Shown: positions 1 to 64,000 of the stretch, in pieces
How the letters are laid out: the number at the start of each line of letters is the position of its first letter
How positions within the stretch are numbered: position 1 is the stretch's first letter
Source of the DNA: an uncultured Planctomycetales bacterium
Lineage (GTDB): Bacteria > Omnitrophota > Gorgyraeia > Gygaellales > Profunditerraquicolaceae
Direction of reading: 5' to 3'
DNA: 64,000 nucleotides
Assembly (NCBI GenBank): GCA_964579435.1
Contig: CAZOGI010000008.1
Location: forward strand, 2,096-66,095
Position numbers and translations under genes: made by a program
The notes under the pieces: model-generated
The model's input: the letters and a program-made list of their open reading frames with translations, nothing else
The model's database searches: none
Told to the model about the DNA's origin: nothing

Positions 1-1
1 G

Positions 2-793
2 GTATCGGAGCCTTTTTCCCTCTACGCCAGGACGTTCCCGAACGTGGGAGCGTACGCCCTGACGGTCGTAAAGAACGTCTATGCGCTCGTCTTCTATATC
101 ATTCCCCAGCTCATCTGCGGGATTAATTTCCACGGGCCGACGCTGCCGGCGGTTATCCTCTCGGGGCTGACCGGCTTCGGCGCACTCATCTCCTGGCGGA
201 AATCCCGCCAGCCCGCAGAGCGCTATTGCCTCGTGTATACGGTAACGCTCCTGCTGTGGACGGCTACGGCAAGCAGGGGAGAACGCTACTTCTTCGCGCT
301 GCTGCCGTTTGCGCTCTTGTATTTCCTGCGGGGCAGCGGATTGCTGCTGGAATCCATCATCAGGAAAACCGCCGCTCGACAGAGCGTCGCGGCGCTCTTG
401 GCCGTTGCCCTTTTGATTTCCAATACCTTGGGTATCATGCGCCTGCGCCGGGAGCAGGAGGCGCGCGACGCACAAGCCGCTTCGCTAGTCGCCGCGGCCG
501 GATGGATCAAGGCAAACACCCCCCCGACGGCACTGATGATCAGCCTCGATCCGGCCGCGCTCTTTCTACTTACCGACCGTCTCAGCCGGCGCGATATCCT
601 GAAACCGTCGGGGAAGCCGGCAAAGGCTTTCCGCACCCTCAGCGACGGCTATCTTGTTGATTCGCCGCTCTTCGGGCCGTTTTTCCCCTTGAGGGAACTG
701 GCCAAAGAAGAACCTCACCGTTTTGTGCTACAATACAAACAGGGGGACGTTACGGTCTATCGTATCCGCAGGGCTTCTCGCGCCAAACACTAA
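2..793 (+). CDS. C-terminal fragment of an integral membrane protein (ORF open to window edge); possibly ArnT/PMT-like membrane glycosyltransferase
   Basis: Frame is open from position 2 through the annotated Met at 44. Several hydrophobic helices are followed by a soluble C-terminal domain. No diagnostic motif was seen, so the family is a guess. Confidence 0.35.
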   Translation, partial: VSEPFSLYARTFPNVGAYALTVVKNVYALVFYIIPQLICGINFHGPTLPAVILSGLTGFGALISWRKSRQPAERYCLVYTVTLLLWTATASRGERYFFALLPFALLYFLRGSGLLLESIIRKTAARQSVAALLAVALLISNTLGIMRLRREQEARDAQAASLVAAAGWIKANTPPTALMISLDPAALFLLTDRLSRRDILKPSGKPAKAFRTLSDGYLVDSPLFGPFFPLRELAKEEPHRFVLQYKQGDVTVYRIRRASRAKH

Positions 794-797
794 AACC

Positions 798-1970
798 ATG
801 TATACGCTCATTTGCTTTTCGGTCAACAATTGGGAGATGCGCATGGCGCGCAAACAGCAATTCATGCGCGCCCTCTCGCGGCACCCGAAAATCAACGCCG
901 TCCTCTACGTCGAACCGCCGTTCGGTTTCTTCTGGCTCTTTACCCGCCCCCGGGCGGAGCGCTGCCGGGAAGAGTTCATCCGCCGCGCACAGCGCGCGCT
1001 CTCGTTCAGGATCGAGTTGCTCGACGAAAGACTATCCCTCTTCACCCCGCTCTTCTTCATCCCGGGATCGTCCCGTTCCCAATGGATATACAACCTGAAT
1101 CTGCGGCTTGCCACGCTCATCCTGCGCCGGCGGCTAAAGCTCGCCCCGGAAGAAAAGATCATCCTGTGGCTCTACCATCCTTTCGATTATCCGCTCCTGG
1201 AGTATCTTCACCCACGCGCCCGCACCGTCTTCGACTGGGCGGAAGACTGGGCCGCGTATTTCACGGAATTGCCGCAGCGGCGCAGGCAGGAGGTGAGCCG
1301 CTGCGAAGAACGCATCATGCGATCCGTCGATACGGTTTTGCTCGTGCCCAATCCGCTTCTGCAGGAACGCGCCGTCTCGCTTAACCGCAGGACCTTTGTC
1401 GTCGCTGACGGGACCGACCCGGCAGTTTTCAATACCGGCCTTTCCGCGCCGCCGGAGCTGGACTCGATACCCGCGCCGCGCATCGGCTACTTCGGGACCG
1501 TTTCAAAACGTTTCGATACCCGGCTGCTGGAAACCCTGAGCCGGGAGATGCCGGACTGCTCTTTTCTCGTGGTCGGGACGATCCTGCGGGAATCCCGCGA
1601 AACCGGCCGGCTGAGGCAATGCACGAATATCCATTTCCTTCCCGCGCAACCCTACGCGCGGCTGGGCGGGTTTGCCGCCGCGTGCAAGGTACTCATCATG
1701 CCGTATCTGCCCGAGGAAACCCGCTCGCTGCCGACCAAGATATTCGACTACCTGGCCAGCGGCAAACCGATCGTCTCCACGGCGCTGCCGTCCCTGGAGC
1801 CGTACGCCGGGCTTATCCGGACCGCCTCGACGCCACAGGAATTTTCCGCGCAGGTCCGCGCCGCTTTAGCGCAGAACGATCCGGACCAGGAAACCGCGCG
1901 CAAGGCATGCGCGGCCCGCAACACCTGGCAGGAGCGGGCAGAGGAGATCATCAAGATACTCGAGCTGTAA
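798..1970 (+). CDS. Glycosyltransferase family 1 (GT4-like)
   Basis: C-terminal half carries the GT-B signature (GYFGTVSKRFD...LVVGT...E..LPTKIFDYLASGKPIVST). The start is ambiguous: the first ATG after the upstream stop is 798, and alternative ATGs lie at 837 and 843. Confidence 0.65.
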   Translation: MYTLICFSVNNWEMRMARKQQFMRALSRHPKINAVLYVEPPFGFFWLFTRPRAERCREEFIRRAQRALSFRIELLDERLSLFTPLFFIPGSSRSQWIYNLNLRLATLILRRRLKLAPEEKIILWLYHPFDYPLLEYLHPRARTVFDWAEDWAAYFTELPQRRRQEVSRCEERIMRSVDTVLLVPNPLLQERAVSLNRRTFVVADGTDPAVFNTGLSAPPELDSIPAPRIGYFGTVSKRFDTRLLETLSREMPDCSFLVVGTILRESRETGRLRQCTNIHFLPAQPYARLGGFAAACKVLIMPYLPEETRSLPTKIFDYLASGKPIVSTALPSLEPYAGLIRTASTPQEFSAQVRAALAQNDPDQETARKACAARNTWQERAEEIIKILEL

Positions 1971-1972
1971 CT

Positions 1973-3115
1973 ATGCAGAAAAAACGGATACTGATCATCC
2001 CGCATTCAACCAACCCCCATGTGCGCACGCGGCTCGGGGAGATCGGCGCGATCCTGGCGCGAACGCACGAGGTATTCTTTCTGCGCTGGCACGAAACGCC
2101 GGGGGGCGGATTCGGCTCCCGCGCCTGGGCGGCAGCCAAAGACCTGCTCTGCGCTCCTTTCGTGCGAACGGATTCCCCGGGCACGGCGTTGAGCGTAGCG
2201 CTCCTGCACCGGCCCCTTGCCGCCCTCAGGAGATTCAACGCGCTGCAGCTGCGACGACTGATCATCGAGCGCCGCATCGACACCCTGATCAACGGCACGC
2301 ACTATTTCTTTTTCACCCCCCCGCAAACGAAAACACGCTACACCCATATCTTCGACGTCAACGATCTGCCTGCAGAGGAAGAAAGATCGCCCCTGGGCAG
2401 ATTCGCCGCGGCTCACGCTTGTCACGAGATCGCCAAAGCCTCCGTCGTCACCACTTGTTCGCGCAGCCTCACCAGGTACCTCCAGGAGCGCTACCGGCGC
2501 AGCGTTCGTTTTATCCCCAACGGGGCGCACCTGAACGAATTCGGCGCCGGCACGGAAGCGGCGGCGCAGGCCGTCCGCAAACGCTTCGGCCTTGAAGGCA
2601 AGACGGTCTTCGGATACGTCGGTAACGTCGCTGCCTGGATAGACTTCGAACTGCTGCTGGATGCCTTCAAAAAACTGTGTGCCGCGTCACCGGCCGCCCG
2701 CCTTCTCATCGTCGGGGACGGACCGGAACTTCCCCGCCTGAAACAAAAGCACGACGGCCCCGCGGTCGTCTTTACCGGCGGGGTAACGCCCTCCGCCATC
2801 GCCGCATACCTGCAGGCAATCGATGTCGGCGTGCTGCCGTGCAAAAAAACCCTCTTTCAGGAAATGGCCTTCCATACCAAGCTCATCGATTACACGGCGG
2901 CACGCAAATGCTGCGTCGCCACCGATCTGGCCGAGATCAGGGAACTGGGCTTTCCTTCGATCCTGACCGTCCGGGGCAGCGCCGAGGAGTGGGCCGGGGC
3001 AATGCAAAACGCGATCGCAAAGACATGGGACCCCGAATGGGAAACGCTCCTTCGGCCGTACGACTGGGAACAGATCGCTGCTTCCTTTAACCGGATCATC
3101 GACGATGGATCATAG
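1973..3115 (+). CDS. Glycosyltransferase family 1 (GT4-like)
   Basis: GT-B C-terminal motifs are present (GYVGNV...LLIVGDGPE...FTGGV...KLIDYTAARKCCVATD). The ATG at 1973 immediately follows the stop of the upstream GT1. Confidence 0.7.
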   Translation: MQKKRILIIPHSTNPHVRTRLGEIGAILARTHEVFFLRWHETPGGGFGSRAWAAAKDLLCAPFVRTDSPGTALSVALLHRPLAALRRFNALQLRRLIIERRIDTLINGTHYFFFTPPQTKTRYTHIFDVNDLPAEEERSPLGRFAAAHACHEIAKASVVTTCSRSLTRYLQERYRRSVRFIPNGAHLNEFGAGTEAAAQAVRKRFGLEGKTVFGYVGNVAAWIDFELLLDAFKKLCAASPAARLLIVGDGPELPRLKQKHDGPAVVFTGGVTPSAIAAYLQAIDVGVLPCKKTLFQEMAFHTKLIDYTAARKCCVATDLAEIRELGFPSILTVRGSAEEWAGAMQNAIAKTWDPEWETLLRPYDWEQIAASFNRIIDDGS

Positions 3116-4238
3116 ACTGCGCACCCTGCTGCCGATACCGCTTGTCCGCCTGGCCCGCTTCCTGCGACACTTTAGCTACCGTCTCTTTGACGCCGCCGGC
3201 TCGCTCGTCTTTCGCCTCTTTCCGAAAAAGCCGGCGCGCGGCGGCCCGGTGCGCGCGATCCTGCTCATCCGCATTGACCGCATCGGGGATCTGGTCCTGA
3301 CGACGCCGGCACTGCATGCCGTCCGCACCGCTTTTCCCGGCGCCCGGATCGACCTCTTGCTGTCGGCCTACACCAAAGATCTGCTTGCCGCCTCAACGGA
3401 CTTTGACCGTCTGCTGATCGAAGGCAGGGACCGCATCAAGGGAGAGTACGATCTGGCGATCGCCTTCCTTCCGGGCATCAGGGCGAATTTTCGGGCCTTT
3501 CAGAGCAGAGCGGGGATGCGCATCGGTTACCGGGGGGCCGGCGGCTCCTTTTTCCTGACCCATCCAGTCACGGATGACCGCGCAAGACGCCTGCGCCACG
3601 AGGTCGAATCCGCACTCGAGCTGGCGCGTCTGGCCGGATGCTCAGGCGACGATACGCGGCTGCGCGTGCCCCTCTGCGCCGAGGGAGAATCGTTTGCCGA
3701 GGACTTCCTGCGCGCGCACGGCCTTATCGGCAAAACCCCCCTCGTCGCGATCCACCCGGGCGCGCGGCAGCGCTCTATCCGCTGGAAGAGCGAACGCTTT
3801 GCCGCGGTCGCCAATCGGCTCGCGGAAGAGCGGGAGGCATCGATCATCATCATCGGATCGGCACACGAAGAGGCATTAACCAAAGAGGTCGCCTCGCTCC
3901 TGCGCCGCCCGCCGGTGCTCGCGCTGGGGCTGCGCCTCGATGCGCTCGCCAGCCTCCTGAAGCGCTGCGATCTGTTTATCGGCAACTCGACCGGACCGAT
4001 GCATATCGCCGCTGCCTGCGGCGTGCCGGTGGTCGCCGTATTCGGCGCCCGCCATCCGCTCGACAGCGCGGCAGCATGGGGCCCCTGGAGGACGCGCGCG
4101 CGCATCGTCTCGGCTCAAATGCATTGCCCGCGCTGCCACCCGGGCGACTGCCGGCGCTACGACTGCATGGCCGCCGTAACGGCTGAAGCGGTATTCTTTG
4201 CAGCCGGGGCCCTGCTCGCCGAAACACGGACACCTTGA
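3105..4238 (+). CDS. Glycosyltransferase family 9 (heptosyltransferase-like, RfaF/WaaC fold)
   Basis: N-terminal ILLIRIDRIGDLVLTTPAL and C-terminal IGNSTGPMHIAAACGVPVVAVFG motifs are typical of GT9. Overlaps the upstream stop by 11 nt. Confidence 0.7.
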   Translation: MDHRLRTLLPIPLVRLARFLRHFSYRLFDAAGSLVFRLFPKKPARGGPVRAILLIRIDRIGDLVLTTPALHAVRTAFPGARIDLLLSAYTKDLLAASTDFDRLLIEGRDRIKGEYDLAIAFLPGIRANFRAFQSRAGMRIGYRGAGGSFFLTHPVTDDRARRLRHEVESALELARLAGCSGDDTRLRVPLCAEGESFAEDFLRAHGLIGKTPLVAIHPGARQRSIRWKSERFAAVANRLAEEREASIIIIGSAHEEALTKEVASLLRRPPVLALGLRLDALASLLKRCDLFIGNSTGPMHIAAACGVPVVAVFGARHPLDSAAAWGPWRTRARIVSAQMHCPRCHPGDCRRYDCMAAVTAEAVFFAAGALLAETRTP

Positions 4239-5281
4239 CCATGGATTACCGCTCGATACTGGTTATCAATTTGGGGGGGATCGGGGACGTGCTCCTCTCG
4301 ACGCCGGCCCTGCGCGCCCTCCACGAACGCTTCCCCCGGGCGCGCCTCGATCTGCTGGTCGTGCCGCGCTGCAGGGAACTGCTCAGCGGCCTCACCTACC
4401 TCAACGGCATCTACACCCTCGAGCGCTCGAACCCCGCGCGGCTCCTCGGCAACATCCTGACCCTGCGCGCGCTGCGCCAGCGGCGCTACGACCTTGGCCT
4501 GAACATGCGCACGCTCGTCACCAACAGAGGCGCACGATTCATCAAACTACTCCTGTCCGCGATCAGGCCATCCCTGACTGCCGGGAGAAACACCTGCGGA
4601 CGCGGGGTCTTCTTCAACATTTCGATCCCCGAAGAGCTGCCGGGAGAGCGCTTCGAAGCGGATTACGATCAGTCCCTCGTCGAATCCCTCGGGGCCGCGA
4701 TACGGGACCGCTCCCTTGATCTGACCATCGCCGCGCAACAGCACGCCAGGGCAGAAAAGATCATCCGTGCTTCGGCTCACCCCGAACGCATGAACATTGC
4801 CGTGCATCCGGGAGGCAAGCCGTCGCACCGCTGGCCGTTGGAACGTTTCGCGCTGCTCATGCGGCGCCTGGCGGAGCGTTTTGACGCGCGATTCTTTCTG
4901 ACCGGGGACCGCAATGAAAAAAAACTCTGCGCCGCTCTGGCGAGACGCTCGGCGGTACAGGCAACGGACCTTTCGGGCGCGCTTTCGCTCAAAGAGCTGG
5001 CGGCGCTGCTGCTGCGATGCCGGCTGCTCATTACCAACGACACCGGCACGATGCATTTGGCCGCTGCCCAATCCGTGCCCCTGGTCGCGATTTTCGGGCC
5101 CGGCTATCTCAAGCGCTACGACCCGCGCGTCCTTTCAGCGCAGAGTCGCGTCGTCTTTACCGAAACACCATGCGCCCCCTGCGACCGTACGGTCTGCGCA
5201 GACGCACGATGTCTGGGCGGGATCAGCGTAGAACAGGTCCTGAACGAAACACTGCGGGCCTTGGGGGAACCGCCACGATGA
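4235..5281 (+). CDS. Glycosyltransferase family 9 (heptosyltransferase-like)
   Basis: ILVINLGGIGDVLLSTPALRAL and ITNDTGTMHLAAAQSVPLVAIFGP motifs. ATGA overlap with the upstream gene. Confidence 0.7.
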   Translation: MTMDYRSILVINLGGIGDVLLSTPALRALHERFPRARLDLLVVPRCRELLSGLTYLNGIYTLERSNPARLLGNILTLRALRQRRYDLGLNMRTLVTNRGARFIKLLLSAIRPSLTAGRNTCGRGVFFNISIPEELPGERFEADYDQSLVESLGAAIRDRSLDLTIAAQQHARAEKIIRASAHPERMNIAVHPGGKPSHRWPLERFALLMRRLAERFDARFFLTGDRNEKKLCAALARRSAVQATDLSGALSLKELAALLLRCRLLITNDTGTMHLAAAQSVPLVAIFGPGYLKRYDPRVLSAQSRVVFTETPCAPCDRTVCADARCLGGISVEQVLNETLRALGEPPR

Positions 5282-5952
5282 GCGTGCTCAAAACCGCCTA
5301 TTACCGCCTGCGCACCAGATTCGCGCCCGACGAAGGCAGGGGAGAACCTTCCAGCGGCGCCTGGCAGGAAGCGGTGCGCGAAAAGGCGGCGTCGCTGACA
5401 ACACCGCTGCAGCCTGCAAGGCTCCTGGAAATCGGCTGCGGGGAAGGGCTCTTTCTGAAACGATTCCTCGGCAGATCGGCTGCGCCGGCCCTGACTGCCG
5501 GCATCGACCGCTCATGCGAGCAATTGAACCGGGCCGCCGGGCGCCTGCAGGCTCAAACACGGGGCACCTCAGCCCTCCTGAGGGCTGACGCGCTCAAACT
5601 GCCGTTCGCCGATTCTTCCTTCGACACGGTCGTCTGCCTGAATGTGCTCATGAACCTCCCGGCGCAAGAAAAAGCGGCGGCACTCATCGCCGAAGCTGCG
5701 CGCGTGCTGCGACCCGGAGGCAGGTTCCTCTTCGATATCCGCAACCGCCGCAACCTCCTCATCCGGATCAAATACCGCCTGGCCCCTTATTACGACGGAA
5801 CGATCGACCGGGCGCACCTGCGCGCCTACGACCAAAACGAGATCAAGAGCGCCCTTCGGGGGGCGGGACTGACGCTGGCGCGGCTGCACCCCCTTGGCTT
5901 TCCCGCAACTGCCGCGGCGCCGATACTGCTTTTTGAGACGGAGAAAAAATGA
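5278..5952 (+). CDS. Class I SAM-dependent methyltransferase
   Basis: Motif I LLEIGCGEGLF, an acidic loop, and motif post-II FDTVVCLNVLMNL...LRPGGRFLF. The ATG at 5278 overlaps the upstream stop (ATGA). Confidence 0.7.
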   Translation: MSVLKTAYYRLRTRFAPDEGRGEPSSGAWQEAVREKAASLTTPLQPARLLEIGCGEGLFLKRFLGRSAAPALTAGIDRSCEQLNRAAGRLQAQTRGTSALLRADALKLPFADSSFDTVVCLNVLMNLPAQEKAAALIAEAARVLRPGGRFLFDIRNRRNLLIRIKYRLAPYYDGTIDRAHLRAYDQNEIKSALRGAGLTLARLHPLGFPATAAAPILLFETEKK

Positions 5953-7133
5953 GCTTCGGCCCCTACCGCATACCGGTCGTCGGATATCCGTTTTGCGCGC
6001 GCGAGCTTTTTTTGATCCCCAAACCCCGGGCGCGGGAACGATTCGCCGCGTCCCTGAAGGCGTACCTGGGGATGGCATCCGCGCTCCTTCTCGACTCAGG
6101 GACCGCGGGGCTTCTGATCCTCTTAATGGCCCTGCGCAGGCTTTCGGCGAAAACCGAGGTCATCCTTCCGACCTATACCGCCGCCGGCGTCCTCTTTGCC
6201 GTGCGCAGCGCCGGACTCCAGCCGGTGCTCTGCGACTGTTCGCTCACCGATTTCAACCTGGACCCGGCAGACCTGCCGCGCCGGGTTAACGCCAACACCC
6301 TGGCGATCGTCGTCGCGCACATGTTCGGCATACCGATGGAGGAGACCCCAACGCTTAAGGCGCGCTTCCCCGAGACCTTCCTCATCGAAGACTGCTGCCA
6401 GGCGCTCGGCAGCAGGATCAAAACAGCTCCCGTCGGCTCTTTCTCCGATGCGGCGGTCTTAAGCTTTAATCGGGGCAAAAACATGCCGCTGGGCTGCGGC
6501 GGATGCGTCCTCGCCCGCGCGCAGGAAGTGGCCAAAGCACTGCAAGAAACCTACCGCAGGCAAGTCGGTGCCTGCACCATACCCATGCGACTGGCATCGC
6601 AAGCCCGGCTCCTGGCGCTCGCCGCGCTCATGCAGCCCCGGCTCTACGCACTCTGCAGCCCTGCCCTCGCCGGAATGCGCGAACGCATGCCTTCCCCGCA
6701 CATACAGCCGCACAGCCTGCCGCCGTTCCTGGCGGAAGCCGGAGACCGGATGATCGCTCGGCTCGACGAACTAAGCGCTGTTCGCAACCGCACCGGAAGC
6801 CGCCTGCTTGAGGCAGCCCGGCGCAATCCGCACTGCGACATCCCGCAGATACCCGCGACGAGCTTTACGGCGTTCAACCGCGTGCCGCTGCTGGTACGGG
6901 ACACGCGGATCCGGGAGACACTACAGGAGAAGCTGTCCGCAAAAGGGATCGAGACCTCGCCCATGTACGGGGCTACCCTCGACCGGCAATTCGGCCTCGC
7001 CTGCGCAGAAGGCGATCTGGAGAACGCCCATTCTTTCTGCGCACAGCTCCTGACCCTGCCGGCGCATCCGCTGCTCAGCCCCCGGATGGCCGATGAGATA
7101 TGCGCGGTCCTGGAAAGAGGAGACCGGGGATGA
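5949..7133 (+). CDS. DegT/DnrJ/EryC1/StrS-family PLP-dependent aminotransferase
   Basis: Family-typical layout: small-domain residues, IEDCCQALGS (equivalent to DAAHALG), and SFSDAAVLSFNRGKNMP carrying the PLP lysine. Confidence 0.7.
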   Translation: MSFGPYRIPVVGYPFCARELFLIPKPRARERFAASLKAYLGMASALLLDSGTAGLLILLMALRRLSAKTEVILPTYTAAGVLFAVRSAGLQPVLCDCSLTDFNLDPADLPRRVNANTLAIVVAHMFGIPMEETPTLKARFPETFLIEDCCQALGSRIKTAPVGSFSDAAVLSFNRGKNMPLGCGGCVLARAQEVAKALQETYRRQVGACTIPMRLASQARLLALAALMQPRLYALCSPALAGMRERMPSPHIQPHSLPPFLAEAGDRMIARLDELSAVRNRTGSRLLEAARRNPHCDIPQIPATSFTAFNRVPLLVRDTRIRETLQEKLSAKGIETSPMYGATLDRQFGLACAEGDLENAHSFCAQLLTLPAHPLLSPRMADEICAVLERGDRG

Positions 7134-8281
7134 TCCCGCTGCGCAACCTCAACCGTTTTCTGGGAAAAGCCCTGCGGCAACCGCGGTATGCCCTGCGTGT
7201 CCTGCGTAAACGCCTGCACGCGCAGCTGCTCTACCGCCGCACGGACGCACGCGCCGCAGCTCCCGAAGCGATCACCCTGTTTTTAACGCATCGCTGCAAC
7301 CTCCACTGCCGCATGTGCGGACAGTGGGGAGAATCCGGCGTCACCAAAAAAACCCATCCCGAACGGATTACCGAGGAAGCCGATGGCGCGCTCCTGGAAC
7401 AGCTGATCGATTCGGTTTCCCCCTTCGGCCCGTCGATCACGCTCTTCGGGGGGGAACCGCTCCTGTACCAGAACGTCCTCGGGCTTATCCGGCACATCAA
7501 AGAGAAGAAACTGCACTGCGTCCTGATCACCAACGGCTCGCTCCTGGAGAGGACGGCAGCCGGCCTGCTGGAGGCCGGGCTCGACGAACTCAATGTCTCG
7601 CTGGACGCCTACGGGACGCTGCACGACGAGATCCGCGGGATGAACGGGCTCTTCGAGCGCATCGCCCAAGGGCTCAAGGAAATCTCCCGTCTCAAGAAAG
7701 AGCGGAAAAGCGCCAAACCCCTGGTCAACCTCCAATGCACGATCACGCGCTACAACCTCGAAGCGCTCGAGGGGCTGCTGCGCGCGGCAGAGGAGACGCA
7801 TGCCGACTCCCTGACCTTCCATCACCAGATATTCCTCGACCGCGAGGCGCTGCGGCAACAGCGCCGGACCGATGAGCAGATCGGCGGCGATTCCGGCGAC
7901 TGGGAAGGGTTTGTCTGCGATCCCAAGATAGATCCCCAACGCCTCATGCAACGCATACACGCCATCCGCGCCCGGCGCACCTCATTCAGCGTCGACTTTT
8001 ACCCGAACTTCGGCGCGCGGCAGATGCAGCGCTACTACGCCCCGGCGTCTTACCGCCCGGCGCAACACTGCCGCTGCCTGAGCCCCTGGCTCGTCGCCTA
8101 CGTTTTTCCCGACGGCTCGGTGCGGCCTTGCCTCAACAGCACGTATTCATTCGGATCGCTCAAGGATAAGCCGTTTCTGTCCGTATGGAATTCACCCGCG
8201 GCGCTTGCCTACCGGCGCGCGCTCCGGGAGCGCGGGATCTTTCCGGCCTGCGTGCGCTGTACCGAACTCTACCGATACTGA
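7130..8281 (+). CDS. Radical SAM protein with C-terminal SPASM/twitch-type Cys-rich domain
   Basis: CxxxCxxC cluster motif THRCNLHCRMCGQWG, a SAM-binding GGEPLL motif, and C-terminal cysteines (CRCLSPW...RPCLNS...PACVRCTELY). The ATG overlaps the upstream stop (ATGA). Confidence 0.75.
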   Translation: MIPLRNLNRFLGKALRQPRYALRVLRKRLHAQLLYRRTDARAAAPEAITLFLTHRCNLHCRMCGQWGESGVTKKTHPERITEEADGALLEQLIDSVSPFGPSITLFGGEPLLYQNVLGLIRHIKEKKLHCVLITNGSLLERTAAGLLEAGLDELNVSLDAYGTLHDEIRGMNGLFERIAQGLKEISRLKKERKSAKPLVNLQCTITRYNLEALEGLLRAAEETHADSLTFHHQIFLDREALRQQRRTDEQIGGDSGDWEGFVCDPKIDPQRLMQRIHAIRARRTSFSVDFYPNFGARQMQRYYAPASYRPAQHCRCLSPWLVAYVFPDGSVRPCLNSTYSFGSLKDKPFLSVWNSPAALAYRRALRERGIFPACVRCTELYRY

Positions 8282-8284
8282 CCT

Positions 8285-9439
8285 ATGGGACGCATACGCA
8301 TCGCCCAGATCATCACGCGCATGGACTGGGGAGGATCCCCGGACATCGTACGCATCCTCTGCGAAAACCTCCTGCCGCAGGAATTCGAACTGACCCTGGT
8401 CATGGGCATGACCCGTAACCCGAGTGAGCGGACAAAGCGGTTCCTCGACTCTTTTGCCGGCGCCAGCGTCACCATCCCGGAACTGGTGCGCGAAGTGTCC
8501 CCGCGCAACGACTATGTTGCCTGGCGGAAACTGCGACAACTCTTTTCTTCGGCACGCTTCGACCTCATCCATACGCATACCACCAAGGCCGGGGCACTGG
8601 GCAGGCATGCGGCGCTGAGCGCCGGCTGCAAGCAGCTGGTGCATACCCCGCACGGCCATGTCTTTTACGGTTATTTCCATCCGCTCTTCACCGTCCCGCT
8701 CGCCGCCCTGGAGCGCACGCTCTGCCGCCGTACCCGCGCCCTCGTCGCGGTGACGCAGCTGGAAAAAGAGGATTATCTGCGCCTGCGGATCGCTCCTGCA
8801 GAGCGCATCCGGGTCATTCGCCACGGGCTGCTTTTTGCCGAAACCCCGCCGCAGGCACATCTGCGCAGGCGCGTGCGCGCGGAACTGGGCGTGCCGGAAG
8901 AAGCGTTGCTGGTGAGCATGATCTCCCGGCTGGAGCCGGTCAAAGGCCCGCAGTATTTCATCGAAGCGGCGCGCCTCCTCGCCGGATCCCTGCCGGAAGC
9001 CTATTTCCTCGTTGCCGGAGAGGGGAGCCTGCGCAGGCGGCTCCAGGAGCGACTGCGGCGACAGAGCTGGGGCAAACGGGTCATCTTCACCGGCTGGAGG
9101 CAGGATACCGCTGCGCTTCTTTCGGCGAGCGATATCCTGGTATTGCCCTCGCTCAACGAAGCCGCCGGGCTCATCCTCATCGAAGCCCAGGCACAGGCAG
9201 TGCCGGTCATCGCCTCCGCGGTCGGGGGCGTGCCTGAAATGATCAAGGACGCACAAACCGGCTTTCTCGTCCCGCCGGCGCAACCGCAGCGTATCGCCGA
9301 AAAGGTCCGCGTCCTGGCGGCCGATCCCGCAGGACGCCGCGCGATGGCAGGGCGGGCGCGGGAATGGGCCCGCTCGGTTTTTTGCGCCGAAGAAATGGTC
9401 GCCAAACACCGGATGCTCTACCATGAACTCTGCCGGTAA
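8285..9439 (+). CDS. Glycosyltransferase family 1 (GT4-like)
   Basis: FLVAGEGSLR...FTGWRQD...LPSLNEAAGLILIEAQAQAVPVIASAVGGVPE is a classic E-x7-E GT4 motif. Confidence 0.75.
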   Translation: MGRIRIAQIITRMDWGGSPDIVRILCENLLPQEFELTLVMGMTRNPSERTKRFLDSFAGASVTIPELVREVSPRNDYVAWRKLRQLFSSARFDLIHTHTTKAGALGRHAALSAGCKQLVHTPHGHVFYGYFHPLFTVPLAALERTLCRRTRALVAVTQLEKEDYLRLRIAPAERIRVIRHGLLFAETPPQAHLRRRVRAELGVPEEALLVSMISRLEPVKGPQYFIEAARLLAGSLPEAYFLVAGEGSLRRRLQERLRRQSWGKRVIFTGWRQDTAALLSASDILVLPSLNEAAGLILIEAQAQAVPVIASAVGGVPEMIKDAQTGFLVPPAQPQRIAEKVRVLAADPAGRRAMAGRAREWARSVFCAEEMVAKHRMLYHELCR

Positions 9440-10952
9440 CCGGATCTGGCTCTGCCTCCTCGGCATCATCCTCTGCGCCGGCGCAGTTGCCCGGGCGCAA
9501 GATGAGCTGCAGGTCCCCGTGGCGCTGCATCTGTCCTCGCGCCTCTCCGACGGAAACTACACCATCGCCCAGATCGCCCGGGCCGCCCGCGCCCAGGGGA
9601 TCGGCGCTTTGCTCCTGAGCGAGCGCGACCTCATGCGCTGGGAGTACGGCCTCTGGCCGCTGCGCACGCTCATCCGCAGGCGCGTCGAGACCGCTTCGAT
9701 CCTGCGCCTCGGCCCCGAACGCTACCTTGAAGAATGCGCGCGCAACGAATCGGAACAGCTGCTGATCATTCCCGGGACGGAATCGGCGCCGTTTTACCAC
9801 TGGGAAGGAAATCCCCTGACCGGGCTCAAACTCATCGGCTGGCACCGGCATATTCTCTGCCTGGGGCTGCGCCGGCCAAACGATTACCGGGACCTGCCGG
9901 TTATCGGCAACGCGCGCGCCATCCCTGCGCGCACCGGCCGGCAAAGCGTTCTGCTCGTCAGCCCCGCGCTCTTGATCGCTCTGGGGCTGATCCTGATGCG
10001 CCGTCGGCGCTTCTCCTACACCGACGCCGCGGGGAAAGAGTGGGGGCCGCCCTCGCGCCTCTGGACCGCTGCCGGCAGGATCATCGCCGCCCTGGGGATT
10101 CTCTGGACCGCCCACAACTTCCCGTTCCGGGAACCGCTCTTCGATCAGTACCGCGCCGAGACGGGAGAACGTGCGTACGAAAACTATATCCGTTACGCCA
10201 ACGACCGCGGCGGCCTTACCTTCTGGGTACACCCTGAAATCCGCAACAGCGAACGCTTCACCGGGGTGCTGGTGGAAACCATGCCGTACATCGAGGAACT
10301 TTCTGCCCTCGACGGATACACCGGACTGAGCCTCTTTCCCGACAGCTATGACGCGATCGGCAGGCCGGGCCGGGCATGGGACCGGCTGAACCTTGACTTC
10401 GTCGCGGGAAAACGCGGCGCCCCGGTCTGGGGTGTCGGGGGGATTGCCTTGGATACGGGCGAGCTCGATGCGGCGCTGCGCTACGTCTCCACCGTCGTGC
10501 TGGCAGAGCGCTACACGCATGCGGGGCTCCTGCAGGCCCTCGCGCGGGGAAAGGCATACCTGGTGCGCGGCAAGGATGCTTCGCGGGCGAGGCTGGAATC
10601 GTTCAGCGTCATCGATACCGCCCACCCGGCCGAACAGGCGCAGGCCGGGGAACAACTCTCCCTCAGCGGCGCGGCGGCCCTGCAGATCAGCGTGAGCGTC
10701 AAAGAGCCGCTGTCGCCGGAACTGACGCTGCGCGTCATCCGCAGCGGCCGGGTCATAGTCGAGGAACCCATACGCTGCCCCTTCAGCGGGATCGTGCGCG
10801 ACCCCGAAGCGCTGACGCAGGAGCGCGGCTTCTACCGCCTGGAGATCGAATCGGCCGATACGCTGATCGTGAGCAATCCGGTGTTTTACCGCATTCAAGG
10901 CACCAGGCGCCTAGCACCAGAGACAGGAGAAACAACGCGCCCTCGATCCTGA
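9423..10952 (+). CDS. Hypothetical exported/membrane protein with degenerate PHP-like (CpsB-like) N-terminal region
   Basis: Signal peptide (LCLLGIILCAGAVARA) and an internal TM segment (VLLVSPALLIALGLILM). Residues 30-70, VALHLSSRLSDGNYTIAQIARAARAQGIGALLLSE, follow the PHP/CpsB pattern (HxH...DG...A..A...GI...L..xxH) but the metal-binding histidines are substituted. Confidence 0.4.
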   Translation: MNSAGNRIWLCLLGIILCAGAVARAQDELQVPVALHLSSRLSDGNYTIAQIARAARAQGIGALLLSERDLMRWEYGLWPLRTLIRRRVETASILRLGPERYLEECARNESEQLLIIPGTESAPFYHWEGNPLTGLKLIGWHRHILCLGLRRPNDYRDLPVIGNARAIPARTGRQSVLLVSPALLIALGLILMRRRRFSYTDAAGKEWGPPSRLWTAAGRIIAALGILWTAHNFPFREPLFDQYRAETGERAYENYIRYANDRGGLTFWVHPEIRNSERFTGVLVETMPYIEELSALDGYTGLSLFPDSYDAIGRPGRAWDRLNLDFVAGKRGAPVWGVGGIALDTGELDAALRYVSTVVLAERYTHAGLLQALARGKAYLVRGKDASRARLESFSVIDTAHPAEQAQAGEQLSLSGAAALQISVSVKEPLSPELTLRVIRSGRVIVEEPIRCPFSGIVRDPEALTQERGFYRLEIESADTLIVSNPVFYRIQGTRRLAPETGETTRPRS

Positions 10953-11007
10953 CCGTTCAACGGCCTGTTTCGTGTGCCGTGTCTCTTGTATCGGGCAAGA
11001 CCCCTGT

Positions 11008-11036
11008 TTGACATTACGCGCGCGCTCATATACAAT
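11008..11036 (+). promoter_or_regulatory. Sigma70-like promoter TTGACA-17-TACAAT; predicted TSS coincides with the ATG at 11045 (leaderless)
   Basis: TTGACA at 11008-11013 and TACAAT at 11031-11036 with an exact 17-nt spacer. The -10 element ends 8 nt before the ATG, leaving no room for a Shine-Dalgarno sequence. Confidence 0.5.
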
Positions 11037-11044
11037 ACTCTACG

Positions 11045-11758
11045 ATGATACTGAGCGTCCACCAGCCCCAGTACATTCCCTGGCTGGGCTATCTCGACAA
11101 GATCGCCCGCAGCGACGCGTTTGTCTTCCTCGACTGCGTCCAGTACAAGGAACGCGAGTTCCAGAACCGCAACAAGATCCGTACGCGCGGCGGCTGGGCC
11201 TGGCTGACGGTCCCGGTCGTCTCCAAGGGCAAGGGGAGACAGCGCATCGACGCGGTGCTCATCGACAACCAGCGCCCCTGGAGACGCCAGCACCACAAAA
11301 GCCTCTGCACCTGGTACGCGCACGCCCCGTTCTTTGCGCGCTACGAGCCGTTCCTGGCCCAGACCTATGCCCGGGAATGGGTTCGGCTCATCGACCTGAA
11401 CGTGCACATCATCCGCTTCCTCCTGGAGGAATTCGGCATCGCCACACCGCTCTCCTTCGAATCGCAGTACGGCATCGCCGCGGCCAAGACCGAACGCATC
11501 ATCGCCCTCTGCGAAACCCTCGGCGCCGGCACCTACCTCTCGGGAGCAGGAGGCAGGGACTACCTCGATGAAGGCTCATTCGCCGCTCACGGCATCGCCC
11601 TGCAGTACCAGTCGTACCGGCATCCGCAGTACCGGCAGCAGTGGGGCGACGACGGGACCGGCTTTATCCCGAACCTCTCGGCGCTGGACCTGCTCTTCAA
11701 CGAAGGGCCGCAGTCCGGCGGGCATTTCCTGCATCCCCAACACACGGAGGCACTATGA
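11045..11758 (+). CDS. WbqC-like family protein (polysaccharide-locus associated)
   Basis: The N-terminus SVHQPQYIPWLGYLDKIARSDAFVFLDCVQY matches the WbqC-family consensus (HQPnYlPWlGYf.Ki). Confidence 0.6.
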   Translation: MILSVHQPQYIPWLGYLDKIARSDAFVFLDCVQYKEREFQNRNKIRTRGGWAWLTVPVVSKGKGRQRIDAVLIDNQRPWRRQHHKSLCTWYAHAPFFARYEPFLAQTYAREWVRLIDLNVHIIRFLLEEFGIATPLSFESQYGIAAAKTERIIALCETLGAGTYLSGAGGRDYLDEGSFAAHGIALQYQSYRHPQYRQQWGDDGTGFIPNLSALDLLFNEGPQSGGHFLHPQHTEAL

Positions 11759-12372
11759 ATATCCTGGCTATCGGCGCTCATCCTGACGACATCGAGTTCG
11801 GATGCGGCGGCACGCTCATCCAGTATGCGCGGGCCGGCCACCATGTCTTCCTCCTGGTCCTGACCGACGGCTGTTTCGGCGGCTCCTCCCAGGTACGCGT
11901 TGCCGAGCAGAAGAGCGCCGCCAATTACCTGGGCGCGCGCGAGCTCTTCTGGGGCAACCTCCAGGACACCGAGCTCGTCGATAACCGCGAGCTCATCCTC
12001 AAGATCGACGAGACCATCCATAAGACGGCGGCGGACACCGTCTTCATCAATTACCCGCACGACATCCATCAGGACCACCGCGCCCTTGCCGAAGCGGGGA
12101 TATCGGCTACCCGCTATGTCACCGAAGTCCTCTTTTACGAAGTCCCGACCACCCAGCATTTCGAACCCGACATCTTCATCGACATTGCCGCGGTCCTGGA
12201 CCAGAAGCTCAAGCTCCTGGAACTGCACGCCTCGCAGGTCGACCGCACGCGCGTACAGAACCTGACGATCCTGGAGAGCGCCCAGGCATGCGCGACGTTC
12301 CGCGGATTCCAGGGCAGGGTCAAGTTCGCCGAGGGATTCAAGGCGCTGCGCGTCCTGCGCAGGGCAGGCTAA
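11755..12372 (+). CDS. PIG-L family deacetylase (LmbE-like N-acetylglucosaminyl deacetylase)
   Basis: ILAIGAHPDDIEFGCGGTL ... HQDH match the LmbE-like metal-binding motifs. ATGA overlap with the upstream gene. Confidence 0.7.
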   Translation: MNILAIGAHPDDIEFGCGGTLIQYARAGHHVFLLVLTDGCFGGSSQVRVAEQKSAANYLGARELFWGNLQDTELVDNRELILKIDETIHKTAADTVFINYPHDIHQDHRALAEAGISATRYVTEVLFYEVPTTQHFEPDIFIDIAAVLDQKLKLLELHASQVDRTRVQNLTILESAQACATFRGFQGRVKFAEGFKALRVLRRAG

Positions 12373-12376
12373 ATAT

Positions 12377-13438
12377 ATGCGCTCGCTCCTGACCGTCCTT
12401 CTGTCGCTGGTGGTGACCGCCGCCGCAATGCCGCTGTGCATCGTCCTTTCCCGGAAGCTCAAGATCCTCGACCATCCCGGCGGCCGCAAAACCCATCTGC
12501 AACCGACCCCGCTTCTGGGCGGACTGGCGGTCTACCTGGGATTCCTGACCGGGTATCTCCTGAACACCCATGAGACCGGGTTCCTGACGCCGCTCTTTTG
12601 GAGCGCAACCCTGGTCTTTGCGGTGAGCCTCTTCAACGACATCCGGCCGCTCTCGGCGGCAGCGCGCCTGCTCGCGCAGCTCCTGGCAACCGGAATCCTC
12701 ATCGCCAACGGCTGGCGCATCAGCTTCCTGCCCGAGGTCTGGTGGGGCGACGCCTTCGAGATGCTCGTCACCGGCGTCTGGGTAACGGGCATCACCAACG
12801 CCTTTAACTACCTCGACGGAGTGGATGCCCTGGCGGCGGGATCCGCGGGGCTCAATTTTTTCGTCTTCTCGGTCATCCTCTTTTCCTCGGGACAGATCGG
12901 CCTGGCGGTCTTCGCGGTCTCGGCGATGGCTGCCTGCCTGGGCTTTATCCCTTTCAACGTGAGCCGCCGCTTCAAGATCTTCCTCGGGGATGCCGGAAGC
13001 ACCTTTCTAGGGTTCACCCTCGCGGGGATCTCCCTTGCCGGGAACTGGGCCCAGGCCAACGCAGTCAGGATCGTGATCCCGATACTGATCCTGGGGGTGC
13101 CTATCTTCGACATGACCTTTACCACGGTCATGCGCATCAAAGAGGGGAAGGTCCGCTCTCTCGGCGAATGGCTCGAATACGCGGGCCGCGACCACTTCCA
13201 CCATTACCTGCTCTCCCTGGGCCTGAAGCCCCTGCAAACGGTCCTCTTCATCTTCTTCGTCACGCTCTCCCTGGGAATAAGCGCGATCATGGTCTCCAAC
13301 GACCGGCCGTTCGAAGCGTTCTTGAGCGTCTCACAGGGCATCATCATCTTCAGCATAATCGGAACCCTGATCACCCTCGGGCAACAGCAGATCCGCCGGC
13401 AGGAGAAAGAATCGAAAACCATTGACAAATGCATTTAA
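12377..13438 (+). CDS. Glycosyltransferase family 4, polyprenyl-phosphate sugar-1-phosphate transferase (WecA/MraY superfamily)
   Basis: Multi-TM protein with ITNAFNYLDGVDALAAG and FLGDAGSTFLGF, which are MraY/WecA hallmark motifs. Confidence 0.75.
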   Translation: MRSLLTVLLSLVVTAAAMPLCIVLSRKLKILDHPGGRKTHLQPTPLLGGLAVYLGFLTGYLLNTHETGFLTPLFWSATLVFAVSLFNDIRPLSAAARLLAQLLATGILIANGWRISFLPEVWWGDAFEMLVTGVWVTGITNAFNYLDGVDALAAGSAGLNFFVFSVILFSSGQIGLAVFAVSAMAACLGFIPFNVSRRFKIFLGDAGSTFLGFTLAGISLAGNWAQANAVRIVIPILILGVPIFDMTFTTVMRIKEGKVRSLGEWLEYAGRDHFHHYLLSLGLKPLQTVLFIFFVTLSLGISAIMVSNDRPFEAFLSVSQGIIIFSIIGTLITLGQQQIRRQEKESKTIDKCI

Positions 13439-13457
13439 CATCTTACAATAAATAGAG

Positions 13458-14375
13458 ATGTATACTGCTTACTGGGGACTGACAGAAAAACCGTTCGAGA
13501 ACACCCCGGACCCGAAATTCCTCTTTCATTCGCAGCAGCACAACGAAGCGCTGGCTCGACTGCTTTATGTTGTGCATGAGCGAAAGGGCGCGGTGCTCTT
13601 AACAGGGGAGTATGGGAGCGGAAAAACTTTACTTACCCGTGTCCTCTGGCAAGAGCTGCAGCAGGAAAATATCTACCAGTCGGCCTTCATCCTCAATCCC
13701 CGTTTAAACGGCGTCGAATTCATCCAGGAGATCGTCAACCAGCTCAACGGCGCCGAAACCACCCCCAGCAAGATCAATCTTTTCCACAGCCTCCACAAGA
13801 TCCTCTATGCCAACTACAACGCCAAGAAACACACCATCATCATTATCGACGAAGCGCAGGCGATCAAGGATCCGGACATTTTCGAAGAGCTGCGGCTGCT
13901 CCTCAACTTCCAGCTCGACAACACCTTCCTGCTGACCATCGTGCTCATCGGACAGCCGGAGCTCAAGACCACCGTCAGGCAGCTACCCCAGCTCATGCAA
14001 CGGCTGGCCGTGCGCTACCACCTCAAAGCGCTCAACAAAAGCGAAGCGATCGATTACGTCCTGCACCGCCTGAAGGTATCCGGGGCGAAAGAGGAGATCT
14101 TCACCGCCGAAGCGCTCGCCGCGGTCTACAACTGCGCCGGCGGCATCCCGCGCAAAATCAACAATATCTGCGATTTGGCGCTGCTGGTGGCGTTCGGCAA
14201 CGGCCAGAAATCGATCGACGCGCGCGTCATCAACGAAGTCACCAAGGACCTGGAGATCGAGCTTCCCGAGAACACCCAGCACGTCGATTCCATCCAGAAA
14301 GAGCGCACCCCGCCGAGAGAACAGGAAAAGACCGTGCAAGAGGATGTTTCGCGGTCCGGGCCTTCTTCAAAATAA
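13458..14375 (+). CDS. ExeA/GspA-like AAA ATPase, PEP-CTERM/exosortase-locus type
   Basis: Walker A (LTGEYGSGKT) and Walker B (IIIIDEAQ). Overall layout matches ExeA-like ATPases associated with polysaccharide and exosortase loci. Confidence 0.6.
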   Translation: MYTAYWGLTEKPFENTPDPKFLFHSQQHNEALARLLYVVHERKGAVLLTGEYGSGKTLLTRVLWQELQQENIYQSAFILNPRLNGVEFIQEIVNQLNGAETTPSKINLFHSLHKILYANYNAKKHTIIIIDEAQAIKDPDIFEELRLLLNFQLDNTFLLTIVLIGQPELKTTVRQLPQLMQRLAVRYHLKALNKSEAIDYVLHRLKVSGAKEEIFTAEALAAVYNCAGGIPRKINNICDLALLVAFGNGQKSIDARVINEVTKDLEIELPENTQHVDSIQKERTPPREQEKTVQEDVSRSGPSSK

Positions 14376-14382
14376 CGTCCCC

Positions 14383-15411
14383 ATGGTCGACCTCTCCAAG
14401 ATACTCAGCAAAGCAAACCGGTTACCGCAACGCGGCGCCGAACCCACCCCGGCAACGGCGGGTGAGCCGAGAACAATCGGGGAGATCATCACCCGCGCCG
14501 CGCCGCAGCAGCTCAACAAGATTGACAACCCGGAGTCGGTCGCCCTTTACCAACAGGCATGCGCCGCCGCCGAGGCGATCTACGCCTCTCCCGCGCGGCA
14601 GGGCGCAGGAAACTTCCTGCCTTCGCTGACCGAGCTCATCTCGACCCTGGCGACGCGCCTCATGCAGGAAGACCGGACCCTGCTGAAACGCTGCCTGAGC
14701 GATTACGCACAGAACGGCTATTACCTGCCGCACCATGCAGTCAACGTCTGCCTCCTTTGCCTGGAACTGGGCATCGGCATGGGATATGACCGCGCCAAGC
14801 TCACCGAACTGGGAACCGGGGCGTTCCTGCACGATATCGGGCTCGTGCAGTTCGCCGAGCTCATTACCAAACCGGTCGTCTTCGACGAAAAAGAGCACGC
14901 GGTCATCCGCCAGCACTCGGCAACCGGCGTCTCGACGCTGCAATCGCTTTCCCCCGAGGTTCCGGCAGCCATCCTCTCGATCGTCGCCCAGGCGCACGAA
15001 CGCAAAGACGGCTCCGGCTATCCGGCGGGATTAAAGGACTCCGCGATCACCGAGTACGCCCAGATCGTCGGCATCGCCGACGTCTACGAAGGCTTCATCC
15101 ACACACGGCCCTACCGACCCAAGATCAATCCCCTGGAGGCGATCAAATTCATCCTCGACAACAAAAAAACCTTCGAACCGGCGATCGTCAAGGTGCTCCT
15201 GCACCGCATCGGCATCTATCCGCTCGGCTCGGTGGTGCGCCTCAACACCAAGGAGATCGGGGTCGTCACCGACAATAATTACGATTCTCCGCTGAGCCCG
15301 GTGGTCAGCGTCCTCTCCGACACCCAGCAAAAAGAGCTCCCGCAGCCCAAGATACTCAACCTGGCGGAAACCAGGGGGGTCATCTATATAGAGGATTGCC
15401 TCAACGCATGA
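14383..15411 (+). CDS. HD-GYP domain protein (c-di-GMP phosphodiesterase family)
   Basis: HD motif (HHAVNV...FLHDIGLV), HSATG, and AQAHERKDGSGYP (the GYP signature). An alternative upstream ATG at 14344 overlaps the preceding gene. Confidence 0.7.
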   Translation: MVDLSKILSKANRLPQRGAEPTPATAGEPRTIGEIITRAAPQQLNKIDNPESVALYQQACAAAEAIYASPARQGAGNFLPSLTELISTLATRLMQEDRTLLKRCLSDYAQNGYYLPHHAVNVCLLCLELGIGMGYDRAKLTELGTGAFLHDIGLVQFAELITKPVVFDEKEHAVIRQHSATGVSTLQSLSPEVPAAILSIVAQAHERKDGSGYPAGLKDSAITEYAQIVGIADVYEGFIHTRPYRPKINPLEAIKFILDNKKTFEPAIVKVLLHRIGIYPLGSVVRLNTKEIGVVTDNNYDSPLSPVVSVLSDTQQKELPQPKILNLAETRGVIYIEDCLNA

Positions 15412-16466
15412 AGACCTCTCCCCTGGAACAGACCGCTTTGCGCTGCCTGCCTGCGCTCCTCTGCGCGGCGCTGCTGCTGAGCATACCCCCGCAGCAGGGC
15501 TGCGCCGAAGAAGACACGCCCAAGCAGAGACAGGCGCAATTGCACTATATGATGGGCAACCGCCTGGTCCAGGAGAAACGCTACAAGGAAGCGCAGGAAG
15601 AATACCGTCTCGCGTTGAACCTCATCGAAGAGATCGACGATCTCTTGGAGCTGCCCTATGGCAGCTCCCTGGACCCGCAAACTTCGGTTGAAACGGATAT
15701 ACAACCGGCCGCCGCAGCCCCCGGGACGCATGCCTGGTCCCCGGTGCTCTCCGCGCCGCCCCCGTCGTCTTTGCCGCCGCTGCGGCCGCAAACACAAGAA
15801 CCCGCCGCTCTTTCGAGCGGAGACGCTGCTTTCGCGCCGCAGGCACCACCCGCCCCGGCAGCCGAGCGGCGCGCCGCGACCACGACCGGAATCTATCTCA
15901 TCGACGAAGGCGACGTCCTGCAGCTGTCCGTCTGGCAGAATCCGGACCTGGAGCAGGAAGTGATCGTGCGCCCCGACGGGAAAATATCCTGCGCCCTCAT
16001 CGGCGATGTCGATGCCTCGGGCCTGACGATCCCGGAGCTGGACGGGGCCATTACCGAACGCCTCAAGGAATACATACGCTCCCCCGAAGTCTCGCTCTCG
16101 CTCAAGAAATTTTCCGGCAAAAAAGTAATCGTCCTGGGAGAGGTCAAAGAGCCGGGCATTTATTCGGTTACCGGGGCGAAAACGATCCTGGAGGCGATCG
16201 GCCTTGCCGGAGGGCTGACCCAGGACTCGGTGGCATCGAGTGTCATCGTCATAAGCGGGGGCTTAAGCAACCCCAAACCCCGCCGGATCAACCTGACCAA
16301 AGCCCTGCACAAGGGGGACATGTCCAACAATCCGCCGCTACAGGCAGAAGATATCATCTTCGTCCCCAAGAAATTCATCGCCGATATCAATTACATCCTC
16401 ATGCAGGTGCTGGAGCCGCTTACCAAGGGGGCCCTCAACGTCAAGGAGCTCGAACGCATCTTTTAG
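15408..16466 (+). CDS. Polysaccharide export protein (Wza-like; Poly_export plus SLBB domains)
   Basis: IDEGDVLQLSVWQNPDLEQEVIVRPDGKISCALIGDVDASGLT matches the Poly_export motif (GDvL.i.vw...l...v.v..dG.i..P.iG.v.v.Glt). SLBB repeats lie downstream. N-terminal signal/lipoprotein-like region. ATGA overlap with the HD-GYP gene. Confidence 0.7.
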   Translation: MKTSPLEQTALRCLPALLCAALLLSIPPQQGCAEEDTPKQRQAQLHYMMGNRLVQEKRYKEAQEEYRLALNLIEEIDDLLELPYGSSLDPQTSVETDIQPAAAAPGTHAWSPVLSAPPPSSLPPLRPQTQEPAALSSGDAAFAPQAPPAPAAERRAATTTGIYLIDEGDVLQLSVWQNPDLEQEVIVRPDGKISCALIGDVDASGLTIPELDGAITERLKEYIRSPEVSLSLKKFSGKKVIVLGEVKEPGIYSVTGAKTILEAIGLAGGLTQDSVASSVIVISGGLSNPKPRRINLTKALHKGDMSNNPPLQAEDIIFVPKKFIADINYILMQVLEPLTKGALNVKELERIF

Positions 16467-16504
16467 CCCCTGCCGCCAACCGCCAACGCTTAAAAAAGTT
16501 CGCC

Positions 16505-16533
16505 TTGACAAAGAGAGACGATTCGATTATATT
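16505..16533 (+). promoter_or_regulatory. Sigma70-like promoter TTGACA-17-TATATT upstream of pgk
   Basis: TTGACA 16505-16510, TATATT 16528-16533, AAGGAG RBS at 16563-16568, pgk ATG at 16576. Confidence 0.55.
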
Positions 16534-16575
16534 GAAATTTCATTTCTTTTACCTCTGTTTTAAGGAGCTGACGAC

Positions 16576-17757
16576 ATGAACAAACTGACCGTACGAACGA
16601 TCGATTGCAAAGGAAAAACCGTGCTGATGCGCGCGGACTTCAACGTCCCGCAGGACGCGCAGCTGGCGATCACCGACGACACCCGCATCCGCGCGACCCT
16701 GCCCAGCATCCGGCTGCTCCTGGAGAAGGGGGCGGCAAAGGTGGTGCTGATGAGCCATCTGGGCCGGCCCGACGGAAAACCGATCGCCAAATACAGCCTC
16801 AAACCTGTCGCCGAACGCCTGGAGCAGCTGCTGGGGGAAAAAGTGCTCTTTTTGCCGGACTGTACCGGTGCGGCGATCCAACAGGGGATCAAGAGCGCTG
16901 CGCAACGGCTGATACTCCTGGAAAACTTGCGCTTTCACGCCGAGGAAGAGAAGAACGACCCCGCGTTCGCCCGGGAGCTTGCCTCCCTGGCCGATCTGTA
17001 CGTGAATGACGCTTTCGGCACCGCCCACCGCGCCCATGCCTCAACCGAAGGGGTTGCGCACCATCTGAAGGCTGCAGCCGGGCTGCTCCTGGAGAAAGAG
17101 ATCGAATACCTGGGAACTGCCGTCGCCAATCCGGCAAAACCCTTCATGGTCATCCTGGGAGGGGCAAAGGTCTCCGACAAGATCGCGGTTATCGACAACC
17201 TCCTGCCCCAATGCGACGCGATCCTCATCGGCGGCGGCATGGCCTACACCTTCCTGAAAGCGCAGGGCAAGGCGATCGGCAACTCAAAGCTCGAAAAAGA
17301 CAAGATCGAGGTCGCCCAGGGGATCCTGGCTAAAGCGGCGCAGCTGCACAAAGAGATCCTGCTGCCGGTGGACCATGTCATCGTCTCGACGATCGATGCG
17401 GCTGCCGCGACAGACATCGCGCAAGAGACGATCCCCGACGGCAAGATTGCGGTGGACATCGGGCCGGCGACGATCGAGCTCTTCCGCAAGAAACTCGCCG
17501 CGGCCAAGACCATCGTCTGGAACGGGCCGATGGGCATCTTCGAAATGAAACCCTTCAGCAACGGCACGCGGCGGATCATGGAGAGTATCGCCGCGGGAGC
17601 AGCGACCACGATCATCGGCGGAGGAGATACCGCCGCCGCTGCCGCCCAGTTCGGGCTCGAAGGGAAGATGAGCCATGTCTCAACCGGAGGCGGGGCAAGC
17701 CTGGAATACCTCGAAGGCAAAACCCTCCCGGGCATCGCCGCCCTCGCGGAGCGCTAA
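16576..17757 (+). CDS. pgk: Phosphoglycerate kinase
   Basis: Full-length PGK hallmarks: RADFNVP, LMSHLGRP, and FLLENLRFHAEEE. Confidence 0.95.
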   Translation: MNKLTVRTIDCKGKTVLMRADFNVPQDAQLAITDDTRIRATLPSIRLLLEKGAAKVVLMSHLGRPDGKPIAKYSLKPVAERLEQLLGEKVLFLPDCTGAAIQQGIKSAAQRLILLENLRFHAEEEKNDPAFARELASLADLYVNDAFGTAHRAHASTEGVAHHLKAAAGLLLEKEIEYLGTAVANPAKPFMVILGGAKVSDKIAVIDNLLPQCDAILIGGGMAYTFLKAQGKAIGNSKLEKDKIEVAQGILAKAAQLHKEILLPVDHVIVSTIDAAAATDIAQETIPDGKIAVDIGPATIELFRKKLAAAKTIVWNGPMGIFEMKPFSNGTRRIMESIAAGAATTIIGGGDTAAAAAQFGLEGKMSHVSTGGGASLEYLEGKTLPGIAALAER

Positions 17758-17760
17758 AAG

Positions 17761-18534
17761 ATGAGAAAAACCATCATTGCGGGGAACTGGAAGATGTATA
17801 AAACGATCGGCGAGGCGATCGAACTGGCCAACGGCCTGAAACGCCAGCTCTTCGAGCTGGACGCCGACACCGTCGAGGCCGTCCTCTGCCCGCCGTTCAT
17901 TGCCCTTGCCGACGTCGCCGAGACACTCGAAGAGAGCGCGATCGGCCTCGGGGGACAGAACGTCCATTGGCAGCCCGAAGGCGCCTTTACCGGCGAGATC
18001 TCCTGCGCGATGCTCAAGAGCGCCGGATGCGGCTACTGCATCATCGGGCACTCGGAACGCCGCCAGTACTTCGGCGAAACCAACGAAACCGTCAACCGCA
18101 AGCTGCTCGCGCTCCTGCAGAACGACCTTACCCCGATCGTCTGCGTCGGCGAAACCCTCGCCGAACGGGAAAAGGACCGCACGGAAGCGGTGCTCACCGA
18201 CCACGTCACCAACGGCCTCAAAGGACTCGACCGGCAGACCGCTTCGCGGCTGGTCATCGCCTACGAGCCGGTCTGGGCGATCGGAACCGGCAAGACCGCC
18301 ACGCCCCAGCAGGCGCAAGAAGCGCACCGTTTCATCCGCGCGCTGCTGGCGAAGCTCTTCGGCGAAGAGGCCGCGTCGGAAATACGCATCCAGTACGGCG
18401 GCAGCGTCAAACCGGAGAACATCACCGAACTCATGAGCCAGCCCGACGTCGACGGAGCTCTCGTCGGCGGGGCGAGCCTGACCGTCGCCTCCTTCGCCTC
18501 GATCGTCACCAAGGCGGCGGCCGTCAAAAAATGA
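17761..18534 (+). CDS. tpiA: Triosephosphate isomerase
   Basis: AGNWKM, CIIGHSERR, and AYEPVWAIGTGKTA are catalytic and signature TIM motifs. Confidence 0.95.
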   Translation: MRKTIIAGNWKMYKTIGEAIELANGLKRQLFELDADTVEAVLCPPFIALADVAETLEESAIGLGGQNVHWQPEGAFTGEISCAMLKSAGCGYCIIGHSERRQYFGETNETVNRKLLALLQNDLTPIVCVGETLAEREKDRTEAVLTDHVTNGLKGLDRQTASRLVIAYEPVWAIGTGKTATPQQAQEAHRFIRALLAKLFGEEAASEIRIQYGGSVKPENITELMSQPDVDGALVGGASLTVASFASIVTKAAAVKK

Positions 18535-18562
18535 CCCTCGCTTCAGCTTAAGGAGAAGTCGA

Positions 18563-18943
18563 ATGGAAATCGCGCTCATCGCCCTTCATGCCATCATCTG
18601 TATCTTGCTCATCCTCATCGTCCTCATCCAATCCGGCAGGGGAGGCGGGCTGCTGGAATCCCTCTCGGGAGTCGAGTCGATGTTCGGCACCAAGACCAAT
18701 GCCCTGCTGACACGCACGACCACGGTGCTCTCGACGCTTTTTTTCCTGACCTGCCTGAGCCTTGCCCTCTTCTCGGCGCACCAAAGCCAGTCGCTGCTCA
18801 AAAACGTCGTTGCGCCCGCGGCGCAGGCCGGCACTGCCGCAGCCCCGTCAGCGACCGAAGAGGCGACAGCCGCCGCGCCGCAAACCCCAACGGCAACTCC
18901 GGAAAAACCGGCTGCAGAACCACAAACACCGAAGGCCCCCTGA
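18563..18943 (+). CDS. secG: Preprotein translocase subunit SecG (with extended low-complexity A/P/T-rich C-terminal tail)
   Basis: LIVLIQSGRGGGL...GTKT motif. Its position after pgk-tpiA is conserved. A C-terminal tail of about 50 aa is rich in A, P, T and E. Confidence 0.85.
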   Translation: MEIALIALHAIICILLILIVLIQSGRGGGLLESLSGVESMFGTKTNALLTRTTTVLSTLFFLTCLSLALFSAHQSQSLLKNVVAPAAQAGTAAAPSATEEATAAAPQTPTATPEKPAAEPQTPKAP

Positions 18944-18950
18944 CACGCGC

Positions 18951-20576
18951 GTGACCGTACGGTCGTCTCTCTCTATACCGAACAAAATACTACCCCTCGC
19001 CGGGGTAGTTTTTTTGTGCCTCGCCGTTTTTCCGGCCGCAGCGGCGCAGGACTGCGGCGACGCGATCGTCTCCGCCTCGATCTCCGACGCACGCACCCTC
19101 ATTCCGCTCTTGGCATCGGATTCCGCTTCCGCGGATATCTGCGGCATGATCTATAACGGGCTCGTCAAGTACGACAAAGACCTCAACCTGGTCGGCGATC
19201 TCGCCGAACGCTGGGAGATACAGGACAACGGGCTGACGATCATCTTTTACCTGCGCAAGGACGTGCGCTGGCACGACGGAGCCCCTTTCAGCGCCGAGGA
19301 TGTAGCCTTTACCTTCAACGCCGTCATGGACCCGTTGGTCAAAACGCCCTACCGGGGGGACTTCGAGCGTGTGCGTTCACTGGAGGTCGTCGACCCCCTC
19401 ACGGTGCGGATAACCTATAAAGAGCCCTTTGCCCCGGCCCTCTCCAGCTGGGGAATGTCGATCTTGCCCAAGCACATCCTCGCGGGAAAAGACCTGAATA
19501 CGACGCCGCTCTCCCGCGCGCCCGTCGGCACCGGCCCCTACCGGCTCAAGAGCTGGAAAACCCAGCAGAAGATAGAACTGGTCTCTTTCCCGGGCTATTT
19601 CGAGAGACCGCCGTGTATCGGACGTACGGTCGCCCGCGTCATCCCCGACGCCGCGACCATATTCCTGGAGTTACAGACCCAGGGCATAGACAGCGCCGGC
19701 TTATCGCCCCTGCAGTACCGTCGCCAGACCGATTCCGCCTTCTTCGCGCAGCAGTACCGTAAATTCCGCTTCCCCAGTTTCAGCTACGTCTACATGGGCT
19801 ACAACCTGCGCTCGGAACTCTTCGCGGACATACGCGTGCGCCGGGCGATCAACGCGGCCGTCGACAAAGAAGAGATCATCTCGATGGTCCTGCTGGGGCT
19901 GGGCAGGGCTGCAACCGGCCCGTTCATCCCCGAATCCTGGGCCTTCAACGGCAGCGTCACGCCGGCCCCCTTTGACCCGGCGCTGGCGAAAAAACTCCTG
20001 GCAGAAGCGGGCTGGAAGGACACCGACGCCGACGGATGGCTCGAGCGCAACGGCAGGCGTTTTTCCTTCACCCTCATCTCCAACCAGGGCAACGAGGAGC
20101 GCTCCAAAACCGCCCAGATCATCCAGCGCCGCCTCAAGGAAGTCGGCATCGAAGTCAAGATACAGATCGTCGAATGGAGCGTTTTTTTGAGCGAGTACAT
20201 CGACAAACGCCGCTTCGATGCCGTGCTCCTGGGCTGGTCCCTGCCGCGGGAACCCGACAATTTCGACATCTGGCATTCTTCGAAAACGGGGGAGGGAGAG
20301 TTCAATTTCGTCTCGTACGCAAACCCCGAGGTCGACGAACTCCTGGAGCGCGCCCGGCGCACCTTTGAGCTTTCGGAGCGCGCCCGCTGTTACCGGCGCA
20401 TACATGCCATCCTCTACGAAGAGCAGCCGTATTTGTTCCTGTATGTCCCGGACAGCCTGCCGATACTGCACCGCCGCTTCCGGGGCGTGGAGCCGGCGCC
20501 GGCGGGGATAGGCTATAATTTTATCGAGTGGTGGGTCCCGAAAAACGAACAACGCTACAGCCGATTTCAGCCGTAG
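18951..20576 (+). CDS. ABC transporter substrate-binding protein, family 5 (OppA/DppA-like)
   Basis: Family-5 SBP core (DLAERWEIQDNGLTIIFYLRKDVRWHDGAPFSAEDVAFTF). The start is uncertain. The GTG at 18951 yields a good signal peptide (RSSLSIPNKILPLAGVVFLCLAVFPAAAA/QD), but the intrinsic-terminator hairpin at 18989-19015 then lies inside the coding region. Confidence 0.7.
   Translation: MTVRSSLSIPNKILPLAGVVFLCLAVFPAAAAQDCGDAIVSASISDARTLIPLLASDSASADICGMIYNGLVKYDKDLNLVGDLAERWEIQDNGLTIIFYLRKDVRWHDGAPFSAEDVAFTFNAVMDPLVKTPYRGDFERVRSLEVVDPLTVRITYKEPFAPALSSWGMSILPKHILAGKDLNTTPLSRAPVGTGPYRLKSWKTQQKIELVSFPGYFERPPCIGRTVARVIPDAATIFLELQTQGIDSAGLSPLQYRRQTDSAFFAQQYRKFRFPSFSYVYMGYNLRSELFADIRVRRAINAAVDKEEIISMVLLGLGRAATGPFIPESWAFNGSVTPAPFDPALAKKLLAEAGWKDTDADGWLERNGRRFSFTLISNQGNEERSKTAQIIQRRLKEVGIEVKIQIVEWSVFLSEYIDKRRFDAVLLGWSLPREPDNFDIWHSSKTGEGEFNFVSYANPEVDELLERARRTFELSERARCYRRIHAILYEEQPYLFLYVPDSLPILHRRFRGVEPAPAGIGYNFIEWWVPKNEQRYSRFQP
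18989..19015 (+). terminator. Rho-independent terminator-like hairpin (ACTACCCC-tcgcc-GGGGTAGT + T7) after secG
   Basis: An 8-bp GC-rich stem with a 5-nt loop is followed by TTTTTTT, 46 nt after the secG stop. It overlaps the signal-peptide codons of the downstream SBP gene. Confidence 0.5.
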
Positions 20577-20585
20577 GGAGAACTG

Positions 20586-21554
20586 ATGCTGCGCTACATC
20601 GCCGGCCGCTTGCTGGGCATGATCCCGCTCTTCTTCGGTATAACGATGCTGAGTTTCCTGGTCATCAAGCTGGCGCCCGGAAAATCAGTCATCCTGCAAC
20701 AGGCCCTCAATCCCCGGATATCGGCGCAGGAGCTGGCGCGCCTGGAAAAACTGGAAGGGGAGGACAAGCCGGTCCTGGTGCAGTACCTCAACTGGCTGCG
20801 CAACATCGCGACTTTCAGTTTCGGCACCTCTTTTTCCGACGGCCGTCCGGTCGCAGAAAAAATTATCGAGCGCATCCCGCTGACCCTGGGAATCAACCTC
20901 GCCTCGCTGCTGCTGATCTGCCTCATCGCGCTGCCCCTGGGCATCTACACCGCCCTGCGCGCGGACAGCGGCATCGACCACGGCATTACCGTCATCGGAT
21001 TCCTGATCCTCTCGGCGCCGGCGTTCTGGCTGGCGCTGTTGTGCATGCAGCTGTTCTCGATCCGGCTGGGGCTGCTGCCCCTCTCGGGGGTCACCTCGCT
21101 TGATTTCGAATACTTCAGCCTCCCGGAAAAGATCATCGACGTCATCCGCCACCTGCTGCTGCCGGTGCTCATATCGGGGTTCGGCGGCTTTGTCGGCCTC
21201 TACCGCTATATGCGCTCCAGCATGATCGAAACCCTCAGAGCCCCGTACATCACCGCCGCGCGCGCCAAAGGGCTGCCGGAGCGCACCGTCATCCTCACGC
21301 ACGCCCTGCGCAACGCCGCGCTGCCGGTCATCACGATCCTGGGGCTCTCGCTCCCGGGACTCCTGGGAGGCAGCGTCCTCTTTGAATCGGTCTTCGCCAT
21401 CCCCGGCCTCGGACAGCTCTTTTACGAAGCGGCGATGATGCGCGACAAAAACCTGATCATGGCCGAGGTCGTACTCGTGGCGGTACTGACGATGCTGGGG
21501 AATCTCCTGGCAGACGTCGCCTACCGCCTCGTCGACCCGCGGATACGCACGTGA
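20586..21554 (+). CDS. ABC transporter permease (OppB/DppB-like)
   Basis: BPD_transp_1-type permease with conserved EAA-like loop (MRSSMIETLRAPYITAARAKGL). Confidence 0.85.
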   Translation: MLRYIAGRLLGMIPLFFGITMLSFLVIKLAPGKSVILQQALNPRISAQELARLEKLEGEDKPVLVQYLNWLRNIATFSFGTSFSDGRPVAEKIIERIPLTLGINLASLLLICLIALPLGIYTALRADSGIDHGITVIGFLILSAPAFWLALLCMQLFSIRLGLLPLSGVTSLDFEYFSLPEKIIDVIRHLLLPVLISGFGGFVGLYRYMRSSMIETLRAPYITAARAKGLPERTVILTHALRNAALPVITILGLSLPGLLGGSVLFESVFAIPGLGQLFYEAAMMRDKNLIMAEVVLVAVLTMLGNLLADVAYRLVDPRIRT

Positions 21555-22345
21555 AACGCGCCAACGTTCTGCTTGTAACCGGCATCGCTCTGATCGCGCT
21601 CCTGATCGTCCTGGCGCTGGCTGCGCCGCTTGTATCCCCGGCTGACCCCGCTTCGATCGACAAGGACAACCTCCTCATGCCGCCCTCGCGCGCTCACCCC
21701 TTCGGCACCGATTCCCTCGGGCGCGATATCTACAGCCGGATCCTCTACGGGGCGCGGGTATCGCTGGGTATCGGCCTTATCGCCGTCGGACTTTCGACGC
21801 TGATCGGGGTGGCGCTGGGCGCCCTGGCCGGCTATTACGGCGGCTTCCTCGATTCCCTGATCATGCGCGCGGTGGACATCATGCTCTGTTTTCCCACCTT
21901 CTACCTGATCCTGGCGGTCGTGGCCCTGACCGGGCCCTCGGTCTTCAACATCATGGCGATCATCGGCTGCACCAGCTGGATGGGAACCGCGCGCCTTATC
22001 CGCGGGGAGATCCTCTCCCTGCGCGAACGCGAATTCATCCAGGCCGCCCGGGCAATCGGCGCCTCACCGGCCCGCATCATCGCACGCCACCTGGTACCCA
22101 ACGCCATCGGCCCGGTCATCGTACAGGCAACCCTGGGCATCGGGGGTGCGATTTTGCTCGAATCGGGATTGAGTTTTTTGGGCCTGGGGGTACAGCCGCC
22201 GACCCCCAGCTGGGGCAATATCCTCATCGAATCGAAAGCGACGCTCGGCGTTGCCTGGTGGATAACCGTTTTCCCGGGGTTGAGCATCGTCCTGACCGTC
22301 GTCAGTTTTAATTTCGTCGCCGAAGGGCTCAAGAAAAAATGGTAA
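21551..22345 (+). CDS. ABC transporter permease (OppC/DppC-like)
   Basis: Permease with a C-terminal EAA motif region (EFIQAARAIGAS). ATGA-type overlap with the upstream permease. Confidence 0.85.
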   Translation: MKRANVLLVTGIALIALLIVLALAAPLVSPADPASIDKDNLLMPPSRAHPFGTDSLGRDIYSRILYGARVSLGIGLIAVGLSTLIGVALGALAGYYGGFLDSLIMRAVDIMLCFPTFYLILAVVALTGPSVFNIMAIIGCTSWMGTARLIRGEILSLREREFIQAARAIGASPARIIARHLVPNAIGPVIVQATLGIGGAILLESGLSFLGLGVQPPTPSWGNILIESKATLGVAWWITVFPGLSIVLTVVSFNFVAEGLKKKW

Positions 22346-23151
22346 ACGGATCCTGCGCAGCGCTCCTGGAAGTCCGCGGCCTCACCGTTCGCTTCCGGCA
22401 CGACACCGGGATGCTGCCGGCAGTCGAAGACATCTCTTTTTCTATAGGCAGGAAGGAAACCGTGGTGCTGGCAGGGGAATCGGGCTCGGGCAAGACCGTG
22501 ACCGCCCTGGCGTTGTGCGCGTTGCTTCCTGCCAACGCCGTGATCGAAAGCGGCTCGGCGCTCATGGAAAATACCCAGCTTATCGGCGCCTCTGCCTCAA
22601 CCCTGGTCAGGGTCAGGGGAAAGAAGATAGCCTATATTTTTCAGGAACCCACGGCATACCTGAACCCGGTGATGACCGTTGCCGAGCAGATAATCGAGGT
22701 TATGCGCAACGATCACCCGCAGACCACGCCGGCGCAATGCCGCGCCGAAGCGTTGCAGCTACTGGAGCGCGTCCGGATCGCCTCGCCGCAACGCGTTCTG
22801 GCGCAGTATCCGCACCAGCTCTCAGGCGGGATGAACCAGCGCATAAGTTTGGCGATCGCCCTGGCGTGCAGGCCGCAGCTGCTGATCGCGGACGAACCGA
22901 CGACGGCGCTGGACGTCACCACGGAACACCAGATCCTGCTGCTGCTGAAGGAACTGCAGGCTTGCCTGGGGTTCTCGATGCTTTTTATAACCCACAACCT
23001 GGGTATCGCCCGGCGCATAGCCGCGCGCATCTGCGTGATGCACCGCGGCCGCCTCGTCGAAGAGAACGCCACCGAAGAGCTCTTTGCCCGGCCCCGGCAT
23101 GAGCATACGCGGGAGCTGGTGCGCGCGTACGAACGGATCGGAACCCTATGA
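22339..23151 (+). CDS. ABC transporter ATP-binding protein (OppD/DppD-like)
   Basis: Walker A (GESGSGKT), ABC signature (LSGGMNQR), and Walker B (LLIADEPTTALD). Confidence 0.85.
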   Translation: MVNGSCAALLEVRGLTVRFRHDTGMLPAVEDISFSIGRKETVVLAGESGSGKTVTALALCALLPANAVIESGSALMENTQLIGASASTLVRVRGKKIAYIFQEPTAYLNPVMTVAEQIIEVMRNDHPQTTPAQCRAEALQLLERVRIASPQRVLAQYPHQLSGGMNQRISLAIALACRPQLLIADEPTTALDVTTEHQILLLLKELQACLGFSMLFITHNLGIARRIAARICVMHRGRLVEENATEELFARPRHEHTRELVRAYERIGTL

Positions 23152-23915
23152 TTCTGCGAGCGGAAAACATCACCAAACTTTTTCCCCTCTGGCGCAACAC
23201 GTTTTTGCCCAACGCTTCCGTCCAAAGGGCCCTTGCGGGAGTAAGCTTCTCGGTCCGGCAGGATACGACCCTGGGCATCGTGGGGGAGTCCGGCTGCGGG
23301 AAGACCACGCTGGCAAAGATACTCCTGGGGCTGGTACCCGCAACGAGCGGCACGGTCTGGTTCGACCCCGATCGTATCAGAAATTTCCGTAAAGACGTGC
23401 AGATCGTCTTTCAGAATCCCTATAACAGCCTCGATCCGCGCATGCGCATCGCCGCTACCCTCGGTGAGCCGCTGGCGATCCACCGCATCGGATCAGTTCG
23501 TGACTATCGCAGACGCGCAGCCGAACTCCTGGAAATGGTCGGCTTGCGGGCAGACTCGCTGGGACGGTTTCCCGCCGAATTCTCCGGAGGACAGCGCCAG
23601 CGTATCTGCATCGCCCGGGCCCTGGCCTGCGAACCGAAAATCCTGGTCCTGGATGAACCGATATCATCGCTGGACCTGACGGTCCAAGTAGAGATGCTGG
23701 AGCTCTTTGAGCGCCTTAAAAAAGAGCTGCATCTGACGTATCTGTTTATCAGCCATAATCTTGCCGTCATAAAAAGCATCGCGGATGAGGTGATCGTGAT
23801 GAAAGACGGAGTCATTGTCGAAAAAAACAGTTGCAGCGGAATATTTTCTTCTGCCCAGCATCCCTATACCAAAGCATTGCTGGAAGCGGGAAGGTACAAT
23901 AATAATCTACCATAA
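23148..23915 (+). CDS. ABC transporter ATP-binding protein (OppF/DppF-like)
   Basis: Walker A (GESGCGKTT), signature (FSGGQRQR), and Walker B (ILVLDEPISSLD). Confidence 0.85.
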   Translation: MILRAENITKLFPLWRNTFLPNASVQRALAGVSFSVRQDTTLGIVGESGCGKTTLAKILLGLVPATSGTVWFDPDRIRNFRKDVQIVFQNPYNSLDPRMRIAATLGEPLAIHRIGSVRDYRRRAAELLEMVGLRADSLGRFPAEFSGGQRQRICIARALACEPKILVLDEPISSLDLTVQVEMLELFERLKKELHLTYLFISHNLAVIKSIADEVIVMKDGVIVEKNSCSGIFSSAQHPYTKALLEAGRYNNNLP

Positions 23916-23956
23916 ATTATATAATTATTGATTATGGTAGATAAAGATGCTATACT
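23907..23956 (+). promoter_or_regulatory. Palindromic operator (CTACCATAA-N16-TTATGGTAG) overlapping a TTGATT-17-TGcTATACT promoter upstream of the first pseudopilin gene
   Basis: Perfect 9-bp inverted repeat at 23907-23915 and 23932-23940. The -35 TTGATT (23928-33) lies inside the palindrome. An extended -10 TGCTATACT sits at 23948-23956. A near-identical module recurs at 26009-26057. Confidence 0.45.
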
Positions 23957-23973
23957 TTTTACAGAGGCTGCCC

Positions 23974-24378
23974 ATGCGTACATCCTTTGACCGGGGAGTA
24001 ACCTTAGTTGAAGTCATGCTGGCCGCGGGGATACTGATCTTTGCCCTGAGCGGGATGCTGGCGCTTTTCATACATTGCATGAACCTTAACCAAGCGTCCC
24101 GCCATACCGCAGAGGCAAGCAGCCATGCCCAGATGATCGTTGAACAGATCCGGACAACGAATTTCGGGGCGATCGAGGGCAATATCACGCAGTGGAATCT
24201 CACGACCAGCCAGTTGCAGTCGTCTCCGTACAGCCTCAATACGCTCACCAACGAAACAGCCATTACCAACGTCACCATCTCCGGGAATCCCCTCGGGATC
24301 TCGGTAACGGTGGCCTGGGACGAAAGGGGGAGCCGGTCGATGTCCACGCGCGTGGACACGCTCCTGACCGACTACTGA
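23974..24378 (+). CDS. Prepilin-type N-terminal cleavage/methylation domain protein (pseudopilin / minor pilin)
   Basis: MRTSFDRG|VTLVEVMLAAGILIF has a short basic leader, a glycine at the cleavage site, glutamate at +5 and a hydrophobic helix. The ORF-track start at 23947 falls inside the promoter, so 23974 is preferred. Confidence 0.6.
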   Translation: MRTSFDRGVTLVEVMLAAGILIFALSGMLALFIHCMNLNQASRHTAEASSHAQMIVEQIRTTNFGAIEGNITQWNLTTSQLQSSPYSLNTLTNETAITNVTISGNPLGISVTVAWDERGSRSMSTRVDTLLTDY

Positions 24379-24380
24379 GT

Positions 24381-24845
24381 ATGCGCGGATTCACCCTGTT
24401 GGAGCTGCTGGCCGGAGCGCTCATCACCACCATCCTGGCGGCGGCGGTCTTTTTGGTGCTGTCTTCCGGCGACGCGACGTTCCGCATGGACGCAGGCTGG
24501 GTTGACCTGCAGCAGGAAGCGCGCCGCGGCATAAACGCGATGGTGTCGCCCCTGCGAGAAGCATCCGGCGTGGTCATCACCAGCGACGATGCCAGTTCCG
24601 ACCGGATCACCTTCAACACGACCGTGCAGAGCGGGATCGTGATCTACCGCGACAGCGACGCGCGCCAGATCATACGCACCGCCGCGACAGGAACGCCCCA
24701 GGTGCTGGCAAACGACAATGATGCCCTTAATATAACGCTCTCCGGCGACGTCCTGCGGATCGCGGTGCAGCACTCCCGGTCCGTTTACTCCCGGCCGACG
24801 CTCACCTTTAACCTGACAGAAAGGATCGTGCTGAGAAATGAATAA
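24381..24845 (+). CDS. Prepilin-type N-terminal domain protein (pseudopilin / minor pilin)
   Basis: MRG|FTLLELLAGALITTIL is the canonical GFTLLE class III signal peptide. It begins 3 nt after the upstream stop. Confidence 0.6.
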   Translation: MRGFTLLELLAGALITTILAAAVFLVLSSGDATFRMDAGWVDLQQEARRGINAMVSPLREASGVVITSDDASSDRITFNTTVQSGIVIYRDSDARQIIRTAATGTPQVLANDNDALNITLSGDVLRIAVQHSRSVYSRPTLTFNLTERIVLRNE

Positions 24846-25863
24846 CCGGGGATTTGCGCTCATCTTCGGATTCACGATCATCGCGGTGCTGGCGATCCTT
24901 GCCGGGGCAACGCTCTCGCGCAGCATAAGCGAGGTCCGCCTGACGCAGGAGTATACCGAATCCAACCAGGCGTTCTGGCTGGCGGAAGCCGGGCTCGCCC
25001 AGGTCCTGGCGACGCTGCGCAATGACTCTTCCGTCACCTCGATCAGCGCGACCCCGTTGGGCAGCGGCGGCTATTCGGCGGCGATCTCCGGAAGCGGCAC
25101 CTCGCGGACCGTTATCGGCTCGGGCTTCTTGCCGTACACAAGCCCCCGCCTCACGCGTTCGATCCAGGTCACGATGGTGCGCCATGTCCCGCCTGATTTT
25201 TACGACAATGCCATCTATTCCGCGGAGAACGTGGACCTCAAAGGCACCACCTATATAGTCAACGGGAACGTGACCTATGCCACCAACATCACCAATACCG
25301 GCAACATAAACGGCACCATTGAACAGGATGCCTCGATCTCGCCGCTGGCGCGGCTGGACTTCCAGCAGTTGCGCACGATCAGCGTCGCGCAGGGGAATCT
25401 GTATGTCGTCAGCGGCAGCAAACTCGTCAACCAGGCAACCGGCCTGGAAGGATTCCCCGCATCGTTCTGGTACTCGGCGCCGACGAACTCCTCCGACCCC
25501 ACGACCGGCACGCCCAACATCGTCTATATCGAGGGGGACCTGACGCTCAACGGCAACATCGGGACCATCGGCGGATTCTTCGTCGTCGCCGGAGACGTCA
25601 TCAACACCCCGGATATCACCCAGGATGCCACGATCAACGGCATCGGGATGGTCGAAGGGGCGATATACACGCGCGGTGAGTTCCGGATAAACGGGGGAGG
25701 AGGCAACCTCAACGTCAACGGCGGGGTCTGGTCCGGGGACCAGGCACGGCTCAACGGCAACGCCCAGGTCGACTACAACGCAACGATCATGGGAGCGATC
25801 GAAGGGCTCGGCCTCTCCGGAACGTTCCAGATATCCAATTGGCACGACCTGGCCAATAACTAA
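24838..25863 (+). CDS. PilX N-terminal domain-like pilus assembly protein with N/G/T-rich repetitive C-terminal region
   Basis: N-terminus NRGFALIFGFTIIAVLAIL...AFWLAEAGL follows the PilX_N pattern (hydrophobic helix plus an AEAGL-like motif). The C-terminal 200 aa are rich in N, G and T, resembling a beta-solenoid (NGNVTYATNITNTGNINGT...). Confidence 0.5.
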   Translation: MNNRGFALIFGFTIIAVLAILAGATLSRSISEVRLTQEYTESNQAFWLAEAGLAQVLATLRNDSSVTSISATPLGSGGYSAAISGSGTSRTVIGSGFLPYTSPRLTRSIQVTMVRHVPPDFYDNAIYSAENVDLKGTTYIVNGNVTYATNITNTGNINGTIEQDASISPLARLDFQQLRTISVAQGNLYVVSGSKLVNQATGLEGFPASFWYSAPTNSSDPTTGTPNIVYIEGDLTLNGNIGTIGGFFVVAGDVINTPDITQDATINGIGMVEGAIYTRGEFRINGGGGNLNVNGGVWSGDQARLNGNAQVDYNATIMGAIEGLGLSGTFQISNWHDLANN

Positions 25864-25905
25864 GACACCAGACACCCGAGACAAGGCACCAGAGACCAGG
25901 GGCAA
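25864..25905 (+). repeat. CA-rich tandem heptamer array (ACCAGAC-like units), member of a dispersed intergenic repeat family
   Basis: GACACCAGACACCCGAGACAAGGCACCAGAGACCAGGGG starts one nt after the stop codon. It has the same 7-nt periodicity as the other family members. Confidence 0.5.
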
Positions 25906-26008
25906 CAAAAAATTATAAGAAGACAGGCTATACCCCTCTTCTCATTCCACACTTCAAATCCCCCCTAAAGCTTCTGTTTTAGCGCTGCTGATCAGCACCT
26001 CATTTATT

Positions 26009-26057
26009 CTACCAAAAATTCTTATTTATTTAATTTTGGTAGTTTTTATGCTATACT
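26009..26057 (+). promoter_or_regulatory. Second copy of palindromic operator (CTACCAAAA-N16-TTTTGGTAG) with TGcTATACT extended -10, upstream of the second pseudopilin sub-operon
   Basis: 9-bp inverted repeat at 26009-26017 and 26034-26042 with a 16-nt AT-rich loop. ATGCTATACTT at 26048-26058 is identical to the string at 23947-23957. GGAGGAGG RBS, ATG at 26082. Confidence 0.45.
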
Positions 26058-26081
26058 TGTTTTGGGAGGAGGCGACGGGGT

Positions 26082-26495
26082 ATGCGCAGATACCTAAAGA
26101 AAAAGGGCACAACCCTGGTTGAACTGCTGATCGCCAGCATGATCCTGGTGGTCGCCTTCGGCGGACTCTGCAGCAGCCTGGCGGCAACGGTCTTTATAAT
26201 CGATACCGCCCGGGACGAAACACAGGCAATTACCGACCTGCGCAACATCATGGAACGCATCCGCTCGACGCCGCTCTCTAATATCGTCTCGCTGTTTCCC
26301 CATAACGTCGCAAACGGCCCCGGCAGCAACCCGTACAGCGCCATCGTCGGAGGCTTTCAGCTTACCGCGGAGGCCATCACCATATCGTACCAGGATCCCA
26401 ACAGCGATCCCCTAAAGATCTGCGCCCAAGTACAGTGGCAGGATCGCCGGGGCACGCTCAGGAGCATGCTCCTGAGTACCGCAAAAACGCGCTGA
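26082..26495 (+). CDS. Prepilin-type N-terminal domain protein (pseudopilin)
   Basis: MRRYLKKKG|TTLVELLIASMILVVAF. Confidence 0.6.
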   Translation: MRRYLKKKGTTLVELLIASMILVVAFGGLCSSLAATVFIIDTARDETQAITDLRNIMERIRSTPLSNIVSLFPHNVANGPGSNPYSAIVGGFQLTAEAITISYQDPNSDPLKICAQVQWQDRRGTLRSMLLSTAKTR

Positions 26496-26497
26496 CC

Positions 26498-27097
26498 ATG
26501 AAAAACTCACCGGTTAACAGAGATGCTCGTCGCGGGTTCTCGCTTTTCGAAACGCTCCTCGCCTGCACTCTCACCTGCATCATCGCCGCTGCCGTGTACC
26601 AGATGCAGATCGCCGGATGCACCGGCATCGAACACGGCAAAATCAGGGCGGACCTGCAGGCACAGGCGCGCAATACCCTGGCGCGGATACAGGCGGAGCT
26701 CTCGGCTGCCACGCGCGCGCAGGCAAACACTCCCCCCAACATTTCGATTCCCTCGGCCCCCGGCAACACGACGATCACCTTCTATCTGCCGACCTACACC
26801 TTTTCGGGCAACCGGATTACCGGAGTGGTCATGGATACCGACGGCGCGATAGTCTGGGACGTGAATAATCCGGTGAGCTTCGAATACGATCAGTCTAACC
26901 GTCAAATACTACGCCGCCAAGGAGCCTCTGCCAGCGTCATCGCAACGCACGTCTCAGGCGTCACCTTCACGGACAGCGTCATCGATCCGGCCCTGGCGCT
27001 GGATGAAGTCCGGCTTGAGGTACAATTAGAGATGCAGACAACCCAAGGCAGAACGGTCCAGATCAGCCTGCCCTGCCTTATCCGGCTGCGCAACTAA
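26498..27097 (+). CDS. Prepilin-type N-terminal domain protein (pseudopilin)
   Basis: MKNSPVNRDARRG|FSLFETLLACTLTCIIAAAV. The ATG lies 3 nt after the upstream stop. Confidence 0.6.
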   Translation: MKNSPVNRDARRGFSLFETLLACTLTCIIAAAVYQMQIAGCTGIEHGKIRADLQAQARNTLARIQAELSAATRAQANTPPNISIPSAPGNTTITFYLPTYTFSGNRITGVVMDTDGAIVWDVNNPVSFEYDQSNRQILRRQGASASVIATHVSGVTFTDSVIDPALALDEVRLEVQLEMQTTQGRTVQISLPCLIRLRN

Positions 27098-27112
27098 AAC
27101 AGGGAGGCACCC

Positions 27113-28747
27113 ATGCGCCCGGTCACGCGCGGACCAAACAGACGAAAAGGACAAGCCCTGATCGCGGCATACCTGGCGATAACCGCGCTGCTTGCCCTGG
27201 CGGCGACGATCTCGACGAAAGCCATCTCCGAACGCAACACCGCAGCCCATCGGCAGATGCACTCCCAGATCTTTTATCTCGCCGAAGGGGGGATGGAAGA
27301 GACCCTGGCGGCATTCGCCTCGCAGATCGCTGATTACCAGATCAGCCCGGAGACCGACACCTTCAGCTGGAACTCGACCTTCGCTCCCTTCTCCAACGCC
27401 AGCGTCCGTTCCGAAATAACGCCGATAGACTCCGCAAGCAGCATGATCAGCGAATCCGACACCAATATCCTGGTGCGCCGCTATCTCATCAACTCAACCG
27501 TCACTCATCCCGACAACCCGGCACTGACCATCACCATCCACCAGATATTCGTCCGGCGCCTCATCCCAACGTTCCAGCATTCGGTCTTCTATGACCAGGA
27601 CCTGGAGATGCTCCCCGGACCGAACATGACTCTCACCGGACGCATCCATTCAAACCAGGACATATACCTCGATTCCCATAATGCCTTTACCATCAATTCG
27701 ACGTATCTTCACTCTGCAGGCAACATCTACAACAACCGCAAAGACGACTCAAGCGTGCTGGGAGGGGATGTTTACATACGCATCAACGCAACGAGCCCAA
27801 TACAGTGGGCGGCCATGAACAACCTCGATTGCGACAACGCCAACTGGACCAGCGCCGCCCTCGCGCGCTGGAACTCAACCGTCATGAGCAGCGTCCACGG
27901 CGTGCGGCGCATCAGCGCACCATCGGTTGCCTCCGTGCAACCGGGCGGTTACTACGATACCGCGGCAAACGTCAAGATCATCGACGATAACATCTATCGG
28001 GGCGGGGTACTCCTGAGCGAAGGAACCGATTATCCCGCCGGCACCATCACCGCCAACAATACCTTCTACAATAACCGCGAAGGCCGCAGGGTGCGTATGA
28101 CTACTATCGACCTGCGCAAGCTCGCCGGCTTCAGCAGCGCCAACGCTACCGCAGCCGATTTTCCCAACAACCTGCCGTCAAACGGACTGCTCTTCGCCAG
28201 CCGCAGCAGCGTACCGACCGGAGAGCAGGCGGGGATACGGCTGGCCAACGGCTCCGAGATACACCGCAGCGGCGGCCTCACCGTCGTCACCAACGACCCC
28301 CTCTATATCCAAGGGGATTACAACACCGTCAATGAGAAACCCACCAGCGTCATCTGCGATGCGGTCAACCTCCTCTCCAACTCCTGGAGCGACACCGCAA
28401 GCACCCTGACCCTGACCAGCCGTATCCCCTCGGCAACCAGCGTCATCTGTGCCTTTATCGCCGGAGTCGACGAAACGACTTCCGGCCAATATAACGGGGG
28501 ACTGGAGAATTACCCTCGCCTGCACGAAAAATGGGACAACCGGCAGTTGGCGATCAAAGGTTCTTTCGTCAGCCTGTGGGAAAGCCAGGTCGCAACCGGC
28601 AGCTGGGTCTATGGCGGCACCCAGTATACCGCACCGACGCGAAGCTGGCAGTATAATACCGCCTTCAACAACCCCGCCAATCTTCCGCCGTTCACCCCCT
28701 GGGCGGTGGAGACCCGACGCATCGCCTGGTGGGTAGAGAATTCTTAA
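27113..28747 (+). CDS. Large PilX_N-like pilus-associated protein (544 aa), N/T/S-rich; candidate tip/adhesin component
   Basis: N-terminal hydrophobic helix (ALIAAYLAITALLALAATI) is followed by QIFYLAEGGMEETLA, the PilX_N AEAGL-like motif. The remainder is rich in N, T and S with many N-x-T/S sequons. Confidence 0.5.
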   Translation: MRPVTRGPNRRKGQALIAAYLAITALLALAATISTKAISERNTAAHRQMHSQIFYLAEGGMEETLAAFASQIADYQISPETDTFSWNSTFAPFSNASVRSEITPIDSASSMISESDTNILVRRYLINSTVTHPDNPALTITIHQIFVRRLIPTFQHSVFYDQDLEMLPGPNMTLTGRIHSNQDIYLDSHNAFTINSTYLHSAGNIYNNRKDDSSVLGGDVYIRINATSPIQWAAMNNLDCDNANWTSAALARWNSTVMSSVHGVRRISAPSVASVQPGGYYDTAANVKIIDDNIYRGGVLLSEGTDYPAGTITANNTFYNNREGRRVRMTTIDLRKLAGFSSANATAADFPNNLPSNGLLFASRSSVPTGEQAGIRLANGSEIHRSGGLTVVTNDPLYIQGDYNTVNEKPTSVICDAVNLLSNSWSDTASTLTLTSRIPSATSVICAFIAGVDETTSGQYNGGLENYPRLHEKWDNRQLAIKGSFVSLWESQVATGSWVYGGTQYTAPTRSWQYNTAFNNPANLPPFTPWAVETRRIAWWVENS

Positions 28748-28870
28748 GCGCACGGGAGCACCAGGAACAAGAACACAAGAATGAAGCAATCAGACAGTGC
28801 GCTCGAACAGCAAGCGCGACACCCGCGCCATTCTGATTAACGCGGAGTGTTTGTGCCCCTGTGCACCGGT
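28748..28870 (+). repeat. Intergenic CA-rich repeat (GCACCAGGAACAAGAACACAAG) plus degenerate inverted copy (GTGTTTGTGCCCCTGTGCACC)
   Basis: Forward heptamer-like array at 28748-28786 and an inverted degenerate copy at 28845-28870. It belongs to the same family as the 32456, 38611 and 62694 loci. Confidence 0.4.
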
Positions 28871-28891
28871 ACGTTTGTAACCACGCACCCC

Positions 28892-28920
28892 TTGCGCTTG
28901 CCTGTCTTTTCCTCTATAAT
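28892..28920 (+). promoter_or_regulatory. Sigma70-like promoter TTGCGC-17-TATAAT; ATG of marC at predicted +1 (leaderless)
   Basis: TATAAT at 28915-28920, and the ATG at 28928 lies 7 nt downstream. The -35 is TTGCGC at 28892-97. Confidence 0.4.
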
Positions 28921-28927
28921 AATCGTC

Positions 28928-29518
28928 ATGCTTAAACTCCTTGAACCTTATATAGTAGCGTTCATCCCGCTCTTTGTGGCGGTCGATGCCTTCGGCAATA
29001 TACCGCTTTATATCTCGCTGGTGGAGCATCTGGGCAAAAAACAGCGCGAGCGGATCGTCTCGGTCGCCGTCTCTACCGCCACGGTCGTCGCGCTCCTGTT
29101 CGTCTTCATCGGCAAAGCGGTCTTCCATCTCATCGGGATATCCATCTCCGACTTCCAGATCGCCGGAGGCGCCCTGCTCTTCGTCATCGCCATGCGCCTG
29201 CTCCTTCCCGGATCGGCAAAGGCGATCTATGTCGCCGACAACAGCAAGGATATCGGCGTATTCCCCCTGGGCACCCCGCTCATCACCGGACCGGCGGTCC
29301 TGACCACCACGCTGATGATGCTGGACTCCCACGGCAAAGCGGCAACCCTCATCTCGCTGCTGCTGAACATGCTCATCGTCTGGGTGACGCTGGCCAAAGC
29401 GGAATTTTTTCTGCGGGTCATGGGGGAGAACGGCGCCCGCGCGTTCGCCAAGATCATGTACGTGCTTTTGGCGGCGATCGGGGTGATGATGATCCGCCGC
29501 GGCATCGGCGCGCCATGA
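28928..29518 (+). CDS. MarC family integral membrane protein (UPF0056)
   Basis: Six-TM small membrane protein with FIPLFVAVDAFGNIPLYISL, the MarC-family N-terminal motif. Confidence 0.7.
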   Translation: MLKLLEPYIVAFIPLFVAVDAFGNIPLYISLVEHLGKKQRERIVSVAVSTATVVALLFVFIGKAVFHLIGISISDFQIAGGALLFVIAMRLLLPGSAKAIYVADNSKDIGVFPLGTPLITGPAVLTTTLMMLDSHGKAATLISLLLNMLIVWVTLAKAEFFLRVMGENGARAFAKIMYVLLAAIGVMMIRRGIGAP

Positions 29519-30741
29519 AACGCGACGTCCTTACCTTTATTATGGCCGGGGGCAAAGGGGAACGGCTCTGGCCGCTCACCAAAGACCGCACCAAACCCGC
29601 GGTCCCGTTCGGCGGGATATACCGCATCATCGACTTTACCCTGAGCAACTGCATCAACTCGGGCCTGCGGCAGATCTACGTGCTGACCCAGTACAAATCC
29701 GCCTCGCTGCACCGGCACGTGCGCCTGGGCTGGAGCATCCTTTCCTCGGACCTGGGCGAATACATCGAGTTGCTGCCTGCCCAGCAGCGGCTGGGGGAGA
29801 GCTGGTACCAGGGGACCGCCGACGCCATTTTCCAGAACATCTATACCGCTGAGTCGGAAAAACCGGAAACGGTCCTCATCCTGGCCGGCGACCACGTCTA
29901 CAAGATGAATTACTCCTCGATGATCTCCTTCCACCGCAATACCGGCGCGGACATGACCATCAGCGTGATCGAGGTGCCGCGGGAATACGCGCCGCAGCTG
30001 GGGGTCATCGAAGTCGATTCGATCGGCCGCGTCCAGGGATTCCAGGAGAAACCAACGGCACCCAAAACGATAGGCGAACGTCCGGACCGGATTTACGCTT
30101 CAATGGGGATCTACGCCTTCAGCCGCGCGGCACTGGAAGCCCTGCTGATGGAAGACGCGCATAACGAGTATTCGAAGCACGATTTCGGCAGGGACATCAT
30201 ACCCTTGATGCTTAAGAAAGGCATGAAAATTGCCGCCTACCATTTCATAGACGAAAACCGTAAAGAGACGCCGTACTGGCGGGACATCGGCACCATCGAC
30301 GCCTACTATGAAGCGAACATGGACCTCATCCAGATCGACCCGGTCTTCAACCTCTACGACACCGAATGGCCGGTCCGCACCTGCCAGGAACAGAGCCCGC
30401 CCGCCAAAACCGTTTTTTCGGGTGAGGAGATCGGCGGGCGCATCGGGCTGGTCCTGGACGCACTCGTCTCCAACGGATGCATCATCAGCGGCGGCAAGGT
30501 CCAGCGTTCGATCCTCTCCCAGAACGTACGTATCAACAGCTTCTCCCAGGTCCAGGACTCCATACTCATGGAAGGCGTAGAGATCAGCCGCCATGCCAGG
30601 ATCCGCCGCGCGATAATCGACAAGGAAGTCACCATACCGCCAGGGATGGTCATCGGTTACGATCCCGAGGAGGACCGCAAACGCTTCCTGGTGACCGAAT
30701 CGGGGGTCGTGGTCGTCGCAAAAGGGACGGAGATAAAATGA
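29515..30741 (+). CDS. glgC: Glucose-1-phosphate adenylyltransferase
   Basis: AFIMAGGKGERLWPLTKDRTKPAVPFGGIYRIIDFTLSNCINSG is the GlgC N-terminal signature. A left-handed beta-helix is C-terminal. Confidence 0.9.
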   Translation: MKRDVLTFIMAGGKGERLWPLTKDRTKPAVPFGGIYRIIDFTLSNCINSGLRQIYVLTQYKSASLHRHVRLGWSILSSDLGEYIELLPAQQRLGESWYQGTADAIFQNIYTAESEKPETVLILAGDHVYKMNYSSMISFHRNTGADMTISVIEVPREYAPQLGVIEVDSIGRVQGFQEKPTAPKTIGERPDRIYASMGIYAFSRAALEALLMEDAHNEYSKHDFGRDIIPLMLKKGMKIAAYHFIDENRKETPYWRDIGTIDAYYEANMDLIQIDPVFNLYDTEWPVRTCQEQSPPAKTVFSGEEIGGRIGLVLDALVSNGCIISGGKVQRSILSQNVRINSFSQVQDSILMEGVEISRHARIRRAIIDKEVTIPPGMVIGYDPEEDRKRFLVTESGVVVVAKGTEIK

Positions 30742-31205
30742 AAAAACCGGTTGAGTTGCTGCGCAAGGCCCGCATCGCCGACGTTAAAGATATCCAGACC
30801 CTCATCCACTCTTTCGCCCAGGCGGACCTGATGCTGCCGCGCTCTCTCAACGAGCTCTTCGACCATCTGCGCGACTACTGGGTCTGCGAGCGCGCCGGCA
30901 AGATCATCGGCTGCTGCGCGCTGCACGTCTGCTGGCAGGACCTGGCCGAGATCAAATCACTCGCCGTCGAACGCAGGCTCCAATGCAAAGGCATCGGCAC
31001 CCGGTTGGTGGAGGCCTGCATGAACGAAGCAAAAACGATGGGGGCCAAGCGCGTCTTCGTCCTGACCTACCAGCCCGATTTCTTCAAACGGTTCGGGTTC
31101 CGCAGGGTTACCCACGCCTCGCTGCCCCATAAGGTGTGGGCCGAATGCATCAATTGCCCGAAATTCCCCGATTGCCGGGAAATCGCACTGTTAAAAACCT
31201 TGTAA
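30738..31205 (+). CDS. GNAT family N-acetyltransferase (short ArgA-like with C-terminal Cys motif)
   Basis: GNAT motif A (LAVERRLQCKGIGTRLVE) and C-terminal KVWAECINCPKFPDCRE. ATGA overlap with glgC. Confidence 0.7.
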   Translation: MKKPVELLRKARIADVKDIQTLIHSFAQADLMLPRSLNELFDHLRDYWVCERAGKIIGCCALHVCWQDLAEIKSLAVERRLQCKGIGTRLVEACMNEAKTMGAKRVFVLTYQPDFFKRFGFRRVTHASLPHKVWAECINCPKFPDCREIALLKTL

Positions 31206-31292
31206 AAAAACCGATTTGTGGTAAGATATTTTTTTTGTACGGCAGCCGCCGGTCGGGGGCTGCGGATAACCACCATCCGTAAGGAGGCAGGA

Positions 31293-32444
31293 ATGGATTA
31301 TCTGTTTTCGGAAGAACAAAAAATGATCCGCGACCTCGCGCACAAGATTGCCGAGGAGAAGATACGTCCGGTCGCCGCCAAGTACGACCAGAGCGAGGAA
31401 TACCCCTGGGAGGTCATCAAGGTCATCGCCGAATCGGACCTGTTCGGGCTCTTCATCCCGGAAGAGTACGGCGGAATGGGGGTCAACGTACTGAACCTGT
31501 GTTTGGCGACCGAGGAATTTTCGCGCGCCTGCGGCGGTATCGCGGTCTGCTATGCCGCCTCGGCCCTGGGGACGTTCCCGATCGTGCTCTTCGGCAACGA
31601 CGCCCAGAAGAAAAAGTACCTGCCGGCCCTGGCCAAGGGAACGAAGGTCGCCGCCTTCGGCATAACCGAGCCGGAAGCCGGCTCCGATGCCTCGGCGATC
31701 AAGACGACCGCGCGCAAAGAGGGCGACCACTACGTCCTCAATGGTCTGAAACATTTCATCACCAACGGCGGCGACGCGGAAACCTACGTCGTCATCGCCA
31801 TGACCAACAAAACAAAAGGGGCGCGCGGGGCATCGGCGTTCATCGTCGAAAAAGGCACCCCGGGCTTTACCTTCGGCAAGAAGGAGGACAAGTTCGGCAT
31901 CCGCGCCTCCTCGACCCGGGAGCTCATCTTCACCGACTGCAAGATCCCCAAGGAAAATTTGTTGGCGAAGGAAGGCATGGGCTTTATCGTCACGATGCGC
32001 ACTTTCGACATGTCGCGTCCGGGCGTTGCGGCGCAGGCGCTGGGGATCGCCCAGGGAGCGCTGGAGCTGGCGGTCAAATACGCCAAGGAGCGCCACCAGT
32101 TCGGCAAATCGATCTCCAGCTTCCAGGGAATCCAATGGATGCTCGCCGACATGGCGACCGAGATCGAGGCGGCGCGCGCGCTGGTCTATGCAACCGCCCG
32201 GGCGGTCGATGCCGGCTCCAAAGACGTCTCCAAGGAATCCGCCATGGCCAAGATGTACGCCTCGGACGTGGCGATGAAGGTGACGGTAGAGGCCCTGCAG
32301 ATCTTCGGCGGGTACGGATACATGAAGGAGTATCCGATCGAGAAGTACATGCGCGACGCCAAGATCACCCAGATCTACGAAGGCACCAACCAGATCCAGC
32401 GCAACATCATCGCGCTGCAGCTGATCAAGGAGCTGGCGAAATAG
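31293..32444 (+). CDS. Acyl-CoA dehydrogenase (short-chain/butyryl-CoA dehydrogenase-like)
   Basis: Length (383 aa) and motifs (GITEPEAGSDA, catalytic region YEGTNQIQRNIIA) fit the family. AAGGAGG RBS lies 6 nt upstream of the ATG. Confidence 0.85.
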   Translation: MDYLFSEEQKMIRDLAHKIAEEKIRPVAAKYDQSEEYPWEVIKVIAESDLFGLFIPEEYGGMGVNVLNLCLATEEFSRACGGIAVCYAASALGTFPIVLFGNDAQKKKYLPALAKGTKVAAFGITEPEAGSDASAIKTTARKEGDHYVLNGLKHFITNGGDAETYVVIAMTNKTKGARGASAFIVEKGTPGFTFGKKEDKFGIRASSTRELIFTDCKIPKENLLAKEGMGFIVTMRTFDMSRPGVAAQALGIAQGALELAVKYAKERHQFGKSISSFQGIQWMLADMATEIEAARALVYATARAVDAGSKDVSKESAMAKMYASDVAMKVTVEALQIFGGYGYMKEYPIEKYMRDAKITQIYEGTNQIQRNIIALQLIKELAK

Positions 32445-32455
32445 GTCACGACCTC

Positions 32456-32506
32456 CAAACACACAAGACACAAGACACCAGACACAAGACACATGACACA
32501 AGAAAA
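32456..32506 (+). repeat. CA-rich tandem heptamer array (ACAAGAC ACAAGAC ACCAGAC ACAAGAC ACATGAC ACAAG)
   Basis: About six clean 7-nt units sit 12 nt after the acyl-CoA dehydrogenase stop and 57 nt before etfB. Both flanking genes are on the same strand. Confidence 0.5.
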
Positions 32507-32562
32507 GCGCATCGAACGCTGAGAGACGAAAACAGGAGAAGACGCGTCCCTCCCTCAATCCC

Positions 32563-33345
32563 ATGAACATACTCGTCTGCATCAAACAGGTTCCCGAAAC
32601 AACCGACGTGCGGATCAACCCCGAAACTAATACCCTGATCCGCGAAGGCGTCAAATCGATCATCAACCCCTTCGACCTGTACGCGATCGAAGAGGGGGTG
32701 CGCCTTAAGGAAAAGAACACCGGCACCGTCACGGTCATCACCATGGGGCCACCGCAGGCCGAAGGCGCGCTGCGAGAGGCCATTTCCATGGGAGCCGACG
32801 CCGGGATTCTGGTTTGCGACCGCGCCTTTGCCGGCAGCGACACCTGGGCAACCAGCTATACCCTGGCCGGGGCGATACGCAAGATCGGCTCTTTCGACCT
32901 GATCATCTGCGGCAAACAGGCATCCGACGGAGATACGGCGCAGGTCGGGCCGGGTATCGCCACCCACCTGGACATCCCGCAGGTCACCTACGTCAAGAAG
33001 ATCGAGGAAGTAAAAAACGGAAAAATGCGCGTGGAGCGGATGATGGAAGAGGGTTTCGAGATCATCGAGCTGCCGCTGCCGGGGCTCATCACCGTCGTCA
33101 AGGAGATCAACGAACCCCGCATCCCTTCGCTCAAAGGGATGATGCGCGCAAAATCGGCCCCGATAACCACCTGGACGCAGAAAGACCTGAACCTGGACCC
33201 CAACTCCATCGGATTGTGCGGCTCGCCGACCCAGGTCGTCAAGATCTTCTCGCCCCCGCAGCGCAGCGGCGGAGAGATCCTCAAAGGCGAACCTGCCGAG
33301 GTCGCCTCAAGACTGGTCCAGCTGCTCAAAGACGAGGTCCATTGA
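32563..33345 (+). CDS. etfB: Electron transfer flavoprotein beta subunit
   Basis: MNILVCIKQVPETTDVRINPETNTLIREGV...INPFDLYAIEEGVRLKE is the EtfB consensus. Confidence 0.85.
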   Translation: MNILVCIKQVPETTDVRINPETNTLIREGVKSIINPFDLYAIEEGVRLKEKNTGTVTVITMGPPQAEGALREAISMGADAGILVCDRAFAGSDTWATSYTLAGAIRKIGSFDLIICGKQASDGDTAQVGPGIATHLDIPQVTYVKKIEEVKNGKMRVERMMEEGFEIIELPLPGLITVVKEINEPRIPSLKGMMRAKSAPITTWTQKDLNLDPNSIGLCGSPTQVVKIFSPPQRSGGEILKGEPAEVASRLVQLLKDEVH

Positions 33346-33348
33346 TCC

Positions 33349-34551
33349 ATGCCCATACAGATCCTGGTTGAAAAATGCACCGGCTGCACCCTCTGCGTCA
33401 AGGCCTGCCCGTTCGACGCCATCCGCATGATGGACAAAAAGGCGCAGATCGATTTCAACAAATGCACCCTCTGCGGCGCATGCGTCTCGGCCTGTAAATT
33501 CAAAGCGGTGCTCCTGGAAAAAACGCCGCTCAAATGCGACCTGCCCGGGATAAAAGACTATGCGGGGATATGGGTCTTTATCGAACAGAAGAACGGGAAG
33601 GTCCAGTCGGTCGCGTATGAGCTCCTGGGCAAGGCGCGGGAGCTGGCGGAAAAACGCGGCTGTTCGGTCGCCGCGGTAGTGATCGGCAACCAGATGGACG
33701 AATCGCTGGATGAGATCATCTGGCACGGGGCGGACACCGTCTATCTGGTCCAGGCCCCGGAGATCGCCCATTTCCAGGACGAGCCCTACACCAACATCCT
33801 CTGCGGCCTCATTCGCACATACAAGCCCGAGATACTCCTCTGCGGCGCGACCTCGATCGGCCGCTCGCTCATCGCACGGGTCGCCATCAAGGTGAACGCC
33901 GGGCTCACGGCGGACTGCACCGGCCTGGACATCGACCCGCAGAAGAAGATACTCCTGCAGACGCGCCCTGCCTTCGGCGGCAACATCATGGCGACGATCA
34001 TCAGTCCGAACCACCGCCCGCAGATGGCGACCGTGCGCCACAAGGTTTTCCAGCCGCTGGCGCCGGACAAAAAACGCAAAGGAACCGTCATCCGCGAGAC
34101 ATTCGGCGCCGAGGCGCTGGCTTCGCGCACCCGGCTTCTGGATATCGTCGAAGAAGTCGAGAACCTTGTCAATATCGCGGAGGCTGACATCATCGTCTCC
34201 GGAGGAAGGGGCATGGGAGGAGGGGAACAGTTCAAGCTGCTGGAAGAGCTGGCCCACACCCTCGGCGCCGCGATCGGCGCTTCGCGCGCGGCAGTCGATT
34301 CCGGCTGGATGCCGTACTCGCACCAGGTCGGCCAGACCGGGCGCACCGTCGCGCCGAAGCTGTATATCGCCTGCGGGATCTCCGGGCAGATCCAGCACTT
34401 CGTCGGCATGTCTTCCTCCAAGATCATCGTCGCCATCAATAAAGATCCCGATGCGCCCATTTTCAAATTCGCCACCTACGGCATCGTCGGAGATCTCTTC
34501 CAGGTGATCCCGGAACTGACCAAGCGTTTCAAGGAGACCCTTAAACGCTAA
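33349..34551 (+). CDS. etfA: Electron transfer flavoprotein alpha subunit with N-terminal 2x[4Fe-4S] ferredoxin domain
   Basis: The N-terminal region has two CxxCxxCxxxCP motifs (CTGCTLCVKACP and CTLCGACVSACKF). EtfA FAD-binding motifs (GISGQIQHFVGM, AINKDPDAPIF) lie C-terminally. Confidence 0.85.
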   Translation: MPIQILVEKCTGCTLCVKACPFDAIRMMDKKAQIDFNKCTLCGACVSACKFKAVLLEKTPLKCDLPGIKDYAGIWVFIEQKNGKVQSVAYELLGKARELAEKRGCSVAAVVIGNQMDESLDEIIWHGADTVYLVQAPEIAHFQDEPYTNILCGLIRTYKPEILLCGATSIGRSLIARVAIKVNAGLTADCTGLDIDPQKKILLQTRPAFGGNIMATIISPNHRPQMATVRHKVFQPLAPDKKRKGTVIRETFGAEALASRTRLLDIVEEVENLVNIAEADIIVSGGRGMGGGEQFKLLEELAHTLGAAIGASRAAVDSGWMPYSHQVGQTGRTVAPKLYIACGISGQIQHFVGMSSSKIIVAINKDPDAPIFKFATYGIVGDLFQVIPELTKRFKETLKR

Positions 34552-34569
34552 CCGAGGAGACAGCGCCCT

Positions 34570-34938
34570 ATGGATGCGTCGGATAAACGCAAGTACCCGC
34601 GGCTCTTCTTCAACGTCAAGATCGATTACCAGAAGGTCGACGCCAACGCCCTGCCCCTGGCCAACACCTACAGCAAGAACATCGGGGGAGGCGGCATCTG
34701 CATGTTCTCGCTGGAGAAATTGGAGACGGGCACCGGGATCAAGCTGACCTTCACGCTGCCCGACCATAACAAGACCGTCGAAGCGCTCGGCAAGGTCGTC
34801 TGGGTTGACCGCTTCAGCATCGAGGACCGCCAGAACGAGACCGCCTACGAAGCCGGCATCGAGTTCGTTGATATCAACGACAAAGACCGCGCCCTCATCC
34901 AAACCTATGTCCTGGGGATCATGAAACAACCCTCCTAA
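34570..34938 (+). CDS. PilZ domain protein (putative c-di-GMP receptor)
   Basis: RKYPRLFF (the RxxxR-like motif) and NIGGGGICM (DxSxxG-like) are the PilZ signature pair. Single-domain protein of 122 aa. Confidence 0.6.
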   Translation: MDASDKRKYPRLFFNVKIDYQKVDANALPLANTYSKNIGGGGICMFSLEKLETGTGIKLTFTLPDHNKTVEALGKVVWVDRFSIEDRQNETAYEAGIEFVDINDKDRALIQTYVLGIMKQPS

Positions 34939-35111
34939 GAATCCTCGGAAACGCCACGCTCCTTTTCAGTAAAATATCCATAACTGTCTGGAAAATTTAT
35001 AATTACGTTAATCTCAATCTTCATTCTTTAGCACTGTTTCTCAATCATATGTCAAGAAATGTAAAGATTCTCCTTGACAAATCGTTTCCCTTTGGTACAA
35101 TTGCAGTTAAG

Positions 35112-35306
35112 ATGAACATGAAAGAACCTTCCGCTGCAGGCCTTCTCACCATCGACGAGCTTTCGCTCTACCTGAAAGTCACCCGCAGGACCATTTACGA
35201 CTGGCTCAAACACAATAAGATCCCGGCGATCAAACTCGTCGGACAGTGGCGTTTCCGCAAAGAAACCATCGACGCCTGGATCGAGCACAACTCAAAAGCG
35301 CAATGA
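35112..35306 (+). CDS. Helix-turn-helix DNA-binding protein, excisionase/MerR-like HTH_17 family (64 aa)
   Basis: LLTIDELSLYLKVTRRTIYDWLKHNKIPAIKLVGQWRF. Preferred start is the ATG at 35112 after a TTGACA-15-TACAAT promoter at 35075-35101. The track's 35049 start lies inside an AT-rich putative regulatory region. Confidence 0.5.
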   Translation: MNMKEPSAAGLLTIDELSLYLKVTRRTIYDWLKHNKIPAIKLVGQWRFRKETIDAWIEHNSKAQ

Positions 35307-35363
35307 CCGGCCTTTCTGAAACAGTGAAACGCTCCCGATTGCCCCTCAAAGGAGGCGCCCCCT

Positions 35364-38300
35364 ATGTATTTTAAACAACTCCAGATCGTCGGCTTTAAAT
35401 CATTCTTCAACAAGACGACCCTCGATTTCGAGCCGGGGATGACCGCCATTGTCGGGCCCAACGGCTGCGGCAAATCAAACATCTTCGACTCGATCCGATG
35501 GGTGCTGGGCGAACAATCGGTCAAAGCCATGCGCGGCGCCCAAATGGAGGACGTCATCTTCAACGGCACCGAGAACAAGGAAGCCCTCGGCATGGCCGAA
35601 GTCTCCCTCACCTTCGACAATTCGCAACGATTCTTCCCGATGGACCACCCGGAGGTGGTCATTACCCGCAGGCTTTTCCGTTCGGGGGAGAGCGAATACC
35701 TGCTCAATAAACAGCTCGTGCGCCTCAAGGATATCAACGACATCCTGATGGGGACCGGCATCGGCGCCGAAAGTTATTCGCTCGTGCAGCAGGGCAAGAT
35801 CGACCTCGTCTTAAGCTCCCGCCCCGAAGACCGCCGCCTCGTCTTCGACGAAGCATCGGGGATCAGCAAGTACAAGGCGCAGAAACGCGAGACCGCGCGC
35901 AAGCTCGAGGACACCGAGCAGAACCTGCTGCGCGTCAACGATATCATCCAGGAGGTCAAACGCCAGATCACCTCGCTGGAACGCCAGGCGAGCAAAGCCC
36001 GGCGCTACAAAGAAGCGTTCGAGCAACTGCAGGCAAAGGAAGTCAGCCTTGCGGTCATCCAGAAGAAAAAATTCGTCGCCCAGAAAACCGCGCTCATCAA
36101 GACGATCGATGAGCTGCAGGAACAGGAAACCTCCCTCGGCGAGCGCATCAAGGAGCTCCAGCAGCAGATCGCCGCGCGCCAGGCGCAGATAAAATCCCTC
36201 GAGGAGCAGATCGCGCGCCTCAAGAACGAACTCTTGGCCGTGCAGGGCCGCATTACGCGCAACGAAGAATACATCGTCTTCAACGAAGAACGCCTGGCGG
36301 AGCTGGAAGAAACGCGCGCGCAGCTGAGCGCGCAGCGCGAAGAGACAAAAACGCGCCTGGTCGCCGACGAAGAACAGTTGGCGCTCATGCAGCGGGAATA
36401 CGATTCTCTGGAGCAGGCGCTGCGTGAAAAGCAGGAACTCCTCTCCCGTCAGGAAGGGGAGCTGGCGACCATCTCACACCTCATCAAAGAGGCGCACGAG
36501 CAGATCGCTCAGGCCAAGAGCGGCATCATGGACATCACCGCGCGCATGACCGCCGCCCGCAACGAGATCGTCTCCATATCCTCCCAGCAGCAGGTCAAGA
36601 CCGCCCGGCAGAAGAGGCTGGAGCTGGAAAAAGCAAAGATCCGGGAGGAATCCGCTTCGGTAGAGACGAGTTTGGAGGCGGTTTCCCGGGAGCTCGGCAA
36701 CCTCGAGGCGGCCTTCGGTGAGATTTCCGGCCGCATCAACGCGACGAAAGAGCGCCTCCAGGGCGAAGAGGCGGCCTGCGAACGCCTGACGGCTGCCCGG
36801 GCAGAGCTGGAGAAACAGAAACTCTCGCTGGAATCACAGCGGGAATTCATCGCGCAGCTGCGCACCAAATACGAAGACATCAACGAAGTCATGAACGCGG
36901 TCATCTACCTGGACAAGCCCTTCACCGAGAACACCTCCGGTTTGGTGGTCAAGATACGCGCCTACCAGCCCGGACAGATCCAGCTGCACCCCGAACAGAT
37001 GGTCGCCCTGGCCAAGATTTCCGGCGAGGCGAAGCCGATCGACCTGGACGCAACGCGCATCGGCGAACGAATCGCCCAGATCGAACAGGAGATCCTCGCT
37101 TTGAGCGGGGAGGTCGGCGCCAAACAGAAGATTATTCAGACCCTCAAATCCGAGACAAACCGGCTGCAGGATGAAGCGCGCGGCCAGGAGATCACCCTCG
37201 CCAATAAACGCGCCCACCAGCAGAACGTCAGCGAACAGCTCCAGAAGATACGCCAGGAAGAGGAGATCATCGACCTGGAGCTGGCCGACGTCAATACCGA
37301 AATGGAAACGCTGGCGCAGAACCTGCAGAAACAGCACGCGCTCCTCTCGGATACGGAAAACGAACACCGCAGGCTCGAGGAATCGATCGCCGCTTCCCAG
37401 GCGAACATCGCCCAGGAGAACAGCCGCAAAGAGGGGACCTTGGTGGCGATCACCCAAACGCGCACCGAATGCGAAGAGCTGAAACGGCGCATCGCATCGG
37501 ACGGGGCGACCCTGCAGATCATCCGGGACACCTGCGCAAAAGACCGCGACGCGATCGAGCGCCTCAGCGCCCAGATCGAAGAAACGGGGCTCAAGCGCAC
37601 GGCGACCGAGAACGAAATCGAGAGCCTCAAGCGCCAAATAGTTCAAGCAGAGCAGGAGATCATCGCCCGCGACGAGGAGCTGCGCCGCAGCGAATCCGAC
37701 CTTTCCGCTTTCAACAACAGCATCGCCGAAGAGGTCTCCCGCATATCCGCCGACCAGTCGGAACTGGAAACGCTCAAGAACCGGCTCTACGAGCTGCAGA
37801 TGGAAGGCAAAGATATCGATTTCAGGTATCTGGGCATCAAGGAACGGATACTGCAGGGTTACAAGACCGACATCGACACCATCTCCGACCTCACCGAGGA
37901 GCTCAACGAGGAAACCCTCGCCCAGGAGATCCAGGGGCTCAAGAGCAAGGTCGATTCCTACGGCTCGGTCAATCTGGTCGCCATCGAAGAATACGACGAA
38001 CTCAAGGTCCGCTTCGACTTCCTCAACCAGCAGCAGACCGACCTTTTGACGGCGAAGGAATCGCTGCACGAGGCGATCCTGAAGATCAACCGCACCACCC
38101 GCAAGATGTTCATGGAAACTTTCGAGCGCATCCGGGAGGAGTTCAAGAACCATTTCCGCCTGCTCTTTAACGGCGGCGACGCCCAGATCTATCTGCTCGA
38201 CGAACAGGACCCGCTGGAATCCGGCATCGAGATCATCTGCCGGCCCCCGGGAAAGAAACTGCAGAACATCCTGCTGCTTTCGGGCGGAGAAAAATCGATG

Positions 38301-38597
38301 TCGGCGATCGCCCTGATCTTCGCGATCTTCCGCGTGAAACCGACCCCGTTCTGCGTGCTGGACGAGATCGACGCGGCGCTGGACGAAGCCAACGTCGACC
38401 GTTTCAGCCGGATGCTGCAGGAATTCACCAAAGAATCGCAATTCATCGTCATCACGCACAACAAAAAGACGATCGCCAATGCCGACGTGATGTACGGCAT
38501 CACGATGGAGGAGTCCGGGGTTTCCAAGATCGTTTCGGTCAAATTCGGGCAGAAGAAGCTCGCCGCCGAAAACACGCTCGAACCGGCAGCGGCATAG
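35364..38597 (+). CDS. smc: SMC-family chromosome segregation ATPase with unusually short hinge segment
   Basis: N-terminal Walker A (IVGPNGCGKSN), and C-terminal signature LSGGEKSMSAIALIFAIF with Walker B (FCVLDEIDAALD). Long coiled coils are interrupted only by a non-coiled segment of about 70 aa (YLDKPFTENTSGLVVKIRAYQPG...IDLDATRIG) where a hinge of about 150 aa is expected. Confidence 0.85.
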   Translation: MYFKQLQIVGFKSFFNKTTLDFEPGMTAIVGPNGCGKSNIFDSIRWVLGEQSVKAMRGAQMEDVIFNGTENKEALGMAEVSLTFDNSQRFFPMDHPEVVITRRLFRSGESEYLLNKQLVRLKDINDILMGTGIGAESYSLVQQGKIDLVLSSRPEDRRLVFDEASGISKYKAQKRETARKLEDTEQNLLRVNDIIQEVKRQITSLERQASKARRYKEAFEQLQAKEVSLAVIQKKKFVAQKTALIKTIDELQEQETSLGERIKELQQQIAARQAQIKSLEEQIARLKNELLAVQGRITRNEEYIVFNEERLAELEETRAQLSAQREETKTRLVADEEQLALMQREYDSLEQALREKQELLSRQEGELATISHLIKEAHEQIAQAKSGIMDITARMTAARNEIVSISSQQQVKTARQKRLELEKAKIREESASVETSLEAVSRELGNLEAAFGEISGRINATKERLQGEEAACERLTAARAELEKQKLSLESQREFIAQLRTKYEDINEVMNAVIYLDKPFTENTSGLVVKIRAYQPGQIQLHPEQMVALAKISGEAKPIDLDATRIGERIAQIEQEILALSGEVGAKQKIIQTLKSETNRLQDEARGQEITLANKRAHQQNVSEQLQKIRQEEEIIDLELADVNTEMETLAQNLQKQHALLSDTENEHRRLEESIAASQANIAQENSRKEGTLVAITQTRTECEELKRRIASDGATLQIIRDTCAKDRDAIERLSAQIEETGLKRTATENEIESLKRQIVQAEQEIIARDEELRRSESDLSAFNNSIAEEVSRISADQSELETLKNRLYELQMEGKDIDFRYLGIKERILQGYKTDIDTISDLTEELNEETLAQEIQGLKSKVDSYGSVNLVAIEEYDELKVRFDFLNQQQTDLLTAKESLHEAILKINRTTRKMFMETFERIREEFKNHFRLLFNGGDAQIYLLDEQDPLESGIEIICRPPGKKLQNILLLSGGEKSMSAIALIFAIFRVKPTPFCVLDEIDAALDEANVDRFSRMLQEFTKESQFIVITHNKKTIANADVMYGITMEESGVSKIVSVKFGQKKLAAENTLEPAAA

Positions 38598-38610
38598 AGC
38601 AGATACAGGA

Positions 38611-38674
38611 AACAGGGCACCAGGAACAAGGAGTGACCGGTAACTCTTTGTCTCTGGTGCCCTGTCTTTTTGTT
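38611..38674. terminator. Long imperfect hairpin (22-bp arms, 10-nt loop containing ACCGGT) followed by T-rich tract, between convergent smc and GGDEF genes; built from CA-rich repeat-family sequence
   Basis: Left arm ACAGGGCACCAGGAACAAGGAG (38612-33), loop TGACCGGTAA, right arm CTCTTTGTCTCTGGTGCCCTGT (38644-65). 19 of 22 positions pair, and CTTTTTGTT follows. Confidence 0.45.
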
Positions 38675-38680
38675 GCCTGT

Positions 38681-39898
38681 TTAAGAATTAAAGGCGAGCA
38701 GACAGCAGGTGGTATTCTTGCCGCTGTGTTTGGCTTGATAGAGCGTTTTATCGGCAAAACTGAGGAGTTCCGCAGGGGTTTTGCCGTCCTCAGGATAAGT
38801 ACTCACCCCCAGGCTGGCGGTCAGTTTCTGATGCGGCATGATCTCTTCGTGGATAAACGCATGCTTGCCGATATCCTCCCGCAGGCGCTCCGCGATCAGG
38901 AATGCCTCGCGCTTGTCGGTCTGCGGCAGGATGACCATGAATTCCTCGCCGCCGTAGCGGGAGACGAAATCCATCTTGCGGGAATGGCTCTTGAGCAACT
39001 GGGCCAGGTCTTTGAGGATCGTATCGCCGGCCTGATGCCCGAACGTGTCGTTATACACCTTAAAATCGTCTATATCCAGCGCGATCAGGCTGACCGGGAC
39101 TTTAACCGCCTTTGCCTTCTCCAGCTCCTCCTGCAGGGTAAACTGGAAATAGCCGTGGTTCCACAGCCCGGTGAGGGAATCCTGGTGGGTGCGGATAACC
39201 GTTTTTTCGTACAGATGCGAATTCTCGATCGCCAGGCCCGCCTGGTTGGCGAGCATGATGAGCATGCGCAGGTCGCTGTTGGTGATCGATTTTTTGGTGA
39301 TGAAGTTGTCGGCCAAAATGATGCCGTTGACCTTGTCCTTGGCTTTCAGCGGCACGACCGCCAGCTCCTCGGCCTTGAGCAGCTGGATGACCGGGTCGTT
39401 GGCGTAACGGCCGATCGCCTCTTTATTCAGATGCAGCGGCATCCCGTCCAGCACGCAAAGGGACAGGAGGCTCTCGGCGTTCTCCTTCAGGGAAACCTTT
39501 ACGTGCTTGACCTGACGGTTGAAAGAGGTCTCGGGCGCTCCGTTCAGAGCCTTGTAGGCGCCGATAAGCTCCTCGAGGCTTTTGCGCTCCTGCTCGATCT
39601 GCTTCCAGATGCGGTTCGCCTCATCGCCGCTTTCGGGACCGATAGCCATCTTGCCTTCGATCAAACCTTCTTTTTCGTTAACCAAAAAGAGGATGGAGCG
39701 GTTGAAGCCGAGGCCGATGTGTGCGGTGACGCCGGTGAGGATGATATAGAGGATTTCATCGAGCTTGAGGGTGGTACGCATGGCGTTGGAGACCTCGTAG
39801 AGAACCGTCAACTCGGTCTTCGTGCGCTCAAGCTCTGCTTTTATCCGATCCAGCTCCTGCTTGAACTCTTCAGGAACAGGGTGTTTTTCGATGGTCAT
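38681..39898 (-). CDS. Diguanylate cyclase (GGDEF) with N-terminal GAF-like sensory domain(s)
   Basis: The minus-strand ORF translation contains RYGGEEFMVILPQTDKREA (the GGEEF active site), the inhibitory-site-like LDIDDFKVYND, and upstream GAF-like segments. Confidence 0.8.
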   Translation of the reverse strand: MTIEKHPVPEEFKQELDRIKAELERTKTELTVLYEVSNAMRTTLKLDEILYIILTGVTAHIGLGFNRSILFLVNEKEGLIEGKMAIGPESGDEANRIWKQIEQERKSLEELIGAYKALNGAPETSFNRQVKHVKVSLKENAESLLSLCVLDGMPLHLNKEAIGRYANDPVIQLLKAEELAVVPLKAKDKVNGIILADNFITKKSITNSDLRMLIMLANQAGLAIENSHLYEKTVIRTHQDSLTGLWNHGYFQFTLQEELEKAKAVKVPVSLIALDIDDFKVYNDTFGHQAGDTILKDLAQLLKSHSRKMDFVSRYGGEEFMVILPQTDKREAFLIAERLREDIGKHAFIHEEIMPHQKLTASLGVSTYPEDGKTPAELLSFADKTLYQAKHSGKNTTCCLLAFNS

Positions 39899-40039
39899 AA
39901 GTCATCCCGGCGCCTTTCTTGCCCTTTGGGGTTAACCCCGGGGCTCTCTGCCGAGGGATTTATAGGAAATGTAGCACATTTTTGCCCTTCTGTCAAGCAG
40001 CGGTACGCTCCTTGACGCAGCGCCGCAGCGGATTCACCA

Positions 40040-40068
40040 TTGCACTAACCGATTGATTATGCTATAGT
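40040..40068 (+). promoter_or_regulatory. Sigma70-like promoter TTGCAC-17-TGcTATAGT; ATG at 40075 at predicted +1 (leaderless)
   Basis: TTGCAC 40040-45, TATAGT 40063-68 with an upstream TG, ATG at 40075. Confidence 0.45.
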
Positions 40069-40074
40069 TAACGC

Positions 40075-41862
40075 ATGAACACCCTACGGTTTCTGCGCCG
40101 CGGCCTAATTTACTGCCTCTTCCTGCTCCTGGCGATCACCGCCGCAGACTTTATCCTCTACCGCATCTACTGTTTTCGCAACAAAATCCCTCCCCGTTTC
40201 ACCCCCTGCATCGGCCTCTCCGATCTTTCCCGGCTTACCGGCCCCCTCAGCAGGGATAAGAAGAGCGGGTACTGGAATGCATCTTTCCGCAAAGATCCGG
40301 GGATCATCCGAATCGGTTGTTTCGGGGATTCCTTTACGCAAGGAGACGAGGTCAATCAGACCCTCGACTACCCGTCTCTCCTGCAAAACCTCCTGGACCA
40401 ACGAGGATTGAGCCGCGTGCAGATACTCAATTTCGGCAATAGCTGGCACGGTTTCCATCAAGCCTACCTCGTATGGAAAGAGCTTGCCGCAGACTACCAG
40501 CTCGACGGGGTATTGATCGGCCCCCGGGGCTTTTGGCAGGAGCGCGACTCACGATTCAATCATGCCTTCCCGGAACTGCCGCTTCCCGGGACAACCGCCT
40601 CGCTCCATGCCCGCTTTATCCTGGACAAACAGGGGGTGCGCCTGCTTTCGCCTGTCGGAAAAAACGTCTGCCAGCTCTCCCGGGCCTACGTGCGGTTCAT
40701 CCCCGCCTGGAGATACCTGCGCTACGACACCGGCGAACCGTTTTTCCTCAAAGCGCCGATCGAGCTCTTTACCCCGAACAGGTCCCTGCGCAACGGGAAC
40801 CCTTTTTATTACCGCAAAGACATCCCGCAGGAGATGGGGCTGATCTACCGCGCGCTCCTCAACGATATCGCGCAGCGCACCCCCTGGGTATTCCTGGGCA
40901 ATTACGAACGGCAGATACTGGAAACCGCCAAAACGATCCGGCGGGACAATTTTTCCTGCTCGTTGCTTTTGCGGCCGCACCATTTCCCGTATCAAGCCTT
41001 CGGCGGTCACAACGGCCCCCTCGGGAACCTGGTTTTGGCGCAGCAGATGCTGAAAGTCCTGTTGGGCGAAACCGAATGCACCTTGACCATCCTCAAGACC
41101 GAAAACCTTGCCGGCGCCGCCGGGACCCCTGCGATGCCGCAGCGTCCTGAACCGCTCGGCTATTATGACGAAGCGGCTTTCCTGATCCGCGGACAGCGTA
41201 TCGGCTCGCTCTTTCGCCGGCACCCGATCTGGCCGGTCTATTGCTGCGGGCCCGAATGCGCCCCGATACAAAAACCGCTCCAGGACATACACGCGCTTCT
41301 CTACCTGCGCCGGGAGGGGCAAAGCTCCCTTCTCGACGATGATTTCATCAACATACCTTTTGACCTTCGGGAAGGGATGCCGGCGCTCATCCGCACCCGC
41401 GCGCAGGGGCGCTGGCAGGACCGCCCGCTGGGCACCGTCTCGCTCCTGCATCCGGGCAGCAACATCGGCAGCATCGAGCCGCCGCAGGAGCTGCCGACCG
41501 TCTCTTTCTCCTGCGAAGCGGCAGGGCTGCGCGCGGCACACAAGGCCTGGCGCGTCAAAAACAAGGAGAGCGCCCTTTTGCTCATCGACGGCAAAGTGGT
41601 CGCGTACGGAAGAGTCGACACCCGCTCAATCACGTTCTTCGTGCCGCAGGAGCAGATGGTGATCGCGCGCGCCAGCGGCGTCGATTTACCGGATATCGAT
41701 TCGTTCCCCGAGGAAGGAACGATCGAACTGGCGCTGCGCAAGGGGAAAGAGGCCGGGCACGAATTCTCCTGCGCGCGCTGGCGAAAGACGAAGGTCACCG
41801 TTTCGCTGGAGCCGCCGGGGAGGAGATTGATCAAAAACAGTGAACCCTCGTGCGCTCGATAA
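40075..41862 (+). CDS. Hypothetical N-terminally membrane-anchored protein with SGNH/GDSL-hydrolase-like block I motif
   Basis: N-terminal TM helix (LIYCLFLLLAITAADFILY). IRIGCFGDSFTQGDE resembles the GDS(L) block I of SGNH hydrolases. No other confident motifs were seen in the remaining 400 aa. Confidence 0.4.
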   Translation: MNTLRFLRRGLIYCLFLLLAITAADFILYRIYCFRNKIPPRFTPCIGLSDLSRLTGPLSRDKKSGYWNASFRKDPGIIRIGCFGDSFTQGDEVNQTLDYPSLLQNLLDQRGLSRVQILNFGNSWHGFHQAYLVWKELAADYQLDGVLIGPRGFWQERDSRFNHAFPELPLPGTTASLHARFILDKQGVRLLSPVGKNVCQLSRAYVRFIPAWRYLRYDTGEPFFLKAPIELFTPNRSLRNGNPFYYRKDIPQEMGLIYRALLNDIAQRTPWVFLGNYERQILETAKTIRRDNFSCSLLLRPHHFPYQAFGGHNGPLGNLVLAQQMLKVLLGETECTLTILKTENLAGAAGTPAMPQRPEPLGYYDEAAFLIRGQRIGSLFRRHPIWPVYCCGPECAPIQKPLQDIHALLYLRREGQSSLLDDDFINIPFDLREGMPALIRTRAQGRWQDRPLGTVSLLHPGSNIGSIEPPQELPTVSFSCEAAGLRAAHKAWRVKNKESALLLIDGKVVAYGRVDTRSITFFVPQEQMVIARASGVDLPDIDSFPEEGTIELALRKGKEAGHEFSCARWRKTKVTVSLEPPGRRLIKNSEPSCAR

Positions 41863-41864
41863 TC

Positions 41865-41893
41865 CTGTACTTTGAGGCCGGTTCTGCTATAAT
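41865..41893 (+). promoter_or_regulatory. Extended -10 promoter (TGcTATAAT) with weak -35, upstream of glucan phosphorylase gene
   Basis: TGCTATAAT 41885-41893. AAGGAG RBS at 41924-29 and ATG at 41942. Confidence 0.4.
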
Positions 41894-41941
41894 GAACCGT
41901 TGAAAAACGCCCGAGCACCCCACAAGGAGACGACGCATCCC

Positions 41942-43984
41942 ATGGAGCACAACCGCACCGCTGCCGCAGCGCATACAGCCGCGCTTTCGCCGTTAGAGGA
42001 ATTCCTGACGCTGGTCGATATAGCCGGATACGAGCCGATCTACAAACAGGAGATCACCAACGAATCCTACTTCGGGATGCCCCTGGCCAGCATCCTGAAG
42101 GCGGAGAAACGGCTGCGCACCGCCCAGGAACGGACGATCGCCTACTTCTCGATGGAGTACGGGCTGGCCTCCAGCTTCTACAACCGCTTCAACAGCGTCC
42201 GGGAGATCTCCGCCCATAACCGTAACCAGGAGTACGAGATCTTCTCCAATTTCCGCCTCGCCGACTATTTTTTCACGGTCAAGACCGAGAACATCATCGA
42301 CATCCCGCTCTACAGCGGCGGCCTCGGGGTACTGGCCGGGGATACGGTCAAGACCATGGCTGACTACAAACTGCCGGCGGTTGCCGTCGGGATGCTCTGG
42401 AACAGCGGCTATTTCAACCAGAAATTCTGGTTTAAGTTCGGGCAATTGCCCGAGAAGACGTACTGGGATTTCTACACCTATCCCGGCCTCATCCCGCTGC
42501 GCAACAAGATCAAGATCTCCCTCGCGCACGAAGACGTCTACCTGCGCCTGTGGAAATATTACGTCTACAGCTACACCCACGATTACGCCATCCCCCTCAT
42601 CCTGCTCGACGCCAATGTCGAGCCCAACAGCGACAAGACCCGCCAGCTCACCGATCAGCTCTACCGCAGCGACAACGTCTGGATCAAGATCATGCAGCGG
42701 CTCATCCTGGGCATGGGAGGAGTGGAGGCGCTCTCGGCGCTCGGCTATGCCCCGGATATCTATCACCTCAACGAAGGCCACGCGGTCTTCTCCTACATCC
42801 AGCGCGCCCGCGGGCTCTCGCCAGAGGAAAAACAGGAACTCAAGAAGCACTTCGTCTACACCTGCCACACGCCCGTGGAAGCCGGTCACGACCGTTTCTC
42901 CCCGCATGACCTGGTGCTGGTCCTCAAAAAAGAGGACTACGACACCGCCGAGGAGTTCGGCAGGGATTCTACCGGCGCGATAAACCTGACGCTTCTGTCG
43001 ATGAATGTCTCCTCAAGCGTCAATGCCGTCTCCCGGAAGCACCAGCGGGTGATGCAGCTGCAATTCCCCCTCTACCGCGAGCGCATCCAGTGCGTCACCA
43101 ACGGCGTGCACCCGCACACCTGGATGTCGGGGCCGATCATGCAGCTGATGGAGCGCTACGCCTCGGTCTTCGAGGACATCCAGGCAAACCCCATGGCGCT
43201 GATCAAGACCAAAGCGCTCAAGGAAGACGAGCAGTTCCGCAAAGAGCTCTGGCAGGCCCACCAGGAAAACAAGAACAGGCTCTGCAGCCTCCTGGGAAAA
43301 TGGAACCTCAACCCCAACGCGCTGACCATCTGCTGGGCGCGGCGCATCGCCGCGTACAAACGGCCCAGCCTGCTGCTCAAAGACGTCACGCGCCTGATCG
43401 AGATCGCGAAAAAATACGGCCCCCTGCAGATCATCTTTGCCGGCAAAGCCCACCCCAACGACAACCTCGGTTTCACCTATTTCAACGAAATGTTCGACAA
43501 GGTCGACGCCCTGACCCAGTCGTTCGAGTCGCTGCGCTTCATCATGATGGAGAATTACGACATCTCCCTCGGCAAACTGCTGACCTCCAGCGTTGACGTC
43601 TGGCTCAACACCCCGCTGCCTCCGTTCGAGGCCTCCGGCACCAGCGGCATGAAGGCGATCCTCAACGGCGTCCTGCAGATCAGCACCCTCGACGGATGGG
43701 TCGTCGAGGCGGAAGACCGCAACATCGGCAAGATATTCGGCTACCGCAGCGACACGGACAAGATCGGCAGCGAATACGAACTGCACATAAGCGACGACGC
43801 CCAGAAACTGTACGCGGCGCTGGAAGAGACCGCCGGCCTGTACTACGCCTGCAATCGCAACGGATCCATCGACCTGTCTTGCCCCTGGATAGACACGATG
43901 ATCGACTGCCTTGCGGCCGGTTCGGAGTTCAATACCTACCGGATGCTGGACCAGTACAAGAAAATGGTCTGGGGCATCCCGTAA
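41942..43984 (+). CDS. Alpha-glucan phosphorylase (GT35; glycogen/maltodextrin phosphorylase-like, GlgP family)
   Basis: YFSMEYGL, SGGLGVLAGD (the GT35 glycine-rich loop), and TCHTPVEAGHDRF. The start at ATG 41942 has a good RBS. The track's 41900 is a TTG. Confidence 0.8.
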   Translation: MEHNRTAAAAHTAALSPLEEFLTLVDIAGYEPIYKQEITNESYFGMPLASILKAEKRLRTAQERTIAYFSMEYGLASSFYNRFNSVREISAHNRNQEYEIFSNFRLADYFFTVKTENIIDIPLYSGGLGVLAGDTVKTMADYKLPAVAVGMLWNSGYFNQKFWFKFGQLPEKTYWDFYTYPGLIPLRNKIKISLAHEDVYLRLWKYYVYSYTHDYAIPLILLDANVEPNSDKTRQLTDQLYRSDNVWIKIMQRLILGMGGVEALSALGYAPDIYHLNEGHAVFSYIQRARGLSPEEKQELKKHFVYTCHTPVEAGHDRFSPHDLVLVLKKEDYDTAEEFGRDSTGAINLTLLSMNVSSSVNAVSRKHQRVMQLQFPLYRERIQCVTNGVHPHTWMSGPIMQLMERYASVFEDIQANPMALIKTKALKEDEQFRKELWQAHQENKNRLCSLLGKWNLNPNALTICWARRIAAYKRPSLLLKDVTRLIEIAKKYGPLQIIFAGKAHPNDNLGFTYFNEMFDKVDALTQSFESLRFIMMENYDISLGKLLTSSVDVWLNTPLPPFEASGTSGMKAILNGVLQISTLDGWVVEAEDRNIGKIFGYRSDTDKIGSEYELHISDDAQKLYAALEETAGLYYACNRNGSIDLSCPWIDTMIDCLAAGSEFNTYRMLDQYKKMVWGIP

Positions 43985-44010
43985 GGCGCGCCGGGACAGA
44001 AACTCCCCCG

Positions 44011-44868
44011 ATGAAACTGCCGATCAGCGCAATCATCCTCACCCTGAACGAGGAAAACGCGGTCGGCGATGCCCTCAGGAGCATCGCCGCATGGGCAGGG
44101 GAGATATTCGTCGTCGATTCGGGCTCCCGCGACCGTACCCAGGAAATCGTCTCCGGCTTCACCCCGCATTTCATCCGCCATCCCTTCGAGAACTACGCCG
44201 CCCAGCGCAACTGGGCGCAGGATCATCTGCCGCTCACGTACGAATGGGTTTTCCACCTTGACGCCGACGAACGCGCCAGCGCCGAGCTGAGCGCGGAGAT
44301 TGCCGGGCTCTTCGCCGCGGGCGCGCCGCGGCAGGACGGCTTCCTCTTTGCGCGCCGGACCGTTTTCGCCGGGACATGGATCCGGCACGGCGGCCATTAT
44401 CCGGTCTATCATCTGCGGCTCTTCAAACGAGCCAACGGCAGGTGCGAAGAGCGACTCTATGACCAGCACTTCTATACGAGCGGAACGCTTCTGCAATGCC
44501 GGGGCGACATTATCAACGTCATCAACGACGACGTCGCCGCGCTCAAAGATCGGCACCGCCGCTGGGCAAAGATGGAGGCGCAGGAGCTGCGCACCAAAGG
44601 CCTGCTCGGCAGCAAGACGCTCAACCGCGATTCCCCCATAGCCTGGCGGAGAAACCTGCGCTACGGCCTGTATTACCGACTGCCGCCCTTCGCGCGCGTC
44701 TTTTTCTACTTCTTCGTGCGCCTCATCCTGCTGGGTGGATTCCTCGACGGGATAAACGGCATGCGTTTCCATTACCTGCACGGCTTCTGGTACCGCATGC
44801 AGATAGATACGCAACTCCTGCGCCTGAAGCTGCAGGCGCCAGAAAGCCCGGACCGAAAACGTGCCTGA
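44011..44868 (+). CDS. Glycosyltransferase family 2
   Basis: ISAIILTLNEE...FVVDSGSRDRT...LDADE form a DxD-type GT-A fold. Confidence 0.7.
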   Translation: MKLPISAIILTLNEENAVGDALRSIAAWAGEIFVVDSGSRDRTQEIVSGFTPHFIRHPFENYAAQRNWAQDHLPLTYEWVFHLDADERASAELSAEIAGLFAAGAPRQDGFLFARRTVFAGTWIRHGGHYPVYHLRLFKRANGRCEERLYDQHFYTSGTLLQCRGDIINVINDDVAALKDRHRRWAKMEAQELRTKGLLGSKTLNRDSPIAWRRNLRYGLYYRLPPFARVFFYFFVRLILLGGFLDGINGMRFHYLHGFWYRMQIDTQLLRLKLQAPESPDRKRA

Positions 44869-45691
44869 GCTGACGCCGCTTCAATCCCCTGCGAACGCGC
44901 CGTATCCCCAATACCGCCAGTGGAAAACGCCCCGCGCGCACTCCTGCGCCCTCCTCATCCACGGACTGGGCGCGCACAGCGGCAGGTGGGAATACCTCGC
45001 GGGGCGGCTCACCGCCGAGGGGATAGAAGGCTTCGCCGTCGAACTGAGGGGGTTTGGGGAATCCAGCGCCCCGGCAGGCGACATCGATTCCTTCCGGACC
45101 TATCGAAACGACCTGCTGCGGCTGCTCTCGATCATGACCGGGCAACCCGGCGGCGAGCACATCTTCGTTATCGCAGAGAGCATGGGTGCGCTCCTGGCCC
45201 TTTCTCTTGCGGCAGAACTGCCGCCCCAGTGCAGAGGACTGGCCTGCATGGCACCCGCGTTCAAAAGCCGACTTCCGTTCTCCTGGCGCGCACGCGCCGG
45301 CTTCCTGCTCAGCTGCCTGCTCAACCCGCTGCAGCGATTCGGACTGCCGATCAAAAGCGCCGAATGCACACGCGACCCGCTCATGCGCGCTCGCATGGAC
45401 CAGGATCCGAGGGAAAAACGCAGCGTCTCGGCGCGACAGCTGCGGGAGGTCCTGCGCCTGCAGCGGTACGCGGCGGCATGCGGCCCTGCGCTGTCGGTAC
45501 CGGTGCTCTTTCAGCTTGCGGGAGACGACCACATCATCGACTCCGCGGCGGCGCGGCGTTTCTTCTCCCGGCAATCCTGGCCCGACAAAGAACTCATCGA
45601 ATATCCGCAGATGGCCCATGTGCTGGCAATCGACCAAGGCAAGGAACGCGTCGCCGACGACCTTCTCGGCTGGATCAAGCGGCACCGGTAG
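44861..45691 (+). CDS. Alpha/beta hydrolase (lysophospholipase / monoacylglycerol-lipase-like)
   Basis: HGLGAHSGRWEY (the HG oxyanion motif), the nucleophile elbow IAESMGALLA (GxSxG variant AESMG), and C-terminal D and H residues. Confidence 0.7.
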   Translation: MPELTPLQSPANAPYPQYRQWKTPRAHSCALLIHGLGAHSGRWEYLAGRLTAEGIEGFAVELRGFGESSAPAGDIDSFRTYRNDLLRLLSIMTGQPGGEHIFVIAESMGALLALSLAAELPPQCRGLACMAPAFKSRLPFSWRARAGFLLSCLLNPLQRFGLPIKSAECTRDPLMRARMDQDPREKRSVSARQLREVLRLQRYAAACGPALSVPVLFQLAGDDHIIDSAAARRFFSRQSWPDKELIEYPQMAHVLAIDQGKERVADDLLGWIKRHR

Positions 45692-45704
45692 GAGGGACAT
45701 CCGT

Positions 45705-47177
45705 ATGCGCACGATCGTCGCGATCGATCAGGGAACGACCGGAAGCAGAGCGCTGGCGTACAATGCACACGGGGCCTGCGTGGCCAGCGCCTACCAGGAA
45801 TTCAGACAGCATTTTCCCCGGCCCGGCTGGGTTGAGCATGACCCGCGGGATATCGCTGAGAGCGTCCAAAGCTGCCTGGCGCGCCTGACGAAGAAGATAC
45901 CGGCCCGCTCCATCGCAGCGATCGGCATCACCAACCAGAGGGAAACGACCGTCCTCTGGGAACGCTCCACGGGCAGGCCGATAGCCAATGCGATCGTCTG
46001 GCAGTGCCGCCGGACCGCTCCCCGCTGCGCATCGCTCCAGAAAGACGCGCGGCTGGCCGCGGTTGTGCGCGAGAAGACCGGGCTGCCGATCGACGCCTAT
46101 TTTTCGGCGACCAAGATCGAATGGCTCCTCAGGAATACCCCCGGCGCCCTTGAGCGCGCGCGCAGGGGAGAGCTCTGTTTCGGCACCACCGACAGCTGGG
46201 TCCTCTGGAACCTCACCGCAGGCAAGAGCCATGCCACCGATCTCACCAACGCTTCACGCACCATGCTCTTTGATATCAACCGCCTGCGCTGGGATGCGGG
46301 CCTTTTGAGCCTTTTCTCCATACCGCAGGCGCTCCTGCCGCAGGCGCTGCCGTCTTCGGGGAACTTCGGCATCACCGCCAAGACCAAGGCGCTGCCCGCA
46401 GGCATACCGATAACCGGGATCGCCGGCGACCAACAGGCCGCGCTCTTCGGGCAGGCCTGCTTTGCTCCGGGACAGATGAAAAACACCTACGGAACCGGCA
46501 GTTTCATCCTGCTCAATACCGGCAGAAAACGCGTGCGCTCACGCCACGGGCTCATCACCACCCTGGGCTGCGCGGCGCAGACAGAAGCGGTATATGTGCT
46601 GGAAGGCTCGGTCTTCATCGCCGGAGCGGCGATCCAATGGCTGCGCGACGGGCTCAAGATCATCAACGCCGCCCCGGAAACCGAACAACTCGCCCGCAGC
46701 ATCGAGGGAAACGACGGCGTGTATTTCGTCCCCGCTCTCGTCGGCCTGGGCGCGCCCCACTGGAACCCGCAGGCGCGGGGGCTGATCTGCGGGATCACCC
46801 GCGGAACAAACCGGGCGCATTTGGCGCGCGCGGCGCTGGAGGCGATCTGCTACCAGACCAGGGACGTGCTGGAGGCGATGCGCAAGGACAGCGGCTTGAA
46901 GCTCGATCGCCTCAAGATCGACGGAGGAGCGGCAGCCAACGATTTCCTCTGCCAGTTCCAGGCGGATATCCTCGGCATTCCCGTGGTCCGACCCACGATC
47001 ATCGAAACGACCGCTCGGGGCGCCGCATACCTGGCCGGGCTGGGAAGCGGATATTGGGAAAACATCTCCCGGATCGGGCGCTTCGGGCAGCAAAACCGTA
47101 CGTTCATTCCGCGCATGAAGAAAAACCGGGCAGACGAACTGTACCGCGGCTGGAAAACAGCCGTCGGCAAAACCTGA
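45705..47177 (+). CDS. glpK: Glycerol kinase
   Basis: AIDQGTTGSRA, ITNQRETTVLW and GTTDSWVLWNLTAG are FGGY-family GlpK signatures. GGAGGGA RBS upstream. Confidence 0.9.
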   Translation: MRTIVAIDQGTTGSRALAYNAHGACVASAYQEFRQHFPRPGWVEHDPRDIAESVQSCLARLTKKIPARSIAAIGITNQRETTVLWERSTGRPIANAIVWQCRRTAPRCASLQKDARLAAVVREKTGLPIDAYFSATKIEWLLRNTPGALERARRGELCFGTTDSWVLWNLTAGKSHATDLTNASRTMLFDINRLRWDAGLLSLFSIPQALLPQALPSSGNFGITAKTKALPAGIPITGIAGDQQAALFGQACFAPGQMKNTYGTGSFILLNTGRKRVRSRHGLITTLGCAAQTEAVYVLEGSVFIAGAAIQWLRDGLKIINAAPETEQLARSIEGNDGVYFVPALVGLGAPHWNPQARGLICGITRGTNRAHLARAALEAICYQTRDVLEAMRKDSGLKLDRLKIDGGAAANDFLCQFQADILGIPVVRPTIIETTARGAAYLAGLGSGYWENISRIGRFGQQNRTFIPRMKKNRADELYRGWKTAVGKT

Positions 47178-47180
47178 CTT

Positions 47181-47984
47181 TTGACAATGAACCCCGACCG
47201 AGCGACCGGCGCTCCCGAGGCATCCCGGCACAGAGGCGTCTCGCTCTTCATCCCCGTCTATAACGCCGCGCACCTGCTCAACGACACCGTGCAGGCATGC
47301 GCCGCCTCCCTCGCCGGACTTGGGGAGGCCTGTGAGATCGTCATTGTAGACGACAATTCAACCGACGCGTCGCGTCAGCGGGCGCGTCTGCTCCAGGACC
47401 AATACCGGCACACGGGTATCCCGCTGCGTTGCCTCTCCTATACCCTTGGCCCGACCCGCCGGGAGAATTTGGCGCAATCGCTGCGGCTGGCGCGCCACGA
47501 AACGATCGGTTTCCTGGACGCCGATCGTTCCTGCGAAGCCTCTTTTCTGGTGAAGGCGATCCGGCTGCTTGAGACGGAACGCTGGGATATCGTCGTCGGA
47601 AGCCGTTATATCCCCGGCTCGACGCTCAAACGCCGCAAGGCACGGCGGATCATGAGCTTCTTTTACAACGCCACGGTCAGGCTGGTTTTCAAGAGCCGGA
47701 TACGGGACCACCAGTGCGGGCTGAAGGTATTCGATAAGCGCACCGTCATGCCCGTCATCGAAGAGATGGGCTTCGACGAAACCCTCACCCGGGGATGGTT
47801 CTGGGACGCGGAGCTCCTGATCCGCGCCCAGCGCAAGGGACTGACGATAAAAGAGATGCCTGTTGATTGGACGTATGCGGACACCAGCACCTTCGAGCTG
47901 AAACGCGAGCTGCGGTGCCTGAAGGCGATCCTGCGCCTATGGCGCACCCTGCGCAGCGCCAAAATTCCGGAGCCGTCTTGCTGA
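47181..47984 (+). CDS. Glycosyltransferase family 2, polyprenol-phosphate sugar transferase-like (DPM/GtrB-type)
   Basis: SLFIPVYNAA...IVIVDDNSTDAS...FLDADRS form the GT-A DxD pattern. GSRY...QCGLKVFDKR resembles GtrB/DPM1-type enzymes. Confidence 0.7.
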   Translation: MTMNPDRATGAPEASRHRGVSLFIPVYNAAHLLNDTVQACAASLAGLGEACEIVIVDDNSTDASRQRARLLQDQYRHTGIPLRCLSYTLGPTRRENLAQSLRLARHETIGFLDADRSCEASFLVKAIRLLETERWDIVVGSRYIPGSTLKRRKARRIMSFFYNATVRLVFKSRIRDHQCGLKVFDKRTVMPVIEEMGFDETLTRGWFWDAELLIRAQRKGLTIKEMPVDWTYADTSTFELKRELRCLKAILRLWRTLRSAKIPEPSC

Positions 47985-49012
47985 AATCACCCCTGTACCG
48001 TCTCCTCGCCGTTCTCCTGGGCGCGCTCCTGCCCTTGCTGCTCTTTGAGGCCTATATGAGCCTGGCGCTGCGCTTTCCCGTCCTGTGCACGAGAGCGACG
48101 CTGAAGTTTGCCGGATATATCTATTATTGGGGGTACCGGGAAGAGATCCAATTCAAACCCGAATGCGCCCGATACGATCCCGAACTCACCTATACGCTCA
48201 AGCCGGGGGCCTGCTCCTTTAAAGGGTCGGAGTTCGAAACCACCGTAGCGGTCAACAGCGCCGGCCTGCGCGACGACGAAAATTCCCTCGTCAAGCCGGA
48301 TATCATCGTGCTGGGCGACTCGATAGCGATGGGCTGGGGGGTAGACCAGGACGAAACCTATGCGCAGCTGATCGAAAAAAACGGCACGATGAAAGTCCTC
48401 AATGCCGGGATCGCATCGTACGGCACGGTACGGGAAATGCGCCTGCTCGATCGGCTCGATACATCGAACCTGAAATACCTCCTCATCCACTATATGTGGA
48501 ACGACGGCCGGGAGAACAAGGCATTCGCCATGAACCGGAACTCCCTCACTATCAGCAGCCAAGACGAATACCTGCGCGTGCGATCGCTCCACTTCCGCCG
48601 CAGGCGATACTTCCCCTTCAAATACACGCTCCTGAGTTTGTATTATCCGATACGCGGGATCAAAGCGCGGATACACCAAAAACTCAACGGCGCGCCGCAG
48701 CGCCCGGCAGAACAGGATGAATCCCCGTCGAGCGAAGCGCGATTGTTCCTCAATGCGCTGCTGCATGCCTCACGGACCGATCTGACGGGAGTCAGGGTAG
48801 CGGTCATTTCCCATGAAGAATATTTTTTGACGGCGCTCAAAGAAGAGCTGGCCACCGGAGACTATCCCGATCATATCAGGGAGATGACCATTATCCCCAT
48901 CCACGCGGCGTTAACGGGCAAAACTCAATTCTTTCTGGATGACCACCTCCGGGCCGAAGGGCACCGGATAATCGCCGCACAGATACACAAAACCCTCCCC
49001 CAAACCCGATGA
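47978..49012 (+). CDS. SGNH/GDSL hydrolase family protein with N-terminal TM anchor
   Basis: TM helix (LLAVLLGALLPLLLF), block I (IIVLGDSIAMGWG), block III-like (LNAGIASYGT). The start is uncertain: TTG at 47978 with GGAG 6 nt upstream, or the ATG at 47867 overlapping the upstream gene. Confidence 0.5.
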   Translation: MLKSPLYRLLAVLLGALLPLLLFEAYMSLALRFPVLCTRATLKFAGYIYYWGYREEIQFKPECARYDPELTYTLKPGACSFKGSEFETTVAVNSAGLRDDENSLVKPDIIVLGDSIAMGWGVDQDETYAQLIEKNGTMKVLNAGIASYGTVREMRLLDRLDTSNLKYLLIHYMWNDGRENKAFAMNRNSLTISSQDEYLRVRSLHFRRRRYFPFKYTLLSLYYPIRGIKARIHQKLNGAPQRPAEQDESPSSEARLFLNALLHASRTDLTGVRVAVISHEEYFLTALKEELATGDYPDHIREMTIIPIHAALTGKTQFFLDDHLRAEGHRIIAAQIHKTLPQTR

Positions 49013-49034
49013 GACACCCACAGGCAGGGGAACG

Positions 49035-50462
49035 ATGAGCACGCATGACCTGATCATAATCGGCGCCGGGATCACCGGGGCATCCGTCGCCCGCGAACTC
49101 TCGCGCTACCGCCTCAAGATCCTGGTCCTGGAACGGGAAGAAGAGCCGGCGTTCGGCGTCTCCAAATCCAACAGCGGCATCATCCATCCCGGTATTCAGA
49201 ATCCTCCCGGTTCGCTCAAAGGCCGTCTCTGCGTCGCCGGCAACCGGCTCGTGCGCACCCTCGCGCGCGAGCTGGGGGTCGATTTCAAAGAGGTCGGCGA
49301 GCTCGTCGTTGCCTTTACCGAGGCCGACCTGCGGCGCCTGCGCCAGATCGAGCGGGAGGGCATTGCCCTCGGCGTCCCGCGCCTGCGCATGGTCGACCGG
49401 GAGTGGCTGCGCCGAAACGAACCGAACCTGAACCGGGAGATCATCGGCGCGCTCCTGGCGCCCAGCGCCGGCATCATCAGCCCGTACCGCTTCGTCTACG
49501 ATCTCTGCGAGAACGCCGCGCGCAACGGCGTGCGCATCGAAACCGGCGCCCGGGTAGAGGCAATCGGGAGGACCGGCGGCGGTTTTGAGGTCTCCACCTC
49601 CCGCGGGATTTTCCGCAGCCGCTTTATCGCCAACTGCGCCGGGCTCTTTGCCGACGAGATCGCGCGCATGGTCGGGATCTTGGATTTCTCCGTCCGTGCG
49701 CGCAAGGGCGAGGAATTCCTGCTGGACAAAAAACGCCAGTACCTGACAAACCGGCTTATCTTTCCGCTCCCGCAGCAGAACTCCAAGGGCATCCTCATCA
49801 TCAAGACCGCGGACGGCAACCCGATGATCGGGCCGACGGCGCATGAAACCGACGACAAAAACGACCTCTCCACCAGCGACGCGGGATTGCGCGAAGTGCT
49901 GGATGCCGCCCGACGCCTGGTGCCGTCAATCGACGCAAAGGACATCATCGCGTATTTCGCCGGCCTAAGGCCGACAGTGGGGGAGGATTTCCTTATCCGC
50001 AGGGAGCCTGCGGTCCCCGGCATGATCACCGTCGCCGGGATACAATCCCCCGGGCTCACCGCGGCCTCGGCGATCGCGCCGCTGGTCGCCGGACTGCTGA
50101 GAGAAGCGGGGCTGCGGCTGCGCCGCAAGATCGTCTTTTACGCACACCGCCCACGATCGATCCACCTCTTCTCGATACCGCCCAACCGGACAAAAGCGCT
50201 GGTCGAAAAGGACCCGGCGTACGGCGATATCGTCTGCCGCTGCGAGATGGTCTCGGCTCAGGAGGTGCGCGATGCGATCCGCCGCGGGGCACGCACCCTC
50301 GACGGGATAAAATTCCGGACCCGCGCCCAGGCAGGACGCTGCCACGGCGGCTTCTGCACCACCCGCCTGATGAAAATCCTTGCCGAAGAGCTTTCGATTC
50401 CGGTCACTGCCGTCACCAAACGGGGGGCGGGGTCGCAGATCGTCACCGGAGGCCCGCTCTAG
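49035..50462 (+). CDS. FAD-dependent oxidoreductase, anaerobic glycerol-3-phosphate dehydrogenase-like, with C-terminal BFD-like [2Fe-2S] domain
   Basis: N-terminal FAD motif (DLIIIGAGITGASVAREL) and the C-terminal Cys pattern (CRCEMV...GRCHGGFC) typical of BFD-like domains in GlpA-type enzymes. Confidence 0.75.
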   Translation: MSTHDLIIIGAGITGASVARELSRYRLKILVLEREEEPAFGVSKSNSGIIHPGIQNPPGSLKGRLCVAGNRLVRTLARELGVDFKEVGELVVAFTEADLRRLRQIEREGIALGVPRLRMVDREWLRRNEPNLNREIIGALLAPSAGIISPYRFVYDLCENAARNGVRIETGARVEAIGRTGGGFEVSTSRGIFRSRFIANCAGLFADEIARMVGILDFSVRARKGEEFLLDKKRQYLTNRLIFPLPQQNSKGILIIKTADGNPMIGPTAHETDDKNDLSTSDAGLREVLDAARRLVPSIDAKDIIAYFAGLRPTVGEDFLIRREPAVPGMITVAGIQSPGLTAASAIAPLVAGLLREAGLRLRRKIVFYAHRPRSIHLFSIPPNRTKALVEKDPAYGDIVCRCEMVSAQEVRDAIRRGARTLDGIKFRTRAQAGRCHGGFCTTRLMKILAEELSIPVTAVTKRGAGSQIVTGGPL

Positions 50463-51457
50463 TGCGCAGACGCCAGTTGGTGATCGTCGGAGCCGGACCC
50501 GCGGGCATGGCCGCCGCACTCGCTGCCCGCGCCGAGGGCATCGAGGATATCCTGATGATCGAACGCGACCAGTTTCCCGGCGGCATCCTCAACCAGTGCA
50601 TCCACACCGGATTCGGGATCTTCCATTTCAGGGAAACCCTCACCGGTCCCGAATACGCCCAGCGCTTCATCGACCGGATCGAGCAAACCCCGGGCATCGA
50701 GATCAGCCTGCGCTCCTTCGCCGTGAAGCTTTCGCGCGAACGCGTCCTCACCTATCTGAAACCGGGCCGGATGGAAGAAGTGCGGGCAGAGGCATTGATC
50801 ATGGCCACCGGATGCAGGGAGCGCACGCGCGAGATGGTGCACCTCGCCGGCTCCCGGCCGGCGGGAGTCTTTCCTGCCGGCCTGGCCCAGAAACTGATCA
50901 ACTGCGAAGGGCTCCTGCCGGGAAGAAGCGTCGTTATTGTCGGGTCAGGTGATATCGGCCTGATCATGGCGCGCCGCTTCTCGCTCGAGGGCGCGGCGGT
51001 TAAAGCGGCCATCGAGATACTCCCCGAGCCGCGCGGCCTGGCGCGCAATATCGCTCAGTGCCTGGATGATTTCCGGATCCCCCTGTACCTGAGCCACCGG
51101 GTGAGCGCCATCCGGGGCGCTCAGCGCGTCCAGGGGGTGAGGGTGTGCCGGGTGGATGCCGACTGTACTGACGTGCCGGGAACGGAATTCGAGATGGAGT
51201 GCGACACGGTGCTCGTTTCGGTCGGCCTCATTCCGGAAAACGAGCTCCTGGAAATGGCCGGGGCGCAGATCGACCCGGCGAGCAACTGTCCCGTAACCAC
51301 CAATCCCCACGCCACCACTATCCCGGGGGTCTTTGTCTGCGGCAATGCCGCGCGGGTATATGATCTGGTGGACTGGGTTACCCGCGATAGCGCCAAGGCG
51401 GGGACAGAGGCGGCGCGCTATTTGAGGGGAGAGCAACAGAACGCCATTTCTGCATGA
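50462..51457 (+). CDS. NAD(P)/FAD-dependent oxidoreductase (pyridine nucleotide-disulfide oxidoreductase family)
   Basis: Two Rossmann motifs (LVIVGAGPAGMAAA and VVIVGSGDIGLIMA). The GTG start overlaps the upstream stop by 1 nt. Confidence 0.75.
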   Translation: MRRRQLVIVGAGPAGMAAALAARAEGIEDILMIERDQFPGGILNQCIHTGFGIFHFRETLTGPEYAQRFIDRIEQTPGIEISLRSFAVKLSRERVLTYLKPGRMEEVRAEALIMATGCRERTREMVHLAGSRPAGVFPAGLAQKLINCEGLLPGRSVVIVGSGDIGLIMARRFSLEGAAVKAAIEILPEPRGLARNIAQCLDDFRIPLYLSHRVSAIRGAQRVQGVRVCRVDADCTDVPGTEFEMECDTVLVSVGLIPENELLEMAGAQIDPASNCPVTTNPHATTIPGVFVCGNAARVYDLVDWVTRDSAKAGTEAARYLRGEQQNAISA

Positions 51458-51819
51458 AAAAAACATTCGTATGCATCGAATGCCCCAAGGGATGCCGCCT
51501 GCTCGCGGAGAGCGAGGGCAGCCGGCTGATCTCGGTCAGCGGACAGCAGTGCCCGCGGGGAGAAACCTATGCCCGCGCTGAAACCGAAAATCCTCAGCGC
51601 TTCGTCACCGGCACCGTACGCTGCGAAGGGCTGAACCTCAAACGGCTTCCGGTGCGTACCGACCGACCGGTCCCCAAAGACCGCGTCGCGCCGATCATGC
51701 ACGAGCTGCGCACGATCGTCATTACGCAGCCGCTGGGCTGCGGCGCGATCGTTCAAGAACGCATCCTGGGGCTGGAAGCGAACCTGGTCGCGACGCGACG
51801 CATCCAAAAGGCAGAATAG
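51454..51819 (+). CDS. DUF1667 domain protein (small Cys-containing subunit of the three-gene G3P-dehydrogenase-like cluster)
   Basis: CIECPKGC...CPRG cysteine motifs, 121 aa, and a position immediately after the two flavoprotein genes. Confidence 0.65.
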   Translation: MKKTFVCIECPKGCRLLAESEGSRLISVSGQQCPRGETYARAETENPQRFVTGTVRCEGLNLKRLPVRTDRPVPKDRVAPIMHELRTIVITQPLGCGAIVQERILGLEANLVATRRIQKAE

Positions 51820-51844
51820 GGCATTGCGGGTCGCCGCCGGCTGA

Positions 51845-51883
51845 ACTGTCCTTGTGTCCTGTGTCTTGTGTCTTTGTAATACC
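51845..51883 (-). repeat. CA-rich heptamer repeat array in reverse orientation (GTCTTGT-type on + strand)
   Basis: The + strand reads CTGTCCTTGTGTCCTGTGTCTTGTGTCTTTGT, which is the reverse complement of ACAAAGACACAAGACACAGGACACAAGGACAG. Confidence 0.45.
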
Positions 51884-51893
51884 TCCTCATCCT

Positions 51894-51920
51894 TGCACAA
51901 CGCCGATTCCGTGCTACAAT
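51894..51920 (+). promoter_or_regulatory. Candidate promoter TTGCAC-15-TGcTACAAT upstream of STAS gene
   Basis: TTGCAC 51894-99 and an extended -10 TGCTACAAT at 51912-20. The spacer is short at 15 nt. Confidence 0.3.
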
Positions 51921-51952
51921 AGAACACGCGTCCCAACGAAAACCGCCAAACG

Positions 51953-52309
51953 ATGAAGATCTCCTGGGAAGAAAAAAAAGGAATCGCGCTCTGTAGCCTG
52001 AAAGGGGAGCTGACCATCGATACGGCAGACCAGCTCAAGAAGGAGCTTTCGGCCCTGAGCGCGCCGCCGCGCAGCGTGATCATCAACTGCACGGGCCTGA
52101 CGTACCTCGACAGCACCGGGATCGCCACGATCCTGGGCCTCGCCAAAACCCTGGAGGAGGCGGCAGCAAAGATGTTCCTGTGCTGCCTTTCCCCGAAACT
52201 GCGCACGGTACTGAGAATCACCAGGCTGGACTCGGTGCTGGCGATCTGTGACTCGCAACAGGAGGCGTTGCAACAATGCCTGAACCCGCCGCAACGGCAG
52301 CAGGAGTGA
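51953..52309 (+). CDS. STAS domain protein (anti-sigma factor antagonist, SpoIIAA/RsbV-like)
   Basis: INCTGLTYLDSTGIATILGLAK contains the conserved phosphorylatable-serine-region motif (DSxG). Confidence 0.7.
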   Translation: MKISWEEKKGIALCSLKGELTIDTADQLKKELSALSAPPRSVIINCTGLTYLDSTGIATILGLAKTLEEAAAKMFLCCLSPKLRTVLRITRLDSVLAICDSQQEALQQCLNPPQRQQE

Positions 52310-53004
52310 AAACCAGCAAGATATTCGAGTACGAGAAGAAGGTGCGCCAGACCTACGGAAAACTCAAAGCAGCGTACGCCGAGATCAAGGAATCGTACTC
52401 GGAGATGATCTTCCGCTTTGCCCTTGCGGCGGAATACAAGGACGAGTCCACCGGCACGCACCTGGTGCGCATCGCCGACTACTGCACCGAGATCGGCAAA
52501 GGCCTGAAGCTGCCGCGGCGCGCGCTGGAGACCCTGCGCTACGCCAGCCCCATGCACGACATCGGCAAGCTGGTCATACCGGACGCGATCCTCAAGAAAC
52601 CCGCGGGGCTGACCCCCGAGGAGCGGGAAGTCGTCAAAAAGCATACCACCCTCGGCGCCGATATCTTCAAAAGCTCCTCCTCCTCGATCCTCAAGGCCGC
52701 CGGGGAGATCAGCCTGACGCACCACGAACGCTACGACGGCACCGGTTATCCCCGCGGCCTGCGGGGGGACGCGATCCCGCTCTTCGGCAGGATCACCGCC
52801 CTGGCCGACGTTTTCGACGCGCTGACCACCAAAAGGCCGTACAAAGACGCGTACGACTTTCCGCACGCCTGCCGTATCATCGCGCACGAAGCGGGGAGCC
52901 ACTTTGACCCGCGCATCGTCTCGGTCTTCCTCGCGCGCAAAAAACGCATCCGCGAGATCCTCAAAGCCACCCAGGACATCGAACACTTCATTGAAGGACA
53001 CTGA
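52276..53004 (+). CDS. HD-GYP domain protein (c-di-GMP phosphodiesterase family)
   Basis: HD (MHDIGKL), HTTLGADI, HHERYDGTGYPRGL (GYP), and ADVFDALTTKRPYK. Overlaps the STAS gene by 34 nt. Confidence 0.75.
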   Translation: MPEPAATAAGVKTSKIFEYEKKVRQTYGKLKAAYAEIKESYSEMIFRFALAAEYKDESTGTHLVRIADYCTEIGKGLKLPRRALETLRYASPMHDIGKLVIPDAILKKPAGLTPEEREVVKKHTTLGADIFKSSSSSILKAAGEISLTHHERYDGTGYPRGLRGDAIPLFGRITALADVFDALTTKRPYKDAYDFPHACRIIAHEAGSHFDPRIVSVFLARKKRIREILKATQDIEHFIEGH

Positions 53005-53011
53005 CACCACC

Positions 53012-53437
53012 ATGCCCCCGGACACGACCCTTGTGCATCAAGAGCTGCCTTCGACGCTTGAAGCGGTCACCGCCTTCGCCGACGCATGCATCCAGAAGCT
53101 GCAGAAGGCGGGCATCGACCAGGATAAACTCTTCTCGATCAAACTGGCGCTGGGAGAAGCCCTCGCCAACGCCGTCAAACACGGCAATAGATTCGACCCC
53201 GCGCTCACCGTGACCGTCTCGATCGAACGGCGGGAAGACGCCCTGCAGATCTCGGTCCGCGACCAGGGCTCGGGTTTCGACAGCGCCGTCGTCCCCGACC
53301 CGACTCACCCGGAGAATCTCCTGAAAACCTCCGGCCGCGGCATTTTTTTGATCCGCTCGATCATGGACCGGGTCGAATTTTTGGATTGTGGCCGTCAGGT
53401 AAAGATGGTAAAATTACTCAATCACCGGGAGGACTGA
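53012..53437 (+). CDS. Anti-sigma regulatory factor-like serine protein kinase (RsbW/SpoIIAB-type GHKL ATPase)
   Basis: LALGEALANAVKHGN is the N-box (E..NA..HG). The G1/G2 region is VRDQGSGFD...SGRGIFLIRSIMD. Length 141 aa. Confidence 0.65.
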   Translation: MPPDTTLVHQELPSTLEAVTAFADACIQKLQKAGIDQDKLFSIKLALGEALANAVKHGNRFDPALTVTVSIERREDALQISVRDQGSGFDSAVVPDPTHPENLLKTSGRGIFLIRSIMDRVEFLDCGRQVKMVKLLNHRED

Positions 53438-53769
53438 TGGACATACGCGAAGAAAAACTCAACGACACCGTCGTCTGCTCCCTGGACGGGGAGGTCAACA
53501 TCAACAACTCCCCCGAACTGCGCAAATACTTCGACACGCTCGTCAAACGCAGCGAGAAGAAGGTGGTCGTCGATTTCGCGCGCGTTCCCTACATCGACAG
53601 CTCGGGCCTGGCCACCCTCATCGAAATGCTCCAGCGGCTCAAGCGCATCGGCGGGGAACTGCGTTTCTGCACCCTCGCACAAAAGGTCCAGGATGTCATA
53701 GAGGTGACGAAGCTCAACCGCCTCTTCTCCATATTCGACACGCGCGAAGCGGCGCTGAAAGATTTTTAA
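53437..53769 (+). CDS. STAS domain protein (anti-sigma antagonist-like; positioned as MlaB-like partner of the downstream Mla transporter)
   Basis: VDFARVPYIDSSGLATLIEM with the conserved serine. Its ATG overlaps the RsbW-like stop, and it sits directly upstream of mlaE. Confidence 0.65.
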   Translation: MDIREEKLNDTVVCSLDGEVNINNSPELRKYFDTLVKRSEKKVVVDFARVPYIDSSGLATLIEMLQRLKRIGGELRFCTLAQKVQDVIEVTKLNRLFSIFDTREAALKDF

Positions 53770-54558
53770 ATGGTAGAACGCCTCGGGCGCTTTGTCATCG
53801 AATACCTGCAGTGGCTCCTGGGCCTCGCCAGGCTCCTGAGAGAAATCCTCTTCTGGACCTTCATCGGCCCCTTCAAAGGCAAGGCCGCGCACCGGCAGAG
53901 CATCATGCAGCAGATGATCTTCGTCGGGATCCGTTCCACCCTCATCGTCTTTTTCGTCGATATCTTCACCGGCATCGTCCTGGCGATGCAATCGGCGTAC
54001 CAGCTGGAAAAAATGGGGGCGACCATCTACGTCGCCTCGCTGGTGGCGATCTCCGCCTGCCGCGAGCTGAGCCCCGTGCTCACCGCCCTCGTCGTCGCCG
54101 GGCGCACCGGCTCGGCCATCGCCGCGGAGCTGGGGACGATGCGCGTCACCGAACAGATCGAAGCCCTGGAGACGATGTCGATCAACCCGGTGCGCTTCCT
54201 GGCGGTCCCGCGGTTTCTGGCCCTCCTCTTCATGCTCCCGGCCCTGACGGTCGTGGGAAATTTGAGCGCCATACTCGGCGGCTTCATCGTCGGAACCGGC
54301 AGCCTCAGCATCAACCCGGATCTCTATATGCATACGACCTTCAAATTCCTGGCGATCAAGGACGTCACGACCGGGCTCTTCAAGGCATTCATCTTCGGCA
54401 TGATCATCGCCCTCATCGGCTGTTACGAAGGGCTCAACACCCGGGGCGGGGCGGAGGGCGTCGGCAAGAGCACCACGCGCAGCGTCGTGATCAGCTTTAT
54501 CCTGGTGATCCTGGCTGACTGCGTGATGACCACCATTTTCTACTTCTCCAACGTATGA
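53770..54558 (+). CDS. mlaE: MlaE-family ABC transporter permease
   Basis: MlaE/Ttg2B-type permease. The motif GRTGSAIAAELGTMRVTEQIEALETMSINP is strongly conserved in the family. Confidence 0.8.
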   Translation: MVERLGRFVIEYLQWLLGLARLLREILFWTFIGPFKGKAAHRQSIMQQMIFVGIRSTLIVFFVDIFTGIVLAMQSAYQLEKMGATIYVASLVAISACRELSPVLTALVVAGRTGSAIAAELGTMRVTEQIEALETMSINPVRFLAVPRFLALLFMLPALTVVGNLSAILGGFIVGTGSLSINPDLYMHTTFKFLAIKDVTTGLFKAFIFGMIIALIGCYEGLNTRGGAEGVGKSTTRSVVISFILVILADCVMTTIFYFSNV

Positions 54559-55385
54559 CGCAAACACAGAATAAAAACGGGCCGATCATCTCGGTACGCA
54601 ACGTCACGAAATCCTTTCAGGGCAAAAAGACCATCGACAACATCAGCCTCGATATCTATCCCGGGGAGACCTTCGTGATCATGGGCTGCTCCGGCTCCGG
54701 CAAGAGCACGCTCCTGCGCCTGATGACCGGGGCGATAAAACCCGACTCGGGCAGCATCATCATCAAGGGCAAAGACATCGCCCACGCCAGCGCCGAAGAG
54801 CTCAACGACATCCGCAAATCCTACGGCATGCTCTTCCAGTACTCCGCGCTCCTGGATTCCCTCGACGTCGAGGAGAACGTGGCGCTGCCGCTGCGGGAAC
54901 ACACGAAACTGGCGGATGAGATCATCGGGATCATCATCAAGATGAAACTCTCCCTCGTCGGGCTGCGCGGCTACGAGAAACATTTGCCTTCCCAGATCTC
55001 CGGCGGCATGCGCAAACGGGTGGGGCTGGCGCGGGCAATCGCCCTGGACCCGGACATCGTCTTCTACGATGAGCCGACCTCCGGCCTCGACCCGGTCGTC
55101 GGCGGCGTCATCGACAAGCTCATCAAGGACTTAAGCGAAAAACTCATGATCACCTCGGTCGTCGTCACTCACGACATGCAGAGCGTCTTCAACATCGGCG
55201 ACCGCATCGCGATGGTGCATAAAGGCACGATCGTCCAGATCGGGACGCGCGAGGAGATCCGCAGCTCCTCCAATCCCTATATCCAGCAGTTCATCCACGG
55301 CAGCCACGAAGGCCCCATCGATTTCTTCAAAGAGAACGCCTTCGCCGAAGAAACAGCCAATCAGAAGGAGACAAGAGCCCCATGA
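54555..55385 (+). CDS. mlaF: MlaF-family ABC transporter ATP-binding protein
   Basis: Walker A (GCSGSGKST), signature (ISGGMRKR), Walker B (IVFYDEPTSGLD). ATGA overlap with the upstream gene. Confidence 0.85.
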   Translation: MTQTQNKNGPIISVRNVTKSFQGKKTIDNISLDIYPGETFVIMGCSGSGKSTLLRLMTGAIKPDSGSIIIKGKDIAHASAEELNDIRKSYGMLFQYSALLDSLDVEENVALPLREHTKLADEIIGIIIKMKLSLVGLRGYEKHLPSQISGGMRKRVGLARAIALDPDIVFYDEPTSGLDPVVGGVIDKLIKDLSEKLMITSVVVTHDMQSVFNIGDRIAMVHKGTIVQIGTREEIRSSSNPYIQQFIHGSHEGPIDFFKENAFAEETANQKETRAP

Positions 55386-56002
55386 AGAAATTCACCAACG
55401 AGATCAAGGTCGGTACCTTCGCCCTCCTGTGCCTGGCCGGATTCGCCTACCTGATCGTCTCCACCGGCAAGCTCGACTTCAAGAAAGAAGGCTACTTCCT
55501 CTCGGTGGTCTTCAACGACGCCGCGGGTCTCGAGAAAAAAGCCCCGGTCATGCTCAACGGCCTGGAGATCGGCAAAGTCGAAGAGGTCTTCACCGATTAT
55601 TCCGACGACCAGACGCGCGTGGTCCTGAAACTGTGGATAGACGCAAAAACCAAGATCCGCTCCAACCCCACGGTCTCGATCAAGACGCTGGGGCTGATGG
55701 GGGAGAAGTTCGTGCAGATCACCTCGCACAAAGGGCCGACGTTCGTGGAGCCGGGGACGGTGCTGGAGGGCAGGCCCTACCTCGATATGGACGCGCTCCT
55801 GGAACAGGCCCAAACCATGACCCAGGAGATCACCACGCAGCTCAACACCCTCATAGCCCAGCTCAACGGCACGGTCGCGGAGAACAAGAGCTCCATCACC
55901 CAGATCGTCCAGAACCTGGAATCGACGACCCAGAACCTCGATGAGCTCAGCGCCGACGTCAAGGCGCACCCCTGGAAGCTGCTTTTTAAAGGAAAAGAAT
56001 AG
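55382..56002 (+). CDS. mlaD: MlaD-like MCE domain protein
   Basis: N-terminal TM helix (IKVGTFALLCLAGFAYLIV) followed by an MCE domain (APVMLNGLEIGKVEEV). Confidence 0.75.
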   Translation: MKKFTNEIKVGTFALLCLAGFAYLIVSTGKLDFKKEGYFLSVVFNDAAGLEKKAPVMLNGLEIGKVEEVFTDYSDDQTRVVLKLWIDAKTKIRSNPTVSIKTLGLMGEKFVQITSHKGPTFVEPGTVLEGRPYLDMDALLEQAQTMTQEITTQLNTLIAQLNGTVAENKSSITQIVQNLESTTQNLDELSADVKAHPWKLLFKGKE

Positions 56003-56055
56003 ACCCGCACCAAGCGAGCACCACTTCCCGCCCGCATCCCTTGTAGTCTGGACCG

Positions 56056-57117
56056 GTGGTGATGCAAGAAATACCAAAGACCTCGGGCATGGGACAAAAA
56101 ACACTCAAGGTTAAACTGTTTCCGTACAGCGTCGGCGTAGGCACCGTTTTTTTGGCGACCCTCCTGGGAGAACTGGTCAAACGCAGGCTCGACCCGACCA
56201 ACATCGTCATGTTTTACCTGTTGGCCGTCGTGGTCGTTTCGATCCGCTGCGGACAGGGGCCCTCGATCATGACGGCTGTCCTGAGCGTGCTCGCTTTCGA
56301 TTTCTTCCTTATACCGCCCTACCTGACGCTCTCCATTGACGACCTTGAATACCTCTTCACCTTCGCGGCATTCCTGGCGGTAGGCATCACCGTCAGCACC
56401 CTTACCTCGAAGGTACGAACGCAGATTCTCCAACGGCAGACCGAAAAACTCCATTCTGCACTCCTTAACTCGCTCTCCCATGATCTGAAAACACCCCTCG
56501 TTTCGATCACCGGGGCACTCAGCGCCCTGCTAGCGAGCGGTATGAAACTCACCCCCCAGCAGAATGAAAAACTGCTCATCACCGCCTACGGGGAATCCGA
56601 AAGGTTGACGCATCTGGTGAATAATTTGCTGGAGATGACCAGGACGGAATCGGGGGTTCTGCGCATTGCCAGAAAGCCGTGCGACCTGCAGGACTTCCTG
56701 GGCGCCTGCTTCGAACAATTCAAGAACAAAATCGGCAGCCGGCACATAACGATAAACATCCCCCCGGAGACACCCGAAGTTGCCGTTGATTTTCCGTATC
56801 TGCTCAAGGCTTTCACGAATATCATCGATAATGCCATCAAATATTCCCCCGAAGGTTCCCCGATCGAGATCACGGCCGCCGCGGCGGGTGCACGGATCCG
56901 CATCTCGGTGCGCGATCACGGCTGTGGGATAGGCAAAAACGACCTCACGCGCATCTTTGAAAAATTCTACCGGGTGCAGAACCCCCACAACGTGTCGGGA
57001 ACCGGCCTCGGCTTGAGCATTGCGAAAAACATCATTGAGGCTCATGGCGGCAGGATCAGCGCCGAGAGCGCCCCCGGAAATGGTGCCACCTTTCTCGTCG
57101 AGCTCCCGCTCACCTAA
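56056..57117 (+). CDS. Sensor histidine kinase, KdpD C-terminal-type (4 TM plus HisKA plus HATPase) lacking the N-terminal KdpD/Usp sensor domains
   Basis: Four TM helices are followed directly by the H-box (LSHDLKTPL), N-box (DNAIKYSPEG), G1 (VRDHGCGIG) and G2 (GTGLGLSI). At 353 aa it is far shorter than full-length KdpD (about 890 aa). Confidence 0.7.
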   Translation: MVMQEIPKTSGMGQKTLKVKLFPYSVGVGTVFLATLLGELVKRRLDPTNIVMFYLLAVVVVSIRCGQGPSIMTAVLSVLAFDFFLIPPYLTLSIDDLEYLFTFAAFLAVGITVSTLTSKVRTQILQRQTEKLHSALLNSLSHDLKTPLVSITGALSALLASGMKLTPQQNEKLLITAYGESERLTHLVNNLLEMTRTESGVLRIARKPCDLQDFLGACFEQFKNKIGSRHITINIPPETPEVAVDFPYLLKAFTNIIDNAIKYSPEGSPIEITAAAAGARIRISVRDHGCGIGKNDLTRIFEKFYRVQNPHNVSGTGLGLSIAKNIIEAHGGRISAESAPGNGATFLVELPLT

Positions 57118-57121
57118 AACC

Positions 57122-57823
57122 ATGACAGAACAGGCGAAACTGCGCATCCTGGTTGTTGACGACGAAAGGGCAATCCGGGACTTCCTTAAAACCTCTCTTT
57201 CGGCCCATGGATACATCGTTTTCGAGGCAGCGGGAGGAAAAGAGGCCTTGGCCGGCTCGATCGAAACGCATCCCGATGCCATCATACTCGACTTGGGTCT
57301 AGCGGACAAAGACGGCAAAGAGATCATCGTTAAGGTGCGCAAACGCGCAGAAACACCGATCATTGTCCTCTCGGTCCGGGATGATCCCGACGAAAAAATA
57401 GCCGCTCTGGATGCCGGAGCCGACGACTATCTCACCAAACCATTTTCCGTCGGTGAACTCCTGGCGCGCTTAAAAGCGGTCATGCGGCGCCTGGCACCCG
57501 CGGGAGGACAAGAACGTCTCACTTGCGGGAAACTGACTTTGGATATCATCAACCGCCGGGTGACGCTCGACGGCAGAGAGATCGCGCTTTCGCCGACCGA
57601 ATACACCATGCTCCAATTACTGATGACAAACGCCGGCAAAGTACTCACCCATAAACAGATCCTCCGCCGGGTATGGGACAAAACCGAGGATTTCGAGGGG
57701 ATCCTGCACCTCCTGCGCGTCACCATAAGCAATCTCCGCAGCAAGATCGAACCGAACCCCGGCAGGCCGACCTACCTCCTCACCGAACCGGGCGTAGGCT
57801 ACCGCCTACACACAGACGACTAG
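57122..57823 (+). CDS. kdpE: OmpR-family response regulator, KdpE-like
   Basis: Receiver domain (LVVDDE, phospho-accepting aspartate in IILDLGLAD, conserved lysine in YLTKPF) plus a winged-helix (LTPTEYTMLQLLMTNAGKVLTHKQI). Confidence 0.8.
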   Translation: MTEQAKLRILVVDDERAIRDFLKTSLSAHGYIVFEAAGGKEALAGSIETHPDAIILDLGLADKDGKEIIVKVRKRAETPIIVLSVRDDPDEKIAALDAGADDYLTKPFSVGELLARLKAVMRRLAPAGGQERLTCGKLTLDIINRRVTLDGREIALSPTEYTMLQLLMTNAGKVLTHKQILRRVWDKTEDFEGILHLLRVTISNLRSKIEPNPGRPTYLLTEPGVGYRLHTDD

Positions 57824-57997
57824 GCGGTTTTGACCTTTTTTTGACTTGTCTCCGCCCCCCCATCAGGGTATCCTAAAAAACCGAATCAACGCTTGATACA
57901 CACGCTCTCCGGAGAAATCCCACTCTCTGGGTTTTTTATGCTTGCCGACACCCCTGCACGGGGACCGTGCGGGACACGAAACAAGCGCGCCGAACCG

Positions 57998-58117
57998 ATG
58001 AAGAAAAACAGACTCCTCTGCAATGCCGCATTGGGGATCCTGGTCGAGATTGTATTCGCGCTCTTGATCATCATCCTCGGGCTGGCCCTTGCGCAGGGAA
58101 TAAACGCGTCACGATGA
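57998..58117 (+). CDS. Possible small single-TM membrane protein (39 aa) translationally coupled to trkH
   Basis: MKKNRLLCNAALGILVEIVFALLIIILGLALAQGINASR. Its stop TGA overlaps the trkH ATG (ATGA). No obvious Shine-Dalgarno sequence, so this is speculative. Confidence 0.25.
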   Translation: MKKNRLLCNAALGILVEIVFALLIIILGLALAQGINASR

Positions 58118-59619
58118 TGCTCAGACCGCAAAGATCGGACATCCAAAGCGTCGGTTATTACCTGGGTAGGATCATACTTGGCCTCGGCCTCACCATGTAT
58201 CTGCCGTTCATTGCCGGTCTCGTGCTTTTCAAGGAAGCCGGACCGGCCCTCGACTTCCTGATCAGCGCCAATATCTCGGTGTGCCTCGGCTTACTGCTGG
58301 ACTGGCTCTGCAAGACCGAACACGATCTGCGCGCCGGACCCGCAATGGTCGTTATCGGCCTCGCCTGGCTGGCGGCGATGACACTCAGTGCCCTCCCGCT
58401 GTTCTGGAGTTGCCACTTCAAATCGTTTCTCGATGCCTGCTTCGAGACGATGTCAGGCTTCACGACCACCGGATTGACCCTGGTGCAGGATCTGGACCAT
58501 CTTTCGCTGACCCATAACCTGTGGCGCCACCTGGGACCGTTCTTGGGAGGGCAGGGGATAGCGATCATCGCGATTTCATTCCTCGTCGGAAACCCCAGCG
58601 GCTCGCTCAACCTGTACCTGGGAGAAGGCCGCGACGAAAAACTGGTTCCCAACGTCATCCACACGGCGCGCTTCATCTGGGGCATCAGCGTCACCTATTT
58701 GATCCTCGGCACACTCCTCCTGGGCCTGGCGGGACTGTCTATCGGCCTCCCGCCTCGAAGCGCCTTCTTCCACGCGGTCTGCATCTTTATGGCAGGATTC
58801 GACACCGCAGGATTCGCTCCAACATCACCCAATATTCTTTACTACCACAGCCTTCTGTATGAGATGCTCACGATATGTTTCATGGTCATCGGCTCCTTTA
58901 ATTTCAATCTGCACTACCGGATCTGGAACGGAGATTTCAAGGAGATCGGCAAAAACATCGAGACTCGCTCATTGCTTCTCATCGTGACGCTCGTTTCTCT
59001 CGTCGTTCTCTCGGGACTCGTTCAGGCAGGCGTTTATCCGAACGGAATAATCCTGTTCCGCAAGGGATTCTATCATATTATTTCGGGCCAAACCACGACC
59101 GGGTACATGACGATCTATGCTCAACAGTTCATCAACGACTGGGGAGGACTGGCTCTGACGGGGCTCATCGTTGCCATGGGTTTGGGCGGATGCGCGTGTT
59201 CCACCGCAGGCGGCATCAAGATGCTGCGCGTCGGGATTATCGCAAAGGCATTCGCGCAGGATATGCGAAGCTTTCTATTGCCCTCCCGGGCGATAGTGAC
59301 ACAACGATTCCATCACATGAAGACAATGTTCGTTGAAGACAGACACGTGCGTACCGTGCTGATCATTACCATAGGATACCTCCTCCTTTACGCGGCCGGC
59401 ACCCTGGCGGGGCTGGCGTCGGGCTACCCTCTTCTTGAATCCTTGTTTGAGTCTACGTCTGCGGCGGGCAACGTCGGACTTTCCTGCGGAATAACCGATG
59501 CGGCCATGCCCGCAGGGCTTAAAATCGTCTATATCATCGAGATGTGGGCGGGCAGGCTTGAACTCCTCTCCGTCTTCGCGCTCTTTGGGTTTTTCGTCTC
59601 TCTCTTCAGGGGCAAATAA
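58114..59619 (+). CDS. trkH: TrkH/KtrB-family potassium transporter membrane subunit
   Basis: Multiple M-P-M repeats with a selectivity-filter-like glycine motif (GFTTTGLT...). About 500 aa, as in the TrkH family. Confidence 0.85.
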   Translation: MMLRPQRSDIQSVGYYLGRIILGLGLTMYLPFIAGLVLFKEAGPALDFLISANISVCLGLLLDWLCKTEHDLRAGPAMVVIGLAWLAAMTLSALPLFWSCHFKSFLDACFETMSGFTTTGLTLVQDLDHLSLTHNLWRHLGPFLGGQGIAIIAISFLVGNPSGSLNLYLGEGRDEKLVPNVIHTARFIWGISVTYLILGTLLLGLAGLSIGLPPRSAFFHAVCIFMAGFDTAGFAPTSPNILYYHSLLYEMLTICFMVIGSFNFNLHYRIWNGDFKEIGKNIETRSLLLIVTLVSLVVLSGLVQAGVYPNGIILFRKGFYHIISGQTTTGYMTIYAQQFINDWGGLALTGLIVAMGLGGCACSTAGGIKMLRVGIIAKAFAQDMRSFLLPSRAIVTQRFHHMKTMFVEDRHVRTVLIITIGYLLLYAAGTLAGLASGYPLLESLFESTSAAGNVGLSCGITDAAMPAGLKIVYIIEMWAGRLELLSVFALFGFFVSLFRGK

Positions 59620-59621
59620 CT

Positions 59622-60146
59622 ATGCGCCGATTACCATGGGCGATCGCCGGTTTCGCTGCGCTGACCCTTACCTGTTCGAGGGCACACGGGCAGGAACGTT
59701 CGAACCTGGAGTTGCTCAACAATACCACGAAGCATGACGGACAAAACCTGATATGCAGAGGAGAAGTAATAGGAGATATTATGCGGCGCGGTGACCACGC
59801 CTGGATACACCTCAATGACGGGACAGCAACGATCGGCATATGGGCGGCAGCCGATGATGTCCGGTCAATAGCCACAACCGGTAGTTACGGGAGGAGAGGA
59901 GACACCGTTGAGATAAACGGAACGCTCCACCGCAGCTGCCCCGAACACGCAGGAGATCTCGATATACACGCTCAGAGCCTCATAGTCCTGAGCCCCGGCT
60001 CGACTCTTGCCACCTCGGTCAGCGTGAAAAAGCGTTTCGCAGGTACCGTTTCTTTCTTCCTCGTCCTTGTATCCTACGCGCTCAAACGCATGCTTCGGCG
60101 AACCGGCTCCGGGCATACGCCCTCTGCCAACCGGCAGCCGCGGTAA
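59622..60146 (+). CDS. Hypothetical exported protein with C-terminal hydrophobic anchor
   Basis: Signal peptide (AIAGFAALTLTCSRAHG) and C-terminal TM (VSFFLVLVSYAL). No recognizable domain. Confidence 0.35.
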   Translation: MRRLPWAIAGFAALTLTCSRAHGQERSNLELLNNTTKHDGQNLICRGEVIGDIMRRGDHAWIHLNDGTATIGIWAAADDVRSIATTGSYGRRGDTVEINGTLHRSCPEHAGDLDIHAQSLIVLSPGSTLATSVSVKKRFAGTVSFFLVLVSYALKRMLRRTGSGHTPSANRQPR

Positions 60147-60168
60147 TTATTCCCCGCCCAGTTTACGG

Positions 60169-60197
60169 TTGACACCGCCGGTTTTCGGTGTTATATT
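60169..60197 (+). promoter_or_regulatory. Sigma70-like promoter TTGACA-17-TATATT upstream of rpsU
   Basis: TTGACA 60169-74 and TATATT 60192-97, followed by a 5' UTR of about 70 nt with an AAAGGAG RBS at 60253-59. Confidence 0.5.
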
Positions 60198-60268
60198 TTA
60201 ACCCTGCGCTTGCAGTACCCATCACCGCTTCCGCTTCCATTTTTAGCGCATGAAAGGAGTTGATCACC

Positions 60269-60427
60269 GTGCCGCACATAGAAGTCAAACGTGACGAGCC
60301 ATTCGAGGCTGCCCTGCGCCGCTTCAAGAAAAAGATCGAGCAGGAAGGCATCTTAAAAGAGGTCCGTAACCGCAAGCACTACGAAAAACCCAGCGAACGC
60401 AAGCGCAAGAAGTCGCGCCGCCGCTGA
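60269..60427 (+). CDS. rpsU: 30S ribosomal protein S21 (52 aa, GTG start)
   Basis: Translated by hand: [52 protein letters not shown]. This is the S21 consensus. It is below the 60-aa cutoff of the ORF track. The RBS lies 9 nt upstream of the GTG. Confidence 0.85.
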
Positions 60428-60444
60428 TAAGGGCACTGCGCGCA

Positions 60445-61347
60445 ATGCCCCTGGGTCTGTCTACTTCGTGGAATGCAGCGCTCCATTCCGACGGGGCGCG
60501 CATGCTCAAGGAACTCACTGAGCAAACCGGCTTTGCCTCCTTCGAGCTGAGCTTCAACCTCACCCGCTCCATGGTCGAGGGAATCGAGGCGGCTCATGCC
60601 GATGTCTTAAGCGTCCACAACTACTGTCCGATACCCGAAGGTTTCGCGCGCCCCGAGGCGCTGCCCGACTGCTACGCGCTCTCCGCGCCCGATGAAGAAC
60701 AGCGCGAGCGCGCGGTGCGCTACACGAGACGCACGATCGAAACCGCCGGCAGGCTCGGCGCGCGGGCGGTAGTCCTGCATTGCGGCAGGGTCGAGATACC
60801 CGATCGCACGCACCAGCTGATCTCGCTCTTTGAATCCGGGGAAAGTCACGGCGCGCGCTTCCGGCAGTTGCGCCAGGAGCACCTTGCGCAGCGACGTGAA
60901 TGCGCAGGCGTTTTCTTAACCCAGGCCTGCGCGAGCCTCCAGGAACTCATCCCCGCCGCCCAGAAAGAGGGGATCTTCCTGGGCATTGAAAACCGCTTCT
61001 ATATCCGGGAAATCCCTTCTTTCGAAGAGACCGCCCTGATCCTAAAGCGGTTTGCCGGCGCCCCGCTGCGCTACTGGCACGACACCGGCCACGCGTTCAT
61101 ACAGGAGCGCCTGGGGCTCAACCCCCACCTGGAGTGGCTCAAACGCTACGGTCCGTCCCTGGGCGGCATGCACCTGCACGACGTCGTCGGCCTCGACGAC
61201 CACCGTGCCCCCGGCACGGGCATAATCGATTTTGGGTCCTTTGCGCCCTTCCGGCGTAAAGACACCCTCATGATCGTCGAGACGCACCGTCCGGCCGCCG
61301 CCGCAGAGATCCGCGCAAGCCGCGCGCTGTTTGAAAAAACCGCATAA
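60445..61347 (+). CDS. Sugar phosphate isomerase/epimerase (xylose-isomerase-like TIM barrel, AP endonuclease 2 fold)
   Basis: GFASFELSF, VLSVHNYCP, AVVLHCG and LGIEN are the COG1082-type metal-binding motif series. Confidence 0.55.
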   Translation: MPLGLSTSWNAALHSDGARMLKELTEQTGFASFELSFNLTRSMVEGIEAAHADVLSVHNYCPIPEGFARPEALPDCYALSAPDEEQRERAVRYTRRTIETAGRLGARAVVLHCGRVEIPDRTHQLISLFESGESHGARFRQLRQEHLAQRRECAGVFLTQACASLQELIPAAQKEGIFLGIENRFYIREIPSFEETALILKRFAGAPLRYWHDTGHAFIQERLGLNPHLEWLKRYGPSLGGMHLHDVVGLDDHRAPGTGIIDFGSFAPFRRKDTLMIVETHRPAAAAEIRASRALFEKTA

Positions 61348-61351
61348 CACC

Positions 61352-62164
61352 ATGCACACCCCCGTGCGTAAAGCCGTCGTTGCAGGACAATTCTATCCCG
61401 CATCCGAACGGGACCTGCGCGCGACCATCAAAAGTTTCTTGGGCCGGCCGCGTACGGCCCGGGCGGTTAAAAGTTGCCTGCTGCCGCACGCGGGATACGC
61501 CTACTCCGGGGCAGTCGCCGCGCGCACCCTGCAGCGCTGCGTCATCCCGGAGACCGCGCTCCTGCTGGGGCCGAACCATACGGGCCAGGGCGCTCTCTTC
61601 AGCGTCGCCGATCGGGGATCATGGCAGACTCCGCTGGGGGAGGTCCCGATAGACGAACCCCTGGCGGCGGCGCTCCTGAAACGCTCGCGCGCGCTGCGCA
61701 GTGACAGCCTTGCCCAGCGTAACGAACACTCCCTTGAAGTCCTGGTGCCGCTGCTGCAGTATCTGCGCCCCGATATCCGGATCGTACCGGTGACGCTCTT
61801 TTCGCAACAAGCCCAGGAGCTCGCCCGCCTCGGGGAAGATATCGCCGAAGAGGTAGAGCGGCATTGCGGCGGGGTCCTGATCGTTGCCAGCTCGGATATG
61901 ACCCATTACGAGCCGCAGGAACGGGCAACCGCCAAAGACGCCGAGGCGATCAAAGCCCTCGAGGCATTGGACCCCGACGCGCTGGTCTCGGCGGTCTGCG
62001 ATCTCAAGATCACGATGTGCGGGACCGCGCCGGCCCTGGCGATGCTTTCGGCAGCCAGGAAACTCGGCGCCCGGGAAGGAAAACTGATAGAATATACGAC
62101 CAGCGGCTCCGCCACCGGCGACTACGCCAGCGTCGTCGGGTACGCGGGAATGATCTTTTATTGA
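61352..62164 (+). CDS. MEMO1-family protein (AmmeMemoRadiSam system protein B)
   Basis: VRKAVVAGQFYP, LLPHAGYAYSGAVAA and HSLEVLVP...SSDMTHY. These family motifs are clear. Confidence 0.75.
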   Translation: MHTPVRKAVVAGQFYPASERDLRATIKSFLGRPRTARAVKSCLLPHAGYAYSGAVAARTLQRCVIPETALLLGPNHTGQGALFSVADRGSWQTPLGEVPIDEPLAAALLKRSRALRSDSLAQRNEHSLEVLVPLLQYLRPDIRIVPVTLFSQQAQELARLGEDIAEEVERHCGGVLIVASSDMTHYEPQERATAKDAEAIKALEALDPDALVSAVCDLKITMCGTAPALAMLSAARKLGAREGKLIEYTTSGSATGDYASVVGYAGMIFY

Positions 62165-62181
62165 GAAAGGCGGGTTGAGTG

Positions 62182-62541
62182 ATGGACCAGGAACAGCAGA
62201 AGCACGTCGACGAAAGCTGGAAAGAGGCGGTCGCCAAGGAGAAAGAACGCCAGGGCAAAGAGGGAACCTTCGTCCCCCCGGACCCGGATTTCTCCTTCTT
62301 TGTGACGACCCTGGCCCTGCAGGCCTCGATCTCCCTGGGGGTCGTCGCCAACCCGGGGACGAACCAGAAGGAAGAGAACCTGGCCCAGGCAAAATTCATG
62401 ATCGACACCCTTTCGCTGCTGCAGGAAAAGACAAAAGGCAACCTTACCGAAGACGAAGGCAAACTCCTGGAGAATATCCTCTACGAACTGCGCATGCAAT
62501 TCATCGAGAAAAGCAAAAAAGGAGACCTGAATGCTCGATAA
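62182..62541 (+). CDS. DUF1844 domain protein
   Basis: PDPDFSFFVTTLALQASISLG matches the DUF1844 core. Confidence 0.55.
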   Translation: MDQEQQKHVDESWKEAVAKEKERQGKEGTFVPPDPDFSFFVTTLALQASISLGVVANPGTNQKEENLAQAKFMIDTLSLLQEKTKGNLTEDEGKLLENILYELRMQFIEKSKKGDLNAR

Positions 62542-62686
62542 AGAGTTGCTGGAGATACTGGCCTGCCCGGCATGCAGGGGAGACGTTGAACTGAAAGAAG
62601 ACAAAATAGTTTGCAAGAAATGCGCTAAAAAGTACCCGGTCCGCGACGGCATCCCGGTTATGCTGATCGATGAGGCACAGGAGTGA
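62531..62686 (+). CDS. Trm112-family small protein (DUF343; zinc-ribbon-like)
   Basis: Hand-translated: MLDKELLEILACPACRGDVELKEDKIVCKKCAKKYPVRDGIPVMLIDEAQE. The LLxILxCPxC...YPIxDGIPxLL motif is present. Overlaps the DUF1844 stop by 11 nt. Confidence 0.6.
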   Translation: MLDKELLEILACPACRGDVELKEDKIVCKKCAKKYPVRDGIPVMLIDEAQE

Positions 62687-62693
62687 TGCGCAT

Positions 62694-62731
62694 GGCACCA
62701 GACACCAGACACATGACACATGACACAAAAA
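62694..62731 (+). repeat. CA-rich tandem heptamer array (ACCAGAC ACCAGAC ACATGAC ACATGAC ACAA)
   Basis: Starts 8 nt after the Trm112-like stop and lies 35 nt before aroQ. Confidence 0.45.
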
Positions 62732-62765
62732 TAACTCATCCAGCGGCGGCTTGTTTTTGCCTGAG

Positions 62766-63269
62766 ATGAAAACCACTCGTCGCATCCTTATAATCCACGG
62801 CCCCAACCTGCATCTGCTGGGAACACGGGAGCCCCAGGTATACGGAAAAACCACCCTTGCCCAGATCAACCGCATGCTGCAGGCGATCGCCAAGAGACGC
62901 AAGGCCGCCCTCACCATATGCCAGTCCAACCACGAAGGCCGGATCGTCGATCTGATTACGGAGGCCCCGGGCCGCTATGCCGGACTCCTGATCAACCCTG
63001 CCGCATACACCCATACCAGCGTCGCACTCAGGGACGCAATCGCCGCCGCAGGGCTGCTGACCATCGAGGTACATCTCTCCAACATCCATGCCCGGGAAGA
63101 GTTCAGGCGCCAATCACTGATCACGCCGGTTGCCAAAGGCACGATCATGGGCTTCGGGGCGAAAAGTTACGCGCTGGGCTTAGAGACACTAATAGACCTG
63201 ATCGAACAGGCACCGGCAACAGAACAGAAGAGGTCAAAACCGCGCCGGGCGCCGTATCAGCGAAGTTAG
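62766..63269 (+). CDS. aroQ: 3-dehydroquinate dehydratase, type II
   Basis: [37 protein letters not shown] and [15 protein letters not shown] are the type II DHQase signatures. Confidence 0.85.
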
Positions 63270-63273
63270 AGAC

Positions 63274-63420
63274 TTGACACATGACACCAGTAAAAGCAAA
63301 AAAAGACTACAGATCTTTCGTAACGTTGCGTTAAAAGACGTATCCGAGCCGCCGCTGGAAGAATTACTCTTGTATCATGTGCCTTGTGTCTGGTGTCTTG
63401 TGCCCTGTGTCTTATAACAC
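63274..63420. repeat. Inverted pair of CA-rich heptamer repeats flanking a ~90-bp spacer
   Basis: Forward copy TTGACACATGACACCAG at 63274-90. The reverse copy at 63375-63420 has reverse complement GTGTTATAAGACACAGGGCACAAGACACCAGACACAAGGCACATGA. Confidence 0.45.
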
Positions 63421-63421
63421 T

Positions 63422-64000
63422 ATGCCCCTCAACTCACTCCTGGAAGCCAATAAACTCGACGCGCTGCTGCTGACCTCCTCAGCCAACGTCTCTTACCTGA
63501 CCGGGACGCAAAGCCGCGATTCGTTCCTTCTGGAGACCGCCTCGCGGACCTACTACCTGACCGATTCCCGCTATACCGCAGAGGCCCGAAAGACCCTGAA
63601 AGCTTCGATCACGGTCAAACAGGTCAAAGCCGACCACTGGAAAACCGTATTCGGGCTCTGCGCGCGCTTAAAAGTGAAGCGATTGGGCTTCGAAGAAAGC
63701 GCGCTCTCCTATGCGGGCTTCCGCAGGCTCCGCCAAACCCTCGGGAAAGATATCCGGCTCATCCCCACTTCCGGCCTGGTCGAACGCCTGCGCCGCATAA
63801 AAACCCCCCCGGAAATCGCCAAAATACGCACGGCCACCGAGATCGCGGTAAAAGCCTACCGGTATATCCGGCCGCGGCTGGACCCCGGCAAAAGCGAAAG
63901 AGAGATTGAAGGAGAGCTCCAACTCTTTATGAGAAAAGAGGGTGCGACCCCTGCCTTCGACATAATCGTCGCCTCCGGGCCAAACGGCAGCTACCCCCAT
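63422..64000 (+). CDS. pepP: Xaa-Pro aminopeptidase / M24 family peptidase, N-terminal part (continues past window end)
   Basis: Hand-translated N-terminal creatinase/prolidase domain (LDALLLTSSANVSYLTG...RLRRIKTPPEIAKIRTA...ASGPNGSYPH). Absent from the ORF track because it is open at the 3' end. Confidence 0.7.
   Translation, partial: MPLNSLLEANKLDALLLTSSANVSYLTGTQSRDSFLLETASRTYYLTDSRYTAEARKTLKASITVKQVKADHWKTVFGLCARLKVKRLGFEESALSYAGFRRLRQTLGKDIRLIPTSGLVERLRRIKTPPEIAKIRTATEIAVKAYRYIRPRLDPGKSEREIEGELQLFMRKEGATPAFDIIVASGPNGSYPH

Follow-up and report, generated by a model that had tools for sequence, protein, structure and literature searches.

Several described operators share features with an inverted repeat, CTACCAWAA-N16-TTWTGGTAG, that occurs in two copies, ~2.1 kb apart (23907-23940 and 26009-26042), in the 64-kb stretch of Omnitrophota DNA analyzed here (the window). 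LytTR-type activators (AlgR, AgrA, ComE) recognize 9-bp units in front of pilus, competence or quorum-sensing operons, with about two helical turns from one unit to the next. In their sites the units repeat in direct orientation with 12-13 bp between them and the -35 that follows is poor, whereas the palindrome described here has inverted repeats and a 16-bp spacer and overlaps the -35; a LytTR reading was rejected on this geometry. In Escherichia coli, one repressor binds the NikR operator, GTATGA-N16-TCATAC, through DNA-binding units about two helical turns apart (PMC7055735). Like the palindrome, this operator consists of two half-sites with a 16-nt spacer within a promoter; however, each of its half-sites has 6 bp and shows no sequence relationship to the arms seen here, and the operator controls a nickel importer, not pilins. 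The BirA operator bioO is an inverted repeat with two half-sites over the -35/-10 that is bound cooperatively by a dimer (PMC5640590). It resembles the palindrome in being an inverted repeat with two half-sites over the core promoter but differs in controlling biotin genes. We take bioO of E. coli to be a 9-N16-9 repeat with an AT-rich centre, the same geometry as seen here, and its sequence, presumably TTGTAAACC..., to be unrelated. The NikR and BirA operators thus set a precedent for palindromic operators of this layout, including the 16-nt spacer in the case of NikR.

Omnitrophota are uncultured nanobacteria, many of which are thought to be attached to or to prey on other cells, and to our knowledge almost nothing is known about their gene regulation. 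Type IV pili are central to the attached or predatory lifestyle proposed for them (PMC10066038). An operator common to two pilus-tip operons would provide a handle for finding the regulon and its regulator from the full genome, even though a promoter-overlapping palindrome is, as a class of control element, real but fairly ordinary.

Two palindromes in front of tandem minor-pilin operons

The features of the two sites and their surroundings, all on the + strand, are as follows.

23148..23915, +: ABC ATPase, last gene of an oligopeptide-type ABC transporter operon
23907..23915, +: site 1 left arm, CTACCATAA (motif search and sequence reading)
23916..23931, +: site 1 spacer, 16 nt, ATTATATAATTATTGA, A/T throughout save one G
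23928..23933, +: site 1 predicted -35, TTGATT, 17 bp upstream of TATACT, spanning the spacer end and the first 2 nt of the right arm
23932..23940 (to 23942 if extended), +: site 1 right arm, TTATGGTAG
23947..23957, +: site 1 11-mer, ATGCTATACTT, predicted extended -10 (TG 23948-49, TATACT 23951-56), 6 nt past the palindrome
23974..25863, +: operon 1, minor-pilin triad g1-g3
23974-24378, +: g1, 134 aa, GspI/PilV-like
24372-24845, +: g2, 157 aa, prepilin N-terminal motif
24838-25863, +: g3, 341 aa, GspK/PilX-like N-terminus, no Glu at +5
26009..26017, +: site 2 left arm, CTACCAAAA
26018..26033, +: site 2 spacer, 16 nt, ATTCTTATTTATTTAA, A/T throughout save one C
26034..26042, +: site 2 right arm, TTTTGGTAG
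26048..26058, +: site 2 11-mer, ATGCTATACTT, predicted extended -10 (TATACT 26052-57), 5 nt past the palindrome
26082..28747, +: operon 2, minor-pilin triad g4-g6
26082-26495, +: g4, 137 aa
26498-27097, +: g5, 199 aa, start corrected to ATG at 26498
27113-28747, +: g6, 544 aa, 47-59% identity across Omnitrophota

The original prediction had described a perfect 9-bp inverted repeat with a 16-nt AT-rich spacer, present twice, and its coordinates and arms were confirmed; at site 1 the arms are really 11 bp long (ATCTACCATAA / TTATGGTAGAT, 23905-23942). When the 60-nt promoter regions were shuffled with their composition preserved, inverted repeats of 11 and 9 bp were rarely equalled (p ≤ 0.01), and 100 dinucleotide-preserving shuffles of the window yielded not one instance of the palindrome at up to 2 mismatches. 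A third copy was not found in the window at up to 4 mismatches and with spacers of 12-20 nt. Both sites precede a gene start (23974 and 26082) with a Shine-Dalgarno sequence, and the run of prepilin-type genes expected behind each is indeed there, as a triad beginning at that position. A word-indexed protein search returned no homologue of g1 other than g1 itself, and the closest relative of g6 in the databases is 59% identical.

On its upstream side, site 1 runs into the transporter operon: the stop codon of the ABC ATPase (TAA, 23913-23915) falls inside the left arm, and the C-terminus of the protein (…LLEAGRYNNNLP*), ~5 codons longer than in its orthologues, extends into AT-rich promoter DNA and the arm itself. 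The adjoining transporter is of the Opp/Dpp/Nik type, but the palindrome lies at the 3' end of that operon and not in its promoter, and no NikR-type gene (ribbon-helix-helix plus metal-binding domain) was seen in the window.

An 11-mer said to follow the palindrome immediately proved identical at the two sites, but it is not immediately adjacent. Since the gap is 6 nt at one site and 5 nt at the other, the palindrome and the -10 are two separate elements. A promoter scan of site 1 gave TTGATT-17-TATACT with TG before the second hexamer and a 4/6 match at the -35; at site 2 the -35 is weak (TTTAAT, 3/6 match, 17 bp spacing). Weak -35 elements are acceptable in extended -10 promoters. Transcription is predicted to start at ~23963 (site 1) and ~26064 (site 2), which would place the arms at about -56..-48 and -31..-23 at both sites and the centre of the palindrome at ~-39.5 and ~-38.5, respectively. 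The dyad-symmetric site overlaps core promoter elements and its right arm abuts the -35, so the claim that it overlaps the -35 and spacer region stood, with the arms flanking or abutting the -35. The claim that this architecture is the classic one did not stand, since half-site centres 25 bp apart (~2.4 helical turns) make for a widely spaced site and not one of the compact classic type. A MerR-type operator was rejected because promoter spacing is the optimal 17 bp and not 19-20.

Comparison with 29 orthologous promoters from other Omnitrophota, aligned at the -10, revealed a common TGnTAtACTT just upstream of the operon or of a riboswitch, and one relative (L123) carries the identical TTGATT ~17 bp before TATACT (hand count). 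This shared element identifies the 11-mer as the -10, and it reads as an ordinary sigma-70 extended -10, TGcTATACT at both sites. The extended -10 (TGnTATACT) that had been proposed is therefore borne out, but the 11-mer has no special standing as part of a duplicated module, since it simply fits the consensus of orthologous promoters across Omnitrophota. A third copy of the 11-mer, with one mismatch (40059-40069), belongs to an ordinary promoter, TTGCAC-17-TATAGT, without a palindrome.

Block-wise conservation and distribution of the palindrome

The proteins of the two triads are 30%, 38% (local) and 26% identical in paralogous pairs, so that the operons, at this 26-38% identity, are old paralogues. 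The DNA of the two sites diverges very unevenly. There is one difference per arm and none in the 11-mer, while the spacer matches at 8/16 positions, the flanks match at 12/40, and the linker between palindrome and 11-mer is unlike in both length and sequence. The sole arm difference, T/A, falls at position 7 of one arm and has its mirror image in the other. A hypergeometric test of this block-wise conservation gave P = 6.6e-5, a value that is descriptive only and partly circular because the blocks were drawn from the same data. Since DNA identity between ancient paralogues is limited to the arms and the -10, it points to selection on discrete blocks and not to a recent duplication or mobile element. 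The pattern argues for functional constraint and common control, and the coordinated control of both operons that had been proposed gains support from it.

The palindrome was not found in the 29 orthologous promoters or in 82 related Omnitrophota loci, among which the nearest relative is just 59% identical in g6, and a mismatch-tolerant search of the 82 loci returned only noise. Scanning 185,579 species genomes for the exact motif returned 91 matches; no genome had more than two, and the paired arrangement of the window was not seen in any of them. About one third of these represent a single conserved, unrelated element of Flavobacteriia with a fixed spacer; the others are mostly in AT-rich genomes and at the level estimated for chance (roughly 35-70 by our own calculation). 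The full module, in which the palindrome is joined to ATGCTATA, had 0 matches in a scan of metagenomes. Among the relatives sampled (best g6 identity 59%), the palindrome thus appears to be specific to the source lineage. A DNA-uptake sequence was ruled out, as the 9-mer occurs just 4 times in 64 kb.

A candidate shared operator and competing readings

On balance, we favor the palindrome as a shared candidate operator, through which one sequence-specific DNA-binding protein would co-regulate both minor-pilin (pilus-tip) operons. A dimer or tetramer with reading heads two to two-and-a-half helical turns apart would bind both promoters, where the AT-rich spacer between the arms would hold the -35 and the UP-element zone, and the bound protein would most probably repress by excluding RNA polymerase. 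Both palindromes occupy the same position relative to the extended -10 (gap of 5-6 nt) and to the gene start that follows. Since the promoters look self-sufficient, with TGnTATACT at both and TTGATT at 17 bp at site 1, repression seems the most likely mode; protein binding itself and the sign of regulation are both inferred. Minor-pilin operons of some other bacteria are controlled by activators, e.g., AlgR in Pseudomonas, which makes the sign of regulation here uncertain. Several observations count against an operator. With centres 25 bp apart, the outer arm segments would not share a face of the helix, barring a bend in the AT-rich spacer or contacts in the inner segments, and the mirrored T/A at arm position 7 is more directly predicted by a base-paired stem than by a protein site. 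The window had been said to show no regulator gene. This proved incorrect: an HTH_17/excisionase-family protein of 64 aa (35112-35306), an OmpR-type response regulator (57020-57823) and an RsbW/STAS partner-switching set (51953-53769) are all present. No copy of the motif precedes any regulator gene of the window, which also counts against an operator, and these three are otherwise unlinked to it. A small HTH_17 gene lies between the triads in one relative (L116/L117), but in that organism only, and its product has no pairwise similarity to the HTH_17 protein of the window, so this lead was dropped.

The same palindrome could instead be an activator site, at which a dimer near -39 would contact RNA polymerase in a class II-like manner at promoters with weak -35 elements. 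Class II activators such as CRP and FNR are centred at -41.5, close to the ~-39.5/-38.5 observed here, the -35 hexamer of site 2 matches at just 3/6 positions, and dependence on an activator is often seen in minor-pilin and competence-pilus operons elsewhere. We nevertheless consider activation unlikely, because a full extended -10 is present at both sites, together with a 4/6 -35 at optimal 17-bp spacing at site 1, and because the orthologous promoters of relatives have the same core without a palindrome, so that the core seems sufficient alone. Moreover, the two sites are not equally far from the -10 (1 bp difference), and activators have little tolerance for such shifts. A CRP/FNR class II site proper (22 bp, 5-N6-5 or 5-N4-5, at -41.5) does not describe an element of 34 bp whose spacer is 16 nt.

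Quite unlikely, in our judgement, is that the repeat acts as an RNA or DNA hairpin, i.e., a 9-11 bp stem at the 3' ends of the upstream transcripts (the ABC operon and operon 1) that would serve as stabilizer, processing site or weak terminator and coincide with the next promoter through tight packing of signals. Both sites do lie just downstream of a transcription unit on the same strand, and predicted folding is favorable for RNA (-13.5 and -7.8 kcal/mol; z = -3.3 and -1.6) as well as DNA (-7.5 and -6.1 kcal/mol). The sole difference between the sites is compensatory (A-U vs. U-A at stem position 7), although one such pair over two sequences is weak evidence, and TTTTT directly follows site 2. 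However, an intrinsic (Rho-independent) terminator was rejected: the loop is 16 nt, the stem has 3 G-C pairs, site 1 is without a U-tract, and a terminator scan called neither site. Searches of Rfam found no known RNA family at either palindrome, and under a hairpin reading the constant 5-6 nt gap to the -10 would go unexplained.

We assign a similarly low probability to a palindrome without function, left over from promoter duplication or gene conversion or representing a small repeated or mobile palindromic element. Such an origin would suit two visible copies (64 kb) placed 2.1 kb apart in paralogous contexts, and the absence of the repeat from all sampled relatives. A recent copy, however, predicts uniform identity, and spacer, linker and flanks are instead at random level, with conservation falling on 18 positions in the arms and 11 in the -10; the linker also differs in length by one base. 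Compared with REP- or MITE-like elements, the 34-bp repeat is far below typical MITEs in size, and its 2 copies in 64 kb are both in promoters, in the same orientation and the same promoter position, with identity confined to blocks.

A sigma-54 promoter formed by the right arm and the 11-mer (TGGTAG-N5-ATGCT vs. TGGCAC-N5-TTGCW) is extremely improbable, for although pilin genes are sigma-54-dependent in several phyla and site 2 has the GG-N10-GC spacing with 3 mismatches over the 11 specified positions of the consensus, the GG-N11-GC of site 1 is off by one, which sigma-54 does not tolerate, the left arm goes unexplained, and the corresponding position in 29/29 orthologous promoters is occupied by a sigma-70 extended -10.

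Riboswitch control of orthologous operons

Matches to the c-di-GMP-I riboswitch (RF01051/RF03167) were found in 17/42 related loci, with one riboswitch per successive triad in relatives (three in L122, two in L126). Since each triad of these relatives has its own copy, a common signal seems to be a recurring need of such operons. No c-di-GMP-I riboswitch was matched in the window, even when the surroundings of the sites were searched at E ≤ 10, and the leaders predicted here, at ~11-18 nt, are too short to hold one. Like the palindrome, the riboswitches of the orthologous operons place one copy of a common control device before each minor-pilin triad; they differ in being RNA in a long 5' leader, acting after initiation, whereas the palindrome is DNA upstream of the -10.

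It is possible, though on the unlikely side, that in this lineage a protein-bound operator replaced the c-di-GMP-I riboswitches as the means of giving tandem minor-pilin operons one common signal. If true, these operons would offer a documented case in which RNA-level control was exchanged for control by a transcription factor, and the contrast with the riboswitch-controlled orthologues would provide a clean natural example of regulatory rewiring. The putative palindrome-binding protein might itself respond to c-di-GMP. Genes related to this second messenger are abundant in the window, where they encode a GGDEF-GAF protein, a PilZ protein and two HD_5 (HD-GYP-type) proteins.

Two minor-pilin operons and their promoters

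The window has a G+C content of about 60%, and its + strand carries nearly all genes. Two minor-pilin (pilus-tip) operons, each a gene triad, lie behind promoter regions (sites 1 and 2) with the palindrome CTACCAWAA-N16-TTWTGGTAG and, downstream of it, a shared 11-mer; the sequence of both sites is as the original prediction had described it:

23907-23940, site 1 palindrome, CTACCATAA-N16-TTATGGTAG
23947-23957, site 1 11-mer, ATGCTATACTT, 6 nt after the palindrome
23974-24378 (g1), 24372-24845 (g2), 24838-25863 (g3), operon 1, downstream of site 1
26009-26042, site 2 palindrome, CTACCAAAA-N16-TTTTGGTAG
26048-26058, site 2 11-mer, identical to the site 1 copy, 5 nt after the palindrome
26082-26495 (g4), 26498-27097 (g5, start corrected), 27113-28747 (g6), operon 2, downstream of site 2

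On reading the protein sequences, the prepilin motif G|(F/V/T)xLxE was present in the first two proteins of each triad, and the third had a hydrophobic N-terminus without Glu5, like GspK/PilX-type minor pilins. Profile matches were weak but consistent (N_methyl, PilX_N, XpsI, PilV, ComGE, GspK, and Verru_Chthon cassette proteins A/B/C), with a weak HpsA match for g6. Operon 1 proteins are 30%, 38% (local), and 26% identical to those of operon 2; judged by sequence, both triads are old paralogues, the duplication being old since tandem triads of this sort occur across the phylum. The g6 product (544 aa) has 577 homologues at E <= 0.001, and the best 120 of these, 47-59% identical to it, come nearly all from Candidatus Omnitrophota/Omnitrophica where a source is named. 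Considering these names and identities, the source is an uncultured Omnitrophota bacterium without a close relative in the databases.

The 11-mer, originally read as an extended -10, is a sigma-70 extended -10 (TGcTATACT). A consensus scan recovered it at site 1 as part of TTGATT-17-TATACT, preceded by TG, and promoters of relatives agree. From 82 related loci retrieved, 29 orthologous promoters were aligned at the -10, and they share TGnTAtACTT directly upstream of the operon or its leader. Therefore, the identity of the 11-mer between sites largely mirrors the general promoter look of this operon family. Among Omnitrophota, this promoter type is the norm for such operons. Other promoters of the window are canonical sigma-70 types too. 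The 11-mer recurs once more, with one mismatch, at 40059, in an ordinary promoter (TTGCAC-17-TATAGT) that has no palindrome. From the hexamer positions, transcription is predicted to start near 23963 and 26064; the putative leaders would be short, about 11 and 18 nt, and start with the Shine-Dalgarno sequences.

The gene order in the window is an oligopeptide-type ABC transporter, operon 1, and operon 2. This transporter is followed directly by the operon 2 orthologue in several relatives, and in two related Omnitrophota loci (L110, L116) a g3-type unit lies downstream of that orthologue. The transporter operon ends in an ABC ATPase gene whose 3' end (23889-23915) runs about 5 codons past that of its orthologues (C-terminus ...LLEAGRYNNNLP vs. 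...LLEAARA); AT-rich promoter DNA supplies these additional codons, and the TAA stop falls inside the left arm of site 1. Since the gene order differs from that of relatives and the ATPase end runs into the left arm, site 1 looks like a promoter-operator brought up against the transporter gene by rearrangement. The closest relative, L092, whose g6 orthologue is 59% identical, has homologues of comEA and comEC (4880-6659) immediately before its version of the triad, which hints that the minor pilins are tied to DNA uptake.

Intergenic gaps of the window, and only these, contain tandem arrays of 2-6 heptads, (A/T)GACACN, rich in C and poor in G (16 matches vs. 0.49 expected). Such repeats may bind a protein or act as Rho-utilisation-like tracts. 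One array directly follows the operon 1 stop, about 100 nt ahead of the site 2 palindrome:

25863-25908, heptad array
32459-32499, heptad array
51854-51873, - strand, heptad array
62700-62726, heptad array
63268-63287, heptad array
63379-63405, - strand, heptad array

Position, distribution, and conservation of the palindrome

Counted from the predicted starts, the left arm covers about -56..-48 and the right arm about -31..-23, and the AT-rich spacer spans the -35 and proximal UP-element zone; the site 1 -35 hexamer (23928-23933) extends into the right arm. Within -74..-15, inverted repeats of 11 and 9 bp were found at the two promoters of the window (p <= 0.01 vs. shuffles), the site 1 arms being extendable to 11 bp, and 0/29 orthologous promoters had a repeat longer than 8 bp. 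The palindrome pattern with <=2 mismatches had 0 matches in 100 dinucleotide-preserving shuffles of the window, and a looser search (<=4 mismatches, spacers 12-20) returned no further copy in the window itself. A mismatch-tolerant search of the related loci gave only noise, and the full module of palindrome plus 11-mer had no match in a metagenome scan. Scanning one genome per species (185,579 species) for the exact palindrome gave 91 matches, none of them paired like the window's sites. About a third are one unrelated conserved Flavobacteriia element, and the others occur at the level that we estimated for chance. By these scans, the palindrome is restricted to this lineage.

The Flavobacteriia element (...ccctttttgccccaaat-CTACCATAAACTTAACCTACTAATGTTATGGTAG) is present in about 30 genomes and matches the pattern by coincidence. 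Neither its spacer nor its flank varies, so that a terminator or another conserved structured RNA, without relation to the window, is the probable identity. Its loci are:

L002, L004, L012-L014, L019, L021, L028, L030-L036, L041, L046, L048, L050, L052, L057, L059, L060, L062, L066, L072, L073, L078, L090, L091

Between sites 1 and 2, the 11-mer is identical and the arms differ at a single, mirrored position. The 16-nt spacers are alike at 8 positions, which is random for A/T-only sequence, the linkers from palindrome to 11-mer differ in both length and sequence, and the flanks are alike at 12/40 positions. Had the two sites arisen by recent copying, by gene conversion, or from a mobile element, their identity would be uniform; the identity observed is block-wise. 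Discrete blocks conserved amid free sequence are the signature of selection acting on them, and since these were kept while the operon proteins diverged to about 30% identity, we think that the palindrome is functional. The claim of coordinated control by one regulator is thereby supported in part, in that discrete-block conservation at both sites favours common control. The palindrome is a well-delimited, lineage-specific candidate operator common to both pilus-tip operons.

Possible modes of action

In the mechanism that we favour, one regulator would bind both promoters. The core promoters probably fire unaided, since both have a full extended -10, site 1 adds an acceptable -35 at the best distance, and the orthologous promoters of relatives have this core without a palindrome. 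RNA polymerase would then be kept out by a protein spanning -56..-23, which would make that protein a repressor; we give a repressor operator slightly better than an even chance, and the same site serving an activator a much smaller one. From centre to centre, the half-sites are separated by 25 bp, and contacts in the inner arms (CAWAA/TTWTG) would be 21 bp apart, two full turns on one helix face. The E. coli bioO site is reportedly a 9-N16-9 arrangement. NikR, which binds GTATGA-N16-TCATAC (PMC7055735), is a precedent for inverted half-sites with an N16 spacer, and BirA, whose inverted repeat places two bound half-sites on the -35/-10 region (PMC5640590), for such a repeat across promoter elements.

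An unlikely but live alternative is that the palindrome forms a hairpin at the 3' end of transcripts reading through from upstream. Each site closely follows a unit on the same strand, the stems would be moderately stable as RNA (-13.5 and -7.8 kcal/mol), and the sole difference between the sites is compensatory; however, the 16-nt loop, the weak stem, the lack of a U-tract at site 1, and the fixed distance to the -10 all count against a hairpin. A sigma-54 promoter (TGGTAG-N5-ATGCT) fits site 2, but at site 1 the spacing, which is invariant for this type, is wrong, and the left arm has no part in it; CRP/FNR-, MerR-, and LytTR-type sites fail on geometry, and copy number rules out a DNA-uptake sequence.

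Riboswitches of relatives and regulators of the window

An Rfam scan found c-di-GMP-I-class riboswitches (RF01051/RF03167) in the triad leaders of 17/42 related Omnitrophota loci, downstream of the conserved promoter; in several of these loci a terminator-like hairpin comes next. Three precede successive minor-pilin units in L122, including the operon 2 orthologue and a unit with a g3 orthologue, and L126 has two; therefore, a separate copy of a common control device for each tandem unit is a recurring design in the phylum. Coordinates of examples and of the tandem-unit loci are:

L092, 6737-6821
L099, 4762-4839
L108, 3314-3395
L122, 4668-4804, 7777-7883, 10497-10586
L126, 3336-3428, 7600-7713

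Rfam detected no riboswitch in the window, which has no room for one. It has the palindrome instead, which takes up the same regulatory niche and gains some interest as a counterpart of riboswitch control in relatives. Since other relatives are also without a riboswitch, its replacement by the palindrome in this lineage cannot be claimed. An Omnitrophota survey paper (PMC10066038) mentions neither riboswitches nor c-di-GMP. Since c-di-GMP genes abound in the window, a regulator responsive to c-di-GMP is an attractive guess:

14344-15411, HD_5
34570-34938, + strand, stand-alone PilZ
38681-39898, - strand, GGDEF-GAF
52276-53004, HD_5

The window had been said to contain no regulator gene; this was wrong, as it encodes the following:

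35112-35306, + strand, HTH_17/excisionase-family protein, 64 aa, directly after the PilZ gene and before smc
51953-53769, + strand, RsbW/STAS partner-switching set: STAS (51953-52309), HD_5 domain protein (52276-53004), RsbW-like HATPase_c_2 kinase (52904-53437), second STAS (53386-53769)
56056-57823, OmpR-type response regulator and its kinase

The HTH_17 gene has its own canonical promoter (TTGACA-17-TACAAT, about 35075-35103), and its mechanical ORF (35049-) begins too early. The partner-switching set suggests that a sigma factor encoded outside the window is under such control. OmpR-type proteins bind direct repeats, and the palindrome motif was absent upstream of the HTH_17, OmpR-type, and RsbW/STAS genes. 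In a riboswitch-less relative (L116/L117), and in that organism only, the operon 2 orthologue and a g1/g3-like unit are separated by an HTH_17 gene (61 aa, 7845-8030) that has a promoter of its own. Its product has no pairwise similarity to the window's HTH_17 protein, and its place between the triads is at most a lead to the regulator. Other Rfam matches at gathering score in related loci were a group I intron (L095, 8323-8547) and cspA thermoregulator-like leaders (L111, 4403-4681, - strand; L121, 1520-1790, - strand).

Follow-up and report, generated by a model that had tools for sequence, protein, structure and literature searches.

The six prepilin-type genes on the forward strand between positions 23974 and 28747 of the window (the whole 64-kb stretch of DNA analysed here) form not a single six-gene set but two paralogous cassettes of three genes each, A (g1-g3) and B (g4-g6) (Table 1). 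Both are conserved across the uncultured phylum Omnitrophota and belong to a known class of pilus-priming complexes; they do not represent a new system. We consider it probable, at roughly 75%, that they encode two alternative tip, or priming, complexes serving one type IVa pilus machine. The original prediction had placed six co-oriented prepilin-type genes at these coordinates, where they are indeed found; its reading of them as one set holds for the gene count but not for their origin, the two triplets being paralogous and having separate evolutionary homes.

Table 1. Features of the two minor-pilin cassettes, numbered from the first nucleotide of the window; a slash follows Gly-1.
Feature	Position	Strand	Description
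Promoter-like element	23947..23957	+	Putative; ATGCTATACTT (extended -10-like TGCTATACT), 17 nt 5' of g1 start codon
g1, cassette A position 1	23974..24378	+	GspI/PilV-type minor pilin, 134 aa, leader MRTSFDRG/VTLVE
g2, cassette A position 2	24381..24845	+	GspJ/PilW/ComGF-type minor pilin (candidate), 154 aa, MRG/FTLLE, C-terminal ...RLRNE
g3, cassette A position 3	24838..25863	+	GspK/PilX-type large minor pilin, 341 aa, MNNRG/FALIF, no Glu+5
g3-g4 spacer	25864..26081	+	218 bp, AT-rich, 43% GC; second ATGCTATACTT 26048-26058, ribosome-binding site GGGAGGAGG
g4, cassette B position 1	26082..26495	+	GspI/PilV-type minor pilin, 137 aa, MRRYLKKKG/TTLVE
g5, cassette B position 2	26498..27097	+	GspJ/PilW/ComGF-type minor pilin, 199 aa, ...ARRG/FSLFE, C-terminal ...RLRN
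g6, cassette B position 3	27113..28747	+	ComZ/HpsA-like large tip pilin (predicted), 544 aa, ...RRKG/QALIA, no Glu+5

Paralogy and subunit types

The families of g1 and g4 are full-length homologues (hhalign E 3e-29), as are those of g2 and g5 (8e-37), while the similarity of g3 to g6 is confined to the first 65 residues, the N-terminal helix. All six reading frames are intact and translationally coupled, with gaps of 2 nt at g1/g2 and g4/g5 and an 8-nt overlap at g2/g3; only the spacer, of 218 bp, separates g3 from g4. The four short proteins carry class III leaders (G/VTLVE, G/FTLLE, G/TTLVE, and G/FSLFE), and Gly-1 and Glu+5 are kept in small subunits generally, with Glu+5 present in 35/36 position-1 and 35/35 position-2 family members. 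The large proteins have PilX_N/GspK-type N-termini lacking Glu+5 (G/FALIF, G/QALIA), and residue +5 is hydrophobic throughout both of their families (34/34 members each).

As judged from profile matches, each cassette runs from a GspI/PilV-like through a GspJ/PilW/ComGF-like to a large GspK/PilX-like subunit. Family matches of the small subunits are mutually consistent, though all score below curated cut-offs. At position 1, g1 matches NCBIfam XpsI (GspI; E 4e-6, residues 7-126) and PilV (8e-4), g4 matches PilV (5.7e-4), and the family-wide scan recovered PilV in 29/36 members and GspI in 22/36. At position 2, g2 matches the N_methyl and prepilin domains, and the family matches Verru_Chthon C (24/35), ComGF (19/35), and GspJ (7/35); these sub-threshold matches, together with gene order, make g2 a candidate J-type subunit. 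Homologues of g5 and g6 are immediately preceded by one of g4 at 46 of the 47 loci. The suggested minor-pilin tip complex is supported as one of GspI-J-K / PilV-W-X type; a GspH/FimU-type fourth subunit and PilY1 were found with neither cassette.

The large subunits differ beyond their shared helix. The N-terminus of g3 matches GspK (E 5e-7) and, weakly, PilX_N. Its AF2 model (pLDDT 90.7) comprises a helix (2-62), a four-strand sheet, a solenoid (~124-313), and a last strand (331-337), and resembles DUF3494 ice-binding proteins (Foldseek E 6e-5 to 1e-3, probability 1.0); the large domain is thus predicted to be an ice-binding-protein-like beta-solenoid. Homologues of g3 (n=393) are placed, in relatives, between pilins and PilM.

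No Pfam family was found for g6, which matches NCBIfam HpsA (E 7.8e-24, residues 434-519 against profile positions 1330-1417 of 1503), as do 34/34 members of its family (best E 9e-32). Two motifs are invariant, SGRIHSNxDIY (about 175-185) and YNGGLENYPRLHEKW (460-474). In the AF2 model (pLDDT 86.9), a helix (9-73) and a sheet are followed by a long beta-rich domain and a last strand (530-542); ComZ (6qvi) is the closest PDB structure (E 3e-7, probability 1.0), and g6 is accordingly predicted to be a ComZ/HpsA-like beta-solenoid tip pilin. Close homologues (n=577) share 50-59% identity at ~540 aa, and an exhaustive search returned 4260 representative clusters. Models and structure comparisons alike support the bulky, adhesin-like beta-solenoid tip subunits originally proposed.

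Regulatory elements and composition

Promoter-like elements and ribosome-binding sites precede the reading frames. The ATGCTATACTT 11-mer recurs identically upstream of g4, and the window holds three copies at ≤1 mismatch against 0.17 expected; 5' of g1, a sigma-70 scan found TTGATT-17-TATACT with TG (23928-23956). A similar TGnTAnAnT or TATACTTT element is located upstream of the g4 homologue in 20/39 related loci. The promoter-like element of the spacer and the recurrence of similar ones in related loci suggest that cassette B is transcribed as a separate unit. The intergenic regions are AT-rich as noticed originally, GC falling to 29% over the 58 bp upstream of g1 and to 43% in the spacer, against an intergenic mean of 54%. 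Values of 42-46% GC are also reached by other intergenic regions of the window.

The Asn/Thr/Ser/Gly bias reported for the large proteins is real. Asn accounts for 8.8% of g3 and 8.1% of g6 (background 2.9%), Thr and Ser each for about 9-10% (background 5.6-5.7%), and Gly for 12.3% of g3. Lys makes up 0-1.5% of five of the six proteins and 3.6% of g4, relative to a background of 4.5%. N-x-S/T sequons occur at ~2 per 100 aa, compared with 0.4 in the background, but do not exceed composition-preserving shuffles (P = 0.15 for g6, 0.45 for g3). Composition therefore explains their density, and the glycosylated tip that they had been taken to indicate is unsupported.

Genomic context in the window and in relatives

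When the ORFs of all six frames of the 64-kb window were scanned with local profiles, no secretin, PilB/GspE, PilC/GspF, PilM-P, or major pilin was detected. A Pfam scan of 20 further proteins of the window returned neither a prepilin peptidase nor any other pilus family; window genes outside that scan were identified by eye or by conserved synteny. The reported lack of pilus or T2SS machinery is thereby borne out. Such genes are missing from the 24 kb that precede the locus and the 35 kb that follow it, which excludes the ordinary case of GspG-K genes whose T2SS operon continues beyond the window. An ExeA/GspA-like AAA ATPase (13458-14375) belongs to a polysaccharide-export cluster (12377-16466) and not to a T2SS.

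Relatives of both cassettes come from Candidatus Omnitrophota, with 46-62% identity across the phylum. Cassette A there usually follows the pilin gene, in the order I, J, K, and precedes PilM-N-O-P and the secretin; two PilB genes and PilC are often found upstream, and of 31 informative loci 20 have PilM no more than 5 kb downstream. Since its homologues normally reside inside a type IVa pilus operon, the detachment of cassette A seen here would be a lineage-specific rearrangement. Cassette B is habitually stand-alone throughout the phylum. It is, however, part of the operon at one locus (L067: PilB, PilB, PilC, pilin, B, A, A', PilMNOP, secretin), lies likewise inside a pilus operon at a second (L072), and adjoins PilB/PilC at two more (L040 and L060). 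At least two genomes combine an operon-borne cassette A with a solitary cassette B on a single contig (CAYRDK010000003.1 and the 221-kb JBAZMA010000002.1). The set is thus detached within the window, as the original prediction held, but the description suits only cassette B as a general rule.

Proposed mechanism and alternative explanations

By analogy to the GspI-J-K and PilV-W-X cores, the subunits of each cassette would be processed by a prepilin peptidase encoded elsewhere and would assemble in the inner membrane as a staggered heterotrimer, which would prime polymerisation of the major pilin and remain at the tip of the filament. The absence of Glu+5 from g3 and g6, the K-type subunits, is what would be expected of the first, topmost subunit. 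A large beta-solenoid cannot fit within the filament body, and we infer that it caps or plugs the tip, presenting a binding surface. The machine served, encoded outside the window, would be the type IVa-like system of Omnitrophota, with PilB ATPases of MshEN type, PilC, PilMNOP, and a secretin. As the solenoids of the two cassettes are unrelated, one machine could produce two pilus tips, one bearing the small ice-binding-protein-like solenoid of g3 and the other the ComZ/HpsA-like solenoid of g6. Both tips would serve adhesion, probably to different surfaces, host cells, or polysaccharides.

The triplets may instead form pseudopilus tips in a T2SS-like mode of the same machine, whereby a short, I-J-K-capped pseudopilus in the periplasm pushes substrates through the secretin and no surface pilus is made; the substrates might be secreted proteins or, as suggested for cyanobacterial hpsA-D, polysaccharide. 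GspI/XpsI, GspJ, and GspK are among the best profile matches, g6 is homologous to HpsA, and no PilT-like retraction ATPase was identified in related Omnitrophota operons, so that they could produce a pseudopilus for secretion rather than an extended pilus. We nonetheless regard this as unlikely. The linked machinery consists of PilM-N-O-P, secretin, and major and auxiliary pilins rather than GspC/L/M, and an exposed tip better suits the large K-subunit solenoid, ComZ and the cyanobacterial PilX proteins being pilus-associated. The polysaccharide-export cluster might point to a substrate, yet it lies ~10 kb from cassette B with pgk-tpiA-opp between them, and is absent from the flanks of loci L001 and L003. 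Type IVa pili are, moreover, reported to be expressed in V. archaeovorus LiM (PMC10066038).

A role in DNA uptake instead of adhesion, with one cassette equipping the tip of a competence pilus with a ComZ-like DNA receptor, seems quite improbable. The best solved-structure match of g6 is a DNA-binding competence pilin (PMC6561018), and one of the two cyanobacterial minor-pilin sets is needed for natural transformation. ComZ, however, binds DNA via lysines, while mature g3 and g6 are acidic (pI 4.5 and 5.6, equal to their family means) and Lys-poor (2 and 7 Lys); by sequence, g6 groups with HpsA / PilX_EPS, the motility/EPS-type branch, and not with the Com-type branch, and comEA, comEC, and dprA were not noticed adjoining the cassettes. 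Least credible is a horizontally acquired accessory island, inactive or orphaned, whose cognate machinery is missing from the genome. The 64 kb without machinery, the AT-rich flanking intergenic regions, and the position of cassette A outside its usual operon could be so explained, and horizontal acquisition had been raised originally on account of AT-richness. Several observations speak against it: GC3 of the six genes (0.73-0.83) is within about one SD of background (0.78 +/- 0.05), and the same surroundings of cassette B (opp...marC-glgC-GNAT-ACAD-ETF...SMC-GGDEF) recur in a distant relative, with which g6 shares only 51% identity. The intact, coupled reading frames with their putative signals and the conservation of both families across the phylum argue likewise, and most Omnitrophota genomes are reported to contain type IVa pilus genes.

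Comparison with known systems

The Verru_Chthon A-D families (TIGR02596-02600) of Verrucomicrobia/Chthoniobacter, which would form a four-gene cassette, as their names imply, offer a similarly small, conserved prepilin-type cassette with one very large member. Matches to them (g3 to A, 2e-5; g1 to B, 0.002; position-2 proteins to C, as above) cover N-terminal helices only and fall far below cut-offs, and protein A is ~1300 aa long. The T2SS GspI-GspJ-GspK and T4aP PilV-PilW-PilX cores share the I, J, K order and the restriction of Glu+5 to I- and J-like subunits, and GspI/XpsI, GspJ, GspK, and PilV are all matched by the cassettes, at scores below curated cut-offs. Unlike these tips, the cassettes lack GspH/FimU and PilY1, and relatives link them to PilMNOP and secretin instead of GspC/L/M; the K subunit carries its predicted beta-solenoid near the C-terminus, whereas an alpha-helical segment is inserted between strands 3 and 4 of GspK.

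In the Thermus thermophilus competence pilus (ComZ-PilA2, PDB 6QVI), the ComZ solenoid precedes the last strand, as in our models. That solenoid is most similar to an ice-binding protein and the pilin domain to GspK, and it has been argued that ComZ can be accommodated nowhere but at the tip (PMC6561018); g6 matches ComZ structurally, and g3 the ice-binding-protein fold which its solenoid resembles. Sequence similarity of g3 or g6 to any PDB chain is, however, undetectable, gene order and partners differ, and the acidic, Lys-poor g3 and g6 contrast with lysine-mediated DNA binding.

A recently described parallel comes from cyanobacteria, where two core minor-pilin sets, Com and EPS, prime distinct filaments. 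Their PilX subunits bear ice-binding-like solenoids, and one of these subunits, PilX_EPS, is an HpsA homologue (preprint 10.64898/2026.02.12.705559). The present cassettes differ in phylum (Omnitrophota), in having three genes per set, with no FimT/GspH-type member found, and in lacking adjacent hps-type glycosyltransferases; g6 is ~540 aa against an HpsA profile of ~1500 positions and scores 83 bits, relative to an equivalog cut-off of 400. As with the cyanobacterial sets (PilX-PilV-PilW-FimT; hpsA-D of Nostoc punctiforme), however, two minor-pilin sets would share one type IV pilus machine, may be encoded away from it and without PilY1, include an HpsA-homologous lineage (one PilX lineage there, the g6 family here), and feature a triangular ice-binding-protein-like beta-solenoid, here predicted.

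Two paralogous pseudopilin cassettes

Direct reading of positions 23974-28747 revealed six intact genes in a single orientation (see table). The block of six pseudopilin genes put forward in the original prediction is thus confirmed, though not its treatment as one set. In profile-profile comparisons of families built from related loci, g1 and g4 aligned over their full length (E 3e-29), as did g2 and g5 (E 8e-37), while the large proteins g3 and g6 aligned over their first 65 residues only (E 9e-17). By this measure g1-g3 (cassette A) and g4-g6 (cassette B) are paralogous gene triplets whose small subunits are conserved and whose large ones differ.

The leaders of the small subunits (g1, g2, g4, g5) are of the prepilin type, with a terminal Gly and a Glu at position +5 of the mature protein. 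The same leader type followed by a hydrophobic helix occurs in g3 (341 aa) and g6 (544 aa), with a hydrophobic residue at +5. These class III signal peptides place all six in the type IV pilin/pseudopilin superfamily, N_methyl/TIGR02532 matches lying at or close to threshold. Across the family alignments, Gly-1 is present in 26-34 of the 34-36 members per family, and Glu+5 in 35/36 and 35/35 small subunits and in 0/34 and 0/34 large ones. A missing Glu+5 is a known signature of the tip subunit GspK.

Features of the window discussed in the text
Feature	Coordinates	Strand	Remark
g1 (cassette A)	23974-24378	+	
g2 (cassette A)	24381-24845	+	
g3 (cassette A)	24838-25863	+	341 aa
g4 (cassette B)	26082-26495	+	
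g5 (cassette B)	26498-27097	+	
g6 (cassette B)	27113-28747	+	544 aa
g1/g2 junction	stop 24378, then g2 ATG 24381	+	read directly
g2/g3 junction	g2 stop 24845 overlaps g3 ATG 24838	+	read directly
g3-g4 spacer	218 bp	+	read directly
g4/g5 junction	stop 26495, then g5 ATG 26498	+	read directly
g5/g6 junction	stop 27097, GGGAGG ribosome-binding site, g6 ATG 27113	+	read directly
11-mer upstream of g1	23947-23957		
11-mer upstream of g4	26048-26058		
11-mer, one mismatch	40059-40069		upstream of 595-aa ORF
509-aa protein	9423-10952		
Polysaccharide-export-type cluster	12377-16466		
ExeA/GspA-like AAA_22 ATPase	13458-14375		
HD-GYP genes	14344-15411; 52276-53004		
PilZ gene	34570-34938		
GGDEF gene	38681-39898		
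595-aa ORF	40075-41862		
Antisense ORFs	24808-25908; 31191-32843; 33307-34929	-	artefacts

Pfam and NCBIfam matches of the six proteins were weak yet coherent. Both g1 and g4 matched XpsI/GspI and PilV, g2 and g5 matched the N_methyl motif or a prepilin domain (g2 additionally the N-termini of GspH and Verru_Chthon C), and g3 matched the GspK N-terminus (5e-7) and PilX_N. The Pfam scan returned no family for g6, which matched the NCBIfam model of the cyanobacterial family HpsA (7.8e-24). Family-wide, position 1 is PilV-like in 29/36 and GspI-like in 22/36 members, and position 2 is ComGF/GspJ/Verru_Chthon C-like. A bactofilin match in g3 (Pfam, E 0.0014) was attributed to a generic Gly/Asn-rich beta-helix signal and not to a cytoskeletal protein. 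The 366-aa ORF antisense to g3 was dismissed as a GC-rich artefact (GC3 0.53, against 0.83 for g3); it is one of three long antisense ORFs (366-550 aa) that overlap real genes of the + strand and whose GC3 of 0.53-0.58, against about 0.8 in sense genes, marks them as products of the 60% GC content.

An 11-mer resembling an extended -10 element, ATGCTATACTT, precedes both g1 and g4 and recurs, with one mismatch, directly upstream of a 595-aa ORF, giving three matches in the window where 0.17 were expected. A promoter-like element of the form TGnTATACTTT lies upstream of g4 homologues in about half of the Omnitrophota loci, and ATGCTATACTT may simply be the -10 consensus of the phylum. The 595-aa ORF matches no Pfam family at E <= 0.001; nor does a 509-aa protein whose putative N-terminal signal peptide was recognized by eye.

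Composition and origin

The description of the large proteins as rich in Asn, Thr, Ser and Gly was correct. Asn reaches 8-9% (2.9% elsewhere in the window) and Thr and Ser about 9-10% (5.6-5.7% elsewhere); Gly makes up 12% of g3. Apart from g4 (3.6%), the proteins contain almost no Lys. The sequon density, five times that of the background, does not exceed what shuffling the same proteins gives, and thus provides no evidence for glycosylation. With sequons accounted for by composition and no oligosaccharyltransferase in the window, a glycosylated tip is unsupported.

The AT-richness that had been called compatible with horizontal acquisition is real, but is confined to short intergenic regions and resembles that of other intergenic regions of the window. 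Since the six genes do not stand out in GC3 (0.73-0.83; window background 0.78 +/- 0.05), and cassette B keeps a conserved syntenic slot in a distant relative, horizontal transfer is unsupported and was rejected.

Pilus machinery and genomic context

Local profile searches of six-frame ORFs found no PilB, PilC, PilM-P, secretin or major pilin in the window. Pfam scans of 20 other window genes, the rest being identified by eye or synteny, found no prepilin peptidase or other pilus component. Detachment from pilus and T2SS machinery within the window is therefore confirmed, and the genes did not prove to be ordinary GspG-K members of a T2SS operon just outside it, the outcome that the original prediction had named against itself. 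The idea that an ExeA/GspA-like ATPase is a T2SS remnant was dropped in view of its neighbours, a WecA-like GT4 transferase, a Wza-like Poly_export/SLBB exporter and an HD-GYP protein. Together with the ATPase these form a polysaccharide-export-type cluster, upstream of which lie heptosyltransferases, a DegT aminotransferase and a radical SAM/SPASM enzyme.

In relatives, a type IVa-like pilus operon houses the homologues of cassette A, the closest one (62% identity) among them. The operon's order is two MshEN-PilB genes, an HD-GYP regulator and PilC, then the major pilin, I, J, K, PilM, PilN, PilO, PilP and secretin, where I, J and K denote GspI/PilV-like, GspJ/PilW/ComGF-like and GspK/PilX-like subunits. 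Among 31 metagenome loci with enough downstream DNA, PilM occurred within 5 kb downstream in 20, and any machinery gene in 23. In cassette B, g4 and g5 homologues precede g6 in 46/47 loci, and the cassette mostly stands alone: of the 25 loci flanked by 5 kb or more on either side, only 3 contain machinery genes. Two of our numbered loci hold B inside the operon: in L072 it takes the place of A, and L067 reads PilB, PilB, PilC, pilin, B, A, A', PilMNOP, secretin. In L040 and L060, B stands beside PilB/PilC. One further locus, L001, shares the window's order of opp, B, marC, glgC, GNAT, acyl-CoA dehydrogenase and ETF through to SMC and GGDEF, but without A. Two or more genomes combine, on a single contig, an A inside the operon with a solitary B. 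Cassette B in the window therefore occupies its ancestral stand-alone slot. Cassette A most likely moved out of the pilus operon to adjoin it; alternatively, the window may hold an extra copy of A and not a relocated one.

Some loci carry further cassettes. In L067 (SAG AM-311-M22, JBHPGP010000020.1), B, A and a divergent A' lie between pilin and PilM, and L051 has at least four I-J-K cassettes with larger, divergent K-type proteins of about 390-550 aa. Three or more cassettes in a row in some Omnitrophota suggest a modular repertoire of tip complexes.

The pilus ATPases of related operons (L005, L006) bear MshEN domains and adjoin an HD-GYP response regulator, and the window contains PilZ, GGDEF and two HD-GYP genes. 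MshEN has been described as a c-di-GMP-binding domain, and c-di-GMP control of piliation is plausible. PMT_2/PMT-family glycosyltransferase genes occur near cassette B in two unrelated contexts: inside the opp operon of L001 (4326-5471), and divergently adjacent in L003 (6387-8039), with PIG-L and polysaccharide deacetylase genes. No PMT-family gene adjoins the cassettes of the window.

Large subunits

AlphaFold2 models of g3 and g6, built with 34-sequence alignments, reached pLDDT values of 90.7 and 86.9, respectively. Each comprises a long N-terminal helix, a sheet of 4-5 strands, a large beta-rich domain or solenoid, and a final C-terminal strand. The sole significant solved-structure match of g6 was ComZ (6qvi; E 3e-7, probability 1.0, but with low TM-scores), and g3 matched the solenoids of DUF3494 ice-binding proteins (E 6e-5 to 1e-3). 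Profile searches of PDB sequences with all four family alignments returned N-terminal helix matches or noise only. ComZ, the tip pilin of the Thermus thermophilus competence pilus, combines a pilin domain closest to GspK with a triangular solenoid that most resembles an ice-binding protein and is inserted between the last two strands; its authors argue that the tip is its sole possible position in the filament (PMC6561018). Taking this description together with strand order and fold matches, the models of g3 and g6 appear to fit the ComZ architecture, the insertion point being read from strand order and not from coordinates.

Searches found 577 close homologues of g6 (about 540 aa, 47-59% identity) and 393 homologues of g3; the named ones are almost all from Candidatus Omnitrophota MAGs and annotated as hypothetical. 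Among GTDB representatives, the best match was 58%. An exhaustive profile search extended the g6 family to 4260 representative clusters, with distant members on contigs labelled Planctomycetota, Brocadiia, Gemmatimonadota, Nitrospinota, Acidobacteriota, Bdellovibrionales and Deltaproteobacteria. With thousands of members across several phyla and no Pfam model to describe them, the family merits a definition. Two motifs are near-invariant within it, YNGGLENYPRLHEKW (residues 460-474) and SGRIHSNxDIY (about 175-185). The former lies inside the stretch aligning to HpsA, in one of the few low-confidence loops of the model (pLDDT 59-65), and might serve to contact a partner, a metal or a ligand.

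Functional interpretation

If the cassettes work like GspI-J-K and the PilV-W-X core, each would supply a heterotrimer that nucleates pilin polymerisation and stays at the tip. The Glu+5-less K subunit would sit on top, its solenoid serving as plug and binding surface; with two cassettes, a single machine would have two kinds of tip at its disposal. The original prediction was right about the core, a minor-pilin tip or priming complex with adhesin-like large members. Its suggestions of horizontal transfer and glycosylation were mistaken or lacked support, and it missed that there are two cassettes, one of which normally resides inside a pilus operon.

A further-reaching reading is more tentative, and we give it as a whole a probability of roughly 0.3. 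In Omnitrophota, one T4aP machine may be served by at least two interchangeable I-J-K priming cassettes, yielding functionally distinct pili. The HpsA-like g6 tip would recognise polysaccharide or host-cell surfaces, and a promoter of its own, distant from the machinery genes, would allow independent regulation. HpsA-like and small-solenoid PilX tips would then have parted long ago and be widespread, spanning Omnitrophota, Planctomycetota, Cyanobacteria and contigs labelled Acidobacteriota, Nitrospinota, Gemmatimonadota, Bdellovibrionales and Deltaproteobacteria, and the tips would be host-attachment determinants of host-dependent nanobacteria.

A secretion-type pseudopilus, for instance in polysaccharide export as suggested for hpsA-D, is a possible alternative, and the related operons, in which no retraction ATPase was seen, are in keeping with it. 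However, the partners there are PilMNOP and secretin with major pilins, and type IVa pili have been reported as expressed in one enriched Omnitrophota species (PMC10066038). A role of the locus in DNA uptake, as the ComZ-like architecture might imply, is unlikely on composition: ComZ binds DNA through surface lysines, and mature g3 and g6 are acidic and Lys-poor, which argues against a ComZ-like DNA receptor and, by inference, for adhesion. Also unlikely is an orphaned island of foreign origin, given the background-like GC3 and the synteny of cassette B.

Most of the uncultured Omnitrophota are ultra-small, and these bacteria are thought to attach to other cells or to live as their predators; type IVa pili are the attachment device most often cited for them (PMC10066038). 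The Omnitrophota literature that we examined does not discuss minor pilins. The two phylum-wide families of putative tip proteins, one HpsA/ComZ-like and one ice-binding-protein-like, are concrete candidates for the molecules that touch host or substrate, and as such are relevant to host-dependent nanobacteria.

Comparison with known systems

Relative to the T2SS, every window match to the curated profiles TIGR01707 (GspI), TIGR01711 (GspJ) and NF037980 (GspK) fell below cut-off: g3 scored 29 bits against GspK (cut-off 130) over its N-terminal 62 residues only, and g1 27 bits against XpsI (cut-off 150). T2SS pseudopilins are encoded with GspC/D/E/F/G/H/L/M, whereas the window has no machinery and the relatives' operons feature PilM/N/O/P, secretin, MshEN-type T2SSE ATPases and T2SSF. 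No GspC, GspL or GspM was called in those operons, although the PilM-like protein of L008/L009 gave a weak T2SSL signal. GspK carries an alpha-helical insertion between strands 3 and 4; the models of g3 and g6 instead place a beta-solenoid after the sheet and before the final strand, the topology described for ComZ and the solenoid type of cyanobacterial PilX.

The T4aP core consists of FimU-PilV-PilW-PilX with PilY1, while each cassette here has three genes. The extra pilins of related operons, considered as a fourth, FimU/GspH-type subunit, were set aside, as by eye they resemble paralogues of the major pilin. Gene calls in the related T4P operons inspected, made without a PilY1 profile, included nothing PilY1-like. 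Association with PilB/PilC/PilMNOPQ is seen in the relatives and not in the window. The Verru_Chthon cassette (TIGR02598-02600) gave N-terminal matches only, at 17-23 bits against cut-offs of 51-332.

Against HpsA (NF038301), g6 scored 83 bits (E 7.8e-24) in three stretches, the best aligning residues 434-519 to positions 1330-1417 of the 1503 in the profile, where the equivalog cut-off is 400 bits. These alignments make g6 homologous to a portion of HpsA rather than an HpsA equivalog. HpsA is encoded with the pseudopilins HpsB-D and with hps glycosyltransferases. Two pseudopilins precede g6 in 46/47 loci; glycosyltransferases of the hps type are not adjacent in the window, L001 or L003, the last two having the PMT-family genes nearby.

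According to a February 2026 preprint on cyanobacteria, two core minor-pilin sets, Com and EPS, prime distinct filaments, ice-binding-like solenoids in PilX replace PilY1, and the EPS-type PilX is homologous to HpsA (10.64898/2026.02.12.705559). As the HpsA profile is matched by 34/34 members of the g6 family, cassette B would be the counterpart of the EPS-type set. A similar arrangement of one machine and distinct pili has recently been proposed in cyanobacteria, and the Com/EPS parallel suggests that one machine with several tips may be a general design. The tip-protein families would extend this two-tip model beyond cyanobacteria, as a known mechanism and not a new one. The cassettes differ from known sets in having three genes and not four (the FimT/GspH type was not found), in a compact HpsA-like protein of 540 aa, and in a cassette B that habitually stands apart from the machinery.

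Follow-up and report, generated by a model that had tools for sequence, protein, structure and literature searches.

The non-coding gaps of a 64-kb stretch of DNA from a bacterium of the phylum Omnitrophota, called the window in the following, contain CA-rich arrays of tandem heptamers of the type ACAAGAC, and it has to be asked what these arrays are, how they came to lie there and whether they serve a purpose. They had been described as a dispersed intergenic family which occurs in both orientations and sometimes as inverted pairs. This description was confirmed by a scan with a position weight matrix (PWM), with the addition that some arrays lie in the last codons of genes. The matrix was trained on three strong arrays; the 95% level of the maxima in shuffled windows was 17.6 bits, and arrays were listed from 14 bits upwards. 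With the unit ACMNGRC ten arrays at seven loci were obtained in the 64-kb window, including one arm at 38645-38665(-) with 14.1 bits. Together with one degenerate locus the family comprises seven PWM-supported loci plus one, and four of these are inverted pairs with spacers of about 10, 32, 60, and 75 nt. The variants ACAAGAC, ACCAGAC, ACATGAC, ACAGGGC, ACCAGGA and others are seen in 3–7 copies per array, unit order and copy number vary between loci, and indels are found at 28750 and 51846. Tandem arrays were recovered at six of the seven loci of the original prediction; the seventh, 28748-28870, is riddled with indels and stays below 14 bits in phase. The regular expression suggested there for at least four units matched in the window only at 32463-32497, 62697-62724, and 63381-63408(-).

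That the pattern is a chance or compositional artefact of an A+C-rich strand has a negligible probability. The plus strand does show an excess of A over T and of C over G across the whole window, which would favour such a reading, but Markov and dinucleotide-level null models yielded 0.03 arrays per window as compared to four in a strict scan (ACANGAC with one mismatch, at least three units, Markov-shuffled windows) and ten in the PWM scan. In addition, a test proposed in advance, whether the arrays are equally frequent inside coding regions, came out clearly within the window: coding sequence takes up 96.7% of it, yet gene interiors are free of any array. The artefact is refuted by the shuffled nulls and by this absence from gene interiors, and the heptamer family is statistically real in the window. 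Tandem Repeats Finder (TRF) reported period 7 at 25863, 32461, 51847, 62696, and 62708; at 63368 the period was 14.

All arrays are contained in the 3.3% of the window which is non-coding or in the 3' ends of open reading frames (the last ~19 codons). About 19% of the non-coding bases belong to arrays, which are present in 8 of 13 gaps of at least 50 nt. The arrays are 21–49 nt long, start 0–27 nt downstream of stop codons, and are usually separated by 9–180 nt of other sequence from the next start codon. The distance of 1–15 nt from the stop which had been given originally applies to six of seven loci, the exception being the array at 51846, for which the distance from its stop (51819) is 27 nt. 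A G-poor CA strand, also part of the original prediction, is a property of the best three arrays (C/G 1.9–2.5), but not of the family as a whole (0.64–2.5); the general trait is a CA strand poor in T, with 0–5 T per array. In four out of four inverted pairs the CA arm precedes the GT arm, and the sense strand is CA-rich in three out of four single arrays. By our own count this amounts to a CA-sense orientation at seven of eight loci (one-sided binomial p ~0.035), and the non-random orientation hints at a constraint tied to transcription or replication.

The individual loci are heterogeneous. A CA-type array at 10895..10929(+) (TCAAGGC ACCAGGC GCCTAGC ACCAGAG ACAGGAG, 18.2 bits) faces a GT-on-plus array at 10962..10989(-) (ACAAGAG ACACGGC ACACGAA ACAGGCC on the minus strand, 20.3 bits), which starts 10 nt past the stop at 10952 and is followed by a promoter-like site TTGACA-17-TATACAAT and the WbqC gene (ATG 11045). 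This pair, 10895-10929(+)/10962-10989(-), is outside the coordinates originally reported. The six-unit degenerate array at 25860..25901(+) (CTAAGAC ACCAGAC ACCCGAG ACAAGGC ACCAGAG ACCAGGG, 34.9 bits) begins within the TAA stop of ORF 24838..25863, has an A-run behind it, and is predicted to be unstructured (fold z -0.33). The weakest locus is 28750..28882, where a CA-rich arm (28750-28786) and a GT-rich arm (28846-28882) are inverted to each other (fold z -1.8); indels break the heptamer phase and keep it below the 14-bit PWM cut-off. The stop at 28747 precedes it, and a promoter-like site TTGCGC-17-TATAAT follows it close before the MarC ATG at 28929. The best array, 32456..32504(+) (ACAAGAC ACAAGAC ACCAGAC ACAAGAC ACATGAC ACAAGAA, 67.5 bits for 32463-32504), is found 12 nt past the stop of the acyl-CoA dehydrogenase gene, with 59 nt left to the ETF-beta ATG, and is also predicted to be unstructured (z +0.40). 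The single GT-oriented array at 51846..51880(-) (CAAAGAC ACAAGAC ACAGGAC ACAAGGA on the minus strand, 29.5 bits for 51849-51876) follows the stop of a DUF1667 gene and lies upstream of a TTGCAC-16-TACAAT promoter-like site and a STAS gene (51953).

The remaining arrays form an inverted pair between two convergent genes and a group around aroQ. The pair at 38598..38685 consists of a CA arm (38598-38632, 24.4 bits) and a GT arm (38645-38672, 14.1 bits for 38645-38665(-)) between the SMC (stop 38597) and GGDEF (stop 38681) genes. It folds at -47 kcal/mol (z -6.36) to a hairpin of at least 27 bp, followed by CUUUUUGUUG as a U-run. By its predicted structure it is an intrinsic terminator, from which we infer terminator activity, and the predicted terminator is probably bidirectional. 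A stable hairpin together with a U-run occurs only at 38598-38685; the single arrays lack this combination and fold no better than shuffled sequences (z -0.33 to +1.24). Two pairs had been expected to form long hairpins. This proved right for 38611-38666, with the -47 kcal/mol and z -6.4 of the pair just described, while 63274-63420 alone folds weakly (z -1.4). At the Trm112-aroQ junction the segment 62690..62751(+) combines an array (GCATGGC ACCAGAC ACCAGAC ACATGAC ACATGAC ACAAAAA, 48.9 bits for 62690-62731) with the flank TAACTCATCCAGCGGCGGCT. A three-unit array at 63272..63292(+) (ACTTGAC ACATGAC ACCAGTA, 19.4 bits) lies 3 nt past the aroQ stop, and the segment 63347..63415(-), a seven-unit array (ATAAGAC ACAGGGC ACAAGAC ACCAGAC ACAAGGC ACATGAT ACAAGAG on the minus strand, 63.5 bits for 63367-63415) with the flank TCCAGCGGCGGCT, stops 6 nt short of the pepP ATG (63422). 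The stretch 63347-63407 pairs with 62691-62751 across aroQ over 61 nt with 85% complementarity, so that the two segments are the right and the left arm of an inverted duplication. The unique flank TCCAGCGGCGGCT is present in the window only at the two aroQ copies, and a 61-nt array plus unique flank was clearly copied in inverted orientation around aroQ.

The placement of arrays between co-transcribed genes, noted from the beginning, was upheld for acyl-CoA dehydrogenase/ETF-beta, Trm112/aroQ, and aroQ/pepP, and a comparison with related genomes is informative for the latter two. In one relative (L121) Trm112/aroQ and aroQ/pepP each overlap by 4 nt, and in most other relatives 0–15 nt are found at these junctions. 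In the window the gaps are 79 nt and 152 nt, respectively, both filled by arrays. As the same genes overlap or abut in the relatives, the arrays are insertions into an operon which are specific to this lineage. To the aroQ of the nearest relative the identity is 78%. Where relatives have heptamer units at the same junction these are unrelated (TAGTAAC, CTCGTAG, TACACAA, and GTGAAGA).

As originally stated, the arrays resemble neither CRISPR arrays nor REP elements, and both strands of the whole window gave no Rfam match at the gathering score. CRISPR arrays consist of repeats of 24–48 nt with unique spacers of similar length, and this identity was rejected for contiguous 7-mers without spacers. 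REP elements are single imperfect palindromes of 20–40 nt with conserved sequence which are mobilised by RAYT proteins. Like enterobacterial REP and BIME elements the arrays of the window are dispersed, intergenic, often just past stops inside operons, present in both orientations and in hairpin-capable pairs, but they are non-palindromic tandem 7-mers in variable number, and no RAYT gene is contained in the window. An identity with REP, BIME, or REPIN elements was rejected as single arrays have no stem-loop of their own and the spacing of the pairs is not fixed.

The arrays had been treated as matching nothing known, which could not be maintained, as they fit a described class of heptanucleotide repeats (PMC4692102, PMC4679880). 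They are head-to-tail 7-mers at dispersed loci with a non-coding bias near the ends of open reading frames, with heterogeneous units, variable copy number and some inverted pairs, and are thus a genome-specific heptanucleotide simple-sequence-repeat family of a class already described. For this class, 186 heterogeneous (GGGANTN)n loci, mostly of four units, non-coding and in part inverted pairs, were reported (Rehm 2015, PMC4692102). The Xanthomonas GGGAATC and Nostoc GGGGA(C/T)T families resemble that of the window in being genome-specific with heterogeneous units, (GGGANTN)n there and (ACMNGRN)n here, in having typically about four units near the ends of open reading frames in non-coding DNA with some stem-loop-capable inverted pairs, and in lying next to genes without a common function; no function was found for them (PMC4692102). 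The GGGAATC family has very many loci genome-wide, whereas the family of the window was counted in 64 kb alone. In contrast to these families the unit is A/C-rich, T-poor, and free of G-tracts, and the host belongs to the Omnitrophota. Without G-tracts in the ACAAGAC-type unit the G-quadruplex or i-motif structures on which PMC4692102 focuses are impossible.

The TAACTGA direct repeats of marine Beggiatoaceae, with 2–6 copies per set and hundreds of sets in one genome (PMC4679880), are likewise intergenic tandem heptamers, mostly in one orientation, with mutually unrelated genes downstream. They are located directly upstream of start codons and overlap the ribosome binding site, while the arrays of the window abut the upstream stop and have far more variable units. 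Heptamers were found to be the most abundant class of longer simple repeats, with polymerase slippage proposed as their origin (Mrazek 2007, as cited in PMC4679880), and long simple sequence repeats have a sporadic distribution among phyla (Mrazek, Guo and Shah 2007, as cited in PMC4679880). The heptamer excess agrees with our own counts. In 785 kb of unselected contigs period 7 was the commonest with 41 arrays; periods 6, 8, and 5 had 33, 18, and 8 arrays, respectively. In viral contigs the pattern GACACMW was found at 55 loci, scrambled heptamers at 9 and 37, and an octamer version at 8. Similar heptamer arrays with other units are common across phyla, and the GACAC core is not unique to the family of the window. 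ACMNGAC arrays of at least 22 bits were absent from the 785 kb of other contigs; six are present in the window. As far as can be gathered from citing papers, the Mrazek survey and that of the cyanobacterial STRR heptamers (Mazel et al. 1990, cited in PMC4692102) were based on near-perfect repeats. The arrays of the window are for the most part degenerate, and these would escape a search for perfect repeats.

The explanation which we favour, with a confidence somewhat above even, is that slippage gives rise to the heptamer arrays, which are then tolerated as spacers and now and then put to use as terminators. At the DNA level slipped-strand mispairing and point mutation would let arrays grow, shrink, and drift, which would account for variable copy number, variant units, and indels; heterogeneity as seen between the loci is to be expected of slippage arrays in decay. 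Segments bearing arrays would occasionally be copied elsewhere or inverted. Arrays would persist only where a compact genome tolerates extra DNA, that is, between a stop codon and the next promoter or ribosome binding site. A single CA-rich array, once transcribed, may act as an unstructured spacer which uncouples formerly overlapping genes, and two arrays head to head would fold into a hairpin, which in at least one case has possibly been taken over as intrinsic terminator. The anatomy of the arrays, their restriction to non-coding DNA, their insertion as compared to the relatives, the predicted structures, and the occurrence across phyla are firm; slippage as the generator, the neutrality of most copies, and terminator activity are what we infer. 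Slippage alone leaves unexplained how one unit family spread to at least eight loci in 64 kb, for which a dispersal mechanism or selection of the unit is needed. The family is specific to this genome and its orientation is non-random, two observations which speak against a view based on slippage only.

A functional role of the RNA or single-stranded DNA is the most serious competitor, although a rather unlikely one. The 7-nt unit would be the footprint of one copy of a single-strand-binding protein (for instance Rho, ribosomal protein S1, or a protein with a cold-shock domain), and cooperative coating would keep the inter-cistronic RNA open; past the stop it would then tune downstream translation or polarity. 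The number of nucleotide-binding subsites in Bacillus CspB is about seven. At seven of eight independent loci and, by crude gene calls, in 31 of 47 co-directional gene pairs of other phyla (9 of 10 for the unit GACACAA) the sense strand is the CA-rich one, but this bias parallels the general excess of A over T and of C over G on the plus strand and may be mutational, and the single array at 51846 as well as all promoter-proximal arms are oppositely oriented. Single arrays, predicted to be unstructured, begin 0–27 nt past stops in operons where relatives have overlapping, coupled genes, and etfB, aroQ, and pepP have no well-placed Shine-Dalgarno sequence while other genes of the window have GGAGG. 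Rut sites of Rho are typically ~60–80 nt of unstructured, C-rich, and G-poor RNA; the arrays are shorter (21–49 nt) and with C/G values of 0.64–2.5 not uniformly rut-like. Binding of S1, Csp, or CsrA has been proposed, not shown, for the TAACTGA repeats (MacGregor 2015, PMC4679880), and in Nostoc as well as in E. coli the deletion of heptamer repeats is reported to alter the expression of recO and recF reporters (Pradhan 2022). No binding protein was identified for the arrays of the window, and since this junction carries unrelated units in relatives, among them the G-rich GTGAAGA, a binder would have to be indifferent to sequence or co-evolving. The inconsistent C/G, the one opposite single array, and these unrelated units lean against a single RNA-level role. 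Less likely still is the wider form, in which the arrays are functional inter-cistronic platforms, the period reflects the footprint of a cold-shock-domain-type protein, and the lineage-specific unit co-evolves with it (TAGTAAC and TACACAA in relatives). If true, a coated array past the stop would reset translation or termination between formerly translationally coupled genes, inverted copies such as the 61-nt aroQ pair would add long-range RNA duplexes gating or processing single cistrons, and the long-noted heptamer excess in bacteria would have a mechanistic reason.

A mobile origin, with the arrays as non-autonomous miniature elements of REP/REPIN or MITE type which would be moved by a transposase from another site of the genome, is improbable. 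The family is dispersed in both orientations in intergenic DNA beside stops, like the REPs of E. coli, and the four inverted pairs, the insertions as compared to relatives, and the inverted copy of the 61-nt array plus flank fit this, but conserved ends, target-site duplications, and a constant length are missing, the order of the units and the spacing of the pairs vary along with array length, no stem-loop is predicted for single arrays, and the flank TCCAGCGGCGGCT is confined to the two aroQ copies. Among the ~65 genes of the window there is no Y1 or other transposase and no reverse transcriptase. Even less probable are double-stranded operators for a protein which binds contiguous heptads or a nucleoid-associated protein acting on nearby promoters. 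The model is taken from plasmid pSM19035, whose omega ribbon-helix-helix (RHH) repressor recognises WATCACW heptads lying contiguously ahead of promoters and is encoded next to them. Contiguous heptads, direct or inverted, are found here too, and the GT-oriented arms 10962-10989, 28846-28882, and 51846-51880 lie immediately upstream of promoter-like -35/-10 pairs, but these promoter calls are consensus matches only, and the arrays 32456 and 62690 are inside operons with no promoter nearby. An omega-type operator was rejected despite the similar arrangement, since the unit is unlike WATCACW and the gene annotation of the window places no RHH or other candidate regulator gene adjoining any array.

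Knowledge of heptanucleotide repeat families goes back to 1990 (STRR), and their dominance among longer bacterial simple repeats was, according to citing literature, shown in 2007; neither the mechanism of their spread nor their role is settled in the literature. What is known of the class is not changed by the family of the window. New are the phylum Omnitrophota, a unit which cannot form quadruplexes, and a very compact genome in which arrays take up about one fifth of the non-coding DNA of the window. The window also offers before-and-after contrasts, with genes which overlap in relatives now separated by arrays and two gene ends extended into arrays. Together with the inverted 61-nt copy and the terminator-like hairpin these contrasts make it a good test case for distinguishing slippage debris from functional elements. 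One of the two extended ends is that of aroQ, which encodes 167 amino acids as compared to 143–155 in relatives, the extra tail being array-like; likewise array-like is the tail of ORF 9423..10952, where the array 10895..10929 constitutes the last ~19 codons.

Inspection of the sequence at the seven loci of the original prediction revealed successive heptamers resembling ACAAGAC, some on the plus strand and others in complementary form, and Tandem Repeats Finder returned period 7 at 25863, 32461, 51847, 62696, and 62708 and period 14 at 63368. The regular expression originally proposed, at four or more units, matched only at 32463–32497, 62697–62724, and 63381–63408 (minus strand). When ACANGAC was searched with one mismatch and at least three units, four arrays were found in the window versus 0.03 in first-order Markov shuffles. 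A position-weight matrix was built from 17 units of three strong arrays and its scores were summed in phase; in 95% of 60 shuffled windows the best score was at most 17.6 bits. Plus-strand arrays were recovered at 32463–32504 (67.5 bits), 62690–62731 (48.9 bits), 25860–25901 (34.9 bits), 38598–38632 (24.4 bits), and 63272–63292 (19.4 bits), and minus-strand arrays at 63367–63415 (63.5 bits), 51849–51876 (29.5 bits), and 38645–38665 (14.1 bits), the last being the partner of 38598–38632. The scan added one pair absent from the first list, consisting of 10895–10929 (plus strand, 18.2 bits) and 10962–10989 (minus strand, 20.3 bits). Most of the reported loci were thereby confirmed as real heptamer arrays, but 28748–28870, in which a CA-rich and a GT-rich stretch form an inverted pair broken up by many indels, was missed by the in-phase scan. 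T is nearly absent from the CA strand (the strand reading ACAAGAC) in all arrays; the G-poor composition ascribed to them holds for the three best only, C/G ranging from 0.64 to 2.5 over the whole set. The family is real and slightly bigger than first reported, and a chance origin is refuted.

According to Pfam scans the approximately 65 ORFs of the window are ordinary chromosomal genes, nearly all on the plus strand. They include a polysaccharide synthesis cluster, pgk-tpi-secG, an oligopeptide ABC transporter, an acyl-CoA dehydrogenase with ETF beta and alpha, SMC, a GGDEF protein, a glycerol-3-phosphate dehydrogenase-like operon, STAS/anti-sigma components, Mla, a two-component system, TrkH, rpsU, Memo, DUF1844, Trm112, aroQ, and pepP; no transposase, reverse transcriptase, or RAYT was found among them. 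Non-coding sequence amounts to just 2,116 nt (3.3%) on this map, and many genes overlap by 4 nt. The plus strand has more C than G (skew about −0.08) and more A than T throughout the window, whereas leading or coding strands are usually G-rich. The arrays make up 399 nt, or 19%, of the non-coding nucleotides and occupy eight of the 13 gaps of at least 50 nt, and, as opposed to an equal frequency in coding regions, the gene interiors of the window contain no array. A start 1–15 nt past a stop codon had been proposed; the distance is 0–12 nt for all arrays except that at 51846, which begins 27 nt downstream. The remainder between array and next gene contains promoter-like or ribosome-binding sequence. 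TAA, TAG, or TGA within or adjoining the start of several arrays was noted anecdotally, and a test for arrays lying inside an open frame was too permissive (random expectation 0.9–0.99) to lend more than weak support. Several sizeable ORFs (137–595 aa) have no Pfam match (24838–25863, 26082–27097, 27113–28747, 40075–41862, and 47867–49012), those at 24.8–28.7 kb flanking the arrays at 25860 and 28750.

At two places the arrays run into the end of a gene. The last approximately 19 codons of the ORF at 9423..10952 are array sequence (10895–10952) encoded by heptamer units, the protein ending in ..IQGTRRLAPETGETTRPRS. At 167 aa, AroQ is longer than its relatives (143–155 aa), which lack its C-terminal extension of about 20 residues; the DNA of this tail, at the 3' end of aroQ (63200–63269), is array-like in look. 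The original stop codons of both genes appear to have been displaced by array insertion.

The aroQ operon also permitted a comparison with relatives. After one identical NCBI protein, the next-best matches of the AroQ protein have 70–78% identity and belong to Candidatus Omnitrophota wherever the source is named. One of them, L121 (241 kb), has the gene order of the window (rpsU, AP endonuclease, Memo, DUF1844, Trm112, aroQ, pepP, efp) with overlaps of 4 nt at both Trm112/aroQ and aroQ/pepP, and in most other relatives these junctions measure 0–15 nt. In the window they measure 79 nt and 152 nt, respectively, and both are filled with arrays, which makes the arrays insertions inside the operon, particular to the lineage of the window. 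Some relatives carry arrays of their own at the Trm112-aroQ junction, namely, TAGTAAC x5 (L130, 303–337), a CTCGTAG/CTACGAA hairpin (L135, ~370–440), TACACAA x7 (L175, 4087–4138), GTGAAGA x4 (L201, 109–134), and a GGTTCAA/TTGAACC pair (L171, ~9890–9990), with units unrelated to ACAAGAC. In L130 and L201 the stop codon of the upstream gene sits inside the array. The junction is not taken to be specially enriched, because about 5–7 of about 80 loci carry an array there, close to the four or so predicted by the overall density (41 arrays in 785 kb).

The best partner of the array at 63347–63407 is not its neighbour but 62691–62751 on the other side of aroQ, the two forming 61-nt arms that are 85% complementary. 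The likeness extends past the heptamers into the unique flank TCCAGCGGCGGCT, a 13-mer whose exact matches are confined to these two copies. The pair shows that array-bearing segments apparently undergo copying and inversion. When 62680–63430 was folded, the entire aroQ ORF was predicted to be closed off by a long-range, approximately 65-bp stem (z −5.1); the pair might act as a substrate in double-strand RNA processing or be no more than a scar of the duplication.

Single CA-rich arrays, folded as RNA, were no better than shuffles (z −0.33 to +1.24). Long hairpins had been expected from two inverted pairs. That at 38611–38666, within 38598–38685, bore this out, with a hairpin predicted at −47 kcal/mol (z −6.36) and CUUUUUGUUG after it, whereas 63274–63420 folded weakly (63270–63419, z −1.4). 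Weak folding was also predicted for the pair at 28745–28885 (z −1.8), and the pair at 10870–11010 folded the same as its shuffles (z −0.29). Located where the SMC and GGDEF genes converge, the 38598–38685 pair is in its predicted form a textbook intrinsic terminator and probably a bidirectional one. A simple terminator scanner missed it, probably because it restricts the loop size and the stem length that it counts, and found no convincing terminator at single arrays; a search for known RNA genes or RNA families found none. All four sense-oriented CA arrays (25860, 32456, 62690, and 63272) end in an A-run of 4–7, a T-run on the opposite strand. Abutting the array at 32456–32504, the minus strand of 32506–32520 has a small hairpin AGCGTTCGATGCGCT and then TTTTCTTGTGT, a terminator-like antisense site.

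The original prediction saw no match to REP or BIME elements, CRISPR arrays, or known riboswitches, but a described class does fit the arrays. Their anatomy agrees feature for feature with the genome-specific heptanucleotide repeat families of Xanthomonas, Nostoc, and Beggiatoaceae and with the data of Mrazek et al. 2007. As summarised in PMC4679880, that work found 7-nt units to be the largest class of longer simple repeats in most prokaryotic genomes rich in repeats; the proposed cause is slippage tied to the polymerase footprint. A Beggiatoaceae genome contains 169 sets of TAACTGA repeats, the majority just upstream of start codons, for which S1, Csp, or CsrA were put forward as candidate binders (PMC4679880). 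Rehm et al. 2015 described heterogeneous (GGGANTN)n loci, 186 and 183 in two Xanthomonas genomes and similar ones in Nostoc (PMC4692102). These have mostly four units, are non-coding, lie near ORF ends, and include some inverted pairs; their positions are stable across species, their lengths are variable, and a search for a function came up empty (PMC4692102). Sites with five tandem MTYCTGA heptamers are reported in the Geobacter metallireducens genome paper, and in a Nostoc preprint deletion of heptamer repeats altered reporter expression of recF and recO. The window arrays are not a new kind of element but belong to this known, still unexplained class. New for the class are the phylum, Omnitrophota, and the unit; the value of the window lies in the clear comparative evidence for insertion at operon junctions.

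Heptamer arrays as such are generic. A scan of 185,579 species genomes for GACACMW x3 gave matches of which those listed come from more than 15 bacterial phyla; among them most are near-perfect GACACCT (= CCTGACA) arrays, about one quarter are GACACAA, and the flanks often pass into other heptamers. Certain genomes appear many times among the matches listed, such as the Planctomycetota MAGs JAJRWS01 and JACPCR01, which may be very array-rich. By crude gene calls on the matches listed, 100 of 123 arrays lie outside genes, and where the flanking genes are co-directional, the CA strand is sense in 31 cases versus 16, or nine versus one for the GACACAA unit. Arrays with a GACAC core occur in viral contigs (L204–L312) besides genome contigs (L001–L120), with GACACCT dominant. 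GACACMW matched 55 loci in the viral contigs, as against nine and 37 for two scrambled heptamers and eight for an octamer sharing the core; a hexamer control (at least 119 matches) was uninformative because period 6 can be coding. In 785 kb of contigs selected by presence of aroQ only, period 7 was the commonest tandem period at three or more copies (41, as compared with 33 for period 6, 18 each for periods 8 and 9, and eight for period 5). It follows from the scan, period, and viral-contig counts that the GACAC core is not uniquely favoured. The idea of a universally conserved functional element was rejected, as most matches are perfect arrays of other units (GACACCT) and, in viral contigs, the numbers for scrambled heptamers are of comparable order. 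Outside the window, scores of at least 22 bits were limited to a single Omnitrophota locus (L031) and an ACAATAC array in L175; the ACMNGAC family is uncommon elsewhere and particular to the genome of the window.

An account at the DNA level, by which slippage-made simple-sequence repeats are retained after stop codons, mostly as spacers and in one pair as a predicted terminator, is held with slightly better than even confidence. Slipped-strand mispairing together with point mutation would create and reshape the arrays, with occasional copying or inversion, and their retention would be limited to the small post-stop zone where a compact genome tolerates extra DNA. Most copies would be unstructured spacers at best, and inverted pairs would serve as raw material for hairpins, one of them turned into the predicted terminator. 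A purely neutral account is opposed by the occurrence of one unit family at no fewer than eight loci in 64 kb and by the biased orientation: each of the four pairs has CA first and GT second, and the CA strand is sense in three of the four single arrays (7/8, one-sided p ~0.035). This bias could come from the base skew of the plus strand or from a constraint at the RNA level.

A role of the arrays in docking a single-strand-binding protein whose footprint is 7 nt, or in loading Rho, is an unlikely alternative, given that C/G is variable among the arrays, that they are short, that one single array has the opposite orientation, and that the units of the relatives are unrelated. Mobility of the REP or MITE type is quite improbable, since array length and spacing are variable, single arrays have no stem-loops, and the window contains no transposase. 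Double-stranded heptad operators are less probable still; three GT arrays do lie just upstream of promoter-like sites, but other arrays are inside operons.

Two promoter-like sites end close to a start codon, TTGCGC-17-TATAAT (28892–28931 region) 8 nt before the MarC ATG at 28929 and TTGACA-17-TATACAAT (11008–11047 region) 7 nt before the WbqC ATG at 11045; because of this spacing leaderless or near-leaderless mRNAs are suggested for both genes. A small unannotated-looking ORF of 64 aa (35112–35306) with an HTH_17 (excisionase-type) domain (Pfam E 4.5e-17) stands alone in a 425-nt gap upstream of smc and is preceded by a strong promoter-like TTGACA-16-TACAAT at 35074–35101.
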